From positions 528 through 64,527 of the IMG/VR virus record IMGVR_UViG_3300002461_000585: a stretch of DNA of 64,000 bases. One strand, given 5' to 3'. The notes beneath the pieces are model-generated. The model was not told the origin of the DNA and did no database searches. It saw nothing but the letters and a program-made list of their open reading frames with translations. Origin of the DNA: a virus. The position numbers and the translations under genes were made by a program. Of this stretch, positions 1-64,000 are shown in pieces; within the stretch, counting starts at the first letter, position 1, and each line of letters starts with the position of its first letter.

Positions 1-508
1 CCGCTCCCAAAATGCTGCGAGCGATTTCGACTTTTCGCCTAGTAGCTGCGAGTTCGATCCAGTTCAGCCGCTCAGCGTCATCAATCGCATCCATGTGAAG
101 CCGCGGCATTTCCGCTGCTACCGGCATTGGCACGGTGTACTCGACGACCTCAATCAGCACGGCTTGCGTCTCCGTGGCAGCCCGCTCATCAGGCTCTACC
201 GCTGTTGGTGCGCTGGGACGTGCTGCGAGCATGGCGCGGAATACTGAGCGCCACCAGAAAGGCGGCTCCTTGCCCCGGGAGTAGTTTTCAGGCGGGCAGA
301 CGAACTCGCCTTCTTTGCCAAACAGCCAGCGAAGCGCAGATTCAGGAACAAGCACGAACCCATCAGGCACAACCGGCTCGGCCTGTGGTGCGTCGCGCAG
401 TGCGGCGCGGGCGTAGGCTTCCATTTGATGGCGCGTGAAGTTAACTCGGGCGTCTCGTGCGCTGCACCAGACCTCGGGCTCTGGCAGCGGTGGCAATTTC
501 ACATCCAT
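1..508 (-). CDS. Hypothetical phage protein, runs off the left edge (MDVKLPPLPEPEVWCSARDARVNFTRHQMEAYARAAL...)
   Basis: Manually translated open frame from ATG at 508 with GGAGAGA RBS; no stop before the window edge; not in the ORF track. Confidence 0.6.
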   Translation of the reverse strand, partial: MDVKLPPLPEPEVWCSARDARVNFTRHQMEAYARAALRDAPQAEPVVPDGFVLVPESALRWLFGKEGEFVCPPENYSRGKEPPFWWRSVFRAMLAARPSAPTAVEPDERAATETQAVLIEVVEYTVPMPVAAEMPRLHMDAIDDAERLNWIELAATRRKVEIARSILGA

Positions 509-525
509 GTTTCTCTCCGGGGTTG

Positions 526-547
526 GCCCCACCCCGAAGGGTGGGGC
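526..547 (-). other. Intergenic 9-bp stem-loop with cUUCGg tetraloop on the minus-strand transcript, no U-tract
   Basis: gccccaccc-cgaa-gggtggggc perfect inverted repeat between two CDS. Confidence 0.5.
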
Positions 548-556
548 AGTTTCACA

Positions 557-1252
557 TCACTTCTGCGCGATGGCCTTGCAGGTAGGGAAGTCGGCCATGC
601 CCTCGACCTTGCACACGACACTCTGCTTCTCGGCCTGGGTGAAGCCGCCAGCGCGCTCCATCAGGTTGAGTGCTGCGATGCTCAGACACGTCTGGTCGTT
701 GCCGATGGGGAAGGTGCCCGAGCCCGCGCCATCACGCGTGGAGCCGCCGCCGAAGAGGTACAGGCGGCAGCTGGTGGGCACCGAAGGCAGAACGCCTGCG
801 ACCACGGGCGGGGTGTTGCTCTCGGTCACGTCACCGCCGATGCTCACGTTCGCGGTGGTGCGCTGCGCGCTGTTGTTGCCTTCGTTGGTCAGCTTGTTGC
901 CGCCCGAGTTCGACACGGCCTGCTGTTGCTGGCCCTGCAGCTGCCCTTGCAACTGGCCCTGCTCGTTCACGTTGTCGTTGCGCACGGTGCTGTGCACGCC
1001 TGCCGTGGCGCTGCCGCCTGTACCCACGCCGATGCCGACACCGGTCGCCTGCGCTGCAGAAGCTGCACCTGCGATGGCCGAGCCGCCTGCGCCGCCTGCG
1101 CCGCCCTGACCGCCTGCGCCGCCCTGGTTGTTCGTGGTGTTGTTGGTCGTGTTGCTGTCCCCGAAGACGGGGCCGTTGTTGTTGCTGTTGCCTGCGGCAA
1201 AGGCGGTGCTTGCTGCGATGAACAAAGCGATGGTGATGAGACTCTTTTTCAT
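557..1252 (-). CDS. Secreted Gly/Asn/Gln-rich protein with N-terminal signal peptide and Cys-containing C-terminal domain
   Basis: MKKSLITIALFIAASTAFA signal peptide (AFA cleavage); CATCAGGAG RBS. Confidence 0.8.
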   Translation of the reverse strand: MKKSLITIALFIAASTAFAAGNSNNNGPVFGDSNTTNNTTNNQGGAGGQGGAGGAGGSAIAGAASAAQATGVGIGVGTGGSATAGVHSTVRNDNVNEQGQLQGQLQGQQQQAVSNSGGNKLTNEGNNSAQRTTANVSIGGDVTESNTPPVVAGVLPSVPTSCRLYLFGGGSTRDGAGSGTFPIGNDQTCLSIAALNLMERAGGFTQAEKQSVVCKVEGMADFPTCKAIAQK

Positions 1253-1320
1253 AAAAACTCCTGATGATCTGGGGGCAGTTGATTCAGGCCTGCCCCCTTC
1301 GCCTGTTCCCTTGCGGGGAA

Positions 1321-1497
1321 TTACTTGCCGTTGGCTGCGAGCATCTCGCGCAGCTTGGCTATGCGTTTGTCGTAACCCTCGACCGCTGCCGCGTGGTAGT
1401 CACGGCGCTGGTCTTCCTTGTAGCGCAGGCGCTCGATCTCTTCGAGTTCGGCCTGCATCGCCTCGGCGACGCTGTGTTTGCGGAAGTGTTTCAGCAT
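1321..1497 (-). CDS. Hypothetical coiled-coil protein (58 aa)
   Basis: ATG at 1497 with GGAG RBS; coupled to the upstream stop. Confidence 0.65.
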   Translation of the reverse strand: MLKHFRKHSVAEAMQAELEEIERLRYKEDQRRDYHAAAVEGYDKRIAKLREMLAANGK

Positions 1498-1498
1498 T

Positions 1499-1672
1499 TC
1501 AAATCTCCACCAAAAGGGCGATGGCCCAGACGCACAAGATCGTGTCGCAGACTGCATTGAACGCAGTCGTGTAGGGGGTGCGCTCGGGGTAGCGACCCGT
1601 GTAGAGCCAGGACAGGGTGCCGATGACCGACAGTCCTGCCGCTATGACAATGAACCAGAGGAAGAACTTCAT
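1499..1672 (-). CDS. Small two-TM membrane protein (57 aa, MKFFLWFIVIAAGLSVIGTLSWLY...)
   Basis: Manual translation; fills the gap exactly between DUF932 stop and next ATG; two hydrophobic segments. Confidence 0.65.
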   Translation of the reverse strand: MKFFLWFIVIAAGLSVIGTLSWLYTGRYPERTPYTTAFNAVCDTILCVWAIALLVEI

Positions 1673-1673
1673 C

Positions 1674-2651
1674 TCACACCCCCACCAGGACGTCGAGAGC
1701 GCGCTGCTTCAGCTGCGCACCGGCACCCCACTGCGAGGCAGCGAAGCGGTTCTCGGCCGAGCGTGCGCGGGCCCAATGATCGACGTTTTCGGTGAACGCG
1801 TTGAGGAGCCCGTAAGCGGTTCCGTACACACCCTCTTTGTTGAAGCCCAGACCGGTTGTTGTAAACAACTCCATGACCTTGGCGAAACCTGCGCTCGTGC
1901 GCACCTTGGCTTCCTCGCCACCGATGATGGACACCGCCAGATACTCGGCGTGCTCGGTCGTGATGTCCTTGTTGGCGAGGTCGGTGAGCGTGCTCATGAA
2001 CCGGTAGAACGATGCGCCGTTGAGGTCCATGAAGCCTTTGATTGCGGCGGGGTCGAACACCGAGCGGTGCGTGATCTTCACGGACGCGGCGCCATCGCTC
2101 TGCGCCATGGCCAACGTGTTGCGGCACACGACGCGGATGGTGGTGCGGCGCACCTCGGTTGCCAGCGAGCCGTCGGCGCTGGTGGAGAGCAGCAAGTAGC
2201 CGCCCACCTTGTCCTTCAGGGACGTGGGGCTTGCCTCGCCGATCTTGGCCGTGGCCCAAAAACGGGCGCCCGAATAAATCGTGCCCGCTGCGCTCAACTC
2301 CAGGCCGCCGACATGCACGATGTCGCGGAAGAAGTCCAGCACCTCACCGGGCTGCACCACCTTGTACTTGTCCGAGACGATGCCCAGCGGGTGGGCGTTG
2401 TCCGAGCGGAAGAGCACGTGCTTGTCAGGCACCTCGATGTACTGGGTGGCGTCGTTTATCGCCTCGATGCTGGTGGGGTAGCGGACCTTCGCGCGTTTGA
2501 TGCGCCAGTCCATGCCGGCCTTGACACGCCACTCGTCGATGCTGGCGTTGTCCTCCATGGCTTGGCCCAGGTTGTGCCACGGCAGGCCGTCGCTTTTGAG
2601 GTAGGCGAACTCGGAGAAGCCGTTGGCGCGTGCGGTGATTTCGTGAGACAT
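1674..2651 (-). CDS. DUF932 family (phage/plasmid-like TIGR03299) protein
   Basis: PWHNLG N-terminal motif, Y.VVQP.EVLDFF, TTIRVVCRNTL motifs. Confidence 0.85.
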   Translation of the reverse strand: MSHEITARANGFSEFAYLKSDGLPWHNLGQAMEDNASIDEWRVKAGMDWRIKRAKVRYPTSIEAINDATQYIEVPDKHVLFRSDNAHPLGIVSDKYKVVQPGEVLDFFRDIVHVGGLELSAAGTIYSGARFWATAKIGEASPTSLKDKVGGYLLLSTSADGSLATEVRRTTIRVVCRNTLAMAQSDGAASVKITHRSVFDPAAIKGFMDLNGASFYRFMSTLTDLANKDITTEHAEYLAVSIIGGEEAKVRTSAGFAKVMELFTTTGLGFNKEGVYGTAYGLLNAFTENVDHWARARSAENRFAASQWGAGAQLKQRALDVLVGV

Positions 2652-2742
2652 TTGATTACTCCTGATGAGATTGACAGTATGCCCGAGATTTTACAAAAGC
2701 GACACGGTGGGCAAGTCCGTGTCGCAGCTTTCCGACGAGTGG

Positions 2743-2931
2743 TCAGCGCTGCGTGCGCTTCTCAAGGGCTTCGAGAATGTCCGTCGTCTGCTTCTGGTAC
2801 TGGATGTAGAGTGCGTTCATCTCGAGTTGCGTCCGCTGCACTTTCTCCAGCCGATCGATGCGCCGCGCCTGCCAGAGCAGCAGGAAGCCGAGTGCCACGA
2901 TGAACGCGAAGAGCAGGTCTTCTTGGGTCAT
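2743..2931 (-). CDS. Small membrane-anchored coiled-coil protein (62 aa)
   Basis: N-terminal TM segment LLFAFIVALGFLLLW; overlap-coupled with the upstream stop. Confidence 0.65.
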   Translation of the reverse strand: MTQEDLLFAFIVALGFLLLWQARRIDRLEKVQRTQLEMNALYIQYQKQTTDILEALEKRTQR

Positions 2932-3647
2932 ACGTACCCCTTTCCGGCGCCGTGCGCCACGATTGCCACTGAACGCGCAGCCTGCTGGCTGCCCCCACAC
3001 AACATGCAGTTCATGCACGTCGTCTTCTTGCCCGCTTCCTCCGACGCAGGACACAGCACTTCCTTGCCCTTGATGAGCTCGGACGTGTGCGACACGATGC
3101 GGAAGGTGCGGTAGCTCTTGGACCACGCGCGCTGCGCCGTGGGCAAGTCATCGGCCGAGACCATGGTCATCCACGGCTTGAACGCCGCAGTGCTGTGGCC
3201 CATCTGGTGCGTGTACCCTGTCCACCCCTTGGCTTTGTCGAGCAAACGCGTCCAGACGTGTTCTGGCACGGCTGCGGGGTCACCGTAGGTACCGAGGCGC
3301 ACGCGCTGGCCCATGCCAAGCTCGACAGGGTCGGCGTGGCGGTACGCACCTCGCTCGTACTGGCGCCACACGATCAGCGGGCCCTGGCCCAGGTTGACGT
3401 AGCACGCACGGCGCACAGCCACCTTGCGCAGCGGGTCCAGCGTGGGCTCGCCCCGGTGCCCGCAGTCACCGCAGATGCTGTAGTCCTCGCCGAACTTGCT
3501 GGCGTCCAGCGGGTTGAGGTCGCTGCGCATGATGTACGTTTGAAGAAGCGAACCTGTTTTTCTGTTCGACGACCCCCACACAGCCGCCACAAATATCGGA
3601 GCCCCGTCCAGCAGGGAGGGGCCTTCGTAGATCAATGATCCTGGCAT
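2928..3647 (-). CDS. Cys-rich conserved phage protein, possibly Fe-S binding (Gp88-like / radical-SAM-derived)
   Basis: SSNRKTG, ICGDC..RACYV, RLGTYGDP, TGYTHQ, CPAS...TCMNCMLC motifs. Confidence 0.6.
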   Translation of the reverse strand: MPGSLIYEGPSLLDGAPIFVAAVWGSSNRKTGSLLQTYIMRSDLNPLDASKFGEDYSICGDCGHRGEPTLDPLRKVAVRRACYVNLGQGPLIVWRQYERGAYRHADPVELGMGQRVRLGTYGDPAAVPEHVWTRLLDKAKGWTGYTHQMGHSTAAFKPWMTMVSADDLPTAQRAWSKSYRTFRIVSHTSELIKGKEVLCPASEEAGKKTTCMNCMLCGGSQQAARSVAIVAHGAGKGYV

Positions 3648-3658
3648 GTGGTTTCCTT

Positions 3659-3892
3659 TCAGTAGTGAACAACGCAGTTGTCGATCTTCTCGTCGGGCCC
3701 CAAGGGGTCGACGTCGCCCGCCTCGATGCTGTCCAGGTCGCGCACGATGAACTCCACTGCGATGGGCAGCGGGTCTCCGTAGATGGACGTGACGCAGCCG
3801 CCAACGACTTCGACGACGATGCGGTGCGGTTGGGGGGCGCTCTCGTACATGCCGCTGTTGTCTTCGGTCAAGTGGTCTCCGATGATGCTCAT
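3659..3892 (-). CDS. Hypothetical protein (77 aa)
   Basis: ORF with AGGAG RBS in a tightly packed operon. Confidence 0.65.
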   Translation of the reverse strand: MSIIGDHLTEDNSGMYESAPQPHRIVVEVVGGCVTSIYGDPLPIAVEFIVRDLDSIEAGDVDPLGPDEKIDNCVVHY

Positions 3893-3893
3893 G

Positions 3894-4121
3894 TCACTTC
3901 TCCTGTGGTTGCGGGTGGTCGGGTGCGAGGCGCAGTTCCTTGCACCCCTTCTGTTTCAGTCGCGCTGCTGCCTCCTGCAAGGTCGGCGCGTAGCTGCACA
4001 CGGTGCCGTCGCAGACGACGGACCGGGGCTGGCTCGGTGAGACCGTCGGGTCGTAGGTGGTGCGCCCGCGACCGCAGCGCGTGCGGTACGTGGTGAGCGG
4101 TTCGATCTTTCCGGTGAACAT
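3894..4121 (-). CDS. Hypothetical protein (75 aa)
   Basis: ORF abutting neighbours, GAGG RBS. Confidence 0.6.
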   Translation of the reverse strand: MFTGKIEPLTTYRTRCGRGRTTYDPTVSPSQPRSVVCDGTVCSYAPTLQEAAARLKQKGCKELRLAPDHPQPQEK

Positions 4122-4430
4122 TCAGTTCTCCTCGATGGTGATAGTCCAGGGTTTCGCGCTGTCGACATAGACAGCGCGCGGCGACGGCGCACGCATGTTG
4201 ATCCGCCCTTCGTGCTCCAGAGAGAACACGTGCTCGAAGTAGTCGTTGATGCTCTTCTGCACTTTCGCAGGCCAGCCCGACGCACTGAGCGGGGACTCGA
4301 AGCGCCCGGTCACAGGCCCTCGCGCCTTGCCCATGTAGACAACCGACTGCGACTCGCCCGTGGTCTCGGGCGTGCGCAAGTACACCAGCGCAGCGATGCT
4401 GCCCGGGATGATTTGCCATGTGCCTTTCAT
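4122..4430 (-). CDS. Hypothetical protein (102 aa)
   Basis: ATGA overlap with the upstream gene. Confidence 0.6.
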   Translation of the reverse strand: MKGTWQIIPGSIAALVYLRTPETTGESQSVVYMGKARGPVTGRFESPLSASGWPAKVQKSINDYFEHVFSLEHEGRINMRAPSPRAVYVDSAKPWTITIEEN

Positions 4431-4618
4431 GACGTCTTCTCCGGCAGCCCGAGGCGGGCGCGGCAGTTGGGGCAGGTGACGTCGTCTTTCACCTTGGTGC
4501 GCTTGAAGTGGTAGCTGCCGTAGCCGCAGAGCGCACTGTCGTGGTCGTGCGTGCCGGGACCCTTGCCTGACCGCACGTCCATCTCACGCGGCGTGAAGTA
4601 GTAGTGTGTTGTTTCCAT
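4427..4618 (-). CDS. Small hypothetical protein with CxxC (63 aa)
   Basis: GAGGAG RBS; VTCPNC motif. Confidence 0.6.
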   Translation of the reverse strand: METTHYYFTPREMDVRSGKGPGTHDHDSALCGYGSYHFKRTKVKDDVTCPNCRARLGLPEKTS

Positions 4619-4627
4619 GGTCGCTCC

Positions 4628-4984
4628 TCAAGAGGTTTTCTTCGCGCGAACGTCGATGCGGTAGTAGCCGGCCGTGGGCGAGGTGTGCGCCACGATCCGC
4701 TGCTTGCTGGGCTTCATGCTCATGGCCAGGGCCTGCCAGTCCACCTTGGTGCCGCCCTGCACCTCGGCCACCGTGGCGCGGTAGAACGCGCTCTCGTAGG
4801 CGCGCTGGTTGCCGGTGATGAGGATGTCCTTGCACGCGGCCTCCTCTTCCTTGAGCGAGGCGATGGCGCTCTTGAGGTAGGCCAGCCGGTCCACAGCCTG
4901 CTCGGGGGTGAGCACGCCGTTGATGGCGCTCTGGGGTGCGTTGGTGATGACGGTGTCGATGGCGTTGTTGAAAGTCGTGTTCAT
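4628..4984 (-). CDS. Conserved hypothetical phage protein (118 aa)
   Basis: CAGGA RBS; coiled-coil plus VDWQALA motif. Confidence 0.7.
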   Translation of the reverse strand: MNTTFNNAIDTVITNAPQSAINGVLTPEQAVDRLAYLKSAIASLKEEEAACKDILITGNQRAYESAFYRATVAEVQGGTKVDWQALAMSMKPSKQRIVAHTSPTAGYYRIDVRAKKTS

Positions 4985-5005
4985 TTTGAAAGTCCTGATA
5001 GTTGG

Positions 5006-5029
5006 AAAAAGCCGCAGGACCGCTGCGGC
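5006..5029 (-). terminator. Intrinsic terminator-like hairpin (GCCGCAG-CGGTC-CTGCGGC-TTTTT), member of the repeated CGGYY-loop hairpin family
   Basis: 7-bp GC stem plus T5 on the minus strand. Confidence 0.65.
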
Positions 5030-5042
5030 GCCGGATTCGAAA

Positions 5043-5324
5043 TCAAGACGAGCAGTTGGCGCCCATGTACCAGTTGCCGTCTCGATCCATGATCAGCAGC
5101 GCGGCTTCCCACTTCTCCGCGTTTTCGTCGAGCCACTGCTCTGCGTCAGCAGCGTCCTTGGCCTGCCACGCGCGCACCTCCACACCCTGAGCTTCAGCAA
5201 AGCTGCCGCTGTACCCTGCATGGCCGTAGTCGTATTTGGCCTGCTCGATGACTGCCTGCGCCTGTTGCACGGCCTCGTGCTTGGTCTTGGCGTTGAGCTT
5301 CCGAAAGTTGAAATTGCAACCCAT
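5043..5324 (-). CDS. Hypothetical phage protein (93 aa)
   Basis: AAGGAG RBS; YGHAGYSGSFAE motif. Confidence 0.7.
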   Translation of the reverse strand: MGCNFNFRKLNAKTKHEAVQQAQAVIEQAKYDYGHAGYSGSFAEAQGVEVRAWQAKDAADAEQWLDENAEKWEAALLIMDRDGNWYMGANCSS

Positions 5325-5334
5325 GGTGTTCTCC

Positions 5335-5838
5335 TTAAACTTTGTCGATGGTGATGGTCAAGGTGCCGTCGCTGAACAGGTCGGCGATGACATCCGCCAC
5401 TTCCTGGCTGTCCAGTTCGGGGCCGTTGTCTTTGAACTTCCTGAACGCGTTGCGCAAATCCTGGATGTCCTGGTCGCGATCGTCCATTGCCGTCTTGAGC
5501 GTGCCGATGTCGTCTTCCACCACCTCTTTCAAAGCGAAGCGTTCTTGCATGCCGCTGAGGGTCTCCTCGATGCGGATGAAGCGCGCGCTCGCGCCGTTGA
5601 GCGTGCCGATCATGTGCTCCTGGTTCCGCTTCACGAGGTCGACCGTTGCCGCCAGCGTGTTGATGTCCTCGGCGAACTGCGCGCGCAGTTGCCCCAGGTT
5701 CGGCGCGGCCTGCGCACCCATCTGCCTGATCACCAGCGTCTCGACGAGTGCGGTGAAGCTGTCGCTGCGAATTACGTTGGCCACCTCTTGCGTGACGGCT
5801 TCGCGAATGGCTTCGGCGATGATGTGTTGAATGTTCAT
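5335..5838 (-). CDS. Coiled-coil hypothetical protein (167 aa)
   Basis: ATG at 5838 after CATCAGGAG RBS. Confidence 0.7.
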   Translation of the reverse strand: MNIQHIIAEAIREAVTQEVANVIRSDSFTALVETLVIRQMGAQAAPNLGQLRAQFAEDINTLAATVDLVKRNQEHMIGTLNGASARFIRIEETLSGMQERFALKEVVEDDIGTLKTAMDDRDQDIQDLRNAFRKFKDNGPELDSQEVADVIADLFSDGTLTITIDKV

Positions 5839-5853
5839 TTGAAACTCCTGATG

Positions 5854-5903
5854 AAAAAAGGCCGCATCGCGGCCGGGGTGGTGAAACTGTGAGCAGGGCT
5901 CAC
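5854..5903 (-). promoter_or_regulatory. Early-arm intergenic element: palindrome GTGAGC-AGG-GCTCAC (5889-5903) plus terminator-like hairpin GGCCGC-GAT-GCGGCC-T6 (5854-5874)
   Basis: Direct sequence inspection. Confidence 0.7.
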
Positions 5904-6112
5904 GCGTTGCTCTTGTAGAAGTCCGAGTCGGGGCCGTACTTGTGGAACAGGCCTGCGAAAGCCGTGAGCAGCGTTTTCCTGTTGAAGCTGTCTGCCACCA
6001 TCGCTGCGTCTGCGATGTGGCACGCGAAGGCACCGCCAAATCTGTTCATCGCCGCGCACGTGTAGATGATCTCGTCGTGGGTGTAGTCGATGGGGTTGCG
6101 TTGGGTCATCAC
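5900..6112 (-). CDS. Hypothetical phage protein (70 aa)
   Basis: GGAFA..IADA...AD..NR motif typical of small phage proteins; stop codon lies inside the palindrome. Confidence 0.7.
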   Translation of the reverse strand: MMTQRNPIDYTHDEIIYTCAAMNRFGGAFACHIADAAMVADSFNRKTLLTAFAGLFHKYGPDSDFYKSNA

Positions 6113-6333
6113 ATGCCTCCTTCATGAACTTGCGCACCGTAGTGCACGGCTTGTGCCTGGGCGTAGCGCATGGCGTCGACCCAGACCTTGAAGTCAGCGA
6201 GCCACTCGAACTCGCCGGGCTCGCCCTTGTAGACGGACCACTGCCCCGGCACTTCACCGGGGGCTGCAGCGGTCACGCCGCCGCCCATGTCGACCACGGT
6301 CGGCAGCAACTGAATGAACTTGATCTGCTTCAT
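6109..6333 (-). CDS. Hypothetical protein (74 aa)
   Basis: AGGAG RBS, coupled overlaps. Confidence 0.65.
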   Translation of the reverse strand: MKQIKFIQLLPTVVDMGGGVTAAAPGEVPGQWSVYKGEPGEFEWLADFKVWVDAMRYAQAQAVHYGAQVHEGGM

Positions 6334-6536
6334 GCTTCTTCTCCTTTGAGCTTGAGATTGAGATTGAGGTTGATCTGGGCGTTGCGGATGGTGCCTGTGC
6401 GCGCATATGCGATGAGCCGCACCATGGGCTCGATGGGTATGGCGCTCGCCTTGCGTTTGCCCGCCGTGATTTCTGCCAGCGCTCTCTCAAGCGCGTCGGC
6501 ATGCGCGAGCAGTTCCTTGCGTTCTTCACCAGTCAT
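6330..6536 (-). CDS. Hypothetical protein (68 aa)
   Basis: AGGAG RBS, ATGA overlap. Confidence 0.65.
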   Translation of the reverse strand: MTGEERKELLAHADALERALAEITAGKRKASAIPIEPMVRLIAYARTGTIRNAQINLNLNLKLKGEEA

Positions 6537-6910
6537 GTTGCTTCTCCTAAATGCGGGAATGCCCGCGTCATGCGTTCGACGAACGCTTCATCTTCTTCGG
6601 TGAGCCCAAGCCGCAGCCCGCACTCGTTTTCCTTGAGGTCTTGCGCTACCGCGCGCCGCTGCGCAATCGCAGCGAACAACTTACCCACGCCGAAGTCGCT
6701 CTTCTGCGGACGCATGCGCCAGCGCGTGTTGCCCGGCCAGTAGTCGAAGATCGCACCGCCTTCCTCGATGGCGATGTGTGCGCCGCCGTTGTGCACGGTG
6801 TAGTTGATGCCGCGGTCTTTGAGTTGCTGCTCGGCCCGGGCGCGCCGCTCGGCGCGCTCCCGCTTTTGCTGCGCCTTGTAGGCGGCCCAGAGTTCGGTCT
6901 CTTCGTTCAC
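6533..6910 (-). CDS. Hypothetical phage protein (125 aa, GTG start; NGGAHIAI...FDYWPG)
   Basis: C-terminal part of ORF-track 6533..7156; GTG start overlapping the upstream TGA. Confidence 0.6.
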   Translation of the reverse strand: MNEETELWAAYKAQQKRERAERRARAEQQLKDRGINYTVHNGGAHIAIEEGGAIFDYWPGNTRWRMRPQKSDFGVGKLFAAIAQRRAVAQDLKENECGLRLGLTEEDEAFVERMTRAFPHLGEAT

Positions 6911-7125
6911 GGCGTCACCGCCGTCATCGTGCCCGTGGTGACATCGATGTGGTAGTTCACAGGTTGGTCGCTCTCGACAGCGCGGCACTCGACGACTGCC
7001 ATCCAGCGGTTCATGAGGTCGCGTGCGCTGTACTCGGCCTCTTCCTTCGTGGCGAAGGCGAGGCTGTTCTGGTAGAACTTCGGGTCGGTGCCGGTGCGCA
7101 CCTCGGGCTTCCATGATTTGCTCAT
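6907..7125 (-). CDS. Hypothetical protein (72 aa, MSKSWKPEV...FATKEEAE)
   Basis: AGGAG RBS before ATG 7125. Confidence 0.7.
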   Translation of the reverse strand: MSKSWKPEVRTGTDPKFYQNSLAFATKEEAEYSARDLMNRWMAVVECRAVESDQPVNYHIDVTTGTMTAVTP

Positions 7126-7385
7126 TTCGTTTCTCCTGGGTTGGCGAACGCGACATCGACCACGAGCTTGAGCAGGCGCCCGGTGATCAGGACCACGTGC
7201 TTGTTGCCCTGCTGGTCCATGCAGATCAGGTCGATCGTGGGGAGCTGCTGCACCGTGCCCTTGCGCACGATCACAGCGTCGGTGACGACCGCTGTGTTGG
7301 GTCGCTTCTCCCACTCGTTGTAGTTGAAGCCATAACCCGTGGCGTCGTCGGCGTCTTCGAAGACGTGCATCTTGATTCCTTGCAT
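7122..7385 (-). CDS. Hypothetical protein (87 aa)
   Basis: GGAG RBS before ATG 7385. Confidence 0.65.
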   Translation of the reverse strand: MQGIKMHVFEDADDATGYGFNYNEWEKRPNTAVVTDAVIVRKGTVQQLPTIDLICMDQQGNKHVVLITGRLLKLVVDVAFANPGETK

Positions 7386-7386
7386 T

Positions 7387-7563
7387 TCAGTTCTCCAGGG
7401 TTGGATGGTTCTTAAAATCTTCGTCCGTCGCTTGTCGCACCGTGATCCACCCGATGCCGACCCACTGCTTGAGCATGCCGTCCTCGATGACATGCGTGTG
7501 CTTCTTCTCGTTGCCTGCGACCATGCGCAGGTTCGTGACTTCGCTTCTCTTGATGGTGCCCAT
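7387..7563 (-). CDS. Small phage protein (58 aa, MGTIKRSEV...DGMLKQWVGIGWI)
   Basis: Manual translation; GGAGG RBS; fills the gap exactly. Confidence 0.7.
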   Translation of the reverse strand: MGTIKRSEVTNLRMVAGNEKKHTHVIEDGMLKQWVGIGWITVRQATDEDFKNHPTLEN

Positions 7564-7564
7564 C

Positions 7565-7777
7565 TCAGTGCCCTCCGCCGATATGTTTGCGCGCCAGCGA
7601 GCGCGCCCGTTCCGCTGCGTTGCTGAGTGCGTAGTCGTTGCTCATGTGACCGAAGCGGGCGCACTCTTGCCAGCGTCCGTCCACCAGTTCCTCGACGACC
7701 TCGTGGTCCTGCCCGCCGGGGTACTTGGCGCTCTCGGTGCGCACACGCACGTGCTCTCCGTAGGGTGTGGTTTTCAT
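7565..7777 (-). CDS. Hypothetical protein (70 aa)
   Basis: GAGGAG RBS before ATG 7777. Confidence 0.65.
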   Translation of the reverse strand: MKTTPYGEHVRVRTESAKYPGGQDHEVVEELVDGRWQECARFGHMSNDYALSNAAERARSLARKHIGGGH

Positions 7778-7778
7778 A

Positions 7779-8192
7779 TCACTCCTCCTCTTTGCTGCAG
7801 AACTCGCCGAACGCCGCGAGAGTGCCTTTGAACACCCGCGCGCGGTAGCTGCGCACCGTGACCTCGATGTCGAGCGCCGGGGTGATCGTGACCTCGTAGC
7901 CGTAGTCCTCGCCATCGAGCTTGGTGCGGGGCTTGACCATGTAGATGCCGCCCGCCCCCGCTTCTTCTTTGAAGTGCTGGACCATCTGCGCTGCGAGGCA
8001 GCCGGCGCCGTTGGCAATCTTGCGCTTGTCATTCATGCTCATGCCGTTGACGATGGTGAACTGCGACAGGAAGTCGAAGAGCTCCTTGCCATGGCCGCTG
8101 GGGTAGCCGTCGAACTGACGGTACATGGTGCAGAGCACTTCCTTGTTGTCGAAGGCGTTGTCGATGATGGTGGTGATGGAACGTGTACCCAT
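7779..8192 (-). CDS. Conserved hypothetical phage protein (MGTRS...YRQFDGYPSGHG)
   Basis: Recognisable N-terminal motif; CATCAGGAG RBS. Confidence 0.8.
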   Translation of the reverse strand: MGTRSITTIIDNAFDNKEVLCTMYRQFDGYPSGHGKELFDFLSQFTIVNGMSMNDKRKIANGAGCLAAQMVQHFKEEAGAGGIYMVKPRTKLDGEDYGYEVTITPALDIEVTVRSYRARVFKGTLAAFGEFCSKEEE

Positions 8193-8217
8193 GATTTACT
8201 CCTGATGGTTTCTAAAG

Positions 8218-8280
8218 ACCGCAGGACCGCTGCTGCGCCGGTTTGTGTGAGCGATGCTCACGTTTTTGACACCGGTTGGA
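8218..8280 (-). promoter_or_regulatory. Composite early-arm element: TCCAACCGGTGTC (8268-8280), palindrome (8247-8261), CGGTC-loop hairpin (8218-8241)
   Basis: Repeated at several other intergenic sites. Confidence 0.75.
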
Positions 8281-8282
8281 AG

Positions 8283-8876
8283 TCAGAGCGCAAGCTCAAG
8301 CTGCTTCATCGGCGCGATGCGTGCTGCTTCCTCTTCGAGCAACGCGGTCACGTCCTTGACCGTCTCGTCCAGGCCGTACATGCCCCAGCAGCTGTCGACC
8401 TGCTCGCCATTGAGCTCGATCTTGTAGCCGTACACCTCGCCACTGAGCCATTGGTTGAAGGTCTCGACCTCGCCCTTGAGCACATCGAGAATGCGGAACT
8501 TCAACTTGCGTGAGGGCAGCTTGCGGCCGAACTCCTTGAGCGCCTTGTCGCGCATCACGTACACCCAGCCACTGCGCCCGCTGTCCCACGGGCATGAGAA
8601 CGGATTGGTGAGCGCAGCCTTGATCGTGGCGCCGCTGTGCACGTAGGCCCACACAGGCAGGCCGTAGGCCTCTTCATCGCGCACCATGCGTGCGATCTCC
8701 GCGTCCTGCTCGGCGCTCTTGGGGTGCGTGCCCAACACGTTGCGTGCGCTCTTGTTGTAGGTGATCTCGCCCAGCGTGTCCCAGCTGGCGGGCGACTCGG
8801 GGTCGATGTCGTAGTAGATGTGTGCGACGAGTCCGGGCACACGCGAGTTGATGGTCTTGATTGCGTCCATGTTCAT
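8283..8876 (-). CDS. Conserved hypothetical phage protein (197 aa; CPWDSG...EVETFNQWLSGEVYGY...DSCWG)
   Basis: ORF with AAGGAG RBS; motif-rich; function not assigned. Confidence 0.75.
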   Translation of the reverse strand: MNMDAIKTINSRVPGLVAHIYYDIDPESPASWDTLGEITYNKSARNVLGTHPKSAEQDAEIARMVRDEEAYGLPVWAYVHSGATIKAALTNPFSCPWDSGRSGWVYVMRDKALKEFGRKLPSRKLKFRILDVLKGEVETFNQWLSGEVYGYKIELNGEQVDSCWGMYGLDETVKDVTALLEEEAARIAPMKQLELAL

Positions 8877-8881
8877 TCTCC

Positions 8882-9247
8882 TTAAATGACTTCGTCGACA
8901 GGCTTGCTCTTGACGACCGTACGGGCGACCTCCTTGGGTGCTTCGTCATCGTCGAGGCGGATGAGGTTGCTCTGCATCTTCCCGAGGAATCGCGAGGGCA
9001 CCTTCTTCTGCAGGTCGCGCGAATACGCGCCCACGATGGCGCGCATCAGGTCTGGATGCCCGGGCAGCGCCTCGACAATCCACGTGCCCTTCAACCACGG
9101 CTGTATCTTTTGCATCGAGTCCCCCGGCAGCGACTCGTAGGGCGCCGGCTTGCGCAGGACACGCACCACGCGGCCGATGTTCTCCTTGCAGTGCTTTGCA
9201 CGCACGATGAGTGCCAGACATCCTGGCTCGATGGGTTTGCCTTTCAT
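8882..9247 (-). CDS. Hypothetical protein (121 aa)
   Basis: AAGGAG RBS before ATG 9247. Confidence 0.65.
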   Translation of the reverse strand: MKGKPIEPGCLALIVRAKHCKENIGRVVRVLRKPAPYESLPGDSMQKIQPWLKGTWIVEALPGHPDLMRAIVGAYSRDLQKKVPSRFLGKMQSNLIRLDDDEAPKEVARTVVKSKPVDEVI

Positions 9248-9702
9248 GCTTGCACTCCTTGCAAAGCGTCGATCTGGGACTGGATGCGCCACAGCGCAAG
9301 CTCTTTGTCGGTGACCCGCGCGTCGACCTCAACCCACTCCTGGCCGTTGACATACGTGCCGGGGTGCGCATGGTCCCGGTAGCCGCTGCCCCGCTCGGCA
9401 AACAGGTTGTCGAAGGCACTGGGGCCGAAGTGCTCGTCGAGCCAGCTGAAGTCGTAACCGCCGTGTTCTTCGTCGAACTCGGGTTCTCCGACTGTGGGCA
9501 GCAACCCGTAGAAGCGGGTGTCGGTCTGCTCCAGGCGCATGATCGGAGCGAAGCGATCGGACATGGCGAGCCATCCTGCAGCGCATGCGATGGTGCCGCA
9601 CTTCTTGACTTGCTTGAAGGTGTGCAGGTCGAAGACGTCGTCGTGGATCTCGGACAGGATGCGGTGCGCATCGATGAGGTTCTTGATGATGGTGTTGCTC
9701 AT
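9244..9702 (-). CDS. Hypothetical phage protein (152 aa; CGTIACAAGW motif)
   Basis: CATCAGGAG RBS. Confidence 0.75.
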   Translation of the reverse strand: MSNTIIKNLIDAHRILSEIHDDVFDLHTFKQVKKCGTIACAAGWLAMSDRFAPIMRLEQTDTRFYGLLPTVGEPEFDEEHGGYDFSWLDEHFGPSAFDNLFAERGSGYRDHAHPGTYVNGQEWVEVDARVTDKELALWRIQSQIDALQGVQA

Positions 9703-9719
9703 TGCATTCTCCTGATGAG

Positions 9720-9772
9720 AAAAAAGCCGCAGGACCGCTGCGGCGCCGGGTAGTGTGAGCGTTGCTCACACT
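9720..9772 (-). promoter_or_regulatory. Composite early-arm element: extended palindrome AGTGTGAGC-GTT-GCTCACACT (9752-9772) plus CGGTC-loop hairpin with T6 (terminator-like, 9720-9749)
   Basis: Direct sequence inspection. Confidence 0.75.
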
Positions 9773-9779
9773 GTTGCGA

Positions 9780-10178
9780 TCAGCCCAGTTCGGACAGTCG
9801 TTGCTGGATCTGCTCGGGCGTGAGGTTCTTCAGCGCCTCGTCCTGCTTGTCGGCCAGGACACCCAGCAGCTTCTCGCGCTCGACCTTGCGTGCGGCAGCG
9901 GTGCGTGCCGCCTCGTTCTCGGCCAGTCGCACAGCGATGATGTGCTTGACGATCTCCAGCTTGGCCGTGGCCTGCACTTTGCCGGGCTTCTCGGCCGTAG
10001 CCACGAAGCTGTCGTCGGTCAGCGCCTTGAGTTCGGCGTAGGCTGACTTGGCCACGCTGTCCAGATCGAAGTTGGTCTTCGATTGCAGGGGCAGGTCCCA
10101 CAGTTGCTCGGTGGTGATGAGGCCCTTGATGCTTGAGAAGCGGATGGCGTTGCGGGTTGCGAATTCGAACAGGTTCAT
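9780..10178 (-). CDS. Conserved hypothetical phage protein (132 aa, coiled-coil)
   Basis: MNLFEFATRN.IRF...TEQLWDLPL motif; GGAG RBS. Confidence 0.8.
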   Translation of the reverse strand: MNLFEFATRNAIRFSSIKGLITTEQLWDLPLQSKTNFDLDSVAKSAYAELKALTDDSFVATAEKPGKVQATAKLEIVKHIIAVRLAENEAARTAAARKVEREKLLGVLADKQDEALKNLTPEQIQQRLSELG

Positions 10179-10217
10179 TTGAAACTCCAGATGGTTGAGA
10201 AAGAAAAACGGAATGGG

Positions 10218-12263
10218 TCAGAACTGGATCTTGTACGTGCGCTGGCCGGTGGCCGTGTGCACGGTGGCTTGCACCTCCTCTCGTTTGGTTGATGAAAAGC
10301 CGACGCCACTGAGTTGGTCGTCGACGACGGGGCACTTGGTCTTGTCGCCCAGGATCTCGAACACCTTGCGGTGCGGCTCGAACTCGGAGCGCAGGAACTC
10401 GTTGTAGATGCCGCGCACAGGCTCGGGGTTCTTGCAGCCGTCGAGCACGAAGATCCAGTGCTTGTTGCCCGCGGCGTTGTCATCCCAGTAGTTCGGGCTG
10501 AACATGATCGTGCGCACCTTGACCGGCTGTTCGGTGGTGACGCCCCACTTCTCCTTCGGCGTGCTGCCCAGCGTGAGCTTGTCGCTGTACTTGAAGTCCA
10601 CGATCTGGCCGCCGCGCACTTGGAACTCGCCGACGGCGAGACTGGTGCCCAGCGAGAGCGGGTATGTGAACTCCATCACCTGCCCCTCGGTTGCCACCTG
10701 CCCCTCGGTTGCCACCTGCCCCTCGGTTGCCACCTGCAGCGTGAAGCCCACGTCGTGGTTCTGGCGCTTGCTGTATTGGTTCACCACCACCTGATAGCGG
10801 CCATCGACAGGGTCCTTGAAAGCCACGTTCTCCACCGGGTCCGAGCGCATGCCGTCCGTGCCGTTGGCGTCCACGTCCAGCCGGCCGCCCTGCCCACTGC
10901 GTTTGAAGAAGTAGATGCGCGTGCCGTTGGGCGTGTACACGTGCAGGTCGAGGTCGTCGGTGTTGTGCCATGCCAGACTGAAGCGCAGCTTGCCATCGAC
11001 GTTGCCCCCGGCGCTCTTCACACGCTCGCGGATCGCGTCGGTGATGTTGCCGTCGTAGGACCACGCGAAGCGGTTGTCCCACTTGAACAGGCGTGCAGCC
11101 TTGTCGTCCTCGTTGGTCGTGATGCTCACGAAGTTGCCCGCGTGGCGGGTCTGCACCAGCAGGTCGATGCTCGTTGCCGTGGGCAGGATGTCCTTCATGA
11201 AAGACTCGATGCCGATGACCACCGCGTTCTTGTCGCTCACCTTGGTCGAGGGCTTGATGCTGGAGAGCAGCAGACCTTGCAGGCCGTCCTTCATCTGCGG
11301 ACGCACCGCGTTGTCCACCCACAGCACGTTGTTCACGCTCACGTCGCTGATGTTGGCGAAGCGGCGGCGCAGCGAGTCCTGCAGGTCCAGGGCTTCGAGT
11401 TCCTTGACGGCGTCCTCGATCATGCGCGGCGTGATCAGCGCCGTGGGGCGCTTGTAGTTGGCCGGCGCCACCTTGGTCTCGAACGAACGCACGGCCTGCT
11501 CGACAGGCACGTCGCTGCTCAGATCCTGCACCAGCGTGCCGATGACCGTGTTGCGGAAGCGCGCCGCTGGGCTCATGATGTTGGCCCACACGAAGTCGTC
11601 GCGCTCCTGGCTGCCCACGTGCAGGTCCTTGTACGCGTGCTGCAGCTTCTGGAACTCGACCAGCGCAGGCTTGTGTTCTTCGCCACGGTACAGCGCCTTG
11701 GCATCGATCAACTGGAGCACCTGCATGACGTCCGTGGCACGAAGCTCTTCGAGCCCACGCTGGAACACCTGCGCTGTCGTGTTCATCTTGCCGCGGATCG
11801 TGTCGGCGTTGTCGCTGAGGTGCTTGGGTGCCACCTTGCCGTGGAAGTGCTTCCACACGTGCACGCTGCCGTCTGCACGCTGCTCGCGCGATTGCTCGGC
11901 GCCGTAGCTGCGCTCCTTGGTGCGGTAGACGCTGGCGATCTTGGCGCTCTGCACGAGCGAGCCCAGCACTTCGGCCACCGTGTCATAGGGAGCAGGCAGA
12001 TGCGCCCACCGACCCCATACCGTGTTGCGTGTGCCGTCCGTGTTGAGCGAGATCACGCGGCCCAGGTTCTTGATGAAGTTGCGGCAGCAGCTGCAGTCGT
12101 GCTCGGTGTTGGTGCGGAACACCGGGTTGGTGCCCTCGGGGAACGCTGCAAGATAGGCCGCCCAGATCTCGTCGGGCGTGAGGTCGACCTCGAAGAGTTC
12201 TTGCTTGGCCATCTCGTTGTAGCGTGCGTGGACTGCGGTTGCGAAGGTATGGAAATCGGACAT
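10218..12263 (-). CDS. Large conserved phage protein (681 aa) with HDCSCC motif and YfaP/DUF2135-like DLDLHV..P.G module
   Basis: Long ORF, CATCAGGAG RBS, EHDCSCCRNFIK and DDLDLHVYTPNG...GRLDVDANG motifs. Confidence 0.85.
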   Translation of the reverse strand: MSDFHTFATAVHARYNEMAKQELFEVDLTPDEIWAAYLAAFPEGTNPVFRTNTEHDCSCCRNFIKNLGRVISLNTDGTRNTVWGRWAHLPAPYDTVAEVLGSLVQSAKIASVYRTKERSYGAEQSREQRADGSVHVWKHFHGKVAPKHLSDNADTIRGKMNTTAQVFQRGLEELRATDVMQVLQLIDAKALYRGEEHKPALVEFQKLQHAYKDLHVGSQERDDFVWANIMSPAARFRNTVIGTLVQDLSSDVPVEQAVRSFETKVAPANYKRPTALITPRMIEDAVKELEALDLQDSLRRRFANISDVSVNNVLWVDNAVRPQMKDGLQGLLLSSIKPSTKVSDKNAVVIGIESFMKDILPTATSIDLLVQTRHAGNFVSITTNEDDKAARLFKWDNRFAWSYDGNITDAIRERVKSAGGNVDGKLRFSLAWHNTDDLDLHVYTPNGTRIYFFKRSGQGGRLDVDANGTDGMRSDPVENVAFKDPVDGRYQVVVNQYSKRQNHDVGFTLQVATEGQVATEGQVATEGQVMEFTYPLSLGTSLAVGEFQVRGGQIVDFKYSDKLTLGSTPKEKWGVTTEQPVKVRTIMFSPNYWDDNAAGNKHWIFVLDGCKNPEPVRGIYNEFLRSEFEPHRKVFEILGDKTKCPVVDDQLSGVGFSSTKREEVQATVHTATGQRTYKIQF
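10677..10737. repeat. Perfect 18-bp tandem repeat x3 (tgcccctcggttgccacc) encoding QVATEG x3
   Basis: Units 10681-10698, 10699-10716, 10717-10734. Confidence 0.95.
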
Positions 12264-12289
12264 TTGAAATACTCCTGATGATGAAAAGC

Positions 12290-12354
12290 GTGAGTGGTGC
12301 TCACAGTTGGGTGCCGGGGCTGTGCCCCCGGCTGCATCCCTGACACCGGTCGGA
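12290..12354 (-). promoter_or_regulatory. Composite early-arm element: TCCGACCGGTGTC (12342-12354), GC hairpin (12313-12332), palindrome GTGAGT-GGT-GCTCAC (12290-12304)
   Basis: Direct sequence inspection. Confidence 0.7.
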
Positions 12355-12356
12355 TG

Positions 12357-12695
12357 TCAGGCAGTTGCGTTGTCGTAGAGGCCCCGCAGCATGCGCTTGG
12401 CGTGCTCCGGGTCGGGCCACTCCTTGTTCTGGTGGACGTAGACAGCCAAGTGATGGCCGAAGGGCTCGCTGACCTCGTAGCACCACACGAACGTGACCTC
12501 GCCCTGCCCCACCACCTCGGCGAACAGCGCGTCGTCCAGCGCGGCGAAGCCGATGAGGTCGGACATGATGCCGGTCTCACCCTCGTCGCTGATGGGCTCC
12601 ATGTTGGTGTCGTACTGGCGCACGGTTTCCCAGAAGCCCCTGACGATGTAGGCCAGGACGATCAGGTCCTGCTCGGGTGCTTTGATGATGCTCAT
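12357..12695 (-). CDS. Hypothetical acidic protein (112 aa)
   Basis: AAGG RBS before ATG 12695. Confidence 0.65.
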   Translation of the reverse strand: MSIIKAPEQDLIVLAYIVRGFWETVRQYDTNMEPISDEGETGIMSDLIGFAALDDALFAEVVGQGEVTFVWCYEVSEPFGHHLAVYVHQNKEWPDPEHAKRMLRGLYDNATA

Positions 12696-12700
12696 GGTGT

Positions 12701-12988
12701 TCAACCTTTCTTGTTGCGGGCCTTGGCCGCGTGACGCTGGTGCTGCTTGACGGATGCGCGGTAACGCTTGCCCACAGGCGCGCGATGGCGCTTGTAGTAG
12801 CCAGTGCCCAGTCGGTCGCTCTTCGTGTCACTGGGCGCGTTCTGGCCACGATCTGCGGGGGTTTGCTTGGTGCTCGTGAGCTCGCTGATGGTCTGCGTGC
12901 CGCCGGGGGTGGCAGTTGCGTTGATGCCTGCACCTGCGAGCGCGCCCATGGCGAGTGCTGCTGCGCGGAATGAATTTGACTTTCTCAT
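12701..12988 (-). CDS. Hypothetical basic protein with hydrophobic N-terminus (95 aa)
   Basis: AAGG RBS; flanked by 13-bp direct repeats. Confidence 0.6.
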   Translation of the reverse strand: MRKSNSFRAAALAMGALAGAGINATATPGGTQTISELTSTKQTPADRGQNAPSDTKSDRLGTGYYKRHRAPVGKRYRASVKQHQRHAAKARNKKG

Positions 12989-12990
12989 GT

Positions 12991-13182
12991 TCAACCTTTC
13001 ACGTGCTCGTGGGTAACTACGGAGCACACGCCTTCGAGCAGTTCAGCGTGTGTCTGGGTGACGAGGATCGTCATGTGCGGGTGGCCGTTGTCGTTGAGCC
13101 ACTTGATGAGCGGCTTGGCTGCCGCCTCGAAGGATTGCTGCAGCGGGTCGGGGCCGTTGACGTTCTTCTCAAACGATGTCAT
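12991..13182 (-). CDS. Conserved small phage protein (AAKPLIKWL...HPH)
   Basis: CATCAGGAG RBS; recognisable motif. Confidence 0.75.
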   Translation of the reverse strand: MTSFEKNVNGPDPLQQSFEAAAKPLIKWLNDNGHPHMTILVTQTHAELLEGVCSVVTHEHVKG

Positions 13183-13198
13183 TACTTTCTCCTGATGT

Positions 13199-13258
13199 GT
13201 GAGCGTTGCTCACGGTTGTGCAGCGGAGCCGCCGCTGCGCCGGCCGACACCGGTCGGA
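13199..13258 (-). promoter_or_regulatory. Composite early-arm element: TCCGACCGGTGTC (13246-13258), CGGCT-loop hairpin (13220-13243), palindrome (13199-13213)
   Basis: Direct sequence inspection. Confidence 0.75.
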
Positions 13259-13259
13259 T

Positions 13260-13775
13260 TTAATAACTCTTGCGCGTGCGCACTCGCCACACTGTTTGCT
13301 TGGACACACCCATCTCAACGGCCAGTTCGCTTAGCGGCTTCTTGCTGAGGCGGATGCGTTTTGCCTGTGCGGGTGTGAGCTTGGACCTCGGGTGTGCTGC
13401 GCCCGCTGGTGTGCAGGCCTTGCGTCGCTTGTTGACCCACGAGTCGAGCAGGTTTTGCGACTTTGTACCCCACACAAGATTGCCTATGACGTTGTGCTTC
13501 TTGACGTCGTCTTTGTGCAGCACTACGTGCAGCGGGCATGGTTGTGGGGGACCGAAGGCCCGCATGATGAGTACGTGCATTCGCGTGTACTTGACGTTGC
13601 CATCAGCGCCTGTGAGCACGGCTCGCGGGTAGCCATAGCCATCGATGCCGAACAGTTCCCTGCCGACACGCGTTCGAGCGAGGGGCTGCACTCTTCGCAC
13701 ACGCCCCCCGTCCTTGCCTTGTCTGATTTCGTAGATGCCTTCGTACCCTGGAACAGGGCGCCATTCGTGCCGCAT
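13260..13775 (-). CDS. NUMOD4-HNH homing endonuclease
   Basis: WRPVPGYEGIYEI (NUMOD4); VLHKDD..HN..GNLVWGT..N (HNH); C-terminal HTH. Confidence 0.85.
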   Translation of the reverse strand: MRHEWRPVPGYEGIYEIRQGKDGGRVRRVQPLARTRVGRELFGIDGYGYPRAVLTGADGNVKYTRMHVLIMRAFGPPQPCPLHVVLHKDDVKKHNVIGNLVWGTKSQNLLDSWVNKRRKACTPAGAAHPRSKLTPAQAKRIRLSKKPLSELAVEMGVSKQTVWRVRTRKSY

Positions 13776-13831
13776 TGCTTCTCCTTTCAAAAAGAAATGC
13801 AGCGTACATCAACTCGTCAGATGTGGCAAGA

Positions 13832-14734
13832 CTATACGTGACAATCTACAATTGTCACCAGCGTGTCGTCGGGCAGCGCGTCGAACATGTCATTGAACTG
13901 CTGGTCCCAGGCGTTCTTGTCGCCCTCGTTGGTCACGATGCCGAACCAGCCCATCTCACCGCGTTCGACCCACTGGCCGTCCTTGAGAATGGCGAAGGTG
14001 CCGATGGCCCCGTTGCGTGCGATCTGCACGAACTCTTCGCGCGGCATGAAGTACGACTGCAGGTCGTCGAGCCACACGAACATATCGCGGTGCGGGTTGT
14101 CCTTGTCGTCGGCTGCGGCGATGATCGCCTTGCGCACATCCTGCCCGTGGTAGGTCTTGCGTGCAAGCTCGTAGTCCACCTCTCCGTTGCGCATCGACAT
14201 CTCCTTCGCCAGTTCCCACGGCATGAAGGTCATCTCGTGCGGGCCCACCACCGGGTTGATGATGTCCCACTTCTTGCCCGCCTTCTCACCGGCCTCGTTG
14301 CGCATGCCCTCGACGTCGATGTCACCCTTGCGCGCTTGGTCTGCGTAGCCGTTGCGCTCATCAGGCCCGTCGTCCAGCAGGCTGCGCTGACCGAGCTTGC
14401 CCTTGGCACCGGCCTTCAGCTTGAGGAAGCCCGACCAGCGACCGCCGATCCGGTACCAGTCCCACTTGCTGTTGGGGTTGTGGGTGCGGCCGAACTTGCC
14501 CGGCTCTTCCTCGCTCTCCTCGTAGCCGAAGTAATCCTCTGCGAAGCTGGCCATGCTCGCGTGCTCGGCCTTGTCGTCGGCGCTCAGTTTGTCCCAGCCT
14601 TCCTGAACTTCCTCGGTGCAGTCCTCGAACTCCAGGTACTCGGCAGGGCAGTCGCCCATGTTGTTCTCTTGGAAGGGTTCCAGCGCGGTTGCGATGTCGG
14701 TTGCGCCGATGACCATGACAGTGAAGTGACTCAT
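13832..14734 (-). CDS. Conserved phage protein (300 aa; MSHFTVMV...NPNSKWDWYRIGGRW)
   Basis: ATG 14734 with CAGGA RBS; recognisable motif. Confidence 0.8.
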   Translation of the reverse strand: MSHFTVMVIGATDIATALEPFQENNMGDCPAEYLEFEDCTEEVQEGWDKLSADDKAEHASMASFAEDYFGYEESEEEPGKFGRTHNPNSKWDWYRIGGRWSGFLKLKAGAKGKLGQRSLLDDGPDERNGYADQARKGDIDVEGMRNEAGEKAGKKWDIINPVVGPHEMTFMPWELAKEMSMRNGEVDYELARKTYHGQDVRKAIIAAADDKDNPHRDMFVWLDDLQSYFMPREEFVQIARNGAIGTFAILKDGQWVERGEMGWFGIVTNEGDKNAWDQQFNDMFDALPDDTLVTIVDCHV

Positions 14735-14755
14735 TTTGCTTTTCCTGATTGATGT

Positions 14756-14822
14756 GCCGCAGGGCCGCTGCGACGCCGGTTTGTGTGAGCACCGCTCACA
14801 GTTTTCTTTGACACCGGTCGGA
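14756..14822 (-). promoter_or_regulatory. Composite early-arm element: TCCGACCGGTGTC (14810-14822), palindrome (14785-14799), CGGCC-loop hairpin (14756-14779)
   Basis: Direct sequence inspection. Confidence 0.75.
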
Positions 14823-15170
14823 TCACAGGCTCGTGCCGCCGGGCGTGCGCTTCTTGCTGGCGCAGGGGTAGGTTGCCTTGAGGATGCTGCGCACCATGAC
14901 GTCGGCGTCCATGTGGCGGTACTCGGGCAGGCGGGTGAGTTCGCGCTTGACCACGTCCGTGATCTGGCCCACCTCGGTGCTCTCGGGTACGCACACCGTG
15001 GTGCCCGACTGCGTGTCGACGACAGCGATGACACACCCCATGGCGTAGGTCACCTCGACCTCGCTGCCGTTGAAGAAGCGCAGCAGCTTGTTGCCGTTGG
15101 TGAACTGGACCTGTGCGTGTGCGCTGAGGGCTGCGCCGAGCAGGGTGAGGGTTGCGATGGTGTGTTTCAT
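14823..15170 (-). CDS. Rap1a/Tai-like periplasmic immunity protein (signal peptide)
   Basis: Signal peptide (AHA); NGNKLL...G.V.AV.D...VC.P...GQ..DVVK..L...PE.RH..A...V...L..TYPC pattern of the Rap1a family. Confidence 0.75.
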   Translation of the reverse strand: MKHTIATLTLLGAALSAHAQVQFTNGNKLLRFFNGSEVEVTYAMGCVIAVVDTQSGTTVCVPESTEVGQITDVVKRELTRLPEYRHMDADVMVRSILKATYPCASKKRTPGGTSL

Positions 15171-15358
15171 TTGCCTTCTCCTGCGTGCAGTGCGGGTTGC
15201 AAGAGGCAGGTGATCGCCACGCCGATGCACAGGATGGACCAGACGCCGTCCGGGTCCGACATCAACGTGCCGCCCAGCAGGGCCAGCCCGAACAGGCCGA
15301 CCCAGTCATACCAGTGGTACTTCGGTTTGAAAAAGTTTCTCATGGTGCTTGCTTTCAA
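15167..15358 (-). CDS. Small two-TM membrane protein
   Basis: Two hydrophobic helices; coupled with the Rap1a-like gene; start may be 15343. Confidence 0.6.
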   Translation of the reverse strand: MKASTMRNFFKPKYHWYDWVGLFGLALLGGTLMSDPDGVWSILCIGVAITCLLQPALHAGEGK

Positions 15359-15363
15359 AAAAT

Positions 15364-15378
15364 GTGAGCGGTGCTCAC
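15364..15378. promoter_or_regulatory. Palindrome GTGAGC-GGT-GCTCAC
   Basis: Perfect copy of the repeated early-arm palindrome, intergenic. Confidence 0.7.
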
Positions 15379-15394
15379 GGTTGGGGGAATTGGC

Positions 15395-15661
15395 TCACGC
15401 CGGCAGGCGGCCACGAATGGCGCGCTTGTCGAGGTCATCGTAGTTACCCAGGAATTCGATCCGGGTGTTGCGTGCATTGAGGTCGGGGTGCTTCCACTTC
15501 ATGGCGTACCCGTTGGGCAGCCAGATGCGTTCGTACTTGCCTTTGGCCAGCGCGTCGATGACCGGCTTGGCCTGTGCCAGCGTGAAGGGTATCGGTGTGC
15601 CCGAGGCGCGCGCCTCTGCATCAAGGTCGCCGAAGCGTTTGAAGAAGGTGATCGTTTTCAT
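15395..15661 (-). CDS. Hypothetical protein (88 aa)
   Basis: GAGGA RBS, ATGA overlap. Confidence 0.65.
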   Translation of the reverse strand: MKTITFFKRFGDLDAEARASGTPIPFTLAQAKPVIDALAKGKYERIWLPNGYAMKWKHPDLNARNTRIEFLGNYDDLDKRAIRGRLPA

Positions 15662-16704
15662 GTGTTGTCCTCATCGGTTGATTGATCTTCGTCGTAGTCC
15701 CGCAGGCATGCCGCCTTCGCCTTGTCCAGCAGGAAGGGCACCTTGCGCCGGTCGCGCAGCGTTGATGGCACGTTTGACCATGCCTCGTCGAGCGCGTCGA
15801 TCTCTGACTTCGTCATGTAGTGGTGCCAGCGCGAGTCGTGCACCATCACCCGGTCAGCCCGGTGTGCGTAGGTGCGCATGGTTGGCCTGCCCACGGGGTT
15901 CTGTGCCCGCGCCTCCTCTCGCTGGTCCTGCTTCTTGTACCGCGCTCGCAGCACATCCTGCTGCCGTGGCGAGGCCTTGGCCAGTGCGATCTGCCGGCGA
16001 CGCAGCACCTCGTCTCGCTTGTCTTGTCGTGCCTGCTCACGGGCCCGGCGCTTGGGCTCGTTCGCCTCTTGCCGATCCGCGGCCTTCTGCCCGGCACGGT
16101 ACACACGCAGGTCTTCCCGGTTGGCCTCGCGCATCTGGGCTTGGAAGCGGGTGCGCAGGTCGCGCATCACCTCGGCGTGCAGGTGCAGGAAGGCGATCAC
16201 CTCGGCGTTGCCCTCGGGGGGCGGGATGCGTTTGACATTGTCCAGCGCGTAGGTGCTGGCCCTCAGTTCAGCAGCCAGGACGCCGCGAGCATGTGCCCAT
16301 GGTCGCTGCCACACCTCGTCCCACTTGCGCTTGCGCCCCTCGGCCAGCTTGCGTTTGGTTCTGGCTGCTGCCGTCTTGAGCAGGTGGGGCGCGACGACGA
16401 GGCGCTGGTTCTCAGGCAGTGCGCCCTTCTTCAAGGCACGCACCAGTTCACCGGGGGTCATGTCCTCCAGCTGCTTCGATGGCCGTGCAATGGTGTGCAA
16501 CGGGTGCTTCTTGTCGCCCCGTGCACGGGTCAGGCAGTGTTTGCAGTACTTCCACTCCTGCTCGGCAGACGAGAACGCCGTGGTTTTGCGCAACGGATCG
16601 CGCACTTGGAAGTCTCGAACGGGGTAAACGCAGTGGCAGTGAGCACATATCTTGCCCGGTGGCCCCTCAAGTGGGGTGAGTATGAAATCTGGTTGATCCG
16701 ACAT
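15658..16704 (-). CDS. Basic hypothetical protein with N-terminal CxxC...CxxC Zn finger (about 348 aa)
   Basis: ICAHCHC...YCKHC; start ambiguous (16704 preferred). Confidence 0.65.
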   Translation of the reverse strand: MSDQPDFILTPLEGPPGKICAHCHCVYPVRDFQVRDPLRKTTAFSSAEQEWKYCKHCLTRARGDKKHPLHTIARPSKQLEDMTPGELVRALKKGALPENQRLVVAPHLLKTAAARTKRKLAEGRKRKWDEVWQRPWAHARGVLAAELRASTYALDNVKRIPPPEGNAEVIAFLHLHAEVMRDLRTRFQAQMREANREDLRVYRAGQKAADRQEANEPKRRAREQARQDKRDEVLRRRQIALAKASPRQQDVLRARYKKQDQREEARAQNPVGRPTMRTYAHRADRVMVHDSRWHHYMTKSEIDALDEAWSNVPSTLRDRRKVPFLLDKAKAACLRDYDEDQSTDEDNT

Positions 16705-16732
16705 AAAGAACCCTTTCTGTCGTGAGTGTAGT

Positions 16733-16747
16733 GTGCGCATCGCTCAC
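16733..16747. promoter_or_regulatory. Palindrome variant GTGCGC-ATC-GCTCAC
   Basis: One mismatch to the repeated palindrome, upstream of a gene. Confidence 0.55.
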
Positions 16748-17117
16748 AGTCAAGAAGGTGGCCCCCAATTAACGACATCCTTGGAACGTCCGGGCGGGCA
16801 TGTAGAAAGTGAGCATTTATGCGGGCTCCGAGGGCTTGGTGGGCAGGGTTCCTACTCCTCACAACACAACGAGGTCACTCCCGCGCACGCACTAACACAA
16901 CACAGCCTGAACGCGGCATTTTGCAAGCGAGTCCAAACTGTTGTGCACAAATGCGGATATATACAACTATATTTATAAAGATAAGTAGTAGTAGTGGGGC
17001 AAATTGGGCTTGCGCCCAGTATCCGCGCGGGTTGCGAGGCAGTGTGTACGCACAGAAGTGTCGTGAGAGTGGGCCAGTGCCCGGAGCACCCCAAAATGGA
17101 GTACTCCGGTATTACTT

Positions 17118-17396
17118 TCAGTGCTGAACCTGCATGGCGCTCCACTTGCGAGCACGCGGCTTCACGTAGACGGGTACGTCCCGTACCTGCCAGAGAGGCG
17201 ACTCATAGGGCAGGCCTTGGAAGAGCGGGACCGAGATGAAGCGCACGGGCAGCAGGATGGAGCGGAACGAAGGGCGCAGGGCGCGAAGGGCCAGGGCGCC
17301 AGCAGGCAGGGACAGGTGAGCGATGTGGGTGTGGGTAGCACCCGTGCTAACCCCAGACTTGTTGGAAGCGGCGATGGTGTTGTTTGCGTAGGTCAT
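17118..17396 (-). CDS. Hypothetical protein (92 aa)
   Basis: CAGGAG RBS directly after a composite element. Confidence 0.55.
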   Translation of the reverse strand: MTYANNTIAASNKSGVSTGATHTHIAHLSLPAGALALRALRPSFRSILLPVRFISVPLFQGLPYESPLWQVRDVPVYVKPRARKWSAMQVQH

Positions 17397-17413
17397 TTGA
17401 AGCTCCTGAAAGT

Positions 17414-17503
17414 GTGAGCGTTGCTCACGGTTTGATGTGCAGCAGGACCGCTGCTGCGCCGGGGTTTTGGACTCCTGCTCGGCCGTGGCCGACACCGGTC
17501 GGA
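17414..17503 (-). promoter_or_regulatory. Composite early-arm element: TCCGACCGGTGTC (17491-17503), CGGTC-loop hairpin (17439-17462), palindrome (17414-17428)
   Basis: Direct sequence inspection. Confidence 0.75.
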
Positions 17504-17504
17504 G

Positions 17505-17741
17505 TCAGGCGTGGGTTGGCTCTTCGGTGAAGTCGCACAGTTCGTCGTGCCGGCCGGCGAGCAGACGGATGCAGACGCCGGGGTTGTTGGGCTCTTCGAG
17601 CGCACACAACGCTCCGTACCAGAACGTGTGGACCATCTTGGCGCCGGTCTTGGTCTGGGGCTTGGTCTGGGGCTTGGCGCCGTTGGCTGTGAGGAAGCCG
17701 GCGCACTGGCGCTTGAGGGAGGCGAACTTGTCGTTGGGCAT
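17505..17741 (-). CDS. Hypothetical phage protein (78 aa) with PQTK duplication
   Basis: GGAG RBS; 12-bp duplication. Confidence 0.65.
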   Translation of the reverse strand: MPNDKFASLKRQCAGFLTANGAKPQTKPQTKTGAKMVHTFWYGALCALEEPNNPGVCIRLLAGRHDELCDFTEEPTHA

Positions 17742-17757
17742 GGGGTTCTCCAGAAGT

Positions 17758-17772
17758 GTGAGCAGTGCTCAC
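17758..17772. promoter_or_regulatory. Palindrome GTGAGC-AGT-GCTCAC
   Basis: Perfect copy directly upstream of an RBS. Confidence 0.7.
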
Positions 17773-17898
17773 GGTTACAAAGGGCGCAGCAGTTGGACAC
17801 GCGCTGCCCGTGAAGTCAGGCGATGTGGTGCTGGAACAGCGTGCGAAACGACACCATCGCGTCGCTCGCCCCGCAGTTCCAACGCTCACACTGACAAA

Positions 17899-18306
17899 TC
17901 AAACAGCCTTGCAAGCACGGATGACAGCGGCCATCCGCTTCGCATCGCCCCCACAGGCTGCACAGAATGCGTCATACGCTGCGCGCTCGGCCGACTTGAC
18001 CCGCACTGGCGTCACCACGGTTTCGTGCGCCACAGGGCCCATGACGGCTTTGCACAGCTTGGAGAGCGCGGTGCGCGCGGCCATGCTGACCTTGTCGTCG
18101 TCGCACACGAACTTGCCCGTCGTGCCGTGCTCGGCGCACTCGATGCCATAGAACTTGGCGACGCCGGGGCGCAACGCGATGGTCAATGCGTCACGGTCAC
18201 GCAGCGTTGCACGTGGCAGCGCAGCACGAAGATCAGCGACGCGTTGCTGAAAGGATGCGGCGGCCTTGAGGGTGTTGACGACTGCGGTGTTGATGATGGA
18301 AGACAT
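17899..18306 (-). CDS. Hypothetical protein (135 aa), first gene of the leftward arm
   Basis: AGGAG RBS. Confidence 0.7.
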   Translation of the reverse strand: MSSIINTAVVNTLKAAASFQQRVADLRAALPRATLRDRDALTIALRPGVAKFYGIECAEHGTTGKFVCDDDKVSMAARTALSKLCKAVMGPVAHETVVTPVRVKSAERAAYDAFCAACGGDAKRMAAVIRACKAV

Positions 18307-18322
18307 GGATAACTCCTAGTGT

Positions 18323-18337
18323 GTGAGCATCGCTCAC
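18323..18337. promoter_or_regulatory. Palindrome GTGAGC-ATC-GCTCAC
   Basis: Perfect copy directly upstream of the RBS of the first early gene. Confidence 0.7.
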
Positions 18338-18571
18338 GGTTTGTGATGTCGAATGGCCTATCCAACCGACACCTTAATTATATGAATAGAGCTTTTCTGT
18401 CGTTGCGGTGTGCCGTGCGATCCGGGTGTGCGACCCCCACCGGTGGGCGGGGGACCGATATTGCGATGTGATGTGGCGACTTGTAGTAACACTGTTTCAC
18501 ACCTAGATTGGGTTTCCGGTGTAAAATCATGTCTAAACAGCCGATCAACACACCCCCGGGGGCCCCAAAAA

Positions 18572-19132
18572 ATGTTGCCAGATACCGTGTCAATCCTTAG
18601 ACAGCGTCGCTACAAGGGCCCCAAGCCCCCGTCGAGACTGCGCTGCCTGTGCCTCTGCCAGTGCGGCCAGAAATTCTTCGCGTGGAGAGCGCACCTCGTC
18701 AGCGGGAACACCAAGTCGTGCGGGTGTCTGCGCAACTCCAGAACGGGGAAGAGCGCGGGGCTGATGTCAGAGGCGTACTCAAGCACGCAGCACCCCCTGA
18801 ACTGGATGTACCTGCGCTGGATGAGCATGTGGGACCGTTGCACCCGCGAGACCCATGTGGCCTACCACCGGTACGGCGGGCGAGGGATCAAGGTCTGCGA
18901 CCGCTGGAAGGACTTCGAGAGCTTCCTGGCCGACGTGGGCGTGCCGGCCGACCGTAAGTTGACGCTGGACCGCGAGAACAACGAGAAAGGCTACGAGCCG
19001 GGGAACTGCCGGTGGGCCACGCCAAAGCAGCAGAGGGCCAACCAGACACCGCGCACGCCCAAGCCCCCGCGTGCCAAGAAGACGCCAGAACCGCTCCCAG
19101 ACGACTGGCTGGACGGCCTGCTCCCCAAGTAG
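18572..19132 (+). CDS. HNH homing endonuclease (YGGRGIKVC type)
   Basis: CLCQCG, TKSCGC, YHRYGGRGIKVCDRW, TLDRENN..GYEPGNCRWAT motifs. Confidence 0.85.
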   Translation: MLPDTVSILRQRRYKGPKPPSRLRCLCLCQCGQKFFAWRAHLVSGNTKSCGCLRNSRTGKSAGLMSEAYSSTQHPLNWMYLRWMSMWDRCTRETHVAYHRYGGRGIKVCDRWKDFESFLADVGVPADRKLTLDRENNEKGYEPGNCRWATPKQQRANQTPRTPKPPRAKKTPEPLPDDWLDGLLPK

Positions 19133-19211
19133 GGAATTCCCTGTCAAAGCGCCCACCATCGACACCGCGTGCTGCAAAGCCGTGTGGGTCGGCCCACACC
19201 CCCTCCAGACG

Positions 19212-19243
19212 AAAAAAAGCCCCCGAGTTTTCACCAGGGGGCT
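19212..19243 (-). terminator. Possible minus-strand intrinsic terminator (AGCCCCC stem, T7 tail on the minus strand)
   Basis: aaaaaaagccccc-N12-gggggct. Confidence 0.45.
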
Positions 19244-19367
19244 CAAAGTCGTTTCCGACCATCAGGAGAAGCAAGAACAACGCACGCGTTGCACCGACCT
19301 CGGAAGTGAGTGTAAACTGACCTCCATCCCGAGGGCAACCTCGCCACGCTGTAACCCCAGCGCTCAC

Positions 19368-19946
19368 ATGTTCGACCACCTGCTCGCCCTCCAGATCGAG
19401 ACCGAAGAAGAAGCCCAGCTGCTGCAGCTGGACGAGGCGTCATCCGCCCAGGTTCTCGAAGCGATGCACAAGAGCGCCAGCCCCTCCAACCCGTTCGCCG
19501 AGTTCGGCGTGCCCTCCGACGAGGAACTGGACGACGCCATCCAGAAGCGCGAGGCGCGCGAGGTCTTCACCACGCTGATCACCGAGCCCAGCGACGACGC
19601 GAAGAAGGTGGCCCTGGCCGGGATCCAGACGCCCGTGGCAGTGCAGCACCTCGTGGCCACCCTGACGGCCTACGACTGGGAGTTCATCGAGCAGGCCAAG
19701 CAGATCCGCGGCAAGATCGTGGCGCGGCTGCTGGAGGACATGGACCACAGCAACCCGAGCATCCGGATGAAGGCGGTCAAGCTGCTGGGCGACGTGACCG
19801 AGATCGGCCTGTTCACCACCAAGGTCGAGGTGACCCAGAAGATCGAGCACAACGAGGAAGAGCTCAACGCCAAGGTGGCCGAGCGCCTGCAGCGGCTCCT
19901 CTCAAGCACTGTTGTGGCGGAGGCCACGCCCCGGGAGGAGACATGA
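19368..19946 (+). CDS. Putative terminase small subunit
   Basis: Position upstream of TerL; helical, RMKAVKLLGD..EIGLFT motif. Confidence 0.6.
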   Translation: MFDHLLALQIETEEEAQLLQLDEASSAQVLEAMHKSASPSNPFAEFGVPSDEELDDAIQKREAREVFTTLITEPSDDAKKVALAGIQTPVAVQHLVATLTAYDWEFIEQAKQIRGKIVARLLEDMDHSNPSIRMKAVKLLGDVTEIGLFTTKVEVTQKIEHNEEELNAKVAERLQRLLSSTVVAEATPREET

Positions 19947-20338
19947 CCCTCATACCCTTTGGACGCCCCCAGGTCGTCAAGCTCGACAGCGCGCGGCCCC
20001 ATGTGACGGCTCCGTGCCGCTGCGCCGCGTGCGAGCACGAGTGGGTGGCTGTGGTGCCTGCGCCAGCCCCCGACACGCTGGAGTGCCCGAAGTGCGCGGT
20101 TCACACGATGGCGGCCCGCCATGCGCGGGTGCACACGGCGTTGGGGGTGCTGGACAACCTGCGTGAGGCGGTGTTCAGCGGCAAGATCGTGGGTTTTGCG
20201 GCGGTGGGTATCGAGGACGACGACAGTATCATGATGTGGTGCTCGAGCACGGGCAACGTCAGCCGGCTGCGCATGATGGGGGCCATCAGCAACTTGCAGC
20301 ACCACTATTCGCACGGCACTGAAGGCCTGGACCAGTGA
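19943..20338 (+). CDS. Hypothetical Zn-ribbon protein (CAAC...CPKC)
   Basis: Coupled overlaps with both neighbours. Confidence 0.65.
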   Translation: MTLIPFGRPQVVKLDSARPHVTAPCRCAACEHEWVAVVPAPAPDTLECPKCAVHTMAARHARVHTALGVLDNLREAVFSGKIVGFAAVGIEDDDSIMMWCSSTGNVSRLRMMGAISNLQHHYSHGTEGLDQ

Positions 20339-21933
20339 CCTCCCGCCTGGAGCACCTCACACCGGAGCAGATCCAGCTGCTGATCGCGCGGCTGCCCGAG
20401 TTGCCCGCCGCAGAGAAGCTCGCGCTGCTGGAGGACCTGGAGGCGTTTGACGTCAAGAACGCCCGCCGGCGCGCGCGGGAGGACTTCCTGGTGTTCTGCC
20501 ACCGGGTCTACGTCGGGTTCAAGGAGGGGCCGCACCACCGGCACCTGCGCCCGTTGCTCCACGACATGGCCAGGACCTGGGAGGTGGACGAGGCGCCGCC
20601 CCACGCGCTGCGCATGACGGTCAGCATGCCGCCCCGCTTCGGCAAGTCCGAATCGATCGCTTTTCTGTACGTGGCGTGGTACCTGGGGCACAACCCGAAG
20701 CACCAGATCCTGATGATCACGCACACGGCCGACCTCTCGGCCAGCTTCGGCAAGAAGGTGCGCGACCTCATCGACAGCGACGAGTACCAGCAGATCTTCG
20801 AGGGCTCCGTGCAGGTGTCCAAGGACAAGAGCGCCGCCGGCGACTGGACCACGGTGCAGGGCGGGGTCTACATCGCGCTGGGTGTGGGCGGCAACGCGGC
20901 CGGTAAAGGTGCGGACCTCCTGGTGGCCGACGACTTGGTCTCCGAGCAGGCGGTGCTCTACGGGAACCCGGCCGTGGCGTTCGAGACGGCCTGGAGCTAC
21001 ATGCAGGTGGGTCCGCTGCAGCGTCTGATGCCGGGTGGGCGGATCATCATGATTGGGACCAGATGGGGGAAGCAGGACCCCATCGCCAAGGCGATCCAGT
21101 GGTCCAAGGACAAGAAGGCCGACGGCGCGCTGCCGTGGCACGAGGTGCGCTTCCCCGCCGTGATGGACGTCGAGCGCGACGGCAAGCCCCACCAAGTCTC
21201 GCTGTGGCCCGAGCAGTGGCCGCTGAAGGAACTGCTGGCGAAGAAAGCCGGCATGCGCGCAGCGTTCTGGGCAGCCCAGTACATGCAGGAGCCCACCAGC
21301 GACTCGGCCGCCCTGCTCAAGCGCGAGCACTGGAACATCTGGCTCAAGGAAGAGCCGCCCGACTGCAGCTTCATCATCCAGACCTGGGACACCGCGCACG
21401 AGCAGAAGACGCGCAACGACTACAGCGCCTGCACCACCTGGGGCGTCTTCTTCGACGAGCACAAGCACCGCCCGGCCATCATCCTGCTGGACTACTGGAA
21501 GGGCCGCGTCGAGTTCCCCGAGCTCAAGAAAAAGGCCCGGGAGTTCTACGACCAATGGTCCCCGGATGACCTGATCATTGAGAAAAAAGCCGCGGGCGCC
21601 CCGCTGATCCAGGAACTGCGCGCGCAGGGCCTGTTCGTGGTCGAGGTGAGCCCGTCGCGCGGCAAGGTGGGCATCTCCAACGACAAATACGCCCGCACCA
21701 ACGCGGTCTCGGCCATCCTGGAGGACGGCAACGTCTGGGTGCCCGACACGGCCTGGGCCCGCGAGTTGATGGAGGTCTGCGCCGACTTCCCCAACGGAGA
21801 CTTCGACGACCCGGTGGACTGCACCGTCATGGCCTGGGAGCGGTTCCGCCGTGGCGGATTCATCCGCTTGTCCGATGACGAGGACGACGGGGATAATGAG
21901 CCCTCCGCGCCGCCCGTTGCGGCCTACTACTAG
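20335..21933 (+). CDS. terL: Terminase large subunit
   Basis: Walker A SMPPRFGKS, Walker B LLVADD, nuclease WDTA...DYSAC...DDPVD. Confidence 0.95.
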   Translation: MTSRLEHLTPEQIQLLIARLPELPAAEKLALLEDLEAFDVKNARRRAREDFLVFCHRVYVGFKEGPHHRHLRPLLHDMARTWEVDEAPPHALRMTVSMPPRFGKSESIAFLYVAWYLGHNPKHQILMITHTADLSASFGKKVRDLIDSDEYQQIFEGSVQVSKDKSAAGDWTTVQGGVYIALGVGGNAAGKGADLLVADDLVSEQAVLYGNPAVAFETAWSYMQVGPLQRLMPGGRIIMIGTRWGKQDPIAKAIQWSKDKKADGALPWHEVRFPAVMDVERDGKPHQVSLWPEQWPLKELLAKKAGMRAAFWAAQYMQEPTSDSAALLKREHWNIWLKEEPPDCSFIIQTWDTAHEQKTRNDYSACTTWGVFFDEHKHRPAIILLDYWKGRVEFPELKKKAREFYDQWSPDDLIIEKKAAGAPLIQELRAQGLFVVEVSPSRGKVGISNDKYARTNAVSAILEDGNVWVPDTAWARELMEVCADFPNGDFDDPVDCTVMAWERFRRGGFIRLSDDEDDGDNEPSAPPVAAYY

Positions 21934-21941
21934 GAGCCCCC

Positions 21942-24473
21942 ATGGCCACTCAGATGCCCTTCGAGAACAACATCCGCGAGCAGGATATGCTCTTTGACGT
22001 CGAGGAAGACCTGGACCCGGTGGAGGTGGTGCTGGAGAGCGGCGAGCCCACGGTCATCGAGAACGAAGACGGCACCGTGACCATCGAGTTGGACGGCCCG
22101 GAAGATCCCGAGGACCCGGACGACGACTTCGGGGCGAACCTTGCGCTGACACTTCCGGAGTCAGTGCTCACTAACATTGCTCAGGATCTGCTGTCGGACA
22201 TCGACGACGACCTGCGCGCGCGGGAAGACTGGGAGCGTGCCTACAAGGACGGCATCAAGCTGCTCGGCCTGAAGTACGAGGACCGCACGGAGCCCTGGAA
22301 CGGGGCTTGCGGCGTCACCCACCCCATGATGCTGGAGGCGGCGGTGCGTTTCCAGTCCGAGACCATGATGGAGACGTTCCCGGCCCACGGCCCGGTGCTC
22401 ACCAAGGTCCTCGGCAAGGAGACCAAGTCGAAGATGGCGGCGGCGCTGCGCGTGCGCGCAGACATGAACTATCAGGTTACTGAGCGCATGGTCGAGTTCC
22501 GGGATGAACACGATCGTATGCTGTTCAACCTGCCCATCATCGGCTGTGCTTTCAAGAAAATCTACCCCGATCCGACCCTTGGACGCGCGGTGTCAAAGTT
22601 CGTCGACGCCGAGAACATCATCCTGCCCTACGGGGCCACGAACGCCCGCAGTTCGGAGCGCGTGACCAACCGGATCCGCTACACCAAGAACAAGCTCAAG
22701 GCCCTGATGGCCTCGGATTTCTACGTCGATTGCGACCTGGGCGACGCGCAGCGCCTGCAGACCGACGTGCAGGAGGAAAAGGACAAGATCACCGGCCAGA
22801 GCGACATCAACGACGACCGCTTCACGGTCTACGAGAGCACGATGCTGCTCCAGATCGACGAAGACCCCCTGGCCACGGGTCTGGCCATGCCCTACGTGGT
22901 CACCGTCTGCCGCGACAACGACAAGGTCCTGGGCATCCGTCGCAACTGGAAGGAAGACGACGAGCACCACAAGCCGTGCCAGCACTTCGTGCAGTACGAC
23001 TACGTGCCGGGCTTCGGCCCCTACGGCATGGGCCTGATCCACCTGATCGGGGGCTACGCCAAGGCGGGCACCTCGCTGCTGCGCCAGCTGATCGACGCGG
23101 GCACGCTGTCCAACTTGCCCGGCGGCCTGAAATCCAAGGGCATGCGGATCAAGAACGACGACTCACCCATCCGTCCGGGCGAGTTCCGCGACGTCGATGT
23201 GGGCTCGGGCTCGGTGCGCGACAACATCATCCCGCTGCCGTACAAAGAGCCCAGCATGGTGCTCACGCAGCTGCTCAAGGACCTGATCGAGGAAGGTCGC
23301 CGTCTGCCCGGCATGGCGGACATGAAGATCAGCGACATGTCCTCCCAGGCGCCGGTGGGCACCACCCTGGCCCTCATCGAGCGCCAGCTGAAGGTCATGA
23401 CCGCGGTCCAGGCCCGTGTGCACAACAGCCTGAAGGAAGAACTCAAGCTCATCAAGCAGTGCGTGGTCGACCACGACGAGTCGCCCTACGACTACGAGCC
23501 GGCCTCGGGCCAGAAAGGCGACCGGGCCTCGGACTACGCCCTGGTGGACGTGGTGCCGGTGAGCGACCCGAACGCAGCCACGATGACCCAGCGCCTGATC
23601 CAGTATCAGGCGGCCATCCAGCTGTCCCAGACGGCCCCGCAGCTGTACAACCTCGCCCTGCTGCACCGCGACATGCTCGAGACCATCGGCTTCAAGAACG
23701 CCGACAAGCTCGTGCCGCTGCCCGAGGACCTGGACCCCATGGACCCGGTCACCGAGAACATGCGGATCCTGCGCGGCGACCCCGTCAAGGCGTTCCTGCA
23801 CCAGGACCACGAGTCCCACATCGCCGTGCACACCATGGCCATGCAGGATCCGATCCTGGCGCAGCAGATGGGCCAGAACCCCGGTGCGCAGGCCATGATG
23901 GCGGCGGCCCAGGCCCACCTCGCCGAGCACATCGGCTTCTCCTACCGCCAGAAGATCGAGGCCGAGTTGGGCGTCGTGCTGCCCCCAGAAGACCAGGAAA
24001 TGTCGCCCGAGATCGAGGTGGCCGTGTCCAAGCTCATGGCGCGCGCGGCGATGCGACTGCTGCAGCGCAATCAGGCAGCGGCACAGGCCCAGCAAGCCCA
24101 GCAACAGGCCCAGGACCCCGTGGTGCAGCTGCAGATGCGCGAGGCCGACCGCAAGGACCGCGAGGTGGCCATCAAGGAGAAGCTGGCCAACGCCAAGATC
24201 GCCGGCGACGCCGACAAGATCAAGCAGATGGAGCAGCAGCTGCAGGTCAACGCGGCCGAGAAAGCCGACATCATGCGGCTCAAGGAGCAGGACCAGCTGG
24301 CCAAGCAAGAAATCGCCGAGCAAAACCTCGTGGTGTCGGCGGCCAAGGTCGGTGTCATGGGCCGGGCCCAGGATCAGGCAGTGCTGGAGCGCGACCGCGA
24401 CGACGCCTTCAAGCTGGTCGACCTGCTGCGCCAGAACAACGCCGGCAATGACGTCGGGGAGAGCTCGAAATGA
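21942..24473 (+). CDS. Portal protein
   Basis: Follows TerL; 843 aa; Q-rich C-terminal barrel typical of P22-like portals. Confidence 0.9.
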   Translation: MATQMPFENNIREQDMLFDVEEDLDPVEVVLESGEPTVIENEDGTVTIELDGPEDPEDPDDDFGANLALTLPESVLTNIAQDLLSDIDDDLRAREDWERAYKDGIKLLGLKYEDRTEPWNGACGVTHPMMLEAAVRFQSETMMETFPAHGPVLTKVLGKETKSKMAAALRVRADMNYQVTERMVEFRDEHDRMLFNLPIIGCAFKKIYPDPTLGRAVSKFVDAENIILPYGATNARSSERVTNRIRYTKNKLKALMASDFYVDCDLGDAQRLQTDVQEEKDKITGQSDINDDRFTVYESTMLLQIDEDPLATGLAMPYVVTVCRDNDKVLGIRRNWKEDDEHHKPCQHFVQYDYVPGFGPYGMGLIHLIGGYAKAGTSLLRQLIDAGTLSNLPGGLKSKGMRIKNDDSPIRPGEFRDVDVGSGSVRDNIIPLPYKEPSMVLTQLLKDLIEEGRRLPGMADMKISDMSSQAPVGTTLALIERQLKVMTAVQARVHNSLKEELKLIKQCVVDHDESPYDYEPASGQKGDRASDYALVDVVPVSDPNAATMTQRLIQYQAAIQLSQTAPQLYNLALLHRDMLETIGFKNADKLVPLPEDLDPMDPVTENMRILRGDPVKAFLHQDHESHIAVHTMAMQDPILAQQMGQNPGAQAMMAAAQAHLAEHIGFSYRQKIEAELGVVLPPEDQEMSPEIEVAVSKLMARAAMRLLQRNQAAAQAQQAQQQAQDPVVQLQMREADRKDREVAIKEKLANAKIAGDADKIKQMEQQLQVNAAEKADIMRLKEQDQLAKQEIAEQNLVVSAAKVGVMGRAQDQAVLERDRDDAFKLVDLLRQNNAGNDVGESSK

Positions 24474-24670
24474 TCGACGAATTCGTCAAATTGGTGGTGA
24501 AAAACCTCCGGGAGCAGCGCGATTCGCGCGTTGCCTCGCTCATCGCCGGAGGTGCAGACCTCGGCGCCTACAAATACGGTTGCGGTGAGATTCACGGCCT
24601 CGACATCGCAATCGCCGAAATATTGGCCGTGCAAGAAAGCGCAGAGCATCACAATGACCCAGACGATTGA
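24470..24670 (+). CDS. Hypothetical protein (66 aa)
   Basis: YKYGCGEIHGL motif; ATGA overlap. Confidence 0.7.
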   Translation: MIDEFVKLVVKNLREQRDSRVASLIAGGADLGAYKYGCGEIHGLDIAIAEILAVQESAEHHNDPDD

Positions 24671-25118
24671 GACCTTGAACCCGGGCGGGCTGATCCTGCC
24701 GCCGGGCACCTACGCCGTCCCGAACCTGAAACAGGCCACGGACGAGGAGTTTGACAACACGCCCATGGAAGAGCGCGGCAAGCAGATCCCCAGCCCCTGC
24801 GGCTACAAGATCCTGTGCGCCATCCCCCAGGCCGAGGACACCTTCGAGAACTCGAAGATCGTCAAGGCGGACGTGGTCAAGAAAAACGAGGAAATCGGCA
24901 CCACCGTGCTCTTCGTCGTCGAGGTCGGACCTCTTGCATACCAGGACCCGGAGAAGTTTCCGACCGGCCCGTGGTGCAAAAAGGGCGATTTCATTCTGGT
25001 GCGCACCTACACCGGAACGCGTTTCAAGATCCGAGGCACGGAGTGGCGCCTGATCAATGACGATCAGGTCGAAGCCGTTGTTTTGGACCCCCGCGGGATT
25101 AGCCGCGCTGCAGCTTAA
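24654..25118 (+). CDS. groES: GroES/Cpn10-like co-chaperonin
   Basis: PCGYKIL...VVEVGPLAY...WCKKGDFILV...GT...LINDDQVEAVV pattern. Confidence 0.8.
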   Translation: MTQTIETLNPGGLILPPGTYAVPNLKQATDEEFDNTPMEERGKQIPSPCGYKILCAIPQAEDTFENSKIVKADVVKKNEEIGTTVLFVVEVGPLAYQDPEKFPTGPWCKKGDFILVRTYTGTRFKIRGTEWRLINDDQVEAVVLDPRGISRAAA

Positions 25119-25130
25119 AAGGAGAGCAAG

Positions 25131-26108
25131 ATGCCAGGACCAGCATTCCCCCACGAAGAGTTCGATCCGGACTTTGACAACATCACCACCGGCGAAGGCG
25201 ACATCGAAGTCGATCTTCCCGGCCCCCGAGACGACGACATCGAGCTCGAAATCGTCGACGACACCCCGGCGGCCGACAAGAAGGCCAAGCCCCTGAACCG
25301 CGAGGTGGCCGAGCCCACCGACGAGGAACTCGCCAGCTACGGCATGAAGGCGCGCAGTCGCATCGGTGAACTGACGCACGCACGCCACGACGAGCGCCGC
25401 AAGCGCGAGGCCCTGGAGCGCGAGCACACCGAACTGATCAACGCGGCGCGGGCCATGCAGGACGAGAACGCCCGTCTGCGCAAGGCCTACGAAGAGGGCT
25501 CGCAGGAGTACTCCAAGGTGACGGTGGCCAGCGTCGAGGCCGAGGTCAAGAGCGCGTTGGAGAAGCTGCGCAAGGCCAACGAGACCCTGGACCCCGACGA
25601 GATCACGTCAGCGCAGGAAGCGCTCACTGACGCCAAGATCAAGCTGGTGCAAGCGAAAAACTTTCGCGCACCTGTTGTGCCGGCGGCTCGCGATGTGGTA
25701 CAAACGCGGCAAGCAGACACCGATCCGGCGCCTGCGGACCCGAAGCTGAACGCCTGGATGCGTCAGAACTCGTGGTTCACCGCCCCGGACAAGGTTGCTG
25801 AGACCAGCTTCGCACTGGGGCTGCACCAGGAACTCGTGCAAAAGGGCTTCACTGCAGGCAGTGACGCCTACTACGAGCAAATCGATGCTCGCATGCAGAA
25901 GGTCTTCCCGGATCTGTACTCCAAATCCGGTGCAACAGACGACGAGCCAGCACCACGCCGCAAGACCACCTCTCCCGTGGCAGCGGTTGAGCGCACACCG
26001 GCCGGCAAACGTCGCGTCACCATGACGCAGTCGCAGCTGAACCTGTGCAAAAAGCTCGGAATCACCCCGCAGCAATACGCTGCTCAAGTTGCATCGAAAG
26101 GAGCCTGA
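25131..26108 (+). CDS. Putative capsid scaffolding protein
   Basis: Acidic N-terminus, coiled-coil, position before the capsid genes. Confidence 0.7.
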   Translation: MPGPAFPHEEFDPDFDNITTGEGDIEVDLPGPRDDDIELEIVDDTPAADKKAKPLNREVAEPTDEELASYGMKARSRIGELTHARHDERRKREALEREHTELINAARAMQDENARLRKAYEEGSQEYSKVTVASVEAEVKSALEKLRKANETLDPDEITSAQEALTDAKIKLVQAKNFRAPVVPAARDVVQTRQADTDPAPADPKLNAWMRQNSWFTAPDKVAETSFALGLHQELVQKGFTAGSDAYYEQIDARMQKVFPDLYSKSGATDDEPAPRRKTTSPVAAVERTPAGKRRVTMTQSQLNLCKKLGITPQQYAAQVASKGA

Positions 26109-26110
26109 TC

Positions 26111-26554
26111 ATGGCAAGCCGCACCCCTCGCGAGATCGAAACTCGCGCTGACGAAGAACGATTCGAATACACGCCTCCAGACCAACTCCCCACGCCACGC
26201 GCGGAGCCAGGATGGGCCTACCGATGGGTAGCCACTCATGTGCTCAACGAAGCGGCTGGCCGAAATGTCTCGCAGAAGTTCCGGGACGGATGGGTTCCGG
26301 CAAAGGCAGCGGATCACCCCGAGATGAAGCACCTTGAGTCCAAGGACGGCAACATCGAAGTGGGCGGCCTGATGCTCTGCAAGAACGAGGAAGAGAAGGT
26401 CGATGCTCGCCGACGGTTCTATGCGAACAAGAACGCGCAGCAGATGGCGTCTGTGGACGAACAGTTCATGGCACAGAACAACCCCCTGATGCCCAAGTTC
26501 CGGAAGACGAAGTCGACTGTGAGCAAGGGCCGGGGATTCGGCAACGGAAGTTAA
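26111..26554 (+). CDS. Conserved head-region hypothetical protein (147 aa)
   Basis: GGAG RBS; IEVGGLMLCK motif. Confidence 0.75.
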   Translation: MASRTPREIETRADEERFEYTPPDQLPTPRAEPGWAYRWVATHVLNEAAGRNVSQKFRDGWVPAKAADHPEMKHLESKDGNIEVGGLMLCKNEEEKVDARRRFYANKNAQQMASVDEQFMAQNNPLMPKFRKTKSTVSKGRGFGNGS

Positions 26555-26566
26555 AGGAGTTTCTCC

Positions 26567-27160
26567 ATGTCCCTCACTGCAGCACCTTACGGCCTGCGCC
26601 CGGTCAAACGGGCGGATGGCATGCCCTACGCTGGCGCCGTCGAAGAGTTTCGCATCGACCCTGCGGGCCTTGCCAGCAACATTTTCAACGGCATGATCGT
26701 GTCGATCAGCGCGGCCGGCTACATCACCCCGGTGACGGCCACGGGCGCCGACGGCACCACCAACGCGTTCCCGGCAGGCACCATCGGCGTCTTCACCGGC
26801 TGCGCGTACTTCAACGCGCAGGGCCAGTTCGTCAACAGCCAGTACTACCCCTCCGGCACCACCGGCGTGGTCAAGGCACAGGTGGTTGTCGACCCCGACG
26901 TGGTCTTCCAGGCACAACTGGACGGCACCGTGACGCAAGCTGCACTGGGGGCCAACACCTTCCTGGCCGCAGCCCAGTCGACCAGCACCGGCAGCACCCG
27001 CACCGGCAACTCGACCAGCGCGCTGGAGAGCACCGTGCAGACCGCTGCAGCTGCGTTCCGCATCGTCGGCTTCGCATCTCCTGTGGGCGACGCGTTCCCC
27101 GATGTGTTGGTCAAGTTCAACCCTGGCCAGCACAGCTACACCAACGCCGTCGGCATCTAA
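26567..27160 (+). CDS. Putative capsid decoration/minor head protein
   Basis: AAGGAG RBS; APYGLRPV start; precedes the major capsid gene. Confidence 0.65.
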   Translation: MSLTAAPYGLRPVKRADGMPYAGAVEEFRIDPAGLASNIFNGMIVSISAAGYITPVTATGADGTTNAFPAGTIGVFTGCAYFNAQGQFVNSQYYPSGTTGVVKAQVVVDPDVVFQAQLDGTVTQAALGANTFLAAAQSTSTGSTRTGNSTSALESTVQTAAAAFRIVGFASPVGDAFPDVLVKFNPGQHSYTNAVGI

Positions 27161-27172
27161 GGAGCACACACC

Positions 27173-28081
27173 ATGGCAATCTCTCGCGCACAAATGCTCA
27201 AGGAACTTCTGCCCGGCCTGAACGCCCTGTTCGGTCTGGAGTACAAGAAGTACGCCGAGGAGCACAAGGAAATCTTCGAAACCGAGTCGAGCGATCGATC
27301 TTTCGAAGAAGAGACCAAGCTGGCCGGCTTCAGCGCCGCCCCGGTGAAGTCCGAAGGCGCCGCAATGGCCTACGACAACGCCCAGGAAGCATTCACCTCG
27401 CGCTACGTGCACGAGACCGTGGTGCTCGGTTTCTCCATCACCGAAGAGGCGATGGAAGACAACCTGTACGCGTCCCTCTCGGGCCGCTACACCAAGGCGC
27501 TGGCTCGCTCCATGGCGCACACCAAGCAGGTCAAGGCCGCGGCCATCCTGAACAACGGCTTCGATCCTGCCTTCGCCGGTGGTGACGGTGTCGAACTGTT
27601 CTCGACGCTGCACCCCCTGGTCGGTGGTGGCGTGAACTCCAACGAGCCTGCAACCGCTTCGGACCTCAACGAGACCGCTCTGGAAAACGCTGTGATCCAG
27701 ATCTCGCAGTGGACCGACGAGAAGGGGCTGTTGATCGCAGCCCGGCCGATGAAGGCCGTCGTGCCTTCCCAGCTGCAGTTCGTGATCGAGCGCCTGATGA
27801 AGACCGAGCTTCGCGTCGCGACGGCCGACAACGACATCAACGCGTTGAAGTCCACCGGCTCGATCCCGCAGGGCTATCGCATCAACCACTACCTGACCGA
27901 TCCGGACGCGTGGTTCCTGATGACCGACGTGCCCAACGGCCTGAAGCACTTCGAGCGCGTGGCGATGAAAACTGGATCCGACACTGATTTTGACACAGGG
28001 AACATGCGTTACAAAGCTCGCGAGCGGTACTCCTTTGGATGGAGTGACCCACTTGGTGTCTTTGGTTCCCCTGGAGCTTAA
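27173..28081 (+). CDS. Major capsid protein
   Basis: MAISRAQMLKELLPGLNALFGLEY motif; followed by a strong terminator. Confidence 0.9.
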   Translation: MAISRAQMLKELLPGLNALFGLEYKKYAEEHKEIFETESSDRSFEEETKLAGFSAAPVKSEGAAMAYDNAQEAFTSRYVHETVVLGFSITEEAMEDNLYASLSGRYTKALARSMAHTKQVKAAAILNNGFDPAFAGGDGVELFSTLHPLVGGGVNSNEPATASDLNETALENAVIQISQWTDEKGLLIAARPMKAVVPSQLQFVIERLMKTELRVATADNDINALKSTGSIPQGYRINHYLTDPDAWFLMTDVPNGLKHFERVAMKTGSDTDFDTGNMRYKARERYSFGWSDPLGVFGSPGA

Positions 28082-28094
28082 TACCCAGGTACTC

Positions 28095-28120
28095 AAAAAG
28101 CCCACTTCGGTGGGCTTTTT
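28095..28120 (+). terminator. Bidirectional intrinsic terminator with cUUCGg loop
   Basis: aaaaagccca-cttcgg-tgggcttttt. Confidence 0.9.
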
Positions 28121-28190
28121 CACGTCTGCCTGCAGTACTGTTTAAGTTAAGGTACAATAAGCGTTCCCCGTATCAAAACAGGAAAAAACC

Positions 28191-28676
28191 ATGGCCCGTG
28201 GCATTTACAAAACCATCAACAGCGTCTCGAACAGCTTTTACATTGGCACCGCCCCAACGCTGGGGTGGTCGGGGGAGAAAAGCCCTACTTGGGGTCGGAA
28301 AAGGACGCCCGAGGAACTCGCCGCGCAAAACTGGGCGGGGCGCACACACACGAACAGCGCCAAAGAAAAGATCGCTGCGCACCTGCGCGGCAAGCCCAAG
28401 GCGGCCGAAGTCCGTGCCAAGATCAGCGCATCTCTCAGCGGCGAGAAGAACTTCTGGTACGGAAAAACCCGGCCGGATCACGGCGCCAAGGTCCAGAAGG
28501 CGATCGACGCAACCGCACCCGACGGCACGCACGCGCGCGCGCGCTTCGACAGCATTACGGCGCTGCGCCAGGGCCTCTCGCTGCTCCCGTCGACAGTGAA
28601 CAACGCCCTGAAGTCCGGCAAGCCCCTGGCGCGCGGCCCAAAGAAGGGTTGGCGCTTTGCGTACGCGATGACATAA
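28191..28676 (+). CDS. GIY-YIG/NUMOD3 homing endonuclease remnant lacking the catalytic core
   Basis: GIYKTIN...FYIG followed immediately by NUMOD3-type repeats (HT..AKEKI, RAKISASLSGEKNFWYGK). Confidence 0.7.
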   Translation: MARGIYKTINSVSNSFYIGTAPTLGWSGEKSPTWGRKRTPEELAAQNWAGRTHTNSAKEKIAAHLRGKPKAAEVRAKISASLSGEKNFWYGKTRPDHGAKVQKAIDATAPDGTHARARFDSITALRQGLSLLPSTVNNALKSGKPLARGPKKGWRFAYAMT

Positions 28677-28768
28677 TGCCTCACCCCCGGGATCTTTTTT
28701 GGCCCTGCACGACTGGCCCGGCAGACGATCATGCAGACTGCAGGGCGCCACGCATGTGAGGTTTCATC

Positions 28769-29014
28769 ATGGGACGTACCACCTTCTCGGGCCCCGTCGC
28801 ATCTGACAACGGCTTTATCGGCGCCGTTGTTGGCGCCGTTGTTGGCGCAGTCCAGCTGCCCGTTAGCACCACCGCCGCTCTGCCGGTGCTTACCGTGGCC
28901 GACGCGGGCACCATTCGCGCCGTGCGCGACAACGGGGTGGGCAACAACGAGTACTGCGTGGTTCTCTGGACCGGTGCTGCCTGGGTCACTGCCGTCGGCG
29001 CAGCCCTCAGCTGA
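28769..29014 (+). CDS. Small virion-region protein (MGRTTFSGPV...)
   Basis: GAGG RBS; 12-bp duplication GAVVGAVV. Confidence 0.7.
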   Translation: MGRTTFSGPVASDNGFIGAVVGAVVGAVQLPVSTTAALPVLTVADAGTIRAVRDNGVGNNEYCVVLWTGAAWVTAVGAALS

Positions 29015-29026
29015 TAGGAGCCCACC

Positions 29027-29311
29027 ATGGGTGTCCAAACCGACGTCAAGGCGCTACGCATCAACGCGACCGGCACCGCGCTGGACTTTCGCACGCGGAT
29101 CAAGGCGGTGTACGTCTCGTCTGCCGCTACAGCGGGCTCTCTGACGCTGCGGGACGGCGGTGCCAGCGGTGCTACCGAACTCGTGATCGACACGCCTGCC
29201 AGTGCGACAGACCCTGTCTACATCCTGCTGCCCGGCGAAGGCATTCTGTTTGGCACCAACGTGCACGCCACGCTGACCGCCGCAACCTCCGCCACGCTGG
29301 TGTACGGCTGA
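29027..29311 (+). CDS. Small structural-region protein (94 aa)
   Basis: AGGAG RBS; beta-rich. Confidence 0.75.
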   Translation: MGVQTDVKALRINATGTALDFRTRIKAVYVSSAATAGSLTLRDGGASGATELVIDTPASATDPVYILLPGEGILFGTNVHATLTAATSATLVYG

Positions 29312-29330
29312 TCAACCCAAAGGAAATACC

Positions 29331-29534
29331 ATGGCCACGAAAAAAGAACGCCCCGCCTTCATGATGAAGGGCAAGTCCGCACCAGCCAAGAAGGCTGCCG
29401 GCGGCAAAAAGGCGATGCCCATGATGGCCCCGCCCTTCGGCAAGAAAATGCCTGCCAAGAAGTATGCCGAGGGCGGCGAAGTGCGTGGCTACGGCGCGGC
29501 GCGCAAACCTTCGGGCGGCTGCAAGGGGGCGTAA
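29331..29534 (+). CDS. Small Lys/Ala-rich basic protein with YAEGG motif
   Basis: AAGGA RBS. Confidence 0.7.
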   Translation: MATKKERPAFMMKGKSAPAKKAAGGKKAMPMMAPPFGKKMPAKKYAEGGEVRGYGAARKPSGGCKGA

Positions 29535-29537
29535 CCC

Positions 29538-30218
29538 ATGGCCACCTCGGGAACGACGGGCTTCACGCTCGAGTTGACAGAAATACTCGAAGAGGCGGCG
29601 GAGCGTTGCGGCTACGAGTTGCGCACCGGCTACGACTTCAAGACGGCGCGGCGCAGCCTGAACCTGCTGTTCGCCGACTGGGCGAACAAGGGTCTGAATA
29701 TGTGGACCTTCGAGCAGCTGACGATCCCCCTCGTGGCCGGCACGGACACCTACGACCTGCCGGTGGACACCGTCGACATCCTGGACGCCACCATTCGCAC
29801 GGGAACGGGCGCCACGCAGTCCGATCTGGTGATCTCGCGCATCCCGTTGCCGACCTACCAATCGATCCCCAACAAGACGACGCAGGGTCGGCCTATCCAG
29901 ATGTTCATCCAGCGGTACATCGTGCCCCAGGTGACGTTCTGGCCGGTCCCAGACAGCAGCACGCCCTACACCTTCGTCTACTGGCGCCTGCGCCGCATCG
30001 AGGACGCCGGCAACGGGGTCAACACCCAGGACCTGCCCTTCCGGTTCTTGCCGGCCATGGTCGCGGGGCTCGCCTACTACCTCAGCATGAAGTTGCCCGG
30101 CGGCATGGAGCGCATGGGCGCACTGAAGGCCGTCTACGACGAGACCATGCAGATGGCCATGGACGAGGACCGCGACAAGGCACCCATGCGGCTTGTGCCC
30201 TACGTGGGGCGGATGTGA
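29538..30218 (+). CDS. Putative head-tail adaptor / tail tubular protein A
   Basis: EEAAERCG...TARRSLNLLFADWAN motif; position. Confidence 0.7.
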   Translation: MATSGTTGFTLELTEILEEAAERCGYELRTGYDFKTARRSLNLLFADWANKGLNMWTFEQLTIPLVAGTDTYDLPVDTVDILDATIRTGTGATQSDLVISRIPLPTYQSIPNKTTQGRPIQMFIQRYIVPQVTFWPVPDSSTPYTFVYWRLRRIEDAGNGVNTQDLPFRFLPAMVAGLAYYLSMKLPGGMERMGALKAVYDETMQMAMDEDRDKAPMRLVPYVGRM

Positions 30219-30268
30219 TGTGCTCAAGATTCCGACAGCTGCGGTACACTCTTCCTAAAGGAGCGTGT

Positions 30269-30862
30269 ATGAACCAGTACCTGTTGAATCGAGTCCGTTT
30301 TGTTTCGGTGTCTGACGTGTGCGGGGTCTACTTGCTGACGGACACCGTGCGCGGAAGCACATACGTGGGGGCCTCGAAGCGGGTTAAGACGCGCGTTGGG
30401 CAACACTTTTCGGCCATGGAGAAGCAAGATCCCGGCGCTACGTACCGGAACTTCAAGCAGACTTTTGCCGAGCAAGGCCCAAAAGCTTTTGATGTCCGTC
30501 TACTGCAAGAATGTTCCGCGCAGGGGCTGGCGGAGGCGGAGCGGAAGTGGATCGCGGAGCTACAGCCCAGTGAGAACTCATATGCGTGCGTTGATGGTCG
30601 GCGTGTGTATGACGAAGAGGTGCGTGGTAAGAAGTCGAGAATCGTGGCGGAGCTTTGGGCCACGCCGGGATACCGTGAAAAAGCCGTAGCTGCACGCAAA
30701 GGCAAGGCATATGCTACGGGCTACCGGTGCACTCCAGAGCAGCGCTTGAACAGGCAGAAAGCGGCCCGTATTTCCAACATGAAGCGCAACTACGCAGACC
30801 AGTGGCAGCAAGAGTACCTTCGTCGATACCCGCAGCACGCAGGGGACATACATGTCAATTAG
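30269..30862 (+). CDS. GIY-YIG (Seg-like) homing endonuclease
   Basis: GVYLL...YVGAS..V..R...H...E..W...N motif order intact; AAGGAG RBS. Confidence 0.8.
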   Translation: MNQYLLNRVRFVSVSDVCGVYLLTDTVRGSTYVGASKRVKTRVGQHFSAMEKQDPGATYRNFKQTFAEQGPKAFDVRLLQECSAQGLAEAERKWIAELQPSENSYACVDGRRVYDEEVRGKKSRIVAELWATPGYREKAVAARKGKAYATGYRCTPEQRLNRQKAARISNMKRNYADQWQQEYLRRYPQHAGDIHVN

Positions 30863-31103
30863 GTACGCTTCGGGTAAGTGGGCCCATGGCTACTGCGATC
30901 AATGCGGCTTCCGCTACCAGTTGAGCGCGCTGCGCGAAGAGTACGTGCAGGGCCGCCCGACCGGCATTCGCGCGTGCCCCACCTGCTACGATCCGGACCA
31001 CCCGCAGAACTGGCTCGACCGCACGCCCGTGGACGACCCGCAGGCGCTGCGCAACCCGCGTCCTGATCCTGCACTGGCCGAGTCTCGAGAGATCCCACCA
31101 TGA
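30852..31103 (+). CDS. Small Zn-finger virion-region protein (CDQC...CPTC...DHPQ)
   Basis: Two CxxC; DPQALRNPRPD motif. Confidence 0.75.
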   Translation: MSIRYASGKWAHGYCDQCGFRYQLSALREEYVQGRPTGIRACPTCYDPDHPQNWLDRTPVDDPQALRNPRPDPALAESREIPP

Positions 31104-31729
31104 ACTACGCCGAACTCACCGCGCGCGTGCAGGAGATCGTGGAGAACAGCTTCACGGACAAGCAGCTTGCGCTTTTCTGCCGGCAGACCGAGCAGAAGGC
31201 CTTCAACACGGTGCAGCCGCCGGTGCTGCGCGCCAACGTGACCGGCGCGGTGTCGCGGAACAACCCGTACCTCTCTGGCCCGCCGGGGTTCCTGTACGTG
31301 TTCTCCATGGCCGTGATCCGCGCGGACGGCAGCTACGAGTACCTGCTGAACAAGGACGTCAACTACATCCGCGAGGCGTACCCCTTCCCGCCCACCACCG
31401 GGCAACCCAAGGCCTACGCGCAGTTCGACGCAGACACCTTCATCCTGGGCCCGACGCCCGACACGAACTACAGCGTCGAGCTCCACTATGCCAAGTACCC
31501 CGAGTCCATCGTCACGGCAGGCACCAGCTGGCTGGGCGACAATATGGACTCCGTGCTGCTCAACGGCATGTGCCTGGAGGCCGCGCGCTTCCTGCAGATG
31601 GACGCCGACATCATCACGCTCTACGGCAAGATGTTCGATGGCGCCGTGGCAGACCTCAAGCAGCTGGCCGACGCCAAGCTGCGCCAAGACACATACCGCA
31701 CAGGGCAGGTGCGGATCCCAACGCGGTAA
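31100..31729 (+). CDS. Phage adaptor / head-closure protein
   Basis: MNYAEL...Q start; GQPKAYA, GPTPD motifs. Confidence 0.7.
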   Translation: MNYAELTARVQEIVENSFTDKQLALFCRQTEQKAFNTVQPPVLRANVTGAVSRNNPYLSGPPGFLYVFSMAVIRADGSYEYLLNKDVNYIREAYPFPPTTGQPKAYAQFDADTFILGPTPDTNYSVELHYAKYPESIVTAGTSWLGDNMDSVLLNGMCLEAARFLQMDADIITLYGKMFDGAVADLKQLADAKLRQDTYRTGQVRIPTR

Positions 31730-31738
31730 GGAGCCGAC

Positions 31739-32260
31739 ATGATCGAGAAAACCAAAGCAGGCGGCGTCTACACCATCGTGTGCCGGGACCGCAACGGCGT
31801 CGAGAAGTGGCGCATGCAGGAGCACCACAACCTCGTGGTCAACGGCGGCCTGAAGGACATGAACGACAAGTACTTCCTCGGAGTGGCTTACACCGCCGAG
31901 TGGTACCTGGGGCTCTACGGCGCAGCCGTCTCGAACAACCCCGCAGCGGGGGACACCGCGGCCTCGCACGCGGGCTGGACCGAGGTCACGCCGTACGCCA
32001 ACGCCACACGCGTGCAAGCTGTTTTTGCCGCTGCCAGCACGGCTGACCCATCGGTGATCACCAACGCGGCATCGCCGGCCATCTTCAACATCAACGCCAT
32101 CGGCACCGTGGGCGGGGCGTTCCTGATCTCCAACAGCACCAAGAGCGGCACCACCGGCGTCCTCTTCTCGGCTTCCGACTTCGCTTCTCCCGGGGACCGC
32201 AACGTCAATGTTGGCGACACTTTGAGCGTAACCTATACTTTTAGCCTGGACGCGGCCTGA
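31739..32260 (+). CDS. Tail-associated structural protein
   Basis: HNLVVNGG...GDTLSVTY pattern. Confidence 0.7.
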   Translation: MIEKTKAGGVYTIVCRDRNGVEKWRMQEHHNLVVNGGLKDMNDKYFLGVAYTAEWYLGLYGAAVSNNPAAGDTAASHAGWTEVTPYANATRVQAVFAAASTADPSVITNAASPAIFNINAIGTVGGAFLISNSTKSGTTGVLFSASDFASPGDRNVNVGDTLSVTYTFSLDAA

Positions 32261-32272
32261 TAGGAGAAAGGC

Positions 32273-32761
32273 ATGAGCACGCTCGGCGGATGGGGCTCTG
32301 GGCCCTGGGGCGGCTCGGCATGGGGGAAGTCGTATTTCCTCGGGGATCTGGTCGAGGGTGCGCAGGGCGCGGACGCGATTGCAGGCTCCTTCAACGTGGA
32401 CCGCAGCGTGTCCGAGGGCGCGACGGTTGCAGAGGTGCTGCTGGACGCCCGGCAGGGCTTCTTCACCGAGGTCGACGAGCGGGTAAATACGATCGACAAC
32501 CGCCCGCTGGCGGGCTGGGCGTACAGCATCTTTTTGGCCGAAGGGGCCTCGGCAGCGGATGCAGTTCGCAGCAACGTCCGCTTCGAGGTCGAGATCGCAG
32601 AGAACACCACCGCACGCGACCCGCTGAGTGCCAAGTACTTGTGGGACCCCGTGAGTGACAATCAGGACCCGAACTGGCAGAATGTGGCCGACACGCAGAC
32701 ACCTGGGTGGACCCCTGTGGACGACGCGCAAGGCCCTGGCTGGACCGACATCAACCCTTGA
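32273..32761 (+). CDS. Tail-associated hypothetical protein
   Basis: GWG.GPWG N-terminus; W-spaced C-terminal repeats. Confidence 0.7.
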   Translation: MSTLGGWGSGPWGGSAWGKSYFLGDLVEGAQGADAIAGSFNVDRSVSEGATVAEVLLDARQGFFTEVDERVNTIDNRPLAGWAYSIFLAEGASAADAVRSNVRFEVEIAENTTARDPLSAKYLWDPVSDNQDPNWQNVADTQTPGWTPVDDAQGPGWTDINP

Positions 32762-32770
32762 GGACACGAA

Positions 32771-33766
32771 ATGCCCAGCAGTTACACCCCCCTACTCCGA
32801 CTGGTTCTGCCGGTCACCGGCGAACTCACAGGAACGTGGGGCGACACCGTCAACAACGGCATCACCTCGCTGGTCGAGGACGCGGTGGCCGGCACTGCCT
32901 CGGTCGTCATGGCGGATGCCAACGTCACGCTATCGGCCAACAACGAGGCCCCCGACCAAGCCCGGTGCATGTTCATCGTGCTCTCAGGCGCCAACACCGC
33001 GCTGCGAGATGCGATCTGCCCAGCGCGGTCCAAACTCTACTTTGTCGTCAACAACACCACGGGCGGCCAGAGCATCCGTTTTAAGACTTCTGCGGGCACA
33101 GGGATCACCGTAGCCAACGGAAAAGCGGTGGTGTTGTACTGCGACGGCACCAACGTGCGCAATGCGATCAACTTCCTGACGGGCGACGTCACGGGGAATG
33201 TCACCGGCAACGTCACAGGAACCGCTGCAAACGTCACGGGCATTGTGGCGCTGGCCAACGGCGGCACAGGCGCAGCTACCCAAGGGCCAGCGCTGCAAAA
33301 CTTGGGCGCACTGGCGGCCGACACGCAGGCGAAGACGGCCACCTACACCGTGGTGGCGGGTGATCGAGGCGACGTCATCTGGTGCGATGGCACCTTCGAC
33401 CTGGACCTGACCGCTGCAACGACGCTGGCAGACGGCTTCAGTTTCGGCGTGGTCAACATCGGCACCGGCACCATCACGCTGGACCCCAACGGGGCGGAGT
33501 TGATCGACGGGCTGGCGTCCAAAGACATTGCGCCCGGGCAGTCCGCTTTCCTGATCACCGATGGCACTAGCTGGCGCACGGTGGGCTTGTCGGGCGGCGG
33601 GGCCAAGGGCGGGGGCGCGAATCAGATTTTCTACGAGAACGACCAGCTGGTGACCGCCAACTACACCGTGATTGCCACCAAGAACGCGGGCAGCTTCGGC
33701 CCCATTAAAATCGACACCGGGGTTACTGTGACCATCGCCACCGGCGCAACTTGGAGCATCGTATGA
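32771..33766 (+). CDS. Tail fibre protein (proximal segment)
   Basis: GTWGDTVN N-terminus, GNVT repeats, FYENDQ..TANYT C-terminus. Confidence 0.75.
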   Translation: MPSSYTPLLRLVLPVTGELTGTWGDTVNNGITSLVEDAVAGTASVVMADANVTLSANNEAPDQARCMFIVLSGANTALRDAICPARSKLYFVVNNTTGGQSIRFKTSAGTGITVANGKAVVLYCDGTNVRNAINFLTGDVTGNVTGNVTGTAANVTGIVALANGGTGAATQGPALQNLGALAADTQAKTATYTVVAGDRGDVIWCDGTFDLDLTAATTLADGFSFGVVNIGTGTITLDPNGAELIDGLASKDIAPGQSAFLITDGTSWRTVGLSGGGAKGGGANQIFYENDQLVTANYTVIATKNAGSFGPIKIDTGVTVTIATGATWSIV

Positions 33767-34092
33767 CATCAGTAATTCGCGGAAGCGACAACTTCGAAAC
33801 CGATGATCTTTTGGGCATCGGGCAGACGTATCAAAACGTCACAGCTAGTAGGGCCCTCAACACACTGTACACCAATACAACTAGCCGTCCTATTTTTGTT
33901 ACAGTATCACAAACAACGGGAAACGTTATTTTGGTGCCTTCAGTAGGTGGTGTTGATCTTGCAGGAGTTCCCGGCGCAGCTAACTCAAACGTGGCCCCTA
34001 CTACTTTCTTTATTGTCCCTCCGGGATTAACTTATCAAGTTAAAACTTCTGGGGCCGGACCAGTCCTTAATCAGTGGGTGGAGCTGCGATGA
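33763..34092 (+). CDS. Tail fibre distal/receptor-binding subunit (109 aa), AT-richer
   Basis: RALNTLYTNTTSRPIFVTV motif of fibre tips. Confidence 0.7.
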   Translation: MTSVIRGSDNFETDDLLGIGQTYQNVTASRALNTLYTNTTSRPIFVTVSQTTGNVILVPSVGGVDLAGVPGAANSNVAPTTFFIVPPGLTYQVKTSGAGPVLNQWVELR

Positions 34093-34442
34093 GCACTATT
34101 AAATTCAACCAATGGCAGAACCCCGACGGCACGGAAAACTACAAGTGCCGTGCTTGGGTCAACTTCAACGGCACCGGCACCGTGGCAATTCGTGCCAGCG
34201 GGAATGTGAGTTCGATCACGGATAACGGTACTGGCGACTACACGGTGAATTTTACCGCTGCATTTGCTGATGTGAATTACGCCCCCTCAATCACATGCTC
34301 TTCAGATGCCGCTACAGCAATGATGAGTTACATAAGTGGGCTTCCGGCTGTTTTAACTACTACCTCCGCAAGAATCGGTATTGCTACTTCCGGTGGTGCT
34401 GCCGCAGACCGTCAAGTAGTGTCTGCTCAATTCTTCCGTTAA
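34089..34442 (+). CDS. Tail fibre subunit (AWVNFNG...SITDNGTGDYTVNF)
   Basis: Motif shared with the next gene. Confidence 0.7.
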   Translation: MSTIKFNQWQNPDGTENYKCRAWVNFNGTGTVAIRASGNVSSITDNGTGDYTVNFTAAFADVNYAPSITCSSDAATAMMSYISGLPAVLTTTSARIGIATSGGAAADRQVVSAQFFR

Positions 34443-34454
34443 AGAGAGTAAATT

Positions 34455-34850
34455 ATGAGCACACTTAAAACAAACACTCTCAGTAACACCGCAGGTAGTC
34501 AGTCTATTCTGGTTGATCGGGTAGCACAAGGCACAGCGTTTGCATGGGTTAACTTTCAAGGCGCTGGCACCGTTTCTATCCGTCGATCCTACAATGTGAC
34601 TTCAATCACGGACAACGGTACGGGTGATTACACAGTCAATTTTACGACTGCGTGCCCCACCGCGAACTACACGGTCACGGGAGCATCGAGTTGGGTTCCG
34701 GGCGAAGAAGGCAACTTGCTTGTTCAGCAAGCATCTGTGGCTCCCGTGACCGGGAGTTCGCGAGTTGTGACAGGTGTACCGGGTACTGCGGGCACCACGG
34801 GCCTCACCGTGCGTGATGCATCCTATGTTCACGTTGTTTACCATCATTAA
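34455..34850 (+). CDS. Tail fibre subunit paralogue (AWVNFQG...SITDNGTGDYTVNF)
   Basis: Paralogous to 34089-34442. Confidence 0.7.
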   Translation: MSTLKTNTLSNTAGSQSILVDRVAQGTAFAWVNFQGAGTVSIRRSYNVTSITDNGTGDYTVNFTTACPTANYTVTGASSWVPGEEGNLLVQQASVAPVTGSSRVVTGVPGTAGTTGLTVRDASYVHVVYHH

Positions 34851-34860
34851 GGAGTTTCCC

Positions 34861-35289
34861 ATGTCTCAAGACAAACGTATTATTTTCACCCGCCCTGATG
34901 GCGGTGTTTCCGTCATCGTGCCTGCCCCCGGCGTGGACATGAAGCGTGTGTGGGCCGACGTGCCTGCCAACGCGGTCGACGTGGATGAGGTCAACGTGGC
35001 CGACATCCCTCAGGACCGCACCTTCCGCAACGCCTGGAAAAAAGAAGGCCGCAAGTGCGTCGAGGATGCGGCCAAGTGCAAGGAGATCAGCCACGCGCAC
35101 CGCCGCGCCGTTCGCGCTGCCGAGTTCGCACCCCTGGATGCAGCCATCGCAGCCCAGATCCCGGGCGCCAACGCGGCTGCGGTCGAGGCGCAGCGTCAAG
35201 CCATTCGCGACAAACACGCCAGTGCCCAAAAACGCATTGATGTGGCTCAGAGCCCGGAAGAGCTCAAGGCCGTTCTGGAAACGCTGTGA
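34861..35289 (+). CDS. Tail fibre assembly-like protein
   Basis: AAGGAG RBS; DRTFRNAW, RQAIRD motifs. Confidence 0.65.
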   Translation: MSQDKRIIFTRPDGGVSVIVPAPGVDMKRVWADVPANAVDVDEVNVADIPQDRTFRNAWKKEGRKCVEDAAKCKEISHAHRRAVRAAEFAPLDAAIAAQIPGANAAAVEAQRQAIRDKHASAQKRIDVAQSPEELKAVLETL

Positions 35290-35639
35290 CGCTGGCTGTC
35301 GATCTCGGCTGGTGGGACCTGCTGTGGGTCCTGCCGACCAGCCTCTATGTGCTCTGGTGGAACTACGTGGCCACCATGCGCGTGCGCGACCTGTGGGGCA
35401 CTCTGCCCACGGCCAGCAAAGCCCTCGCGGTCCTGCCGGTCACGTTCGCCTTCTTCGTCGACATCGTGTGTAATGTCATCACCGCCAGCATCCTGGGGTG
35501 GGAGTGGCCCCGAGAGGTCACGCTGACCAAGCGTCTCAAGCGGTGGCGGGCCATGGGCCCACACAGCCCCAAACGCTCTGCAACAGCCCGCTGGGCTTGC
35601 GCCAATTTGATCAACCCGTTCGACGAGGGCCACTGCTGA
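35286..35639 (+). CDS. Membrane protein (DUF1353-unrelated, lysis-cassette upstream)
   Basis: Two hydrophobic segments; NPFDEGHC end; GTG start. Confidence 0.55.
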   Translation: MTLAVDLGWWDLLWVLPTSLYVLWWNYVATMRVRDLWGTLPTASKALAVLPVTFAFFVDIVCNVITASILGWEWPREVTLTKRLKRWRAMGPHSPKRSATARWACANLINPFDEGHC

Positions 35640-35959
35640 TGTCTGCCGCTACTTTCCAAGACGCTGTCTGGATCATCGACATACTCATCGGTCTGCTTCT
35701 CACACTAGGTGGAGTTCTTATGAACAACATGTGGAAGGAGATCCAAGACCTGCGCAAGGCCAAGCACTCACACACCAGCGAGATCGCTGCGTTGAAGATC
35801 CTGGTGGTGGGCGACTACGTCAAGCGCGACGAGTTGCGGGACATCATGAAAGACATCACGACGGAGATGAAAACGGGCTTCACCAACCTGAACAGCCGCA
35901 TCGACTCCGGGTTCTCTGAACTGTACGACGAACTCAAGCACAAGGTCGACAAGCCATGA
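35639..35959 (+). CDS. Putative holin/antiholin (1 TM plus coiled-coil)
   Basis: TM IIDILIGLLLTLGGVLM; directly before the endolysin. Confidence 0.6.
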   Translation: MSAATFQDAVWIIDILIGLLLTLGGVLMNNMWKEIQDLRKAKHSHTSEIAALKILVVGDYVKRDELRDIMKDITTEMKTGFTNLNSRIDSGFSELYDELKHKVDKP

Positions 35960-36495
35960 AAGTCGAGGACTACATCGCAGCCCTGCTCAAGCGCGAGGAC
36001 GGGTACGTCGACCACCCCGCGGATCGCGGAGGCCCCACCAATCACGGAATCACAGAAGCGGTTGCGCGCGCCTACGGCTACCACGGACGCATGCAGGACA
36101 TGCCCGTCTCGGTGGCCAAGGCCATCTACGTCGAGCGGTACTGGTTCGCACCGGGCTTCGACAAGATCAACGAACACAGCACCGTTGTGGCCGAGGAACT
36201 GCTCGACACAGGCGTCAACATGGGCACCGGCGTCGCGGCTCGCTTCCTGCAGCGCGCGCTCAACGTGCTCAACTCCGAGGGCAAGCACTACCCGGACATC
36301 ACGGTGGACGGCGCCATCGGGCGCATGACCATTGCTGCGCTGCGGGCCTACCTCGCACACCGGGGCAAAGACGGCCACGTTGTGCTGTTCCGCGCACTCG
36401 ACTCGCTGCAAGGCGCCCGCTACATCGAGATCGCCGAGGGGCGCGCCAGCCAGGAGGCTTTCGTGCACGGCTGGTTTCTTCACCGCACGAGGTAA
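35956..36495 (+). CDS. Endolysin, glycoside hydrolase family 108 with peptidoglycan-binding domain
   Basis: REDGYVDHPADRGGPTNHGIT; DTGVNMG; QEAFVHGW motifs. Confidence 0.9.
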   Translation: MKVEDYIAALLKREDGYVDHPADRGGPTNHGITEAVARAYGYHGRMQDMPVSVAKAIYVERYWFAPGFDKINEHSTVVAEELLDTGVNMGTGVAARFLQRALNVLNSEGKHYPDITVDGAIGRMTIAALRAYLAHRGKDGHVVLFRALDSLQGARYIEIAEGRASQEAFVHGWFLHRTR

Positions 36496-36497
36496 TC

Positions 36498-37034
36498 ATG
36501 GACTTCCTGAAAAAAATCGCGCCCACGCTGGCCACGGCCATTGTCGGACCTCTCGGTGGGCTGGCGGTGGAAGCCATTGGCAAGGCGTTCGGCTGGGAAG
36601 ACGCGACTGTGCAGAAGGTCGAGGAGATGCTCACCAACGGGCAGCTGTCCAGTGAAGACATCGCCAAGCTCAAGATGGCCGAGCTCGAGATGCTCAAGCA
36701 CGAGCGCGAACTGGGGTTCCGCTTCGCTGAACTGCAGCTGAAAGACGCCCAGGCCGAGCACGCCGAGCAGCAGGCGACCATCCGCAGCGGGGACAACGCC
36801 GAGGACACCTACGTGCGGCACACGCGCCCTCTGATGGCGCGGCAGTCCTGGTACGGCATGGGGGTATACATCTTCGCCTTCGAAGTGGCCAAGGCTTTCG
36901 ACACAGGCACGGGCGCCAGCTTTGAACTCGCTGCGCTCATTGGCGCGCCGGGGCTTGCCTACATTGGCTTTCGCTCGGTCTTCGACAAGTTCGGGCTGAC
37001 CGGCAAGGTCGGCAGCATGCTCTCGCGCAAGTGA
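36498..37034 (+). CDS. 3TM holin family protein
   Basis: RPLMA...GLAYIGFRSVFDK C-terminal pattern. Confidence 0.7.
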   Translation: MDFLKKIAPTLATAIVGPLGGLAVEAIGKAFGWEDATVQKVEEMLTNGQLSSEDIAKLKMAELEMLKHERELGFRFAELQLKDAQAEHAEQQATIRSGDNAEDTYVRHTRPLMARQSWYGMGVYIFAFEVAKAFDTGTGASFELAALIGAPGLAYIGFRSVFDKFGLTGKVGSMLSRK

Positions 37035-37075
37035 GCCCGCGCCCGTAGAATCGGGCCAGTAACTGGAGAACCACC

Positions 37076-37300
37076 ATGAAGATCCTGCAAGCCGGAAACA
37101 AAGTGTCCGTGGGCGCCAAAGGCACCCGCACATCCATGCCGCGCAGCGATGACGAAGCTGCGTCCATGATGGCCCCGAAGTCGCGTCGCACCCCGATGGC
37201 CGTGGGCGAGGGCAACAAGGCCAACGCCGCTGCCCGCAAAGAAGCAGGCATGAAGGCCGGCGGCATGGTCAAGAAGCCGGGCAAGGGTCGCTACTGCTGA
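37076..37300 (+). CDS. Small basic protein with MKAGG motif
   Basis: GGAG RBS. Confidence 0.65.
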   Translation: MKILQAGNKVSVGAKGTRTSMPRSDDEAASMMAPKSRRTPMAVGEGNKANAAARKEAGMKAGGMVKKPGKGRYC

Positions 37301-37323
37301 CCCGCCCGTGAACCGGGCCCAAT

Positions 37324-39186
37324 ATGCCGCTCAAGAAGCTCCAGTTTCGCCCTGGAATCATCAAGGAGGTCACTGCCCTCAGCGCCGCCGGCGGGTGGGT
37401 TGACTGCGACCGCGTTCGCTTCCGCAAAGGGTTCCCTGAGAGCATCGGCGGCTGGCAGCGTTTTTCACCGAGCGTTTTTCTCGGCACTGCGCGCACGCTG
37501 GTCGAGTGGGCCACGCTGGGGGGTGTCTCGCTCTACGGCATCGGGACCAACCTCAAGTACTACGTCTCGCGCGGCGCCGACTACACCGACATCACGCCGA
37601 TCCGCAGCACCACGGCAGCAGGCGAGGTTACCTTCACCGCTGTGAACGGCAGCAGCGTCCTGACCGTGAACGACACTGCGCACGGCGCGCTGGAGGGCGA
37701 CTTCGTCACCTTCAGTGGGGCGGTTTCTCTTGGTGGCAATGTGACGGCAGCGGTGCTGAACGCACAGTACCAAGTACTACCCCTGCCATCAGCAAACACC
37801 TACACGGTCCAGCTGGCGGTGACGGCCAACGCATCTGACATCGGCAACGGCGGGGCGGCGGTGGTGGGTAAGTACCAGCTGAACACGGGTGCAGCTATTC
37901 AGGAAGCGCTCACCGGCTGGGGCGCAGGCGCCTGGGGTTTTGGTGCATGGGGCGAGGGTGTTGTCGGCGCAGAACCGTTGCGTCTCTGGAACCACGCCAA
38001 CTACGGCGAGGACCTGATCTTCGGCCCCCGGGGCGGCAAGCTCTACTACTTCGATTCCAGCGTCGGCATCTCCAGCAACAACCGGGGCACGTTGATCACG
38101 GGTTCCGAGGTCCCCACCGTGCACAACGCGCTGCTTATCTCGGACGTCTCGCGCTTCGTGATCGTCTTCGGCTGCAACGAGATCTTCACCGCGACGTTGG
38201 ACCCGATGCTGGTGCGGTGGTCCGACCAGGAGGGCTACACCAAGTGGTCCCCGGCGATCACGAACCAAGCGGGTGGGCAGCGCCTGTCCAACGGGTCCCA
38301 GATCATCACCGCGCGCCAGAGCCGACAGGAGATCCTGATCTGGACCGACACTGCGCTGTACTCGATGCAGTACGTCGGGCCGGACGTGGTCTGGGCGTTC
38401 CAGCTGCTGGGGGAGAACACCTCCATCGCGTCTCCGCAGGCGGCGACGCTGGCGCAGGGCGTGGCCTACTGGATGGGGCGGGACAAGTTTTACAAGTACG
38501 ACGGTCGCGTGCAGACGCTCCCCTGCGACCTGCGCCGCTTCGTCTTCACGGATTTCAACTACTCCCAGGCAGACCAAGTGGTGTGCGGCACCAACGAGGG
38601 CTTCAGCGAGATCTGGTGGCACTACCCCTCCGCAGGCAGCACGACCAACAACCGCTACGTGGTCTACAACTACGAAGAGAACATCTGGTATCACGGCGAC
38701 ATGGAACGCACGGCGTGGCTGGACAGCCGCTTGCGCGGCAACCCCATCGCTGCGTTTGAGCAGACCCTGCTGGACCACGAGACCGGCGTCGATGATGTCT
38801 CGGGCAGCACGCCCGTCGCACTGAATTCCTGGCTCACCTCTGCGCCGGTGGACATCGACGACGGGGAGCGGTTCTCTCTGGTCACGCGGATGCTGCCCGA
38901 CATCACATTCGATCGATCGACATCTGCTGCGCCCCAGGTCTCGATGACGGTGTTGCCCATGAAAAGCTCGGGGCAGGGCTACAACGACCCGCTGTCTGTC
39001 GGCGGCGAGTCGGTGCGCGACGTCATCCGCTCGGCCACGGTGCCGGTGGAGCTTTACACCAGCCAGATCAACATCCGCCTGCGCGGGCGCCAGATGGTCA
39101 TGCGCATCCAGGCCGAAGAGGTCGGCACCGCGTGGCAGCTGGGCACGCCTCGGGTGGAGCTCACGCCTTCCGGTCGGAGGGGCTGA
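37324..39186 (+). CDS. Tail tubular protein B / DNA stabilisation protein (P22 gp10-like)
   Basis: MPLKKLQFRPGI start; beta-propeller-like WSDQE, EIWWHYPS motifs. Confidence 0.8.
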   Translation: MPLKKLQFRPGIIKEVTALSAAGGWVDCDRVRFRKGFPESIGGWQRFSPSVFLGTARTLVEWATLGGVSLYGIGTNLKYYVSRGADYTDITPIRSTTAAGEVTFTAVNGSSVLTVNDTAHGALEGDFVTFSGAVSLGGNVTAAVLNAQYQVLPLPSANTYTVQLAVTANASDIGNGGAAVVGKYQLNTGAAIQEALTGWGAGAWGFGAWGEGVVGAEPLRLWNHANYGEDLIFGPRGGKLYYFDSSVGISSNNRGTLITGSEVPTVHNALLISDVSRFVIVFGCNEIFTATLDPMLVRWSDQEGYTKWSPAITNQAGGQRLSNGSQIITARQSRQEILIWTDTALYSMQYVGPDVVWAFQLLGENTSIASPQAATLAQGVAYWMGRDKFYKYDGRVQTLPCDLRRFVFTDFNYSQADQVVCGTNEGFSEIWWHYPSAGSTTNNRYVVYNYEENIWYHGDMERTAWLDSRLRGNPIAAFEQTLLDHETGVDDVSGSTPVALNSWLTSAPVDIDDGERFSLVTRMLPDITFDRSTSAAPQVSMTVLPMKSSGQGYNDPLSVGGESVRDVIRSATVPVELYTSQINIRLRGRQMVMRIQAEEVGTAWQLGTPRVELTPSGRRG

Positions 39187-39443
39187 TGTTCGGCAACCAG
39201 CGCCCCCCTCGCCTGCCCGATCCACCGACGGCGTTTGACGGGCCCCAGCGCCTGTTCCTGGCGGATATGCTGCGCACGCTGCGTCTGTTCTTCGACGGGA
39301 TCACTGCCGAGCAGCCGGTCAACATCACGCGTCTGAACATCAATGTTGATCGCCTACCCACTCAGGCGGATCTCGCAAGCCTGCGCAGCGGCGACGTCTA
39401 CCGGGACACCGCCGCAGGTGACGTATTGAAGATCAAGCCTTAA
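39186..39443 (+). CDS. Small virion protein (LPTQADLASLRSGDVY; tail-needle-like position)
   Basis: Overlap-coupled to the previous gene. Confidence 0.65.
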   Translation: MFGNQRPPRLPDPPTAFDGPQRLFLADMLRTLRLFFDGITAEQPVNITRLNINVDRLPTQADLASLRSGDVYRDTAAGDVLKIKP

Positions 39444-39461
39444 AATCCCCCGCAACACGAG

Positions 39462-40715
39462 GTGCCCATCATGAGCCTGAAAAAAGCAGCTGAACAAGTC
39501 CGAGGCGCAGGTCGCGGCAAAGACACCGAACTGGTCCACTTCACCAAGAACGAGGTGGGTGCGCTCAAGGGTCTGGCCAAAGCCGCCGGCGGCAAGCTCA
39601 CGCGCAACCCCGAGACGGGCATGCTGGAAGCGGGCTTCCTCGACTCCATGCTCCCGACCATTCTGGGCTTCGGCGCCAACCTCATCGTTCCCGGCTCGGG
39701 CATGATCGTCGGCGGTCTTGCCGGCGCGGCCCAGAACAAGAACGACCCCCTGATGGGCGCGGCGCTCGGTGCCATGGGCGGCTATGGTGGTGGCCAGCTG
39801 GCTGCAGGCATTCAAGGCGCTGGTGCCGGTGCTGCGCAGATGACGGCCGAGCAGGCGGCCCAGGCCGCGGCTACCGAGGGCATGAAAGAAGCCGCCATCG
39901 GGCAAGGCCTGCAGATGGCCCCCGGCGGAGCGAGTGTCGGGCTGGGCCTGGACCCCACGGTCGCCGCCTCGATGACCGAGAACATCGTGCCTGCCGCCAC
40001 GAACAAGGCTGCCACGGACGCCACGCTGCAGTTTCTGGACAAGCCCTTCTACGAGCAGATCGGCCAGGGCGCGCAGGCCGCGTTCAACGACCCGTCCAAG
40101 TTCATTCAGGGCATGGGCGGCAACATGCCCACCGCCAAGGCCGCCGGCCTCGCAGCCGCGCCGATGCTCTACGACTACATGATGCCCAAGCAAAAGGGCG
40201 ATGGCAAAGAGAAGCCCGACTGGGCTGAAGGCGAGGGCAAGGAGTTCGACTACAACCCCGGCTACACCGGCGGCACCATGACGGGCCCCGACATCTCCAG
40301 CGAGCGCCAGTGGTACAACTCGTCCTACACGCCGCGCATGGCGGGCGGGGGGCTCTTGCGGTACGCCGGCGGCGGTGAAGTGCAGATGTCCGAGGGCGGC
40401 TTCGTGATCCCGGCCGACGTGGTGTCCATGGCCGGCAACGGCAGTTCCAGCGCAGGTCTCGAAGCCTTTGGCAGCCTGATGGGTGCGATGCCCATCGACG
40501 GCCCCGGCGACGGCATGAGCGACGACATTCCTGCCAGCATTGACGGACGCGCACCCGCGCGCGTGGCGCGCCAGGAAGCATACCTGCCGCCCGAGACCGT
40601 GGCGCGCATGGGCGGGGCCAAGAAGCTCTACAGCATGGTTGAGCGTGTGCGCAAGATGGCGCACGGCAAGACCACTCAGCAACGCCCTGTCGATCTGCGC
40701 AAGGCGCTGGCCTGA
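39462..40715 (+). CDS. Internal virion/ejection protein with GPGDGMSDDIPA motif
   Basis: NPETGMLEAG, Gly/Ala-rich TM segments, GPGDGMSD motif. Confidence 0.75.
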   Translation: MPIMSLKKAAEQVRGAGRGKDTELVHFTKNEVGALKGLAKAAGGKLTRNPETGMLEAGFLDSMLPTILGFGANLIVPGSGMIVGGLAGAAQNKNDPLMGAALGAMGGYGGGQLAAGIQGAGAGAAQMTAEQAAQAAATEGMKEAAIGQGLQMAPGGASVGLGLDPTVAASMTENIVPAATNKAATDATLQFLDKPFYEQIGQGAQAAFNDPSKFIQGMGGNMPTAKAAGLAAAPMLYDYMMPKQKGDGKEKPDWAEGEGKEFDYNPGYTGGTMTGPDISSERQWYNSSYTPRMAGGGLLRYAGGGEVQMSEGGFVIPADVVSMAGNGSSSAGLEAFGSLMGAMPIDGPGDGMSDDIPASIDGRAPARVARQEAYLPPETVARMGGAKKLYSMVERVRKMAHGKTTQQRPVDLRKALA

Positions 40716-40717
40716 AC

Positions 40718-41125
40718 ATGCCCCTGTACCACGTCAACCCCAACGAACTGCCTCAGGTCTGGCCCCAGGCGGCCCCGCTCATTGCCAAGTACACTGAGAC
40801 GGAGCCGCAGGGCATCACGCTTGAGCAGATCGAGTTCCTCGTGCGCACAGGGCGCCTGAACCTGCTGGTTTGGGAAGAGCCCGGCGAGGGGATCACGGGC
40901 GCGGTGACGGTGGAGTTCATCGACTACCCCCGCGAGCGGGTAGCGCACGTGGACCACCTGGGCGGCAAGGCCATCGTGCGGGAGCACGTGTTTGCCGAAG
41001 CCATGAAGTGGATGCGCCTCTATGGCGCCACAAAAGCGCAGTGTTGGTGCCGGAAGACGCTTGTTCCGATGTACGAAAAAATGGGTATGGAGAATACCCA
41101 CCACGTCATGAGGATCGAGCTATGA
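40718..41125 (+). CDS. GNAT-fold acetyltransferase-like protein in the ejection cluster
   Basis: Size, position and alpha/beta pattern ending MYEKMG. Confidence 0.55.
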   Translation: MPLYHVNPNELPQVWPQAAPLIAKYTETEPQGITLEQIEFLVRTGRLNLLVWEEPGEGITGAVTVEFIDYPRERVAHVDHLGGKAIVREHVFAEAMKWMRLYGATKAQCWCRKTLVPMYEKMGMENTHHVMRIEL

Positions 41126-43638
41126 AACGCCTGTTTGTTTGGCTCTTTGAGGGCCTCTTCGACCGCTTGACCGCGCACATGGGCCGTCAAGGCTTCATCC
41201 TGTACGGCGGTGGTGGCGGCGGCCCACAGATCAGCACGGGGACGACCTACACCTCGAACATCCCTGAGTACGCGCAAGCCCCGTTCATGAACTTGGTGGG
41301 CAAGGCGGAGGCGATCTCCAACCAGCCGTACCAGCCGTTCACCGGGCAACGCATTCAGGGCTTCACGCCGCTGCAGCAGCAGGCGCAGACAGGCGCGGCC
41401 AACCAGGGTGTTGCCGGCCAGATCGGCTTTGGCTCGGGCCTCGCGGCTGGCGCAGCCACGTCCAGCTTCACCAACCCGGGCACTGCCGGGGCGTTCATGT
41501 CGCCCTACATGCAGAACGTGGTGGAGATGCAGCAGCGCGACGCCACGCGACAGGCGGGCATTGCGGGCGCGCAGCGCGCGGCTGAGTTCACCAAGGCCGG
41601 TGCCTTTGGCGGCAGCCGTCAGGCGATCATGGACGCGGAAGCTGCGCGCAACCTCGCGCTGCAGCAAGGCGACATCCAGGCCAAGGGGCTGCAGTCGGCG
41701 TTCGACGCGGGCCAGGGGCAGTTCAACAACGAGATGAACCGCGGTCTCGCGGGTGCGCAGGCGCTCGGCCAGCTGGGGCAGATGCAGTTCGGTCAGCAGA
41801 TGGACACCATTGGGCTGCAGGACAAGATGGGCCAGCAACAGCAGGCGCAGGGGCAGAAGCAACTCGACCAGCAGTACAGCGACTTCCAGCAGCAGCGCGA
41901 CTACCCGTACCAGCAGCTGGGCTTCCTGTCGGACATCTTGCGCGGCACGGCCGGATCTTCGCGGACCATGTACTCGTCGCAGCCGACGGCAGGTGGTCTG
42001 CAGAAGTTGGCCGGTCTGGGTGCGCTGGCAGGCGCGTTCTTCCGTGGCGGCTCGGTGGGCTACGCCTCGGGCGGCATCGTGAAGGGCTACGCCGCCGGCG
42101 GCACGGTGGAGCCGCTGGCCCTGCCCGCCCGCCTGCGCACCATGTCCGACCAGCAGCTGGCCCAGTTCACGCAGCAGCACGGCGAGGATCTGTTCTCCAT
42201 GGCGCTGGCCAAGTCGGAGAGCGACGCACGCGCACGCATGCGGCAGGCCGGTGCCCCCGCCGAAGCCCCTCAGGGCACGGTGATGGACGAGGTCGCGGCT
42301 GAGATGGACCCCATGACGCAGGGCGGCATCGCTGCGGCTGTGCCCGACATGGACTTTGCTGACGGCGGCATCGTGGGCTACGCGGACGGCGGCCCCACGC
42401 GCTACCCCGGCCTGATCCAGTACGAAGGCGCAGGCGACACGCTGTTGCCGCGCACGACGGGCTATGAAGGCATGGGGGTCCTGGAGGCCCTCAGCGCCAT
42501 GGGCGTGGACATCGGCGACTGGGCCAAGCGCAAGGGTCTCACCGGCTCGCTGCAGGACAAGGTCGCGGACAAGAAGGACTTCGGCAAGCTCGGCGAGACT
42601 GAGAATCTGGCGTCGCGCTACCCTGCACCCGCCGGCCTGGAGGCTGCACTGCCTCCTGAAGACGCCCCCGATGCGCCTGCTCTGCCGGCGTCGAACCCGC
42701 AGGCAGGAAACGATCGTACTTCGGTCTCCGCCTCTGGCCGCACCGGCACCAGCGTCGCGGGCACGCCGCGCGCAGGGCTGGCAGGCGCTCCGGTGTTCGA
42801 CGTCAAAGCCATCATGGACCCGCTGCAGAAGGGGCTGACCGAGGCCCAGGCCGCTGACCGTGCAGCTGCAGAAGCTGACCGCGATGACTTCGAGAAAGAC
42901 GTCGCCGCGCGCGGCAAAGCCGGTGAGGGCCGTGAGGCACGCATCAAGGCCGAGCAAGCTGGCATGGCAGGCTCCGAGGAGAAGGCCCGCAAGGCGGCGT
43001 TCCTGCAAGCGGGTCTGGCCATTCTGACTGCCGACCCAAGCCGTGGGGGCCTTGCCGCCATCGCCGAGGGCGCAGGCAAGGGCGTGTCGCAGTACCGTGG
43101 CGACATCGAGAAGCTCGAAGCCAAGCGGGGTGTGTTGCTGGACAAACTCGACCAGATCGACGACCTGCGTCGTCAGGAAGCCAACGCAACCGCCACCGAG
43201 CGCCGTGCCATCGCATCGCGAATCCGCGGCCTCACCGGTGCAGCCGTTCGCGAGCAGGTGGAGTTGGCCAAGAGCGTGGGCATTCCGCTCACCACGGCAG
43301 CTGCCAAGATGTCGCAGGACCGCTACCTCACCGAGATCAAGATCAAGGCCGATGAGAAGAACGCTCGTATCTCTGCCGGCGGACGCAGCAACGCACAGCT
43401 GGAGATCATCAACGCGCTGTCGCGGGATCCGAACCTGCTGCGCACGTACCAGACCATGCAGACCAAGGGCGGCGGGTTCGACCCGCGCGAAGGCTACGTG
43501 GACTACATGAAGAACTTCAAGCCAGACCCCCTGACGCCCGGGTCCAAGCCCATGACGTTCGGCGAGTTCGCACGCATGTTCCCACCCGCGCCGATCAGCG
43601 GAAACGCACCGCCGCAGGGGGCCACGATCCGTCCCTGA
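41122..43638 (+). CDS. Internal virion/ejection (DNA pilot-like) protein, 838 aa
   Basis: Leader ending LYGGGGGG; FMSPYMQNVV, GAFGGSRQ motifs; Q/A/G-rich. Confidence 0.75.
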   Translation: MKRLFVWLFEGLFDRLTAHMGRQGFILYGGGGGGPQISTGTTYTSNIPEYAQAPFMNLVGKAEAISNQPYQPFTGQRIQGFTPLQQQAQTGAANQGVAGQIGFGSGLAAGAATSSFTNPGTAGAFMSPYMQNVVEMQQRDATRQAGIAGAQRAAEFTKAGAFGGSRQAIMDAEAARNLALQQGDIQAKGLQSAFDAGQGQFNNEMNRGLAGAQALGQLGQMQFGQQMDTIGLQDKMGQQQQAQGQKQLDQQYSDFQQQRDYPYQQLGFLSDILRGTAGSSRTMYSSQPTAGGLQKLAGLGALAGAFFRGGSVGYASGGIVKGYAAGGTVEPLALPARLRTMSDQQLAQFTQQHGEDLFSMALAKSESDARARMRQAGAPAEAPQGTVMDEVAAEMDPMTQGGIAAAVPDMDFADGGIVGYADGGPTRYPGLIQYEGAGDTLLPRTTGYEGMGVLEALSAMGVDIGDWAKRKGLTGSLQDKVADKKDFGKLGETENLASRYPAPAGLEAALPPEDAPDAPALPASNPQAGNDRTSVSASGRTGTSVAGTPRAGLAGAPVFDVKAIMDPLQKGLTEAQAADRAAAEADRDDFEKDVAARGKAGEGREARIKAEQAGMAGSEEKARKAAFLQAGLAILTADPSRGGLAAIAEGAGKGVSQYRGDIEKLEAKRGVLLDKLDQIDDLRRQEANATATERRAIASRIRGLTGAAVREQVELAKSVGIPLTTAAAKMSQDRYLTEIKIKADEKNARISAGGRSNAQLEIINALSRDPNLLRTYQTMQTKGGGFDPREGYVDYMKNFKPDPLTPGSKPMTFGEFARMFPPAPISGNAPPQGATIRP

Positions 43639-43699
43639 CCGGGCATAATCACAGCGCCGCTTGACGGCGCTTTTCAGCCTCTACGGAGCACACACAGCT

Positions 43700-46600
43700 A
43701 TGGCCCAGTACCTCCCCCTGCCGGATGGATCTTTCGTAACCGTACGTGAGGGGGAGCAGCCAGCTGACGCGTGGGAGCGAGCCCAGCGCGAATACCCCAC
43801 CGCCTTCGGAATCACGCCCCCCGAGCCCGCTCCTGGTGAGCAGCCCCAAGGCGGCTTCATGCCCGCGCTCAAGGCAGGCGCACAACGTCTTGCCGGCCAG
43901 GGGGCACTGGCAGCAGGCAAAGCCGGGATCATCGAGCCCCAGACCGCTGAGGAATTCAACGCCGCGCGGCAGAAGCGCGCGGGCGAGATCTTCAAGCCCA
44001 CCGAAGAGTCGTTCATCGACGCGCCGGTGCAGAACGTCAAAGAGATGCTGGGCGGCTCGCTGCCGTACATGGCGGCCCCACTGGCCGTTGCCGGCGGCGC
44101 GGCGCTTGCTGGTGCCCCTGCGCTCGCAGGTGCAGGCCTTGCCGGTCTGGCCTCGGGCGCGCAGTTCTTCGGCTCGAACCTCGACCGCAGCATGCAGGCC
44201 AACAACACGTCGCTGGAAAACACCAGCGGCACCAACGCAGCCCTTGCCGCCGTGCCCCAAGCTGCGCTGGACGTGATCGGCTTCCGCTTCCTCCCTGTCG
44301 TCGGCAAGCTGTTCGGGGCCGCCGGCCAGAAGGTGACCGCCGAGACCGCCAAGGAGATGGCCGCCCAGACCGCCAAGCAGGTCGCGATGGAGTACGCGCA
44401 GCGCACCGGCAAGGCAATGACGGCCGAGGGCCTCACCGAGACCGTGCAGCAGGTGCTGGAGCGCGCGCAAGCGGGTCTGGCCACCGTGGACCCCGAGGCA
44501 CGTGCCGAGTACCTGCAGAGCTTCTTTGGCGGTGCCATCATGGCCGGTGCCTTGGCCCCCGCCGGCGTGGCCGTCGACCGCAGCGGCGCGCGGCGCCAGA
44601 GCCAAGGCATGGCCGACGAGGAAGAGAAGAAGCGGCTGGCCGCCGAGCAGCAGGCTGTGCAGCAGCGCGAAGCCGGGTTGATCGAAGCAGAGCGCAACGC
44701 TCCTGCCGCTGTGATGCCCGACACAGGTGCCGCGCAGGGCTCGCTGCCCGGCATGGAGAACACGCCCGACCCTGAGGCCGCACCGAGCACGCCCGAGGAC
44801 CCTGTGCAGCGGGCTGCGTTCCTACGCGCCACCATTCCGCAGATCGACGCCCGCATGGACGAGATCCGCCAGTCGAACCTGGGCGGAGCCACGCTGGCAC
44901 AGCGCACCGAGCGCGAGCGCCTGATGGATCAGTTCCGCCAAGCCAAGTCGCTGGCCGAGCAGGAACTCAAGGCGCTGGATCTGCCCGACCCGCGTGAAGC
45001 GGGCAAGCGCGTGGCCGCCCTGCAGAAGCAACTGCAGAAAGCCGATGAGGCAGGCGACACCGCCAAGGCACTGCGCATCGCCGAGCAGATCGATGCCATG
45101 GGCGGCGCACAGGGCTCGCTCGAACTGGGCAAGACCCGCAACATCGACATCGAAGGCAACAACCAGCGCGCTTTCACCCAGCTGACCAAAGAGGAGTTGG
45201 CGCGGCGTGACGAGCAGCTGCGTGCGCAGCGCACCGGCGGTGACGACACCACCATGGACCTGTTCCGGGACAGCACCGAGCAGGCCGACGCGCAGCGTGA
45301 CGAAGGCAACTTCAACTACGAACTCGACCGCATCAAGGACGCCGCCGGCGGCGTTGGCCAAGCCACGCAGCAGCCCCGTCTGTTTGAAGACCCAGAAGAG
45401 ATGCGCCGCGTAGGCTCAGGAACGGCCGGCACCGTCCGCAGCGAAGCACAGATCCTGACCGACATGGACATCGCTCGTGCCAGCCGCGACAAAGCCCGCC
45501 TCGGCGATCTGGCCCAGGAACTGCGCGCGCTGCGCGACAGCACGCGTACGCGCGATACAACGGCCAAGGCTGGCCCCGGCGAAGCCCCCGCTGCAGGCGA
45601 CCGCAGTCTGGAGCAGGCCACTGGCATGAAGGTGCCCGAGGACACGGCGCGCCGCCAGTCGTTCACCGACGCACGCTACCGCTCCTTTGGCCAGATGGTC
45701 TCCACGCTGGACCGGTTCAACCGTGGCCGTGCCGATGGCGCTGCTTTGAAGCAGGCCGAGCAGGGTGTGATTGACAACCTTGTGCGAGAAATCGACAACC
45801 TTACCGGCGACCCCATGACCACCATGGAGCGTCAGAGCGTCATGGCCGAGGCGCGTGACCTGCTGTCCGACCTGAAGCGTCGCTTCGGCGACACGCGCGA
45901 GGAAGTGAACCTGGGCACCCGCAAGGAGCCCCAGATGGAGGCCGTGCAGCGGCGCAGCGGCGAGTTCCGCACCGACCTGCCGGCCGAGGGTGCTGGCCCC
46001 ACCGGTATGGGCCTGGAGAACTTCGAGACGCAAGATCGAGGCGCTCGTACTTTCAGCAACCGCTACGCCGCTGCACAGAGCATTCTGGAAGGCCTGGACG
46101 AGATCCGCAACCGCCGTGCTGGCACGCTGGCGAACCGAATCGCCGTCGACCGCACCGACATCAAGCGCAACGATGGGGAACGTCTGGCCACTGCGCAGGC
46201 GCAAGCGCGGGGTACACCTGCCGAAGCACTTGTGGACCGCGTCGCCACGTCACGGGTCAAGCGCCCAAGCATGATCAACAACGCTGTCGAAGCTGCAATG
46301 CGCGCGCAGCGCGGTCAGGCCTTTGAAGAACAACAGCGCGCCATCGACGAAGAGATGCGCACGCTGGAACGCGGCATCGACTCCGAAACGGATCAGGTTC
46401 GTGCACCACGCGAGCGGGACCTCACAGACGCTGAGATCGATCAGCTGCGTCCGACCGATCTTGAGGGGCGCACCACGACCACCGAGATGGCCCCCACGGG
46501 GGAGACCGTGCGCGGCGTGCAGAAAGACTTGGGGCTGCCCGGCGACGAAGCCCTGCGCGGAAAAACCTTCGACACCTTCGAGGAGTTCGACGCGTACCTC

Positions 46601-49600
46601 GCCGGCGACGCGCTGGCTGCGCTGAAGCTGACCCAAGGCCAGACACGTGAGACGCTCACCCGGTTGATCAAGACCGTCATGCCGCTGCAAAAGCAGAGTG
46701 CGGCACTGGAGAAGCAGGCGCAGGCGCTGCTGGAGAAGCGGGCGTCTCTGCTGGAGCTCAACGACCTGGAACTGGCCGTGGCGCGCAGCCAAGTGGCGGA
46801 CGGCGAAGCAGCCCTCGCCGCCGCGCAGGCCAACATGGACAACGCCATCGCGGACTACAACGACGCGTTCATCGAGGCCCAGCAGAAGCTGCAGGCTGCG
46901 CTGGATGAGGACGCCCAGATCGCCGAGCAGGTGGCCGCCAACCTGAAGCAGCTGAACGAAGCAGGCGGCATGCGCGAGCGCGAACTCGGAACACTGCGCA
47001 AGAACCAGACGGCGCTCATCGACCTGTCCCGCAAGCTGGCCGACGCCAAGCAACAGCTGGCAGGTGCGCTGCCGGGCTTGATGAGCCCCGCGAACGCCGT
47101 CAACCGCTCCCAGCTGGCCGAGTACACACGCCTTGAGCGGCAAGTGACCGACCTGCAGCAGAAGCTCGTCGACGCCAGCACCCGGGCGCGGCAGGCGTAC
47201 AAGCCCGGACTGGACCGCGCGGCCTCGGATGGCCGTGCAATGGCGGACTTCCAACAGCAGGCACAGGAGCTTTCCCGTCAGCGCATGCTGCAGGCACGGC
47301 GTGTTGGGGGCCTCACCACGGCGCGCAACCGCGCTCAGACCGTGCTCAACGCAGCCGAAGCCGCGGCCAAGGCAGACCCGGAACTCTCGGCGCAGCTGGC
47401 CGCAGCCAACGACATCGCCGTCGTCGCACGCAGCTTGAGCAAAGACGCGGAGCGCAACGTGCAGGAACGCTCGGCCCAGGCAGAAGCACTGCGCAACGAG
47501 GCCGGCAGCCTGGGAGAGCGTGCGGGCGCGCTGCGCCGCCAGTCCACGGGTCGCATTGAAGAAGCCCGCCGCGCAGCGCAGCCGAAACCCGCAGGTGAGA
47601 AAGAGACCCAGCTGGACCGCGAAGCGCGTGATGGCCAGCGTCGCAAAGAAGAGCAGGCCGTGCTCGAGACTCGGCAGACGGGTCCGGGCACCACGCGCGA
47701 GTCGGTGTCGTTCGAGCCACGTCGTCTGGACCAGGAGAGCCTGGACGAAGCCAGCGCGCGCATGGCCGTGCTGGAAGACATCCTGGGCCGCGTGCCCATG
47801 AACGAAGATCAGCGTGCTGCCTTTGATGAAGCTGGCGTCGAGTACGCCGCACGCAGCGCCGCGCTGGAGAAGAAAGCGCAGGCTCGTCTGGAGAACGTCG
47901 AGGGCAAGCTGGCCGCCCAGCGCAAGCGCATCGAGATGCTGCAGCGCGCGCAGGCTGCGTACGACGCCGCCGAAGTCGACACCCCGGCTCGTGCCAAGGC
48001 GCAGGACCTCGTCGCCCGGCTCATGGACCAGCTGCAGAAGCAGGGCCAGAAACTCTCCAAGGCGTGGGGCATCAAGCGCGAGACGATCGTATCTGCCGCC
48101 GAGAAGCGCGCGCAGCCCGACACCCGCTCGCAGGCGAAGAAAAACGCCGACGCCGCCAGCGTCGATGCACTGTCCGAGAACCAGCCCAAGCGCCGCACCA
48201 GCAGCCCGGCCACACGCGAGACCCGCCAGACCGGAGGCTTCCGCACAGGCAACGCCGAGACGGCAGAGCAGCGCGCAGGTGCCCAGCGCCAGCGCATCAT
48301 CGAGTCCCGCCGCCCCAAGGAACGCGACACACCCGTCGGCCGCGCCGAGCAGGAAGTCGCCAACGCCGAAGCCAAGCGCATCAAGGACGAGGCCGCAGCT
48401 GCCAACAAAGAAGCGGAGATGCTCAAGAAGGGCACGCCGCCCAAGCGCCGCAAGCAGGCCGCTGACGCCCGCACCGTTGCCGAGGTGATCATCCAGGCCG
48501 CCACGCCCAAGACCCGTGGCCCCAAGACCCGGTCGCAAAGCGCCATCGACGACATCTACAACGACGGCGGGTTCGACGACGCGTTGATGCGCGAGGACGA
48601 CAAGTTCTACGACGACCGCGAGACCCACGACCTGAGTGAAGAGGGTGCCGAGGCCGCGTTTGACGGGCGCACGCTGGACGTGCTCGATGACATCGCCGCC
48701 AACGGCTCCACGCCGTTCATGCGTGAAGTGGCCCAGCGCCTGCGCCCCATGCTGCTGCGCACCCGGCTGCGCGTGCAGGACATGCTGGAGGTCAACGGCG
48801 TGCGTGCCGAGGGCGTCTTCTACCCTGCCCGCAACGAGGTGGTGATCGACAACTTCGCGATGACCCAGGAAGTGGTGCTGCACGAGATGGTGCACGCGGC
48901 CACCCTGCGCGCCATCGCCGGCGATGTGAAGCTGGACGCCAGCCAGCAAAAGGCGCTCGACGATCTGCAGGCGCTCTACGACACCGTCAAGGGCAGCCCG
49001 GAGTTCAAGTCGGAGTACGCCCGCAAGGACCTGGGTGAGTTCATCGCCGAACTGCTCTCCAACCAGAGCGTGCGGGACAAGCTCGACGCGGTGCAGGACC
49101 GCGGTCTCCTGGCCCGGATCTACGATGGCCTGTTGCGACTGCTGGGCCTGCGCGCCTCGGACAAGGCAGTGCAGGACGCGTTCAAACTCTTCGCACCCTC
49201 GCGTGACTTCGAGTACCGCTACGCCGGTGTGCCCAGCGTCATGCGCGGCGTGTTCCCGGGAATGCAGCCCGCGTTCAACCCCGACGTGCCGACCAGCCTG
49301 CGCTCGCTGGCCGAGAACACCGTGGGTCGCGAGCCCACCATCAAGGACAAGGTGCTGGCCAACGTGGCCGGCTTCCGCGCGCAGTTCGTCGACCGCTTCG
49401 ACCCCTACGAGAAGCTGCTCAAGCAAGGCGTTGACAAGGGGATGATCTCTTCGCTCCAGGCCTCGCAGTACAGCTTCTTCATGCGCTTCGGTGAGCAGCG
49501 CAACCAGTTCGTCGAGCAGGCCGCCACCAACGGCGTGCCCCAGGTGGTCAAGACGGCCGAGGGTGACTTCGTCATCGAGACCCCTGACGGCGAGCATGCC

Positions 49601-51841
49601 AACCTGATGAAGATCTCCCAGCTGCTGGGCAAGGCCAACGTGGGCAACGAGCAGGCCACCGAGCAGCTGTTCACCACCTACCTCGCCGTGCTGCGCGGTG
49701 AGCAGGTGGGCTTCGACAAGCTCAACTTCGACCGCCCCGTTACTCCCGCGCAGGCGCAGGAGGTCAAGGACTTCGTCAACGCCGATCCCCAGCGCAAGCA
49801 GGTGTTCGAAGAGGCGCGCAAGATGTACCGCGAGTACAACAACGACCTGCTGGACTTCCTCGGCCAGACCGGCGCCATGGACAAACCCACGGTGGCGGCG
49901 CTCAAGAAGGGCGACTACGTGCCCTACTACCGCCAGGACGCCAGCGGCGTGGTGAACCTCGTGATCGCAGGCGAGACGCCCGTGCGCATCGGCAACATCA
50001 AGGACCAGCCCTACCTCGCGGAACTGGTGGGCGGCAACGACAAGATCCTGCCGTTCTTCACCGGCGCGATGCAGAACACCTCGATGCTCATCGACATGGC
50101 GCTGCGCAACAAGCAGGCGATGGAGATCAGCAACATGCTCCAGACGCTGGGCCTGGGCAAGATCCGGCCGAACACCGGCCCCGACAACGGCAACACGGTG
50201 AACTTCAAGCTCAACGGCGAGCAGGTGCACCTGAACATCAACGACGCGGTCAAGAACTGGGGCGTGCCGGCCGAACTGCTGATCAAGGGCCTGGAAGGCA
50301 TCAAGACCACGCTGCCTGCAGGCCTGCGCGCCATGCAGATCCCAGCCAACCTGCTGCGCACCATGATCACCCGGGCGCCAGCCTACGCGGTGCGCCAGAT
50401 CATCCGAGAGCCAATCAACGCGTGGCTCACCTCGGGCGGCAACTTCACCCCGGTGGTCAGCAGCGTAAAAGAACTCACCAAGATCGTGCAGGGCAAGAGC
50501 GCCGCAGCGTCGAGCCTGGAGCGTTCAGGCGCAGTGAGTTCCAACGTCATCACCGGCGACCAGCAGGACCAAGCGCGCATTCTGCGTGACGTGGCAGCCG
50601 GCAAGACCGCGTGGCAGAAGGTGATGATGGCTGCCGACAAGTTCGCCATGCAGGGCGACACCGCCACCCGCGCCGTGCTCTACGACAAGTTCCGCAAGCA
50701 GGGGCTGACGCACATGCAGGCCACGCTGGGCGCGCTGGAGTCGATGAACTTCGCGCGCAAGGGCCTGTCGCCTACCATGCAGATGATGTCCATGCTGGTG
50801 CCGTTCTTCAACGCGCAGGTGCAGGGCCTGGATGTGATCTACCGCGCCGCCACCGGCCAGACCACGTTCGAGAAGAAGCTGGAGGTGCAGCAGAAGCTCC
50901 TGGCCCGAGGCGCCATGGTCGCCGCCGGCACGCTGGCCTACGCCGCCATGATGCAGGACGACGAGACCTACAAGAACGCCACCCCGGTGGAGCGCGCGCA
51001 GAACTGGTTCCTGCCGCTGCCGGGCATGGACGAGGCGCTGAAGATCCCGATCCCGTTCGAACTGGGCTTCGCGTTCAAAGCGCTGCCCGAGTTGATGCTC
51101 AACGTCGCCGCCGGCGACACGCAGGGCAAGGACGCGGTAAAGGCGATCGCCTCTCTGGCGTACCAGTCGGTGCCCATGGGGCTGCCCCAGGCTATCAAGC
51201 CGTCGCTGGAAGTGATCACCAACTACTCCCTGTACACGGGGGACGCTATCGAGGGCCGGCGCGAGCAGACGGTGCAGAAGGGCGAGCGGTTCCGCGACAA
51301 CACGACCGAGCTTGCCAAGATCCTGGGCAAGGCCGAGGTGCTCTCGCCGGTGCAGATTGATTACCTGATCCGCGGGCATTTGGGCGGCCTGGGCTTGACA
51401 CTGGTCGGCCTCTCCAACTTCGCGCTGCGCCCCATCAACCCGTCCGAGGGGCTGGCCGGCGGAGCCACCAAGACGGCGAACCAGCTGCCGCTGATTGGCG
51501 CGCTGTTCCAGCCTGCCGACGGCCGGGGCGTGATCGACGAGGCGTACAAGGACATCGAGTCGTGGCAGCAGGCCACCCAGACCTACAAGCGCATGATCGA
51601 GCAGGGGCGCCGGGCTGATGCAGCCAAGTTCGCGCAGGAGTTCAGCGGCCAGATCGCGCTCAACGCCACCGGCGGGGCCTTCCGGCAGCAGATGGGTGAG
51701 TTGGCCCAGGTCCGCCGTGCCGTGCTGGCCAACAAGGACATCACTCCGGAGCAGAAGCGGGCGCAGGTGGATCAGTTGCGGCAGGTGGAGTTGGCGCTCG
51801 CCCGGCAGATCCGCGACGCACAGCGTCGGGCAGGCGGCTGA
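43700..51841 (+). CDS. Giant internal virion polyvalent protein (2,713 aa): membrane-like N-terminus, long coiled-coil, zincin metallopeptidase (HEMVH), C-terminal LPD38-like domain
   Basis: GVFYP...VVLHEMVHAA at 48881-48895; NWFLP...KIPIPFELG...KALPE...IDYLIRG C-terminal pattern. Confidence 0.85.
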   Translation: MAQYLPLPDGSFVTVREGEQPADAWERAQREYPTAFGITPPEPAPGEQPQGGFMPALKAGAQRLAGQGALAAGKAGIIEPQTAEEFNAARQKRAGEIFKPTEESFIDAPVQNVKEMLGGSLPYMAAPLAVAGGAALAGAPALAGAGLAGLASGAQFFGSNLDRSMQANNTSLENTSGTNAALAAVPQAALDVIGFRFLPVVGKLFGAAGQKVTAETAKEMAAQTAKQVAMEYAQRTGKAMTAEGLTETVQQVLERAQAGLATVDPEARAEYLQSFFGGAIMAGALAPAGVAVDRSGARRQSQGMADEEEKKRLAAEQQAVQQREAGLIEAERNAPAAVMPDTGAAQGSLPGMENTPDPEAAPSTPEDPVQRAAFLRATIPQIDARMDEIRQSNLGGATLAQRTERERLMDQFRQAKSLAEQELKALDLPDPREAGKRVAALQKQLQKADEAGDTAKALRIAEQIDAMGGAQGSLELGKTRNIDIEGNNQRAFTQLTKEELARRDEQLRAQRTGGDDTTMDLFRDSTEQADAQRDEGNFNYELDRIKDAAGGVGQATQQPRLFEDPEEMRRVGSGTAGTVRSEAQILTDMDIARASRDKARLGDLAQELRALRDSTRTRDTTAKAGPGEAPAAGDRSLEQATGMKVPEDTARRQSFTDARYRSFGQMVSTLDRFNRGRADGAALKQAEQGVIDNLVREIDNLTGDPMTTMERQSVMAEARDLLSDLKRRFGDTREEVNLGTRKEPQMEAVQRRSGEFRTDLPAEGAGPTGMGLENFETQDRGARTFSNRYAAAQSILEGLDEIRNRRAGTLANRIAVDRTDIKRNDGERLATAQAQARGTPAEALVDRVATSRVKRPSMINNAVEAAMRAQRGQAFEEQQRAIDEEMRTLERGIDSETDQVRAPRERDLTDAEIDQLRPTDLEGRTTTTEMAPTGETVRGVQKDLGLPGDEALRGKTFDTFEEFDAYLAGDALAALKLTQGQTRETLTRLIKTVMPLQKQSAALEKQAQALLEKRASLLELNDLELAVARSQVADGEAALAAAQANMDNAIADYNDAFIEAQQKLQAALDEDAQIAEQVAANLKQLNEAGGMRERELGTLRKNQTALIDLSRKLADAKQQLAGALPGLMSPANAVNRSQLAEYTRLERQVTDLQQKLVDASTRARQAYKPGLDRAASDGRAMADFQQQAQELSRQRMLQARRVGGLTTARNRAQTVLNAAEAAAKADPELSAQLAAANDIAVVARSLSKDAERNVQERSAQAEALRNEAGSLGERAGALRRQSTGRIEEARRAAQPKPAGEKETQLDREARDGQRRKEEQAVLETRQTGPGTTRESVSFEPRRLDQESLDEASARMAVLEDILGRVPMNEDQRAAFDEAGVEYAARSAALEKKAQARLENVEGKLAAQRKRIEMLQRAQAAYDAAEVDTPARAKAQDLVARLMDQLQKQGQKLSKAWGIKRETIVSAAEKRAQPDTRSQAKKNADAASVDALSENQPKRRTSSPATRETRQTGGFRTGNAETAEQRAGAQRQRIIESRRPKERDTPVGRAEQEVANAEAKRIKDEAAAANKEAEMLKKGTPPKRRKQAADARTVAEVIIQAATPKTRGPKTRSQSAIDDIYNDGGFDDALMREDDKFYDDRETHDLSEEGAEAAFDGRTLDVLDDIAANGSTPFMREVAQRLRPMLLRTRLRVQDMLEVNGVRAEGVFYPARNEVVIDNFAMTQEVVLHEMVHAATLRAIAGDVKLDASQQKALDDLQALYDTVKGSPEFKSEYARKDLGEFIAELLSNQSVRDKLDAVQDRGLLARIYDGLLRLLGLRASDKAVQDAFKLFAPSRDFEYRYAGVPSVMRGVFPGMQPAFNPDVPTSLRSLAENTVGREPTIKDKVLANVAGFRAQFVDRFDPYEKLLKQGVDKGMISSLQASQYSFFMRFGEQRNQFVEQAATNGVPQVVKTAEGDFVIETPDGEHANLMKISQLLGKANVGNEQATEQLFTTYLAVLRGEQVGFDKLNFDRPVTPAQAQEVKDFVNADPQRKQVFEEARKMYREYNNDLLDFLGQTGAMDKPTVAALKKGDYVPYYRQDASGVVNLVIAGETPVRIGNIKDQPYLAELVGGNDKILPFFTGAMQNTSMLIDMALRNKQAMEISNMLQTLGLGKIRPNTGPDNGNTVNFKLNGEQVHLNINDAVKNWGVPAELLIKGLEGIKTTLPAGLRAMQIPANLLRTMITRAPAYAVRQIIREPINAWLTSGGNFTPVVSSVKELTKIVQGKSAAASSLERSGAVSSNVITGDQQDQARILRDVAAGKTAWQKVMMAADKFAMQGDTATRAVLYDKFRKQGLTHMQATLGALESMNFARKGLSPTMQMMSMLVPFFNAQVQGLDVIYRAATGQTTFEKKLEVQQKLLARGAMVAAGTLAYAAMMQDDETYKNATPVERAQNWFLPLPGMDEALKIPIPFELGFAFKALPELMLNVAAGDTQGKDAVKAIASLAYQSVPMGLPQAIKPSLEVITNYSLYTGDAIEGRREQTVQKGERFRDNTTELAKILGKAEVLSPVQIDYLIRGHLGGLGLTLVGLSNFALRPINPSEGLAGGATKTANQLPLIGALFQPADGRGVIDEAYKDIESWQQATQTYKRMIEQGRRADAAKFAQEFSGQIALNATGGAFRQQMGELAQVRRAVLANKDITPEQKRAQVDQLRQVELALARQIRDAQRRAGG

Positions 51842-52010
51842 ACCAGACGCCGTAGGCGCCTCGAACGATGGCGGGGCGACCCTCTGCCCTCACCCGAGCG
51901 CCTACGGCTGCCCTGAGGCCCATTTCGCGGACCTGGGCCACGTTGATGCAGGGCACGAAGAAGCCCTGCCCCACTTCAAGCCTGCTCCACGGCCACGTCA
52001 TCTTCACCAA
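51741..52010 (-). CDS. Small conserved phage protein (W..LEVGQGFFVPC)
   Basis: Recognisable motif; overlaps the primase 3' end and the giant gene 3' end. Confidence 0.55.
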   Translation of the reverse strand: MVKMTWPWSRLEVGQGFFVPCINVAQVREMGLRAAVGARVRAEGRPAIVRGAYGVWFSRLPDAVRRGSAGRAPTPPAATDPPAPASAPE

Positions 52011-54975
52011 AGGCTCCCATCGGGGCGCTGAAGCGCATGGTGTTGACCCGCATCTCGGGTGAGTCGGTGCCTGCGGTCAGGTTCTTCTTCACCTCGAACT
52101 TGACTTCGTACATCTGGCCCTTGGCCCTGCGCGAGCGCACCAACTCGATCATCTGGCGCTTGAAGTCCGCGTAGCCGAAGCTCATGGCCGCGCAGTGCTG
52201 GCGCATCAGCTGCTCCTCGATGTAGAAGTCCTTGGTCTCGTTCTTGACGCCCAGTTCAACCCGGCCCATGACCGAGCCCTTGGTGCTGCTGCGGGTGGAG
52301 AGGTCCATGCCAAGCTCGGCCTTGGTCTTGCCCAGTTCGTCGCGGCGCACGGTGACGAAGCGCCCGTTGTGATCCCCGATGAAGCTGGAGAGCACGTCCT
52401 CGGCGGTGCGCACGGACTTCTTGTGGTTCTCGCGGGCCTTGTTCACCAGCCCCAGCAGCGCGTCGGTCACGCCCTGGATCGGCACATCCACGATGCCGGC
52501 GTACTTGGAACTGCACAGGATCGCGGCGGCCACCACGGCGGTGCAGGCCGAGTGCCAGTACCGCTCTTCATCGGCGAAGCTGAGTTGGTCGCGCAGCAGC
52601 GCGTGGGTGCGGTCCCAGACCTTGCGCACCGTGGTGTAGTTGGCCACCATGTAGCGGACCCACTTCTCACCGGCCACGCCGTAGTTCTGGCGCATGGCGC
52701 CGATGTGCTCGCGTTCCTCGTCGCTGAAGTCCAGCTGCTTGGTGGGGTTCCACTCCAGCATGCGCATCACCTCGCCGTTGCTGGAGTGCTTGCGTGCGCC
52801 GGTCAGCACGTCTGTCAGGTGGGTGTTGGACGTCATGGTGCAGGACAGCGCCCAGGTGCTGTTGTTCACCCGCTCGCGGTTGGCGCCCGACTCCATGCGC
52901 TCTTTGCCCTGGCCCTCGGAGATGTTGAAGATGAACTCGGGGATCCACTCCACGTCGTTGCGCGCCTTGGTGGTGATCTCGTCGATCAGCAGGGGCAGGC
53001 TGTTGAGCAGGCCCGCGCGCTGTTGCATGGCGACCTGCGAGGTGCCCTTGCCGGTGCGGTAGCGGATGGGCTGACCCCAGACGCTGGCGATGGCCGTGAG
53101 CGTGAGCGACTTGCCGGTGCCCGAGGCGGTGGAGCCGATGTGCCAGACGAAGCCCTCATACTCGCTGAAGTGCATGAGCGTGGAGCCGAAGGCGTTGAGG
53201 CACAGCGCCAGCATCGTGTGCATCTTGCGCTTGACCATGACGTCCCAGAAGCCGCGCCACTCCTCGATGGTGCCCTTGGCGTTGGTCACGCGGTTGATGT
53301 TCTCCAGACCCGGCATCGGCACGGGCAGCGCGGAGCCGTCGGCGCGGAAGATGCGGTTGTTGTAGACGAAGCTGCGGTCCTTCTGCCAGCCGAACTGGAT
53401 CGGCACGTCCACCGCCTCGCGCTCCATGCCTGCTTGGTCTACAGCGCCGCGCACGTAGTCGTAGAGGAAGGGGTCGTTGAACTTGCCGTTGGCAGCACTC
53501 ACGCCGAAGCCGGCGAGCACCTTGAGCAGTTCGTCTTTGGATACGATCGTCTTTTGCGGCAGCAGGATCGGGATGTACTCCATCGGGCGCTTGCCCTCGT
53601 CGTCTTCCGGGCCGCAGGGCTTGATCGCCATGAGGTGGGCGAACTTCTCGTTGCCCTCCATGCGCAGGATCTCGACCACATACAGGTCGTAGGGCAGCAC
53701 CACCACCTGGACCTTGGACTTGGTGCCGCTGCTGTCTTCCATCTCCACCGTGCGGTAGATGCCGCCGTGGCGACCGTAGTCGAAGCCCTTGGGCGGTGTG
53801 GGGCGTGTGAAGCTGCGCGTAGCTGGTGCCGGTGCGTCTTCGTCTTCCAGATCGGCCGCGCTGGGCTTGGATGTGGGGACTTCGATCTGACGCGGCGCGT
53901 TGTCCACAGCCACCTCGCGGCCCAGCGCCAGCGGGTTGGTGATCCGGCCCCAGTGCGCGCAGCCGCTGCAGATGCCGGGGTTCTCGCTGTCGAGCTTGAC
54001 GCAGGGGTAGGGGCCCTTGATGCTGTCGAGCTTCTCGCGGGTGCGTTCGGGCGTGTAGGGGTGCAGCGCCGAGAGCTTGTGCGCATACTCGTCGCCGTCT
54101 TCGCAGACCTTGGCCAGGGACAGCAGGCCGCGCCACAGCGGCTCCATGCCATCGTCTTCGGCGTTGTTGATGTAGTAGTCGAGTTGGGCGCAGCCGTTGC
54201 CCTTCTCGGTCTTCATCCAGATGGTCTCGAAACGCGTCATCGCGTTGCCCATCAGTGCCTCGGCTGTGGAGGTCTTGCTGTTCTTGCGGGTGGGGGCAGC
54301 ACCGTTGAGCCCCAGGCCAGCGCCAGCACTGCTGGGCGGCATCGAGAACTCTTCACGCAGCAGGCCGCGCACCGTGGCGCCGAAGCGGCGCAGGTCGACC
54401 TTGGCGTCACCTGTCTGCAGCACCTTGACCGGGCGGGGCTCGCCGTACTTGGCTTTGAAGTTGAACGTGCCGGGGATGCGCAACACGCGCGCCGCGTCGG
54501 CGGTGACAGTCATGTCGATGGACAGACCTTCCTGCTTGCACAGGCGCTTGAACGCCTCGGCCACAGGTTTCCACTGCGAGATCTCGGCCACCTGCGACAG
54601 GGGCCAGTAGGCGTGCAGCCCGCCGCCGGATGACAGGATGTGGGGCGTGCCGAAGGCGTCCAGGCCGGTCTTCTCCAGAAAGCTGAACAGCGCCGTGCCG
54701 GCCGCGGCCTTGCTCTCGTAGCCGTCCATGTCGATGAAGAGCGCCTTGATGTTCTCGGCGTTGTCGGCTTTGCGGCCCTTGTTCGGGTCTGCGAATGTGG
54801 AGAGCGCGAAGTACACGTCGCGCTTCTTGCCCAGCCACTGCTTGACGAATGGCTTGATCTCGGAGAGGTCTTCGACGAAGGCGTGCTGCTTGCGCGCAGT
54901 GTTCAGTTCGGCCACGCAGTAGTGGCCGTGACCCGGCGACGGCAGGACCGCCGCAAGGAACTCAAGCGGTTTCAT
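51976..54975 (-). CDS. Primase-helicase (AEP/RepB-like N-terminus plus DUF927 helicase domain)
   Basis: FIDMD...SSGGGLHAYW...DAARVLRIPGT; Walker A GSTASGTGKS; LLIDE. Confidence 0.85.
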   Translation of the reverse strand: MKPLEFLAAVLPSPGHGHYCVAELNTARKQHAFVEDLSEIKPFVKQWLGKKRDVYFALSTFADPNKGRKADNAENIKALFIDMDGYESKAAAGTALFSFLEKTGLDAFGTPHILSSGGGLHAYWPLSQVAEISQWKPVAEAFKRLCKQEGLSIDMTVTADAARVLRIPGTFNFKAKYGEPRPVKVLQTGDAKVDLRRFGATVRGLLREEFSMPPSSAGAGLGLNGAAPTRKNSKTSTAEALMGNAMTRFETIWMKTEKGNGCAQLDYYINNAEDDGMEPLWRGLLSLAKVCEDGDEYAHKLSALHPYTPERTREKLDSIKGPYPCVKLDSENPGICSGCAHWGRITNPLALGREVAVDNAPRQIEVPTSKPSAADLEDEDAPAPATRSFTRPTPPKGFDYGRHGGIYRTVEMEDSSGTKSKVQVVVLPYDLYVVEILRMEGNEKFAHLMAIKPCGPEDDEGKRPMEYIPILLPQKTIVSKDELLKVLAGFGVSAANGKFNDPFLYDYVRGAVDQAGMEREAVDVPIQFGWQKDRSFVYNNRIFRADGSALPVPMPGLENINRVTNAKGTIEEWRGFWDVMVKRKMHTMLALCLNAFGSTLMHFSEYEGFVWHIGSTASGTGKSLTLTAIASVWGQPIRYRTGKGTSQVAMQQRAGLLNSLPLLIDEITTKARNDVEWIPEFIFNISEGQGKERMESGANRERVNNSTWALSCTMTSNTHLTDVLTGARKHSSNGEVMRMLEWNPTKQLDFSDEEREHIGAMRQNYGVAGEKWVRYMVANYTTVRKVWDRTHALLRDQLSFADEERYWHSACTAVVAAAILCSSKYAGIVDVPIQGVTDALLGLVNKARENHKKSVRTAEDVLSSFIGDHNGRFVTVRRDELGKTKAELGMDLSTRSSTKGSVMGRVELGVKNETKDFYIEEQLMRQHCAAMSFGYADFKRQMIELVRSRRAKGQMYEVKFEVKKNLTAGTDSPEMRVNTMRFSAPMGAFGEDDVAVEQA

Positions 54976-54989
54976 GGAGATCCTTGGGG

Positions 54990-55181
54990 TCAGCTGACGA
55001 CGAGAGGGACGCGCGTTACTTGGCGGCCGGCGTAGTCGAGGTGTCCGTGGCGGAAGAGCTCAATAAAGCGAAGGGCTACGTGCTCGAGCACTTCAGGCGT
55101 GGCGTTGACCACGCCATCGTTCTCCACCATCTGCGCCAACTCGCGGTTGGTCAGTCCGTGGTAATTTTGAATTCCTGACAT
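54990..55181 (-). CDS. Small hypothetical protein (63 aa)
   Basis: LTNRELAQMV pattern; operon context. Confidence 0.55.
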   Translation of the reverse strand: MSGIQNYHGLTNRELAQMVENDGVVNATPEVLEHVALRFIELFRHGHLDYAGRQVTRVPLVVS

Positions 55182-55447
55182 ATTGCTCTCCAGACTTGTT
55201 CGGTTGTTTTGCGTTCGGCGTGCGCGCGCTCCATGATGCGGATCAGGGCTTGCACGCGTGGCTTGAAGACGGGGAAGATCTCGCCGCCTTTCATCCAGTT
55301 GTAGACGCTCTGGCGGGTGACCCCGACGGCGATGGCAACCCGAATGACGGAGAGGTCGAAATAGATCGCCCAGCGCCCAAGGGCAGCGCCCATGTTGGTC
55401 ATGGGCAGCTTCTTGATCTGCGCGACGACTTTGGGTTGGTACGGCAT
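55151..55447 (-). CDS. Cro/XRE-like helix-turn-helix DNA-binding protein
   Basis: SVIRVAIAVGVTRQSVYNWMKG HTH. Confidence 0.8.
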   Translation of the reverse strand: MPYQPKVVAQIKKLPMTNMGAALGRWAIYFDLSVIRVAIAVGVTRQSVYNWMKGGEIFPVFKPRVQALIRIMERAHAERKTTEQVWRAICQEFKITTD

Positions 55448-55482
55448 GGTGTGGGAAGAGGGGCCGAAGCCCCTCCGCTCAA

Positions 55483-56586
55483 TCAGTCGTCCCAGCCATC
55501 CACGACCGACGCGAGGTCGGCCTTGCCGGCAGGCTCGGGCTTGTCCTTGGCGCTCTTGCGCACGGCAGGCGCTTCGTCTTCGTCTGCAGCAACTGCGGGC
55601 TTGGACTTGGCCTTCGGTGCAGGCGCCTCGTCGTCCTCGTCGGCCGCTGCAGGCTTGGACTTGGCCTTCGGTGCGGGCGCCTCGTCGTCTTCGTCAGCGG
55701 GAGCCGCAGGTTTCGCCTTGGCTTTCGGTGCAGGTGCGTCATCGTCGTCCTCGGCCTTCGGCTTGGCCTTGGCGCGCGACTTCGGTGCCGGTGCATCTTC
55801 CTCGGCTTTCTTCGCGGGGCGCTTGCCCTCGACGGGGTCGGCCACCTTGTCGATCTGCGTCACGGTCATGGTCACAGCCTTCTCGGCGTCGTCGCTCTCG
55901 GCCAGAAGCTCGACCGCGTCGAACTCGTCCTGCTCCAGGTAGCGCATGGCCTTGAAGACCACCTTCTGGCCCTCGGTGTCGTCCGACGTGTCGAACTTCA
56001 TGCGGGTCACCACCATCTCGGGGCTGATCTTCTGGGCGCCCAGGAAGCGCGCGTACTCCTGCAGCGGACGCTTGTCGCCCTCGGCCTTGCCGAACAGGCT
56101 CGTGGCAGGCACGGTGAAGCTCATCACCGAGGCCTTGTCGCCGTTCTCGACCAGATCGCTGGCGGTCACCAGTGCAACGCGCTGCTGGAAGCGGCATGCA
56201 CGGCTGTTGCCCTTGCCCGAGCCGGCCACGTTCTGCTCGCACTTGGCGCAGGTGTTGGCCTGAGGTTCCTTGATGGTCGCGTCGGGCGCGTCGCCGTCGC
56301 TGCTCCAGCAGTCAGGTGGGCCGGGGTTCGCAGCGTCGTAGGTGCCGAGGTACAGCACGCGGGAGACCTTGGGGGCGGCTTTGATGACCACCACGTCGAG
56401 GTAGCGCTCTTCGACCTGGGCCAGTTCCTTGCCGCCGTCCATGAGGCGCCAGACGCCGTTCTTCATGGAGAGACGCTTGCCACCGGCGGCACTGCCCATG
56501 AGGGCTGCTGCGGTCGCAGAGGTGCCTGCTTTGGCACGCAGGTGGGCGGGCAGTTGGCCGCCAAAAAGAGTAACTTCGGATCCCAT
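55483..56586 (-). CDS. Putative single-stranded DNA-binding protein with repetitive acidic/Pro-Lys-Ala tail
   Basis: CWS.DG...C..C.QN..GSG...RACR motif; PAPKAK..DEDDE repeats; acidic WDD end. Confidence 0.7.
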   Translation of the reverse strand: MGSEVTLFGGQLPAHLRAKAGTSATAAALMGSAAGGKRLSMKNGVWRLMDGGKELAQVEERYLDVVVIKAAPKVSRVLYLGTYDAANPGPPDCWSSDGDAPDATIKEPQANTCAKCEQNVAGSGKGNSRACRFQQRVALVTASDLVENGDKASVMSFTVPATSLFGKAEGDKRPLQEYARFLGAQKISPEMVVTRMKFDTSDDTEGQKVVFKAMRYLEQDEFDAVELLAESDDAEKAVTMTVTQIDKVADPVEGKRPAKKAEEDAPAPKSRAKAKPKAEDDDDAPAPKAKAKPAAPADEDDEAPAPKAKSKPAAADEDDEAPAPKAKSKPAVAADEDEAPAVRKSAKDKPEPAGKADLASVVDGWDD

Positions 56587-57155
56587 TATTTTGCTCCTTG
56601 CAAGAGGGTTTGGTTGGCTTGAAAAATTGCGATCAGGTGATCCATCTGAGCCTTCGCATCAGATGCGGCGTCATGTTCGATCGAGTTCGTTGGTTTGAGC
56701 AACTTCTCCGGGTCGAGCATCTTGTAGAGCGTCATGAGGTCACGCTCCATGTAGTAGGGCCAGGGCTTGGGCTCCCGCAGATCGGGGCGCGCCACGCTGA
56801 AGGCGTGTGTGAGGATGGGCAGGTCGAACATCGCGGGGCTGGCCCAGACCGTGGCGCCACCTTTCTCGCCACCAATCGCTTCGTATGCAGCGGTCAGCAC
56901 GGCGAAGAGGGTTGCGACCCCCATGCGCGTCACGTTCTTGGGGTAGACGGCGGAGCGTGCAGCGTCGCTCTGGTTCATCCACCACACCACGGTCTCGAAG
57001 TCCACCTTCTGCTCGGGCAGCGGCTGGATGTACAGGTTGGTCGGGTGAATGACGTAGTCGCCGGTGGTGAGGTCTGCGGCGCAGAAGCCGACTTGGTGCA
57101 CGACCGTGGTCGGCAGCAGGCCCAGCGTCTCGATGTCGATCATGAGGGCTTTCAT
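56586..57155 (-). CDS. DEDDh 3'-5' exonuclease (DUF5051-like)
   Basis: MIDIETLG, FDLPIL, RD..T, HDAASDA motifs. Confidence 0.85.
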   Translation of the reverse strand: MKALMIDIETLGLLPTTVVHQVGFCAADLTTGDYVIHPTNLYIQPLPEQKVDFETVVWWMNQSDAARSAVYPKNVTRMGVATLFAVLTAAYEAIGGEKGGATVWASPAMFDLPILTHAFSVARPDLREPKPWPYYMERDLMTLYKMLDPEKLLKPTNSIEHDAASDAKAQMDHLIAIFQANQTLLQGAK

Positions 57156-57463
57156 GGCAGCACCTCCCAGTCTTCAGCAAGCATGTCTGTTTGGGACGCA
57201 AGCCAGCCCGTGACCGTGGCGCCAGACGCAGCGCGCATGTTGATGTTGGGCAGACGCGTCACGGTGCCTGTGTCGCCGTTCTCGAAAAGAGTGCGTCGGA
57301 TGCCGTCGACAGTTGCCTCACTGTCCTGCAACAGCGGCTCGCTGCTGTCCACGCTACCTTTGTTCAAGTAGATGAACATGCCCTTGCCGTTCCAGCCCGC
57401 GCGTGCGACGCGCTTGCCTTGCTTGAGCGCACGAAGCGCCTCTCCAAAAGTGAAGTTGCTCAT
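57152..57463 (-). CDS. tad2: DUF2829 / Tad2-like anti-defence sponge protein
   Basis: FGEALRALKQGKRVARAGWNGKGMF...GWLASQTDMLAEDW signature. Confidence 0.8.
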   Translation of the reverse strand: MSNFTFGEALRALKQGKRVARAGWNGKGMFIYLNKGSVDSSEPLLQDSEATVDGIRRTLFENGDTGTVTRLPNINMRAASGATVTGWLASQTDMLAEDWEVLP

Positions 57464-57879
57464 TATTTGGCTCCTGGTTTGCGCACGCTGATCACGTACT
57501 TGGCGTCGGTCATCAGCGAGGGGATGGCGACGTCGGGGTTGTCTTCGAGGAACTGCGCGGTGTTCTTCTGCGCCACGCGCTTCTCGAACAGGTCCAGCGC
57601 GTCGTGCTGCACGCAGAACGCTTTGAAGGCGTCCCAGTCCTGCACGCTGTAGCGCGTCGATTTGCTCATGATGATGGTGCCCTCTTCGGTCTTCACCGAA
57701 GTGACGCCTGCGGCCTTCATGTGCTCTTTCATGGCGTCGGACACGACCTCAAGCTGGGCTTCCAGGCCCGCAATCTTCGTGTCGTATTCCTGGGTGAGGG
57801 TGGCCTTCGCATCGCGGATCTTGCGATAGATTTTGGCCAGACGGTCCAACGGGACCGGGGCGGTCTCTGTAGTACTCAT
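57463..57879 (-). CDS. Conserved replication-region coiled-coil protein
   Basis: YRKIRD...SVKTEEGT...DWDAF...LFEKRV pattern. Confidence 0.75.
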   Translation of the reverse strand: MSTTETAPVPLDRLAKIYRKIRDAKATLTQEYDTKIAGLEAQLEVVSDAMKEHMKAAGVTSVKTEEGTIIMSKSTRYSVQDWDAFKAFCVQHDALDLFEKRVAQKNTAQFLEDNPDVAIPSLMTDAKYVISVRKPGAK

Positions 57880-57918
57880 GGTGCTTTCCTGATGGTTGAA
57901 ACTGTAAAACCTTTGACA

Positions 57919-57946
57919 ATCATAGCGGGTATTTTCTGGTGTGCAA
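57919..57946 (-). promoter_or_regulatory. Sigma70-like promoter TTGCAC-N16-TATGAT
   Basis: AT-rich intergenic stretch upstream of the 57879 operon. Confidence 0.55.
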
Positions 57947-57952
57947 CCCCCT

Positions 57953-59512
57953 TTACTCGTTAAATTCGCTGCGGAACAAATCGACCAGAAGTGTGTGGTC
58001 GCTCACTTTCATGGAGACCGCTTTGAACATCTTCTGTTCGACCGGGCTGGACTCGATGTGGATGACGCGCACGCTGTCGCTGGTCTGCCCTTTGCGGTCG
58101 GCCCGCGCGATGCACTGCAGGTACAACTCGACACTCATGACCGGCCCGTAGAAGATCACCGTGTCCGCAGCGGTCAGCGTGATGCCGTGCGCTGTGGCTT
58201 GCGGCTGCAGGATCAGCACACGCGTGAGGTCGGTCGACTGGAAGTCCTCGATGATGCGCGCGCGTTTGCCGGCGCTCACGTCGCCGTGGATCTGTGTGGC
58301 CGTGACGCCGTGCTTGGTGAGGTCCGCGTGCAGCGTGTCCATGCTGGAGCGGAACAACGCGAAGATGATGACCTTGCGGTCGGTCTCTTCCAGGATCTCG
58401 CGCACCGCGTGCAGCCGGGGGCCTGCGTCGAACTCGATGACCTCGTGCTCGTCGGTGTAGGCAGCGCCGGCGCTGATCTGCAGCAGCTTGCTCACGGCCA
58501 CGCCAGCGTTCACCGCGCTGATGGTCTCGCCCGAGGTGCGCACCATCAACTGCGTCTTGAGCATGTCGTAGTACTTCTTCTGCTGCGGCGACATCTCGAC
58601 ATGGCGCGTCTCGGTGATCACGGGCGGCAGGTCCAGGCAGTCCTTCTTCGCGAAGCGGATGGCGGGCTGCAGCGCCTCGAACACCATGTCGCGTGCGTTG
58701 GGCTTGGGCACCCACTTGAACTGCGTCACCTTGTTCATGACCTTCTCTTTCCACGCGGTCACGAACTTGGGCACACGCTCCGGTGAGACCAGCTTGGCCA
58801 AACCATAGGCGTCCACGGGCGACTGCGATGCCGGCGTGCCGGTCATCATCCACAGCAGGGTCTCGGGCTTCAAGATCGAGTTCAGTGCCTTCCAGCGCCG
58901 GGTGTTCGTGTTCTTGTAGGCGTTGGCCTCATCGACGATCACCAGATCGAAGCGACCATCGGCGCGCACCTCGTGGGCGATCAGGTTCAGGCCCTCGTAG
59001 TTGACCACCACGAACTCGTAGTCGCCCTGAATCATCTCGATGCGGCGTGAGGCCTTGCTGTGGTGCGCCACGATGGCGCTGCGGTGCATGATGCTGTTCA
59101 TGATGTCCGCGATCCACGCCGTGTACATGATCGACATCGGGCAGAGCACCAGGACGCGACGCACGCGCTTGATGCGCATGAGGTAGTCGGCCGCCCACAG
59201 GACGCTGATCGTCTTCATGGTGCCGGGCTCGTTGAGCACGAAGCAGCGGTTGTGCAGCGTGGCAAAGGCCGCGGTCTCGATCTGGTGCTGTGCAGGGCGG
59301 TAGCGCCCCGGCCAGTCGTAGCGCCCGACGATGGGCGAGGGCACCTTGGTGAACCCCATGTTGCGCATGACGCGCACTTCATCCAGGCCCCAGTGCACAG
59401 CGATCTCAGCCCCGCCGGGGACTTCATTGAGCACCTTGTGCTTGGGGATGATCGCAAACTTCTCCGGATAGCGCGTCTTCAGAATGACGGCTTTGTTTTC
59501 GTGAATGTGCAT
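57953..59512 (-). CDS. SNF2-like superfamily 2 helicase
   Basis: NEPGTMKT, VIVDEAN, MTGTP, Q..ARADR motifs. Confidence 0.9.
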   Translation of the reverse strand: MHIHENKAVILKTRYPEKFAIIPKHKVLNEVPGGAEIAVHWGLDEVRVMRNMGFTKVPSPIVGRYDWPGRYRPAQHQIETAAFATLHNRCFVLNEPGTMKTISVLWAADYLMRIKRVRRVLVLCPMSIMYTAWIADIMNSIMHRSAIVAHHSKASRRIEMIQGDYEFVVVNYEGLNLIAHEVRADGRFDLVIVDEANAYKNTNTRRWKALNSILKPETLLWMMTGTPASQSPVDAYGLAKLVSPERVPKFVTAWKEKVMNKVTQFKWVPKPNARDMVFEALQPAIRFAKKDCLDLPPVITETRHVEMSPQQKKYYDMLKTQLMVRTSGETISAVNAGVAVSKLLQISAGAAYTDEHEVIEFDAGPRLHAVREILEETDRKVIIFALFRSSMDTLHADLTKHGVTATQIHGDVSAGKRARIIEDFQSTDLTRVLILQPQATAHGITLTAADTVIFYGPVMSVELYLQCIARADRKGQTSDSVRVIHIESSPVEQKMFKAVSMKVSDHTLLVDLFRSEFNE

Positions 59513-59513
59513 G

Positions 59514-59750
59514 TCAGTGGCCGTTGTCGCTCATGTTCGCCTTGGGCGCTCGCAGACGCGTGTTGCTCTTGGTGCTCTTGCCGCCGTTCTTGATCTTCTT
59601 GACGTGATCGATGTGCTTGCCGTCGCGGTCCACGCCGGCCGCATCGTAGGCACGCCGCGCACGCTGGCGCTCGATCTGATCCTTGGTCTCGCCTCGGGCC
59701 TTCTCCAGCTTGTACTGGTGCTTGTAGTCACGTTTGCCGTTTGTTTGCAT
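59514..59750 (-). CDS. Small HNH-like protein (78 aa)
   Basis: RDYK..Y...DGKHIDH..KIKNGG...SN.R...N motif. Confidence 0.7.
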   Translation of the reverse strand: MQTNGKRDYKHQYKLEKARGETKDQIERQRARRAYDAAGVDRDGKHIDHVKKIKNGGKSTKSNTRLRAPKANMSDNGH

Positions 59751-59752
59751 AG

Positions 59753-60241
59753 CTACCTCGTCGTGTAGTGGGTGAAGTGTTCTTTAGCAGCCGTCAAGTA
59801 TGCGCGGCGTGCTTCCTGGACAGTTTCAAAAGAGCCGAGATGTTTTTCCTTCCCCCGAACTGTAATTCGCGCCATCCATTTGCCCGACGCCCCTGTAGGA
59901 CGAACCCCTTTGAAGGGGTTTTTGCTGTGCGATCTCTGACAAGAGTTCTGCATGTTCTGCGCATGTGTCGCTTCGCGCAAGTTACGCCACCTGTTATCGG
60001 TACGAACTCCGTTCCGATGGTCTATAAATTGAGTCGGCAAACTGCCCGTGCGCATGGCCCACACAGTTCTGTGCACGTAGTGCCAAACGGCGTTTACCCG
60101 AACCTGCAAGTACCCTGCGCTGTGCAACGTCCCGACTACAGCGCCTGCGCGCCCTTTACCGCTGTTGATGCGTCGGGTCAAAAGACCCGTCTTGGCGTCG
60201 TAAAGGAACAGTTCGCGATACCGATCCACTGTTTCACACAT
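59753..60241 (-). CDS. HNH-AP2 homing endonuclease
   Basis: IDHRNGVRTDNRWRNLREAT; FKGV...KW.ARI...HLGSF (AP2). Confidence 0.9.
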   Translation of the reverse strand: MCETVDRYRELFLYDAKTGLLTRRINSGKGRAGAVVGTLHSAGYLQVRVNAVWHYVHRTVWAMRTGSLPTQFIDHRNGVRTDNRWRNLREATHAQNMQNSCQRSHSKNPFKGVRPTGASGKWMARITVRGKEKHLGSFETVQEARRAYLTAAKEHFTHYTTR

Positions 60242-60249
60242 GATGCACC

Positions 60250-60918
60250 TCAATGTTTCGGATGGTGTTCGCACGCGGTGTGTTCGCACCACGGGCACAG
60301 GGGGCCGGGCTTCGGCGGGAACTGACCCACCTCAATCGCCGCCTCGATTTTGGCAGTCTTCTCCTTCAGCTTCCACCACTGCTTCTCGACGTCGTCGATC
60401 ACCATGCGCGACTTCTTGAGGTCGTTGTAGAGCAGGAAGATGATGGCCGAGTTGACTTGGCGCAGGTGGCCGTAGTGGGCGAAGGTGAACAGCGACATGA
60501 GCGTCATCTGATCGAAGTCGGGGTACTTGTTCTTGCCCGTCTTCCAGTCCACCACCCAGGCCTTGAGGTCGTCATCGTCGATGGCGATGTGGTCGATCTT
60601 GCCGCGCAGCCAGACCTTCTTGTCGAAGAAGTCGCACGGTGTCAGATCGCGTCGCACACCCACGGCAAGCTCGGCTTGATGGCGCCCGGGCTTGGCCAGC
60701 ACCGCCTTGATCACAGGCAGAAACTGCTCGTGCTGCTTGGGGATGGGTTTCTGCAGGTTGGTGTGGTCTTCGAGCGCCTTGTGCACCTCGTCACCGTAGC
60801 GCGCCGCTTCGCTCTGCTGGTAGGGGTAGAGCTTCAGGATGCGCTTGGCTTCGAATTTTCTCGGACATTGCATAAATTCTTTAATACTCGTGTGCGAGTG
60901 CACGTACGGCTTACTCAT
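60250..60918 (-). CDS. PD-(D/E)XK (RecB/Cas4-like) exonuclease
   Basis: CPRKF, RGKIDH...VVDWKTGK, QM..., C-terminal LCPWCE. Confidence 0.85.
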   Translation of the reverse strand: MSKPYVHSHTSIKEFMQCPRKFEAKRILKLYPYQQSEAARYGDEVHKALEDHTNLQKPIPKQHEQFLPVIKAVLAKPGRHQAELAVGVRRDLTPCDFFDKKVWLRGKIDHIAIDDDDLKAWVVDWKTGKNKYPDFDQMTLMSLFTFAHYGHLRQVNSAIIFLLYNDLKKSRMVIDDVEKQWWKLKEKTAKIEAAIEVGQFPPKPGPLCPWCEHTACEHHPKH

Positions 60919-61441
60919 CTCCAAATCCTCCCGCGCAAACACGCGCCACGTTTGATAGAGTGCACCCGAATTGGGCTGCAATGCTTTTGTAGGTCTTCCC
61001 TGTGCCGCGTAGGCTTCGAATCTGCGCAGCAGCGTCTCTGTCTAGCTTGGCCCAGGGCACCGTTGGGCGGCGGCCAGCAGCGTCTTTCTGTTGCTCGTTT
61101 TCCAGACGCGTCGCCCATTCCAAATTAACCAGTCGGTTGTCAGCGCGGTCGTGGTTCTTGTGCGCCGCCTCAAGCCCCTCCGCAGGTTCCCCTAGAAATG
61201 CACACAGCACGACACGGGCCACTAAAAAAGTCTTGGACTTTCCGTCGCGACTGAACCGCACAGAGCGGTACCCGTCTTCGTTGGTGTACTGCTTCAACAC
61301 GCACGCCGCCCTGCGGATCACCGACGTGCGACCGTTTGCGTACCTGCGCAGCACTTCTCGAGGAACGCTACGGACGACACCTGCTGAAGACACTTCGTAC
61401 AGCCCTTCGTACCCGGGCACGGGCTTCCAGAGCCTCTTCAC
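60911..61441 (-). CDS. NUMOD4-HNH homing endonuclease
   Basis: WKPVPGYEGLYEVSS; AAHKNHDRADNRLVNLEWAT..EN. Confidence 0.9.
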   Translation of the reverse strand: MKRLWKPVPGYEGLYEVSSAGVVRSVPREVLRRYANGRTSVIRRAACVLKQYTNEDGYRSVRFSRDGKSKTFLVARVVLCAFLGEPAEGLEAAHKNHDRADNRLVNLEWATRLENEQQKDAAGRRPTVPWAKLDRDAAAQIRSLRGTGKTYKSIAAQFGCTLSNVARVCAGGFGDE

Positions 61442-61728
61442 TTGAACTCCGCTGTGTTGATGAGTTGGACAAGGCGCTTGCTGAACTCGGTGACGAACTT
61501 CTCGTCTTTCCAGAGGGGGTGGCCCATGCTGTAGAGGATGGCGTGCGTGGACTCGTGCCAGAAGGTTTGCTGAATGGCCTGGGGCTTGCGCAGGCCTTTA
61601 CGGTCGCCGATGGCGATCTCCATGAATGCGACCCCGGGGTACAGCCAGCCGCTCTTGCTCGTGCCCGTGAGGCAAGTGCCCACTTGGTACTGCTGGTGCC
61701 CCAGCTTGAACTTGTAAGGAAGGATCAT
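61438..61728 (-). CDS. Small HExxH metallopeptidase-like protein
   Basis: TFWHESTHAIL motif. Confidence 0.65.
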   Translation of the reverse strand: MILPYKFKLGHQQYQVGTCLTGTSKSGWLYPGVAFMEIAIGDRKGLRKPQAIQQTFWHESTHAILYSMGHPLWKDEKFVTEFSKRLVQLINTAEFK

Positions 61729-61739
61729 TGTTTCTCCTG

Positions 61740-63869
61740 TTAGTTTTTCGCGATTCCATATCGACGATGAAAGCCACCGTCAGCTGCCAGCGGAATGCCC
61801 GGCATGTAAGGGGGTTCCTCGGTCATGCGCCGGATCATCCAGCCCAGAGCCTTCTCGCCCTCTTCCTTCTTCACGATGCCCAGACCTTCGTCGTGCACCG
61901 TACCCACGAGCGGAATCCTCGTGGAGACCTTCAGCAACCCGTCGGTCATCACGATTCGCGCAAGCGCCTGGGTCACGTTGTTCGTGACTTTGCCGGCGTA
62001 GAGCTTCGTTGTCTCTGCACCGTCGCCATACACCCACTGCTTGCGCTTCACACCGCGCTCGGCGGCTTCCTTGTCCTCTTCTTGGCGAAGGTTAGGATAC
62101 CGGATTGACATGCCGTTGGGAAGCACGATCTCTTCTTTTCGGAAGAGCAGTGCGCCCTTGTGGTCGTACTCCTGACCGTCGGCCAGCGCGCTGTGGATCA
62201 GCTGCGTGCACATCTCCCAGAACCCCACCACAGGTGCTGCCGTCGCACGGTAGACGTCGATGATCTTCTTGGCCGCCACGCAGTGGACCAGCAGTTCCTG
62301 CTTCGTGCAGTTGTGCGGGATCTCGGCCAGCTGCTTGAGGTTCTCGTCCCAGTCCAGGAACTTCTCGATGTACGCAGCGGTGACGCCCAGCTTCTTGGCG
62401 AAGGCGATGTCGTAGCGCACGGGCGGAGCGCCCAGGAAACCCACCAGAAGCTGCGCAGCGAAGCTCGCCCACCCCAGGCCATACCCAGCCCCCAGCAACG
62501 CGCTCTTGGCGCTCTGACGCAGGTCTGGGTGGTCCTTCTTGTTGAGGCCGGGCAAGTTGAACATCTGCGAGCCGAACATGGCGTAGGCGTCCTGGCCCGA
62601 GCGGAAGATCTCGAGCAGTTCGTCGTAGTCGGACAACCACGCCAGCACGCGCGGCTCGATCTGGGACAAGTCCACCACCACAATGACGTAGCCCTCGGGT
62701 GCCATGATCGCCTTGCGCAGGAACGAGCCCCGCTTCAGATTCTGCATGTTGATGGCCGCCCCCTTGGCTGCAGCCCAGCGCCCGGTGATGGCGCCGTAGT
62801 AGTGCAGCGGCACGGGCAGCGTGCCCCGGTGGGAGATGTCGAGGAAGCGTTGGGCCCGCGTGCGCTCGGTGGTCGACTTGACCTTCAGCCGCGCCTCGCA
62901 CAGGGAGACGATGTTGTCGTCCTCGTGCGCCAGCATGGCCTGGAAGCCCGCGTCGTTCTTGGCGAACGCGTAGTTGAAACCGACAGGGTTCGGCGTCTTG
63001 ACGGTGGGGTTCTTTTTCTTCATCGGCGGCTCCACGCCCAGACCGCGCAGGATGTCTGCGAATCGATCGTTGCTGGCCAAGTCCGAGTCCGTGATCCCCA
63101 AGCGCGCCAGCAGCTTCTCGCGTGTGTCCTTCTCCTCTTCCAGCGCGTCGCCCAGCATCTCCGGATCGAGCTCCAGCAAGGGCCGGGTGAACATGCGCAG
63201 CGTCATGTCGATGAGGCGCAGTTCCTTGATGGGGTATCTCCACCGGCGCATGTCGTAGGCGTCGTCGAAGTCGGCCCAGTCAGCGCCGTTCTCATCGGCC
63301 GCCAGCAAGTCCGCGCTGCCCCGACACATCATCAGGAACCGCTTGAACACCTCCTCGCACAGCCACACGTCGTGGTTGCAGTACTCGGCCAGCTGGCGCT
63401 CGATGTGCGGAGGAAGTTCCCACAGGCCGTCCGAGAGACCGATGGCACTGCCCTTCTCCGGCAGGCCGAAGTCCTTGGCCAACGCGTCCAGGCTGTTCTT
63501 GCCCTTGGTGCCGCGCAGCGCCCGGGACATGGACAGCGTGTCGAAGATGAACGCCGGCTGGATGCCGTAGTGCCACGAGAGGATCGACACGTCGAACGCC
63601 GCGTTGTGGCAGACCACCGCCGTCTTGGTCCAGTCGTAGGTCTTGAGCACCTTGCGCAACTCGTCGGGGCGGTACCACTGGGCCACAGCCGAGTCGGGCT
63701 TGAACTGCTTCACCGAGGCGCCGAAGTCCTTGAACAACTTCGAGCGCACGTACTCCTCGGTGGTGGTCTTGCGCAGCGTGTACCCGTCGGGGCACCATGG
63801 CTGCGGCTTCTGCGCATAGCGCGTCTCGAAGTCCACCACCAGGATCTGGTTGAACGGAACTCCCATCAC
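61740..63869 (-). CDS. polA: Family A DNA polymerase with 3'-5' exonuclease
   Basis: VDFET, HNAAFD (exo); DLSQIEPR (A), RQSAKSALLGAGYG (B), VHDE (C). Confidence 0.95.
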   Translation of the reverse strand: MMGVPFNQILVVDFETRYAQKPQPWCPDGYTLRKTTTEEYVRSKLFKDFGASVKQFKPDSAVAQWYRPDELRKVLKTYDWTKTAVVCHNAAFDVSILSWHYGIQPAFIFDTLSMSRALRGTKGKNSLDALAKDFGLPEKGSAIGLSDGLWELPPHIERQLAEYCNHDVWLCEEVFKRFLMMCRGSADLLAADENGADWADFDDAYDMRRWRYPIKELRLIDMTLRMFTRPLLELDPEMLGDALEEEKDTREKLLARLGITDSDLASNDRFADILRGLGVEPPMKKKNPTVKTPNPVGFNYAFAKNDAGFQAMLAHEDDNIVSLCEARLKVKSTTERTRAQRFLDISHRGTLPVPLHYYGAITGRWAAAKGAAINMQNLKRGSFLRKAIMAPEGYVIVVVDLSQIEPRVLAWLSDYDELLEIFRSGQDAYAMFGSQMFNLPGLNKKDHPDLRQSAKSALLGAGYGLGWASFAAQLLVGFLGAPPVRYDIAFAKKLGVTAAYIEKFLDWDENLKQLAEIPHNCTKQELLVHCVAAKKIIDVYRATAAPVVGFWEMCTQLIHSALADGQEYDHKGALLFRKEEIVLPNGMSIRYPNLRQEEDKEAAERGVKRKQWVYGDGAETTKLYAGKVTNNVTQALARIVMTDGLLKVSTRIPLVGTVHDEGLGIVKKEEGEKALGWMIRRMTEEPPYMPGIPLAADGGFHRRYGIAKN

Positions 63870-64000
63870 TGCACCGGGGTGTCAGGGCGGGGCTCGTGAC
63901 CTTGCAGCGTGTGCTGCAACGCGAAGCCGAGCATGCGTTCGGGTTCCCCCTGGAAGACGTTGAAGCCGTGGATCTCCATGCTGTTGGTGTCGCGCATGAC
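63866..64000 (-). CDS. 3' end of a hypothetical protein entering from the right edge
   Basis: Open frame ...MEIHGFNVFQGEPERMLG...VQ* overlapping the polA start (GTGATG). Confidence 0.55.
   Translation of the reverse strand, partial: VMRDTNSMEIHGFNVFQGEPERMLGFALQHTLQGHEPRPDTPVQ

What the first reader, a model, noticed from the sequence alone, without database searches (positions are those of the whole stretch)
5006..18337. Shuffled multi-part regulatory cassettes punctuate the early gene array
Seen: at least five intergenic spacers (8218-8280, 12290-12354, 13199-13258, 14756-14822, 17414-17503) draw on the same parts. On the minus strand these read: stop codon, 0-2 nt, module A (TCCRACCGGTGTC), then module B (GTGAGC-N3-GCTCAC) and a hairpin, then an RBS (CATCAGGAG in three of the five) and ATG. 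The hairpin is module C (CCGGC plus CGGYY-loop stem) in four of them; 12290-12354 has an unrelated GC hairpin. The order is A-B-C at 8.2 and 14.8 kb and A-C-B at 13.2 and 17.4 kb. Partial versions occur at 5.0, 5.9, 9.7, 15.4, 16.7, 17.8 and 18.3 kb, and I found none in the 45 kb of structural and replication genes. Known analogues are T4-type PeSL mobile regulatory cassettes, phiC31 conserved early repeats and cluster K mycobacteriophage SAS/ESAS. Inference: a phage-specific system that both regulates and recombinationally shuffles accessory genes, with an architecture I do not recognise from described phages.
Basis: partly seen in the sequence, partly recalled or inferred. Interest (0 to 1): 0.85.

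Follow-up and report, generated by a model that had tools for sequence, protein, structure and literature searches.

The report
Repeated control cassettes between phage early genes
An uncultured water phage places the same small set of DNA parts (a motif right after the stop codon, a perfect palindrome, a hairpin with a fixed loop and a standard ribosome site) between its early genes. Related phages keep the layout but swap the palindrome sequence, which points to a phage-specific regulator, not yet found, that addresses all early genes together.

Summary
Module B (GTGAGC-N3-GCTCAC) has 9 perfect and 3 one-mismatch copies, all at 5889-18337 (0.59 expected). Module A has 5 copies and module C has 5-6. 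None lies in the late or replication arms.

The window is a 67-kb, apparently lytic, uncultured phage. Relatives carry the same cassettes.

- **B:** arms are invariant within a genome and the centre is free. Across the clade at least five arm types occur, all 6+3+6. Sister phages differ by a compensatory pair at an orthologous site. B is not enriched in 401 Burkholderiales genomes.
- **C:** a hairpin whose seven pairs all covary, with an invariant CGG in the loop. It also occurs sporadically in bacteria and in another phage family.
- **Shuffling:** gene-content breakpoints are not enriched at cassettes (9/17 versus 28/53 junctions).

Best reading: these are expression-control cassettes in a hyperplastic early operon. 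B is the recognition site of a fast-switching phage factor, most likely a DNA operator or roadblock. An RNA hairpin role is the main rival. C and the other hairpins act as attenuators or stabilisers.

The binder was not found; three candidate proteins were rejected. Closest analogues are Cluster K SAS/ESAS, the Cluster O 17-bp palindromes and PeSLs.

The parts
18377..18382 (-). TATAAT box of the conserved first early promoter block. The first B lies about 40 nt downstream, inside the 5' UTR of the first gene.
   Evidence: Read. The same block, TAnAAT followed by a 5' hairpin and then B, is present in G003, L155 and L157 (L157 has TGgTATAAT). The 5' hairpin is predicted.
18323..18337 (-). B copy 1, 16 nt upstream of the ATG of the 135-aa first gene (17899-18306).
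   Evidence: A B-type site precedes this gene family in every relative checked.
17758..17772 (-). B copy 2. A GC hairpin with TTTGT lies just upstream, and an SD and ATG follow.
17397..17504 (-). Full cassette in the order A (17491-17503), C (17436-17466), B (17414-17428), then SD and ATG.
16725..16753 (-). Sigma-70-like promoter TTGACT-17-TACACT. Its spacer is an imperfect B (16733-16747). It lies upstream of the Zn-ribbon basic protein gene (15658-16704).
15364..15378 (-). B copy followed by ATTTTTT, which gives it a terminator-like look, then the ATG.
14735..14822 (-). Full cassette in the order A (14810-14822), B (14785-14799), C (14753-14783), then SD and ATG.
   Evidence: Homology with G001 resumes exactly at A.
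13183..13259 (-). Full cassette in the order A (13246-13258), a C variant with the stem GCAGCGG/CCGCTGC (13217-13247), B (13199-13213), then CATCAGGAG and ATG. It lies directly after the HNH gene.
12264..12356 (-). Cassette made of A (12342-12354), an unrelated GC hairpin (12313-12332) and a one-mismatch B (12290-12304), then CATCAGGAG and ATG of the 681-aa gene.
9703..9779 (-). Cassette in the order B (9755-9769), then C followed by a U-run (9723-9753), then CATCAGGAG and ATG.
   Evidence: terminator-like. The RNA fold has z = -3.4. G001 lacks window 9770-12711, and the breakpoint falls at this B.
8193..8282 (-). Full cassette in the order A (8268-8280), B (8247-8261), an imperfect C (8221-8241), then CATCAGGAG and ATG.
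5839..5903 (-). B (5889-5903), whose TGA is the stop codon of the upstream gene. A canonical terminator (5860-5874 plus T6) follows, then CATCAGGAG and ATG.
4985..5042 (-). C alone, followed by a U-run (5008-5038), then the SD and ATG.

Best explanation
**Setting (shown).** The stretch is the hyperplastic early arm of a roughly 67-kb, apparently lytic, uncultured phage from water and activated-carbon samples.

**Transcription (inferred).** Host RNA polymerase most likely reads the arm from a few sigma-70-type promoters, near 18.38 and 16.75 kb, as polycistronic RNA.

**The cassette (shown as sequence features).** The spacers hold cassettes built from four parts:
- A, a 13-mer placed 0-2 nt after the stop codon.
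- B, a perfect 6+3+6 palindrome.
- A hairpin, which is either module C or an ordinary GC hairpin, with or without a U-run.
- A standard Shine-Dalgarno block.

**B (inferred).** I take B to be the recognition site of a trans-acting, phage-encoded, sequence-specific factor that controls all early gene blocks together. The most likely form is a symmetric dimer binding double-stranded DNA. It would occlude the promoter where B fills a promoter spacer (16.7 kb) and act as a roadblock elsewhere. Its purpose would be timed shut-off or autoregulation of early genes.

**The hairpins (inferred).** C and the other hairpins would act on the RNA as leaky terminators, attenuators or end-stabilisers that divide the array into segments.

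**What is shown:** the anatomy, the conservation, the covariation and the type switching.

**What is inferred:** binding, the DNA level of action and the shut-off role.
For: - **Restricted and non-random.** 12 B sites against 0.59 expected, all in the early arm.
- **Conserved arms, free centre.** In 42 distinct copies from five genomes the arms are nearly invariant and the 3-nt centre is unconstrained.
- **Shared with diverged relatives.** The same motif occurs 8-10 times in relatives with only about 70% nucleotide identity.
- **Lineage-specific variants with one geometry.** Other lineages carry GGGACA, GAGACA, GTTAGA or GCGGAA arms, all 6+3+6, at the same positions.
- **Compensatory switch at one site.** Sister phages L002 and L004 differ by a compensatory A:T to G:C change at an orthologous site whose flanks are well conserved, with long identical runs.
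- **Not a host motif.** B is no commoner in 401 Burkholderiales genomes than a reversed control.
- **Operator position.** One copy exactly fills the 17-bp spacer of TTGACT-17-TACACT.
- **No promoter of its own.** Most other copies have no flanking sigma-70 hexamers and sit 16-28 nt from the ATG, too close for a host promoter.
- **C is structured.** 7 of 7 pairs covary, 97.7% of cells are paired, and the loop CGG is invariant.
- **Terminator-like hairpins.** Several of the cassette hairpins carry U-runs.
Against: - **No binder found.**
  - The Cro-like HTH protein keeps an identical recognition helix in a phage with a different palindrome.
  - The first-gene protein tree does not follow palindrome type.
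  - The Zn-ribbon protein is not universal in the clade.
- **The flanks are asymmetric.** AAACY lies upstream and AC plus a T-rich SD block lies downstream. These flanks persist when the core switches. Spacing to the SD is fixed in most copies. All of this fits an RNA-level role better than a symmetric DNA site.
- **Read-through is needed.** Arrangements of terminator, B and SD, or of B, terminator and SD, both require transcription to pass a terminator.
- **No transcript or binding data exist**.
Confidence: 0.42

Rival explanations
1. B works as an RNA hairpin in the early transcripts. A phage-specific RNA-binding protein would bind it to control either translation of the next gene (B lies 3-10 nt upstream of the SD) or read-through of the neighbouring terminators, in a multi-copy system resembling nut or RAT sites. 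B and C together would form a two-hairpin RNA element.
For: - Every copy is co-oriented with transcription and lies in a UTR.
- The first copy sits in the 5' UTR downstream of a TATAAT box.
- Distance to the SD is fixed, and the conserved single-stranded flanks survive core switching.
- B abuts C through a short conserved linker, ACC(C)G.
- C shows true covariation with a fixed loop.
- Arm length varies from 5 to 9 bp between lineages while pairing is kept.
- B followed by a T-run looks like an attenuator in several copies.
- No co-varying DNA-binding protein was found.
Against: - There are no compensatory or G:U variants within a lineage in 42 copies. Single mismatches are G:U-compatible only at the neutral rate (3 of 6 transitions).
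- The loop is unconstrained and the stem is sequence-specific, the reverse of most RNA-protein hairpin sites.
- In B-C-SD cassettes B is too far from the SD to block a ribosome.
- No N-like arginine-rich protein was seen.
Confidence: 0.28
2. The cassettes are chiefly mobile regulatory units, like PeSLs, whose shared sequence drives recombinational gain, loss and reordering of accessory genes.
For: - The early arm is hyperplastic.
- Six homology-block ends between G000 and G001 coincide with cassette edges.
- The same cassette precedes unrelated genes, and its position differs between G002 and G004.
- Module order differs at orthologous junctions.
- Repeated loop triplets such as AAC, seen three times, suggest cassette duplication.
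Against: - Breakpoints are no more frequent at cassette junctions than at plain gene junctions: 9/17 versus 28/53, odds ratio 1.0.
- Only one of 12 B sites has sigma-70 hexamers, so the promoter half of a PeSL is missing.
- Invariant arms with free loops argue for selection rather than copy-paste homogenisation.
Confidence: 0.1
3. B is a hairpin promoter for a phage-encoded or virion-carried RNA polymerase, as in N4 (5-7 bp stem, 3-nt loop). Transcripts would start just after the palindrome.
For: - The stem and loop sizes match, and the cores are lineage-specific, like phage RNA polymerase promoters.
- The orders terminator-B-SD and B-C-SD make sense if C is read as a 5' stabilising hairpin.
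- A 2726-aa virion protein lies next to the ejection protein gene.
Against: - No RNA polymerase was found. There is no PF00940 match, although that control rang nowhere.
- No DFDGD motif occurs in any real ORF.
- The giant protein matches only LPD38 and nothing in the PDB.
- The first B sits behind a host-type TATAAT box.
- N4 has 3 such promoters, not 12.
Confidence: 0.06
4. The hairpins are purely structural: weak bidirectional terminators, or insulators in front of standard ribosome sites. Their uniformity would come from concerted evolution, and no dedicated binding factor would exist.
For: - A-rich upstream and T-rich downstream flanks make B score as terminator-like on both strands.
- The G006 sites are plain bidirectional terminators.
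- No binder was identified.
Against: - The arms are invariant while the loops are free, across genomes that share only about 70% identity.
- All copies switch together between sister phages.
- Conversion tracts covering both arms would also homogenise the loops, which stay different.
Confidence: 0.1

Closest known systems
Cluster K mycobacteriophage SAS/ESAS (PMC3203893)
   Same: - A conserved block containing the SD lies right before many start codons.
- In a subset it is preceded by inverted repeats whose consensus differs between sub-lineages.
- All copies share one orientation.
- The function is unknown.
   Different: - ESAS are two imperfect 17-bp repeats with a 4-13 bp spacer. B is one perfect 6+3+6 palindrome.
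- This phage adds a post-stop motif (A) and a covarying hairpin with CGG in its loop (C).
- The host and the phage group are unrelated.
Cluster O mycobacteriophage 17-bp repeat TGTTCGG-N3-CCGAACA (PMC4351075)
   Same: - Arms are invariant around a 3-bp centre.
- There are many copies.
- The phages are not obviously temperate.
- The function is unknown.
   Different: - Cluster O has more than 30 copies spread over the whole genome, a third of them inside genes, with no polarity.
- Here there are 11-12 copies, all intergenic, all in the early arm, with polar flanks and linkage to the SD.
PeSL cassettes of T4-type phages (PMC2839356, PMC4122927)
   Same: Composite stem-loop and regulatory elements lie between ORFan genes in hyperplastic regions, and their sequence differs between lineages.
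   Different: - PeSLs carry a sigma-70 (or Mot-type) promoter. Here only 1 of 12 B sites has such hexamers.
- Breakpoint enrichment at the elements is not seen here.
Cluster A stoperators (PMC9283540, PMC6550527)
   Same: Many repressor sites lie in short intergenic gaps along operons. The sites co-evolve with their binder, and they offer a roadblock mechanism.
   Different: - Stoperators are asymmetric 13-mers bound by a monomer in temperate phages, and they occur genome-wide.
- B is symmetric and limited to the early arm.
- No tyrosine integrase (PF00589) was found.
Lambda nut (boxA-boxB) / N antitermination (from my own knowledge)
   Same: - A promoter-proximal hairpin lies in the 5' UTR of the first early gene, with terminators downstream.
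- Specificity is lineage-specific.
- C has a conserved pentaloop and a short conserved 5' flank.
   Different: - Nut sites number 1-2 per genome and are recognised through the loop.
- B has a free loop and 12 copies.
- No N-like protein was found.

Membership tests
PeSL (promoter-early stem-loop) | A stem-loop directly followed by a sigma-70-type early promoter (-35, N17, -10). | tested here: not met
   Hairpins are present. Only the 16.7-kb copy has hexamers flanking B. In the B-SD cassettes there is no room for a host promoter.
PeSL (promoter-early stem-loop) | Indels and replacements between close relatives end at the elements. | tested here: not met
   9/17 cassette junctions versus 28/53 plain junctions carry a breakpoint, odds ratio 1.0, p = 1.0. 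The sample is small and the gene calls are my own.
PeSL (promoter-early stem-loop) | Located in hyperplastic regions next to ORFans. | tested here: met
   Many early genes are absent from G001, or only about 50% identical there, although TerL is 90% identical. Most early proteins match no Pfam family.
Cluster K SAS/ESAS | A conserved asymmetric block containing the SD immediately upstream of many start codons. | tested here: met
   CATCAGGAG occurs 7 times on the early strand, always before an ATG. ACTTTCAGGAG follows B in L155, L157 and G414.
Cluster K SAS/ESAS | Two imperfect 17-bp inverted repeats with a variable 4-13 bp spacer upstream of the SAS. | tested here: not met
   B is a perfect palindrome with 6-bp arms and a fixed 3-bp centre.
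Cluster O 17-bp palindrome | Invariant 7-bp arms with a 3-bp centre. | tested here: met
   The 6-bp arms are invariant, and a 7th pair (T..A) is present in about 40% of copies.
Cluster O 17-bp palindrome | Copies spread genome-wide, partly inside genes, with no orientation. | tested here: not met
   All copies lie in the early arm and are intergenic, apart from one probable chance hit. Their flanks are polar.
Stoperator system | Asymmetric sites oriented with transcription, bound by an immunity repressor of a temperate phage. | tested here: not met
   The core is symmetric. No tyrosine integrase (PF00589) was found. No repressor was identified.
Lambda-type nut/N | A hairpin recognised through a conserved loop, together with an N-like arginine-rich protein. 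| tested here: not met
   The B loop is free. The first-gene product is a folded all-alpha protein with no arginine-rich motif. C does have a conserved loop, but it has about 6 copies.
N4-type hairpin promoter | A hairpin with a 5-7 bp stem and a 3-nt loop. | tested here: met
N4-type hairpin promoter | A virion or phage RNA polymerase that uses the hairpin as its promoter. | tested here: inconclusive
   There is no PF00940 match, but the control genomes did not ring either. No DFDGD motif was found. The giant virion protein has no polymerase match. A very divergent enzyme cannot be excluded.

The most novel reading that the evidence does not exclude
A whole clade of uncultured water phages would use a multi-copy 'address label'. 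The label is a short hairpin or palindrome whose sequence switches between sister phages through compensatory changes. It is paired with a possible pseudoknot hairpin carrying CGG in its loop. Together they would form an RNA-level code read by an unknown, rapidly exchanged phage factor that licenses read-through or translation of every early gene block. That would be a new kind of many-site antitermination or translation-control system. It would also act as a specificity barrier between co-infecting relatives, like immunity groups but in lytic phages.
Probability: 0.18. Interest if true: 0.78.

Novelty: new variant of a known kind. Interest (0 to 1): 0.55.

Why it matters
**An open question that this clade could help answer.** Repeated intergenic motifs of unknown function have been reported in several phage groups, including SAS/ESAS and the Cluster O repeats, and none has been explained.

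**What this clade offers.**
- Many natural variants exist: at least five palindrome types share one geometry.
- Sister phages differ by a single compensatory pair.
- Some contigs are complete genomes by CheckV's estimate.
- This makes the search for the binder a tractable association problem of palindrome type against gene content.

**Possible pay-offs.**
- If the factor is found, it would show how lytic phages address and time dozens of ORFan early genes together.
- It would also give a compact set of orthogonal operator and regulator pairs.

**A separate lead.** Module C is a candidate new small structured RNA motif shared by unrelated phages and a few bacteria.

Tried and rejected
- **Close GenBank relative.** None found. 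TerL is only 41-45% identical to the nearest GenBank phages.
- **Rfam.** Nothing relevant matched in the early arm or in the bacterial loci.
- **RNA-seq.** No RNA runs hold this phage, so transcript ends could not be mapped.
- **Host REP-like origin of C.** Rejected. There are only 9 exact hits among 185,579 species genomes, each a single copy.
- **C as a conserved nusG-rplK element.** Rejected. It was absent downstream of nusG in all 14 other genomes of that class where the end of the gene could be read.
- **B as a host transcription-factor motif.** Not supported.
- **Cro-like HTH protein (55151-55447) as the B binder.** Rejected. I walked the L155 contig. Its recognition helix is identical to the GTGAGC-type phages although its palindrome is GGGAC-type.
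- **First-gene 135-aa protein as the binder.**
  - The fold has no PDB match.
  - Its tree does not follow palindrome type.
- **Zn-ribbon basic protein as the binder.** Not supported. G000 and G001 share only 18% identity although both carry GTGAGC, and no homologue was detected in GGGACA-type genomes.
- **Type-restricted conserved proteins (6907-7125 and 4628-4984).** Neither shows DNA-binding features.
- **Pairing of A with the C flank (CCGGU:ACCGG), suggested by folding.** There is no covariation, because relatives with ACCAGT in A keep CCGG in the C flank.
- **RNA polymerase hunt.** Negative.

Full report
**What the window is.**
- It is bases 528-64527 of a 66,966-bp IMG/VR virus record that CheckV rates 100% complete. 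GC content is 63%.
- Codon-position GC and family hits give two divergent arms.
  - Small genes on the minus strand run from 18306 down to 1. They continue over the record's ends into replication genes: primase-helicase at 51976-54975, helicase at 57953-59512 and DNA polymerase at 61740-63869.
  - Structural genes on the plus strand run from 18410 to 51841. They include an HNH gene, TerL, the portal, an ejection protein and a 2726-aa LPD38 protein.
- No tyrosine integrase and no RNA polymerase was found.
- GenBank holds no close relative. TerL is 41-45% identical to pelagiphage HTVC027P/023P, DSL-LC04 and others.
- DNA runs that hold the phage come from activated-carbon, drinking-water and groundwater samples. 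No RNA run holds it.

**Check of the observation.**
- B (GTGAGC-N3-GCTCAC) has 9 perfect and 3 one-mismatch copies, all within 5889-18337. The expectation is 0.59, and no shuffle reached 12.
- A has 5 copies against 0.2 expected, each 0-2 nt after a stop codon.
- C has 5 copies against 0.02 expected, plus a variant at 13.2 kb.
- The module orders, the unrelated GC hairpin at 12.3 kb and the CATCAGGAG count are as stated.
- There is also a fourth recurring part. It is a standard ribosome block, CATCAGGAG, often followed by TTCAAATG, at seven early genes.

**Relatives.** IMG/VR and other assemblies hold many relatives.
- G001 has 90% TerL identity and is syntenic. G002 has 70%. G003 and G004 are fragments. 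L157 is another member.
- All carry 5-10 copies of the same B in their early arms, and also carry A and C.
- A logo from 42 distinct copies shows invariant arms, a free 3-nt centre and polar flanks, aAAACY upstream and ACwT downstream.
- The early arm is hyperplastic. Many genes differ between G000 and G001, and G001 lacks window 9770-12711.

**The palindrome is lineage-specific.**
- Other clade members carry a different palindrome of the same 6+3+6 form at the same places.

| Arm type | Found in |
|---|---|
| GGGACA | G005, G007, G414, G010, L155 |
| GTTAGA | G009 |
| GAGACA | L002 |
| GCGGAA | L049-L053 |

- In L155 and G414 the flanks (AAACC upstream, ACTTTCAGGAG downstream) match the G000 type while the core differs.
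- On a TerL tree the types switch repeatedly. GGGACA needs at least five changes, and sister phages differ in type.
- At the orthologous first site of sisters L002 and L004 the flanks are well conserved, with long identical runs. The arms differ by a compensatory A:T to G:C pair.
- B is no commoner in 401 Burkholderiales genomes than a reversed control.
- Together these results argue for a genome-specific trans-acting reader of B. They argue against a host motif or plain structure.

**DNA or RNA?**
- For DNA:
  - The dyad symmetry is perfect and the centre is free.
  - One copy fills the spacer of TTGACT-17-TACACT.
  - No G:U or compensatory variation occurs within a lineage.
- For RNA:
  - All copies lie in UTRs and are co-oriented.
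  - The first copy lies downstream of a conserved TATAAT block and a 5' hairpin.
  - Most copies end 16-20 nt before the ATG.
  - The flanks are asymmetric and survive core switching.
  - B abuts C through a conserved linker.
- A host promoter role is excluded for most copies by spacing.
- I favour a DNA operator or roadblock (0.42) over an RNA operator (0.28).

**Module C.**
- Across lineages its stem changes (GCCGCAG, GCAGCAG, GCCACAG, GGCGCAG, GCCAGT, GCCGGT, ACTGGT) while the loop keeps CGG and a CCG lies 2-4 nt upstream.
- All 7 pairs show changes on both sides and 97.7% of cells pair. The covariation score is 0.71 against 0.17 for shuffles, with 0 of 500 shuffles as high.
- One caveat applies: I chose the sequences by requiring pairing, so the paired fraction is inflated. 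The variety of stems at homologous positions is still real.
- A 3-bp pairing between the loop and the flank is possible but cannot be tested.
- Some copies carry U-runs and look like terminators.
- The exact 24-mer occurs once each in nine bacterial genomes.
  - In two Rhodocyclaceae MAGs and one MAG labelled Ignavibacteria it lies between nusG and rplK.
  - In Rhizobacter it lies after a probable P4-type integrase gene (judged from the C-terminal sequence, not tested) near tmRNA.
- It also occurs in a separate phage family.
- It is not a general nusG-rplK feature.

**Shuffling.**
- Six homology-block ends between G000 and G001 coincide with cassette edges.
- Identical cassettes precede unrelated genes in G002 and G004.
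- Breakpoints nevertheless fall at gene junctions in general. The counts were 7/12 versus 11/26 in one pair and 2/5 versus 17/27 in the other. Pooled, they give 9/17 versus 28/53, odds ratio 1.0.
- The claim that cassettes drive shuffling is therefore not supported.

- The Cro-like HTH protein is universal in the clade. In L155 its recognition helix is identical to that of GTGAGC-type phages, although L155 has a GGGAC palindrome.
- The 135-aa first-gene product is always preceded by a B-type site. Its tree does not follow palindrome type and its fold matches nothing.
- The Zn-ribbon basic protein always carries an imperfect B at its 5' end, but it diverges fast within one type and is not universal.
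- Two type-restricted, well-conserved small proteins show no binding features.

**Comparison with known systems.**
- The nearest analogues are Cluster K SAS/ESAS (PMC3203893), the Cluster O 17-bp palindrome (PMC4351075), PeSLs (PMC4122927) and stoperators (PMC9283540).
- Each shares some features, and each fails at least one defining test (see the membership table).
- I therefore class this as a new variant of a known kind: phage intergenic regulatory repeats.

Noticed in passing
L113:1215-1238, L117, L120, L118/L119, L114; L121-L136: The exact 24-mer of module C occurs as a single copy in a few bacteria. In two Rhodocyclaceae MAGs and one MAG labelled Ignavibacteria it lies between nusG and rplK. 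In Rhizobacter it lies after a probable P4-type integrase gene near tmRNA. It also occurs in a separate phage family of about 36-38 kb, where a second hairpin (CCGGC-AGTCC-GCCGG) precedes it.
   Followed up: partly
window 13260-13775 (-), promoter-like 13831-13858: This is an HNH (NUMOD-type) homing endonuclease gene with its own sigma-70-like promoter. It is 95% identical in G001 while its neighbours differ, and it sits directly upstream of an A-C-B cassette.
   Followed up: partly
window 16705-17117: This 419-nt spacer has an AT-rich core and lies upstream of the Zn-ribbon protein gene. L155 has a similar 410-nt spacer at the same place (L155:11556-11966).
   Followed up: no
window 15658-16704 (-): This fast-evolving 300-360-aa protein has an N-terminal CxxC...CxxC zinc ribbon, very basic helices and a GRP motif. 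It is present in the GTGAGC-type phages and L155, and always has an imperfect B at its 5' end.
   Followed up: partly
window 10218-12263 (-): This 681-aa protein belongs to phrog_1735. It is 43-51% identical to proteins of N4-like and T4-like phages of many hosts and is absent from the close relative G001, so it is an accessory gene of unknown function.
   Followed up: partly
window 14823-15170 (-): This is a Rap1a-type immunity protein domain (PF18602, E = 7e-12) in the early arm, with no effector nearby.
   Followed up: no
window 55151-55447 (-): This 98-aa Cro-like HTH protein lies just upstream of the primase gene and is conserved in every complete clade genome checked.
   Followed up: yes
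G002:23070-23165 (L106:3070-3165): Four tandem 24-bp repeats, each holding a GCCGGC-N3-GCCGGC hairpin, lie directly after a B site.
   Followed up: no
window 43661-51841 (+): This 2726-aa virion protein has an LPD38 domain at its C-terminus. A 2794-aa homologue lies at the same place in the L155 contig.
   Followed up: partly
window 1674-2651 (-): This DUF932 protein (E = 4e-47) is conserved in G001, G002, G004 and G010. It lies behind a CATCAGGAG ribosome block and a hairpin with a U-run, without A, B or C.
   Followed up: no

What the first reader, a model, noticed from the sequence alone, without database searches (positions are those of the whole stretch)
5011..17462. Conserved hairpin with compensatory changes and a CGGYY pentaloop (boxB/put-like RNA element?)
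Seen: six copies, each preceded by CCGGC on the minus strand. They are GCCGCAG-CGGTC-CTGCGGC (5011, 9726), GCAGCAG-CGGTC-CTGCTGC (17439), GCAGCGG-CGGCT-CCGCTGC (13220), GTCGCAG-CGGCC-CTGCGGC (14756, G-U pair) and GCAGCAG-CGGTC-CTGCGGT (8218, one mismatch). Two double compensatory substitutions keep the 7-bp stem, which suggests selection on structure. Only the 5011 and 9726 copies have a U-tract. Inference: a protein-bound RNA hairpin like the lambda boxB pentaloop, used for antitermination, processing or translation control, with two copies doubling as regulated terminators.
Basis: partly seen in the sequence, partly recalled or inferred. Interest (0 to 1): 0.7.

Follow-up and report, generated by a model that had tools for sequence, protein, structure and literature searches.

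The report
Compact RNA pseudoknot between phage genes
The six 'hairpins' are tiny RNA knots (pseudoknots) placed just before genes in a phage's early operon; bacteria of its likely host order keep the same undescribed knot before a ribosomal-protein operon, and it most likely shields the downstream message from the RNA-degrading enzyme RNase E.

Summary
The six copies are real (6 observed, 0.02 in shuffles). They are not boxB-like pentaloops: the first loop bases (CGG) pair with the CCG just 5' of the stem, giving a 24-nt H-type pseudoknot. Its sister phage has CCC/GGG at the orthologous spacer, and the window holds two more, sequence-unrelated pseudoknots (8 copies). The identical sequence occurs in unrelated phages, in integrase-linked elements, and in the host nusG-rplK spacer. 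In Rhodocyclaceae spacers both helices covary while the loop sequence changes freely (32/42 with at least 3 pairs, 18.3 permuted). A longer-looped form sits there in Comamonadaceae-like genomes. No Rfam or literature match was found. Function is untested. Best reading (0.45): a constitutive obstacle to RNase E 5'-scanning that stabilises the downstream cistron after cleavage in the spacer. T4 gene 32 mRNA has this layout. Rivals are an S1-binding translation enhancer (0.25) and a 3'-end barrier or leaky terminator (0.15). boxB/put antitermination is unlikely (0.04). The scan has noted other compact phage-spacer pseudoknots on other DNA (e1-3968414, e1-5346973, e1-3287705); I did not check whether they are related.

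The parts
17439..17462 (-). Pseudoknot copy 1: S1 3 bp (CCG:CGG), L1 2 nt, S2 7 bp, L2 0, L3 2 nt; motif B lies between it and the start codon at 17396
14756..14779 (-). Pseudoknot copy 2 (one U-G pair in S2); about 21 nt before the start codon at 14734
13220..13244 (-). Pseudoknot copy 3 (S1 extends to 4 G-C pairs; two double substitutions in S2)
12313..12336 (-).
   Evidence: descriptor match only, no covariation data for this copy
9726..9749 (-). Pseudoknot copy 5, followed by a 6-U tract (9720-9725)
8218..8241 (-). Pseudoknot copy 6 (one A-G mismatch and a terminal G-U in S2). The orthologous spacer in the sister phage has the compensatory S1 change CCC:GGG
5011..5034 (-). Pseudoknot copy 7, 8 nt after a stop codon and followed by a 5-U tract (5006-5010)
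1271..1305 (-).
   Evidence: descriptor match only, no covariation data for this copy
8268..17502 (-). Motif A, a 12-mer just after stop codons, at 17491-17502, 14810-14821, 13246-13257, 12342-12353 and 8268-8279; a separate element sharing the spacers
5889..18337 (.). Motif B, palindrome GTGAGC-N3-GCTCAC, 11 intergenic copies; lies 5' or 3' of the pseudoknot or is absent; found in few other contigs, so a separate element
508..18306 (-). Early arm: about 36 mostly small genes of unknown function, all on the minus strand; most pseudoknot-bearing spacers end in an ATCAGGA-type Shine-Dalgarno

Best explanation
The element is a compact, ligand-free H-type RNA pseudoknot: S1 3-5 bp, L1 1-3 nt, S2 7-8 bp, no L2, short L3, giving 10-13 coaxial pairs in the window. 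The fold is shown by covariation (confidence about 0.9). Inferred mechanism: the early arm is read by host RNA polymerase as long polycistronic RNA. Host RNase E cuts in unpaired spacer RNA and then scans 5' to 3' from the new monophosphate end. A stem-loop is bypassed, but a coaxially stacked pseudoknot is not easily bypassed, so the cistron behind the knot decays more slowly than the one in front. The knot sits as close to the ribosome-binding site as it can without covering it. The phage places this host-type part in front of selected early genes to raise their output. The host keeps it in front of the L1-regulated rplK-rplA leader, plausibly to hold ribosomal-protein mRNA above secE-nusG levels. 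The two copies with U-tracts may also act as leaky terminators.
For: Fold: in host spacers picked by position only, S1 of at least 3 Watson-Crick pairs occurs in 32/42, against 18.3+-2.2 with 5' flanks permuted among sequences (max 27 in 2000) and 6.6 with shuffled flanks. All four S1 pairs show double changes in 21 aligned host spacers. The sister phage has CCC:GGG. The descriptor hits 8/16 window spacers against 0.09 in shuffles; one of those hits, at 547, is probably a UUCG hairpin. Function: a helix kept beyond a simple hairpin fits a job where a knot beats a hairpin. RNase E bypasses orthogonal stem-loops and is slowed by pseudoknots of 8, 11 and 15 coaxial pairs in graded fashion (PMC9943677); host knots have a median of 11. 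T4 gene 32 mRNA is cut by RNase E at -71, has a pseudoknot at -67, is the most stable T4 mRNA, and its upstream part decays fast (PMC3014915). Sampled host genomes have RNase E/G and no RNase J over the cut-off. Without an intervening hairpin the knot ends about 17-31 nt before the AUG, whereas stop-to-knot distance is 2-43 nt. It stays with the downstream gene in 6/8 orthologue families against 3/11 for the upstream gene (Fisher p=0.07). In two phages (L027, L036) it heads an ORF-less hairpin-plus-terminator unit, where neither a translation enhancer nor a 3' barrier is needed. It precedes an inovirus major coat gene.
Against: No RNA ends, half-lives or structure probing were available. An 11-pair knot was only a 'modest' obstacle in E. 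coli, and the phage consensus has 10-11 pairs with a 3-bp S1. S1 covariation inside the phage lineage rests on one substitution event plus one extra G-C pair. The gene-linkage trend is not significant and would also arise if leaders simply travel with their genes. Flanks are only about 50% A+U, so nearby RNase E sites are not demonstrated. Some contexts (L009, SSB to DNA polymerase; L012, tail gene to the next tail gene) fit protection of the upstream mRNA equally well. The phage's host is inferred, not shown. Host sequences are related, so the permutation result is not a p-value.
Confidence: 0.45

Rival explanations
1. The pseudoknot is a docking or standby site for ribosomal protein S1 and the 30S subunit, raising translation initiation of the downstream gene, as the tisB pseudoknot does.
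For: It ends about 17-31 nt before the AUG and tends to travel with the downstream gene. Pseudoknots are high-affinity S1 targets (PMC10931766). The tisB pseudoknot is required for S1/30S binding and translation (PMC7708055). In integrase-linked elements it precedes a long structured leader.
Against: It occurs with no downstream ORF in L027 and L036. Shine-Dalgarno regions behind most phage copies are unstructured, so standby is not needed. No loop sequence is conserved.
Confidence: 0.25
2. It acts on the upstream RNA: a barrier to 3'-5' exonucleases and, where a U-tract follows, a leaky intrinsic terminator that steps expression down along the operon.
For: It often begins 0-10 nt after a stop codon. 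U-tracts follow 2 of 8 window copies. Host spacers lacking the knot often carry GC-rich hairpins right after nusG. L009 has it between an SSB gene and a DNA polymerase gene.
Against: A plain hairpin would do this job, so it does not explain why S1 is conserved. Six of 8 copies and the compact host copies lack a U-tract. In G002, G003, L027 and L036 a separate canonical terminator follows the knot.
Confidence: 0.15
3. It is a mechanical roadblock to a 5'-3' translocating machine: it stops Rho from catching RNA polymerase (passive antitermination), or stops terminating ribosomes from sliding on and re-initiating (translational insulator, useful ahead of the L1 operator).
For: It lies in spacers of long co-directional operons and directly before the L1-binding leader. 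Pseudoknots resist unwinding (established knowledge from frameshift signals).
Against: Stop-to-knot distance varies from 0 to more than 40 nt, unlike readthrough or frameshift signals. Spacers are too short to load Rho. This does not explain the ORF-less case.
Confidence: 0.1
4. It is a boxB- or put-like antitermination signal read by a phage protein or by RNA polymerase.
For: Several copies lie in a long early operon containing terminators, and in some relatives the knot is immediately upstream of a terminator hairpin.
Against: The loop is base-paired and not conserved in sequence. There is no boxA at the copies and no N-like family among 36 early proteins. The same element is in a host housekeeping operon and in unrelated phage types.
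Confidence: 0.04

Closest known systems
T4/T2 gene 32 mRNA pseudoknot (PMC3014915)
   Same: Compact H-type knot with two coaxial helices in a phage leader; lies 4 nt behind an RNase E cut on an unusually stable processed mRNA.
   Different: Single copy, 67 nt upstream of an SSB gene, with a long A+U tract for gp32 autoregulation. Ours is in 8 spacers before unrelated genes, mostly 17-50 nt from the AUG, and is shared with the host.
Pseudoknot obstacles to RNase E scanning (Richards and Belasco, PMC9943677; guanidine-III riboswitch case recalled from memory)
   Same: Same topology and size range (8-15 coaxial pairs).
   Different: Those tested were viral or telomerase knots inserted into reporters, or a ligand-switched aptamer. 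A natural, constitutive, repeated intercistronic knot was not found in the searched literature.
tisB standby pseudoknot (PMC7708055)
   Same: 5'-leader pseudoknot needed for expression of the downstream gene.
   Different: The tisB standby site lies about 100 nt from a sequestered RBS and forms after processing. Most of our copies face an open RBS, and two have no ORF.
Lambda nut/boxB and HK022 put (from own knowledge)
   Same: Short structured RNA in a phage early operon, sometimes upstream of a terminator.
   Different: No purine-rich GNRA-like loop, no boxA, no recognised N protein, multi-copy, also in host chromosomes; far smaller than the two-hairpin put.
STAXI motif (RF01728, PMC2864571)
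   Same: Small pseudoknot of unknown function in mobile DNA.
   Different: STAXI is a tandem 2-3 fold repeat with UUCG loops in Enterobacteriales; no match over the cut-off here.

Membership tests
H-type RNA pseudoknot | Hairpin loop pairs with a flanking strand, both helices supported by compensatory change | tested here: met
   (all 4 S1 pairs and 3 of 7 S2 pairs with double changes; alignment rows were chosen for 2-nt L1 and 7-bp S2)
H-type RNA pseudoknot | Loop lengths compatible with helix lengths | tested here: met
   L1 mostly 1-3 nt across 7-8 bp S2 in the compact form; L3 grows with S1 (Spearman 0.36, n=62, related sequences); S2 vs L1 trend not significant
H-type RNA pseudoknot | Fold shown by probing or structure | not testable with these tools
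   needs SHAPE/DMS or NMR
Lambda nut/boxB | Unpaired, sequence-conserved purine-rich GNRA-like pentaloop | tested here: not met
   loop is CGGYY, paired in S1, and varies with its partner
Lambda nut/boxB | Adjacent boxA | tested here: not met
   only two one-mismatch hits in the early arm (17227 inside a gene, 8290 at a gene end), none abutting a knot
Lambda nut/boxB | Phage N-like arginine-rich antiterminator | tested here: inconclusive
   no such PHROG among 36 early proteins, but most are unassigned and N proteins diverge fast
HK022 put | About 70-nt two-hairpin RNA just after an early promoter | tested here: not met
   24-35 nt single knot in 8 internal spacers
Intrinsic terminator | GC-rich hairpin followed by a U-tract | tested here: inconclusive
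   met by 2 of 8 window copies; absent after the compact host copies
T4 gene 32 autoregulatory operator | Knot plus long A+U tract upstream of an SSB gene | tested here: not met
   downstream genes are unrelated small ORFs or rplK; linkers are short
RNase E scanning obstacle (works-like claim) | 8 or more coaxial pairs flanked by single-stranded RNA in an RNase E organism | tested here: met
   10-13 pairs in window, host median 11; RNase E/G present in 5 of 5 sampled host genomes; host assignment of the phage is inferred
RNase E scanning obstacle (works-like claim) | Processed 5' ends upstream and stabilisation of downstream RNA | tested here: inconclusive
   only 7 raw reads; contigs give no ends
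tisB-type standby site | Sequestered RBS downstream and S1 binding | tested here: inconclusive
   RBS open behind most phage copies, structured in integrase-linked elements; binding not testable
Pseudoknot riboswitches and ribozymes, and other Rfam families | Rfam match or conserved unpaired core | tested here: not met
   no hit at any copy in window or host spacers; invariant columns are all paired
STAXI (RF01728) | Tandem repeat of 2-3 knots with UUCG loops | tested here: not met

The most novel reading that the evidence does not exclude
A widespread, undescribed class of minimal constitutive pseudoknots serves Burkholderiales as a natural RNase E 'scanning stop' that sets relative mRNA levels inside operons, including the core nusG-rplK junction. 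Unrelated phages, inoviruses and integrase-linked elements use the same 24-nt part to stabilise chosen cistrons and 3'-UTR small RNAs.
Probability: 0.4. Interest if true: 0.75.

Novelty: new variant of a known kind. Interest (0 to 1): 0.6.

Why it matters
RNase E scanning obstacles made of pseudoknots have been shown mainly with inserted foreign knots. This would be a natural, ligand-free example, conserved by covariation in a core ribosomal-protein operon across two large bacterial families and reused eight times by one phage. It adds an unannotated RNA element to the rplK leader and gives a natural compensatory-mutant series for testing. It would also be a 24-nt portable part for tuning expression in Betaproteobacteria. 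Even if the function is S1 recruitment, the element itself appears undescribed.

Tried and rejected
Rfam scans of the window and of host, satellite and relative loci gave no hit at the element; STAXI did not match. megablast and blastn against cultured phages found no relative or copy. Integrase 3' flanks picked by position gave 8/28 descriptor hits against 1.8 in shuffles, mostly unconvincing by eye; not relied on. Apparent knots after rplA (9/28) look like alternative pairings of the conserved stem that starts the rplJ leader and were rejected. Homology of window gene 557-1252 with the gene behind the knot in L039 was suspected but not supported by BLASTP or PHROG (93, 94, 96). No knot was found upstream of 33 distant homologues of the 681-aa gene, and no consensus-type copy in 19 more distant terminase relatives. 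RNA runs laid on an Azonexus-genus nusG-rplK locus gave 7 raw reads and no end information; contigs span the spacer but cannot show ends or levels. A DNA operator or cruciform was rejected because G-U pairs would be C-A mismatches on the other strand and arms change in pairs. An N4-type hairpin promoter was rejected because no virion RNA polymerase was recognised and the element is in a host operon. A readthrough or frameshift signal was rejected because stop-to-knot spacing is variable. Locus L196 (unpublished genome G075) was left out of all analyses.
Full report
Setting. The window is almost all of a 66,966-nt IMG/VR virus record. It encodes a terminase, portal, DNA-ejection protein, primase/helicase and DNA polymerase. 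Its nearest cultured terminases are HTVC023P-type and similar phages at 40-45% identity. Bases 1-18.4 kb are a minus-strand arm of about 36 mostly small, unassigned genes, which I take to be the early region (inference). The host is not given. Betaproteobacterial (Burkholderiales) is inferred from 63% G+C and from where the element occurs in bacterial genomes.

Observation. The six copies are present exactly as listed. All are intergenic and on the sense strand, and the motif is far beyond chance: 6 against 0.017 in shuffled windows. The spacers also hold two other repeats, motif A after stop codons and palindromic motif B, in varying order relative to the hairpin. Motif B was found in only five other contigs, four of them the close relatives. 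The hairpin is much more widespread, so it is a separate part.

Distribution. An exact-pattern scan found 37 viral stretches. Besides four close relatives these include unrelated phages, where the element nearly always lies shortly after a stop codon: after an SSB gene, after a tail gene, after a DNA polymerase, before an inovirus major coat gene, and at the end of what looks like a lysis cassette. Two viral groups (L008/L026, L043) are probably chance coding matches. In GTDB genomes there were 19 hits. Four lie in the nusG-rplK spacer of Rhodocyclaceae-type contigs, nine lie behind the integrase (or a small gene following it) of tRNA/tmRNA-integrated elements, mostly in Burkholderiales, and a few are prophage-like or chance. 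The host hit was the key, because it allowed sampling homologues by position rather than by sequence.

What it is. In nusG-rplK spacers the 'pentaloop' is not conserved. Its first 3-5 bases change together with the bases just 5' of the stem: CCG:CGG, CCC:GGG, GCG:CGC, GGC:GCC, GGG:CCC and longer. This is an H-type pseudoknot: S1a, 1-3 nt, S2a, no linker, S1b, short loop, S2b. A descriptor matched 15/29 family spacers against 0.9 in shuffles (a few of these are symmetric-hairpin artefacts) and 13/23 Azonexus-genus spacers against 0.25. Choosing the leader-proximal stem without using S1 information, S1 of at least 3 Watson-Crick pairs was found in 32/42 spacers, against 18.3+-2.2 when 5' flanks were permuted among sequences and 6.6 when shuffled; for at least 4 pairs, 25 against 10.7. 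On a 21-row alignment 98% of cells pair, all four S1 pairs have double changes, and sliding the register destroys the signal. Those rows were chosen for matching geometry and are related, so this is descriptive. In the family of Pseudaquabacterium a longer-looped knot ends within 16 nt of the L1-binding leader in 16/26 spacers against 0.6. In a wider order-level sample only 3/28 matched the compact descriptor. In the phage lineage, the sister genome's spacer orthologous to the 8218 copy has CCC and GGG in place of CCG and CGG. The window also has two sequence-unrelated knots in equivalent positions, 12313-12336 and 1271-1305. The fold is therefore well supported by comparison, though not probed. 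Whether the identical 24-nt sequence in phage and host reflects transfer or convergence on a minimal stable knot cannot be told; my pattern search selects for identity.

How it most likely works (inferred). Any model must explain why a second helix is kept when a hairpin already exists, why sequence is free, and why host and unrelated phages share it. RNase E scans from a 5' monophosphate, bypasses stem-loops and is slowed by coaxial pseudoknots in proportion to their length; 11 pairs gave a modest effect (PMC9943677). Host knots have a median of 11 coaxial pairs, and sampled hosts carry RNase E/G but no RNase J over the cut-off. T4 gene 32 mRNA offers a natural precedent for the layout: RNase E cut at -71, pseudoknot at -67, the longest half-life among T4 mRNAs and rapid loss of the upstream part (PMC3014915), although that review assigns the knot to gp32 binding. 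Three observations point to a downstream-facing role. The knot ends about 17-31 nt before the AUG when no hairpin intervenes, while its distance from the stop varies 2-43 nt. It is kept in front of orthologous genes in 6/8 families but behind them in 3/11 (p=0.07). In L027 and L036 it heads an ORF-less unit of a C-rich-loop hairpin and an intrinsic terminator, the anatomy of a 3'-UTR small RNA, where only 5' protection makes sense. In Azonexus-genus spacers the linker 5' of the knot is short and often U-rich and the 3' side runs straight into the L1 operator, so the accessible single strand is on the 5' side. I give this model 0.45.

Rivals. S1/30S recruitment as in tisB (PMC7708055; PMC10931766) explains the spacing and linkage equally well but not the ORF-less cases (0.25). 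A 3' exonuclease barrier or leaky terminator fits the two U-tract copies and some gene pairs but not the need for S1 (0.15). A Rho or ribosome roadblock is possible (0.1). boxB/put antitermination fails on loop character, boxA, copy number and host occurrence (0.04). These roles are not exclusive.

Comparison with known systems. No Rfam family matches any copy. Literature searches for a pseudoknot at nusG-rplK or in Betaproteobacterial phage spacers found none, and the passages read in the survey of L1-binding RNAs describe only the bulged stem (PMC3616713). The library lacks many subscription papers, so prior description is not excluded. The element is a member of the H-type pseudoknot class, works most like the engineered RNase E obstacles and the T4 gene 32 leader, and is not a nut, put, STAXI or catalogued riboswitch. 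Earlier notes of this scan describe other compact knots at phage gene boundaries in other lineages; I did not test their relation, and they are not independent support.

Verdict. Real feature; first reading partly right; new variant of a known kind; interest 0.6. Shown: presence, enrichment, pseudoknot covariation, occurrence in host and unrelated mobile elements. Inferred: host identity, transcription, processing and the stabilising function.

Noticed in passing
L027:2803-2872 (+) and L036 about 4030-4100 (-): After the last gene of a probable lysis cassette: pseudoknot, then a hairpin with a C-rich (anti-Shine-Dalgarno-like) loop and an intrinsic terminator, with no ORF. Candidate phage 3'-UTR small RNA; only sub-threshold likeness to sX13, sX11 and anti-hemB.
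   Followed up: partly
L384-L401 (nusG-rplK spacers, family of G007): A long-looped pseudoknot (S1 4-8 bp, pyrimidine-rich L1, often A-rich L3 of 9-17 nt) directly before the L1-binding leader in Comamonadaceae-like genomes; not in Rfam.
   Followed up: partly
window 5889-18337: Motif B, palindrome GTGAGC-N3-GCTCAC, 11 intergenic copies with nearly fixed arms and free spacer; looks like a dimeric-protein operator and is almost confined to this phage clade.
   Followed up: partly
window 8268-17502 (-): Motif A, a 12-mer within a few bases of stop codons, 5 copies, also in relatives; possible promoter element or recombination point.
   Followed up: no
window about 17820-17895 (-): Long imperfect stem in the first early spacer, with similar shape in L216, L217 and L219; candidate RNase III processing site.
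   Followed up: no
L217:11937-12035 and L218:7404-7497: In two relatives the knot is followed by a separate terminator hairpin and U-tract at the spacer where the window has knot plus U-tract, so a termination signal at this position is conserved by two routes.
   Followed up: partly
L134, L136-L138, L141, L142, L145, L149: In tRNA/tmRNA-integrated elements the knot is followed by a long hairpin; three of them weakly match PtaRNA1 or R1162-type antisense RNA models there.
   Followed up: no
L140 and L143 (Novispirillum prophage-like regions): A second knot-like descriptor match follows the first within about 15 nt.
   Followed up: no
window 16800-17120 and 18330-18600 (-): Two long, lower-G+C non-coding stretches; the second precedes the first early gene and probably holds the early promoter (no strong sigma-70 match there).
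   Followed up: no
window 10677-10737: Three exact copies of an 18-bp in-frame repeat inside the 681-aa gene.
   Followed up: no
window 13260-13775 (-): HNH endonuclease gene inserted in the early arm, also in the sister phage.
   Followed up: no
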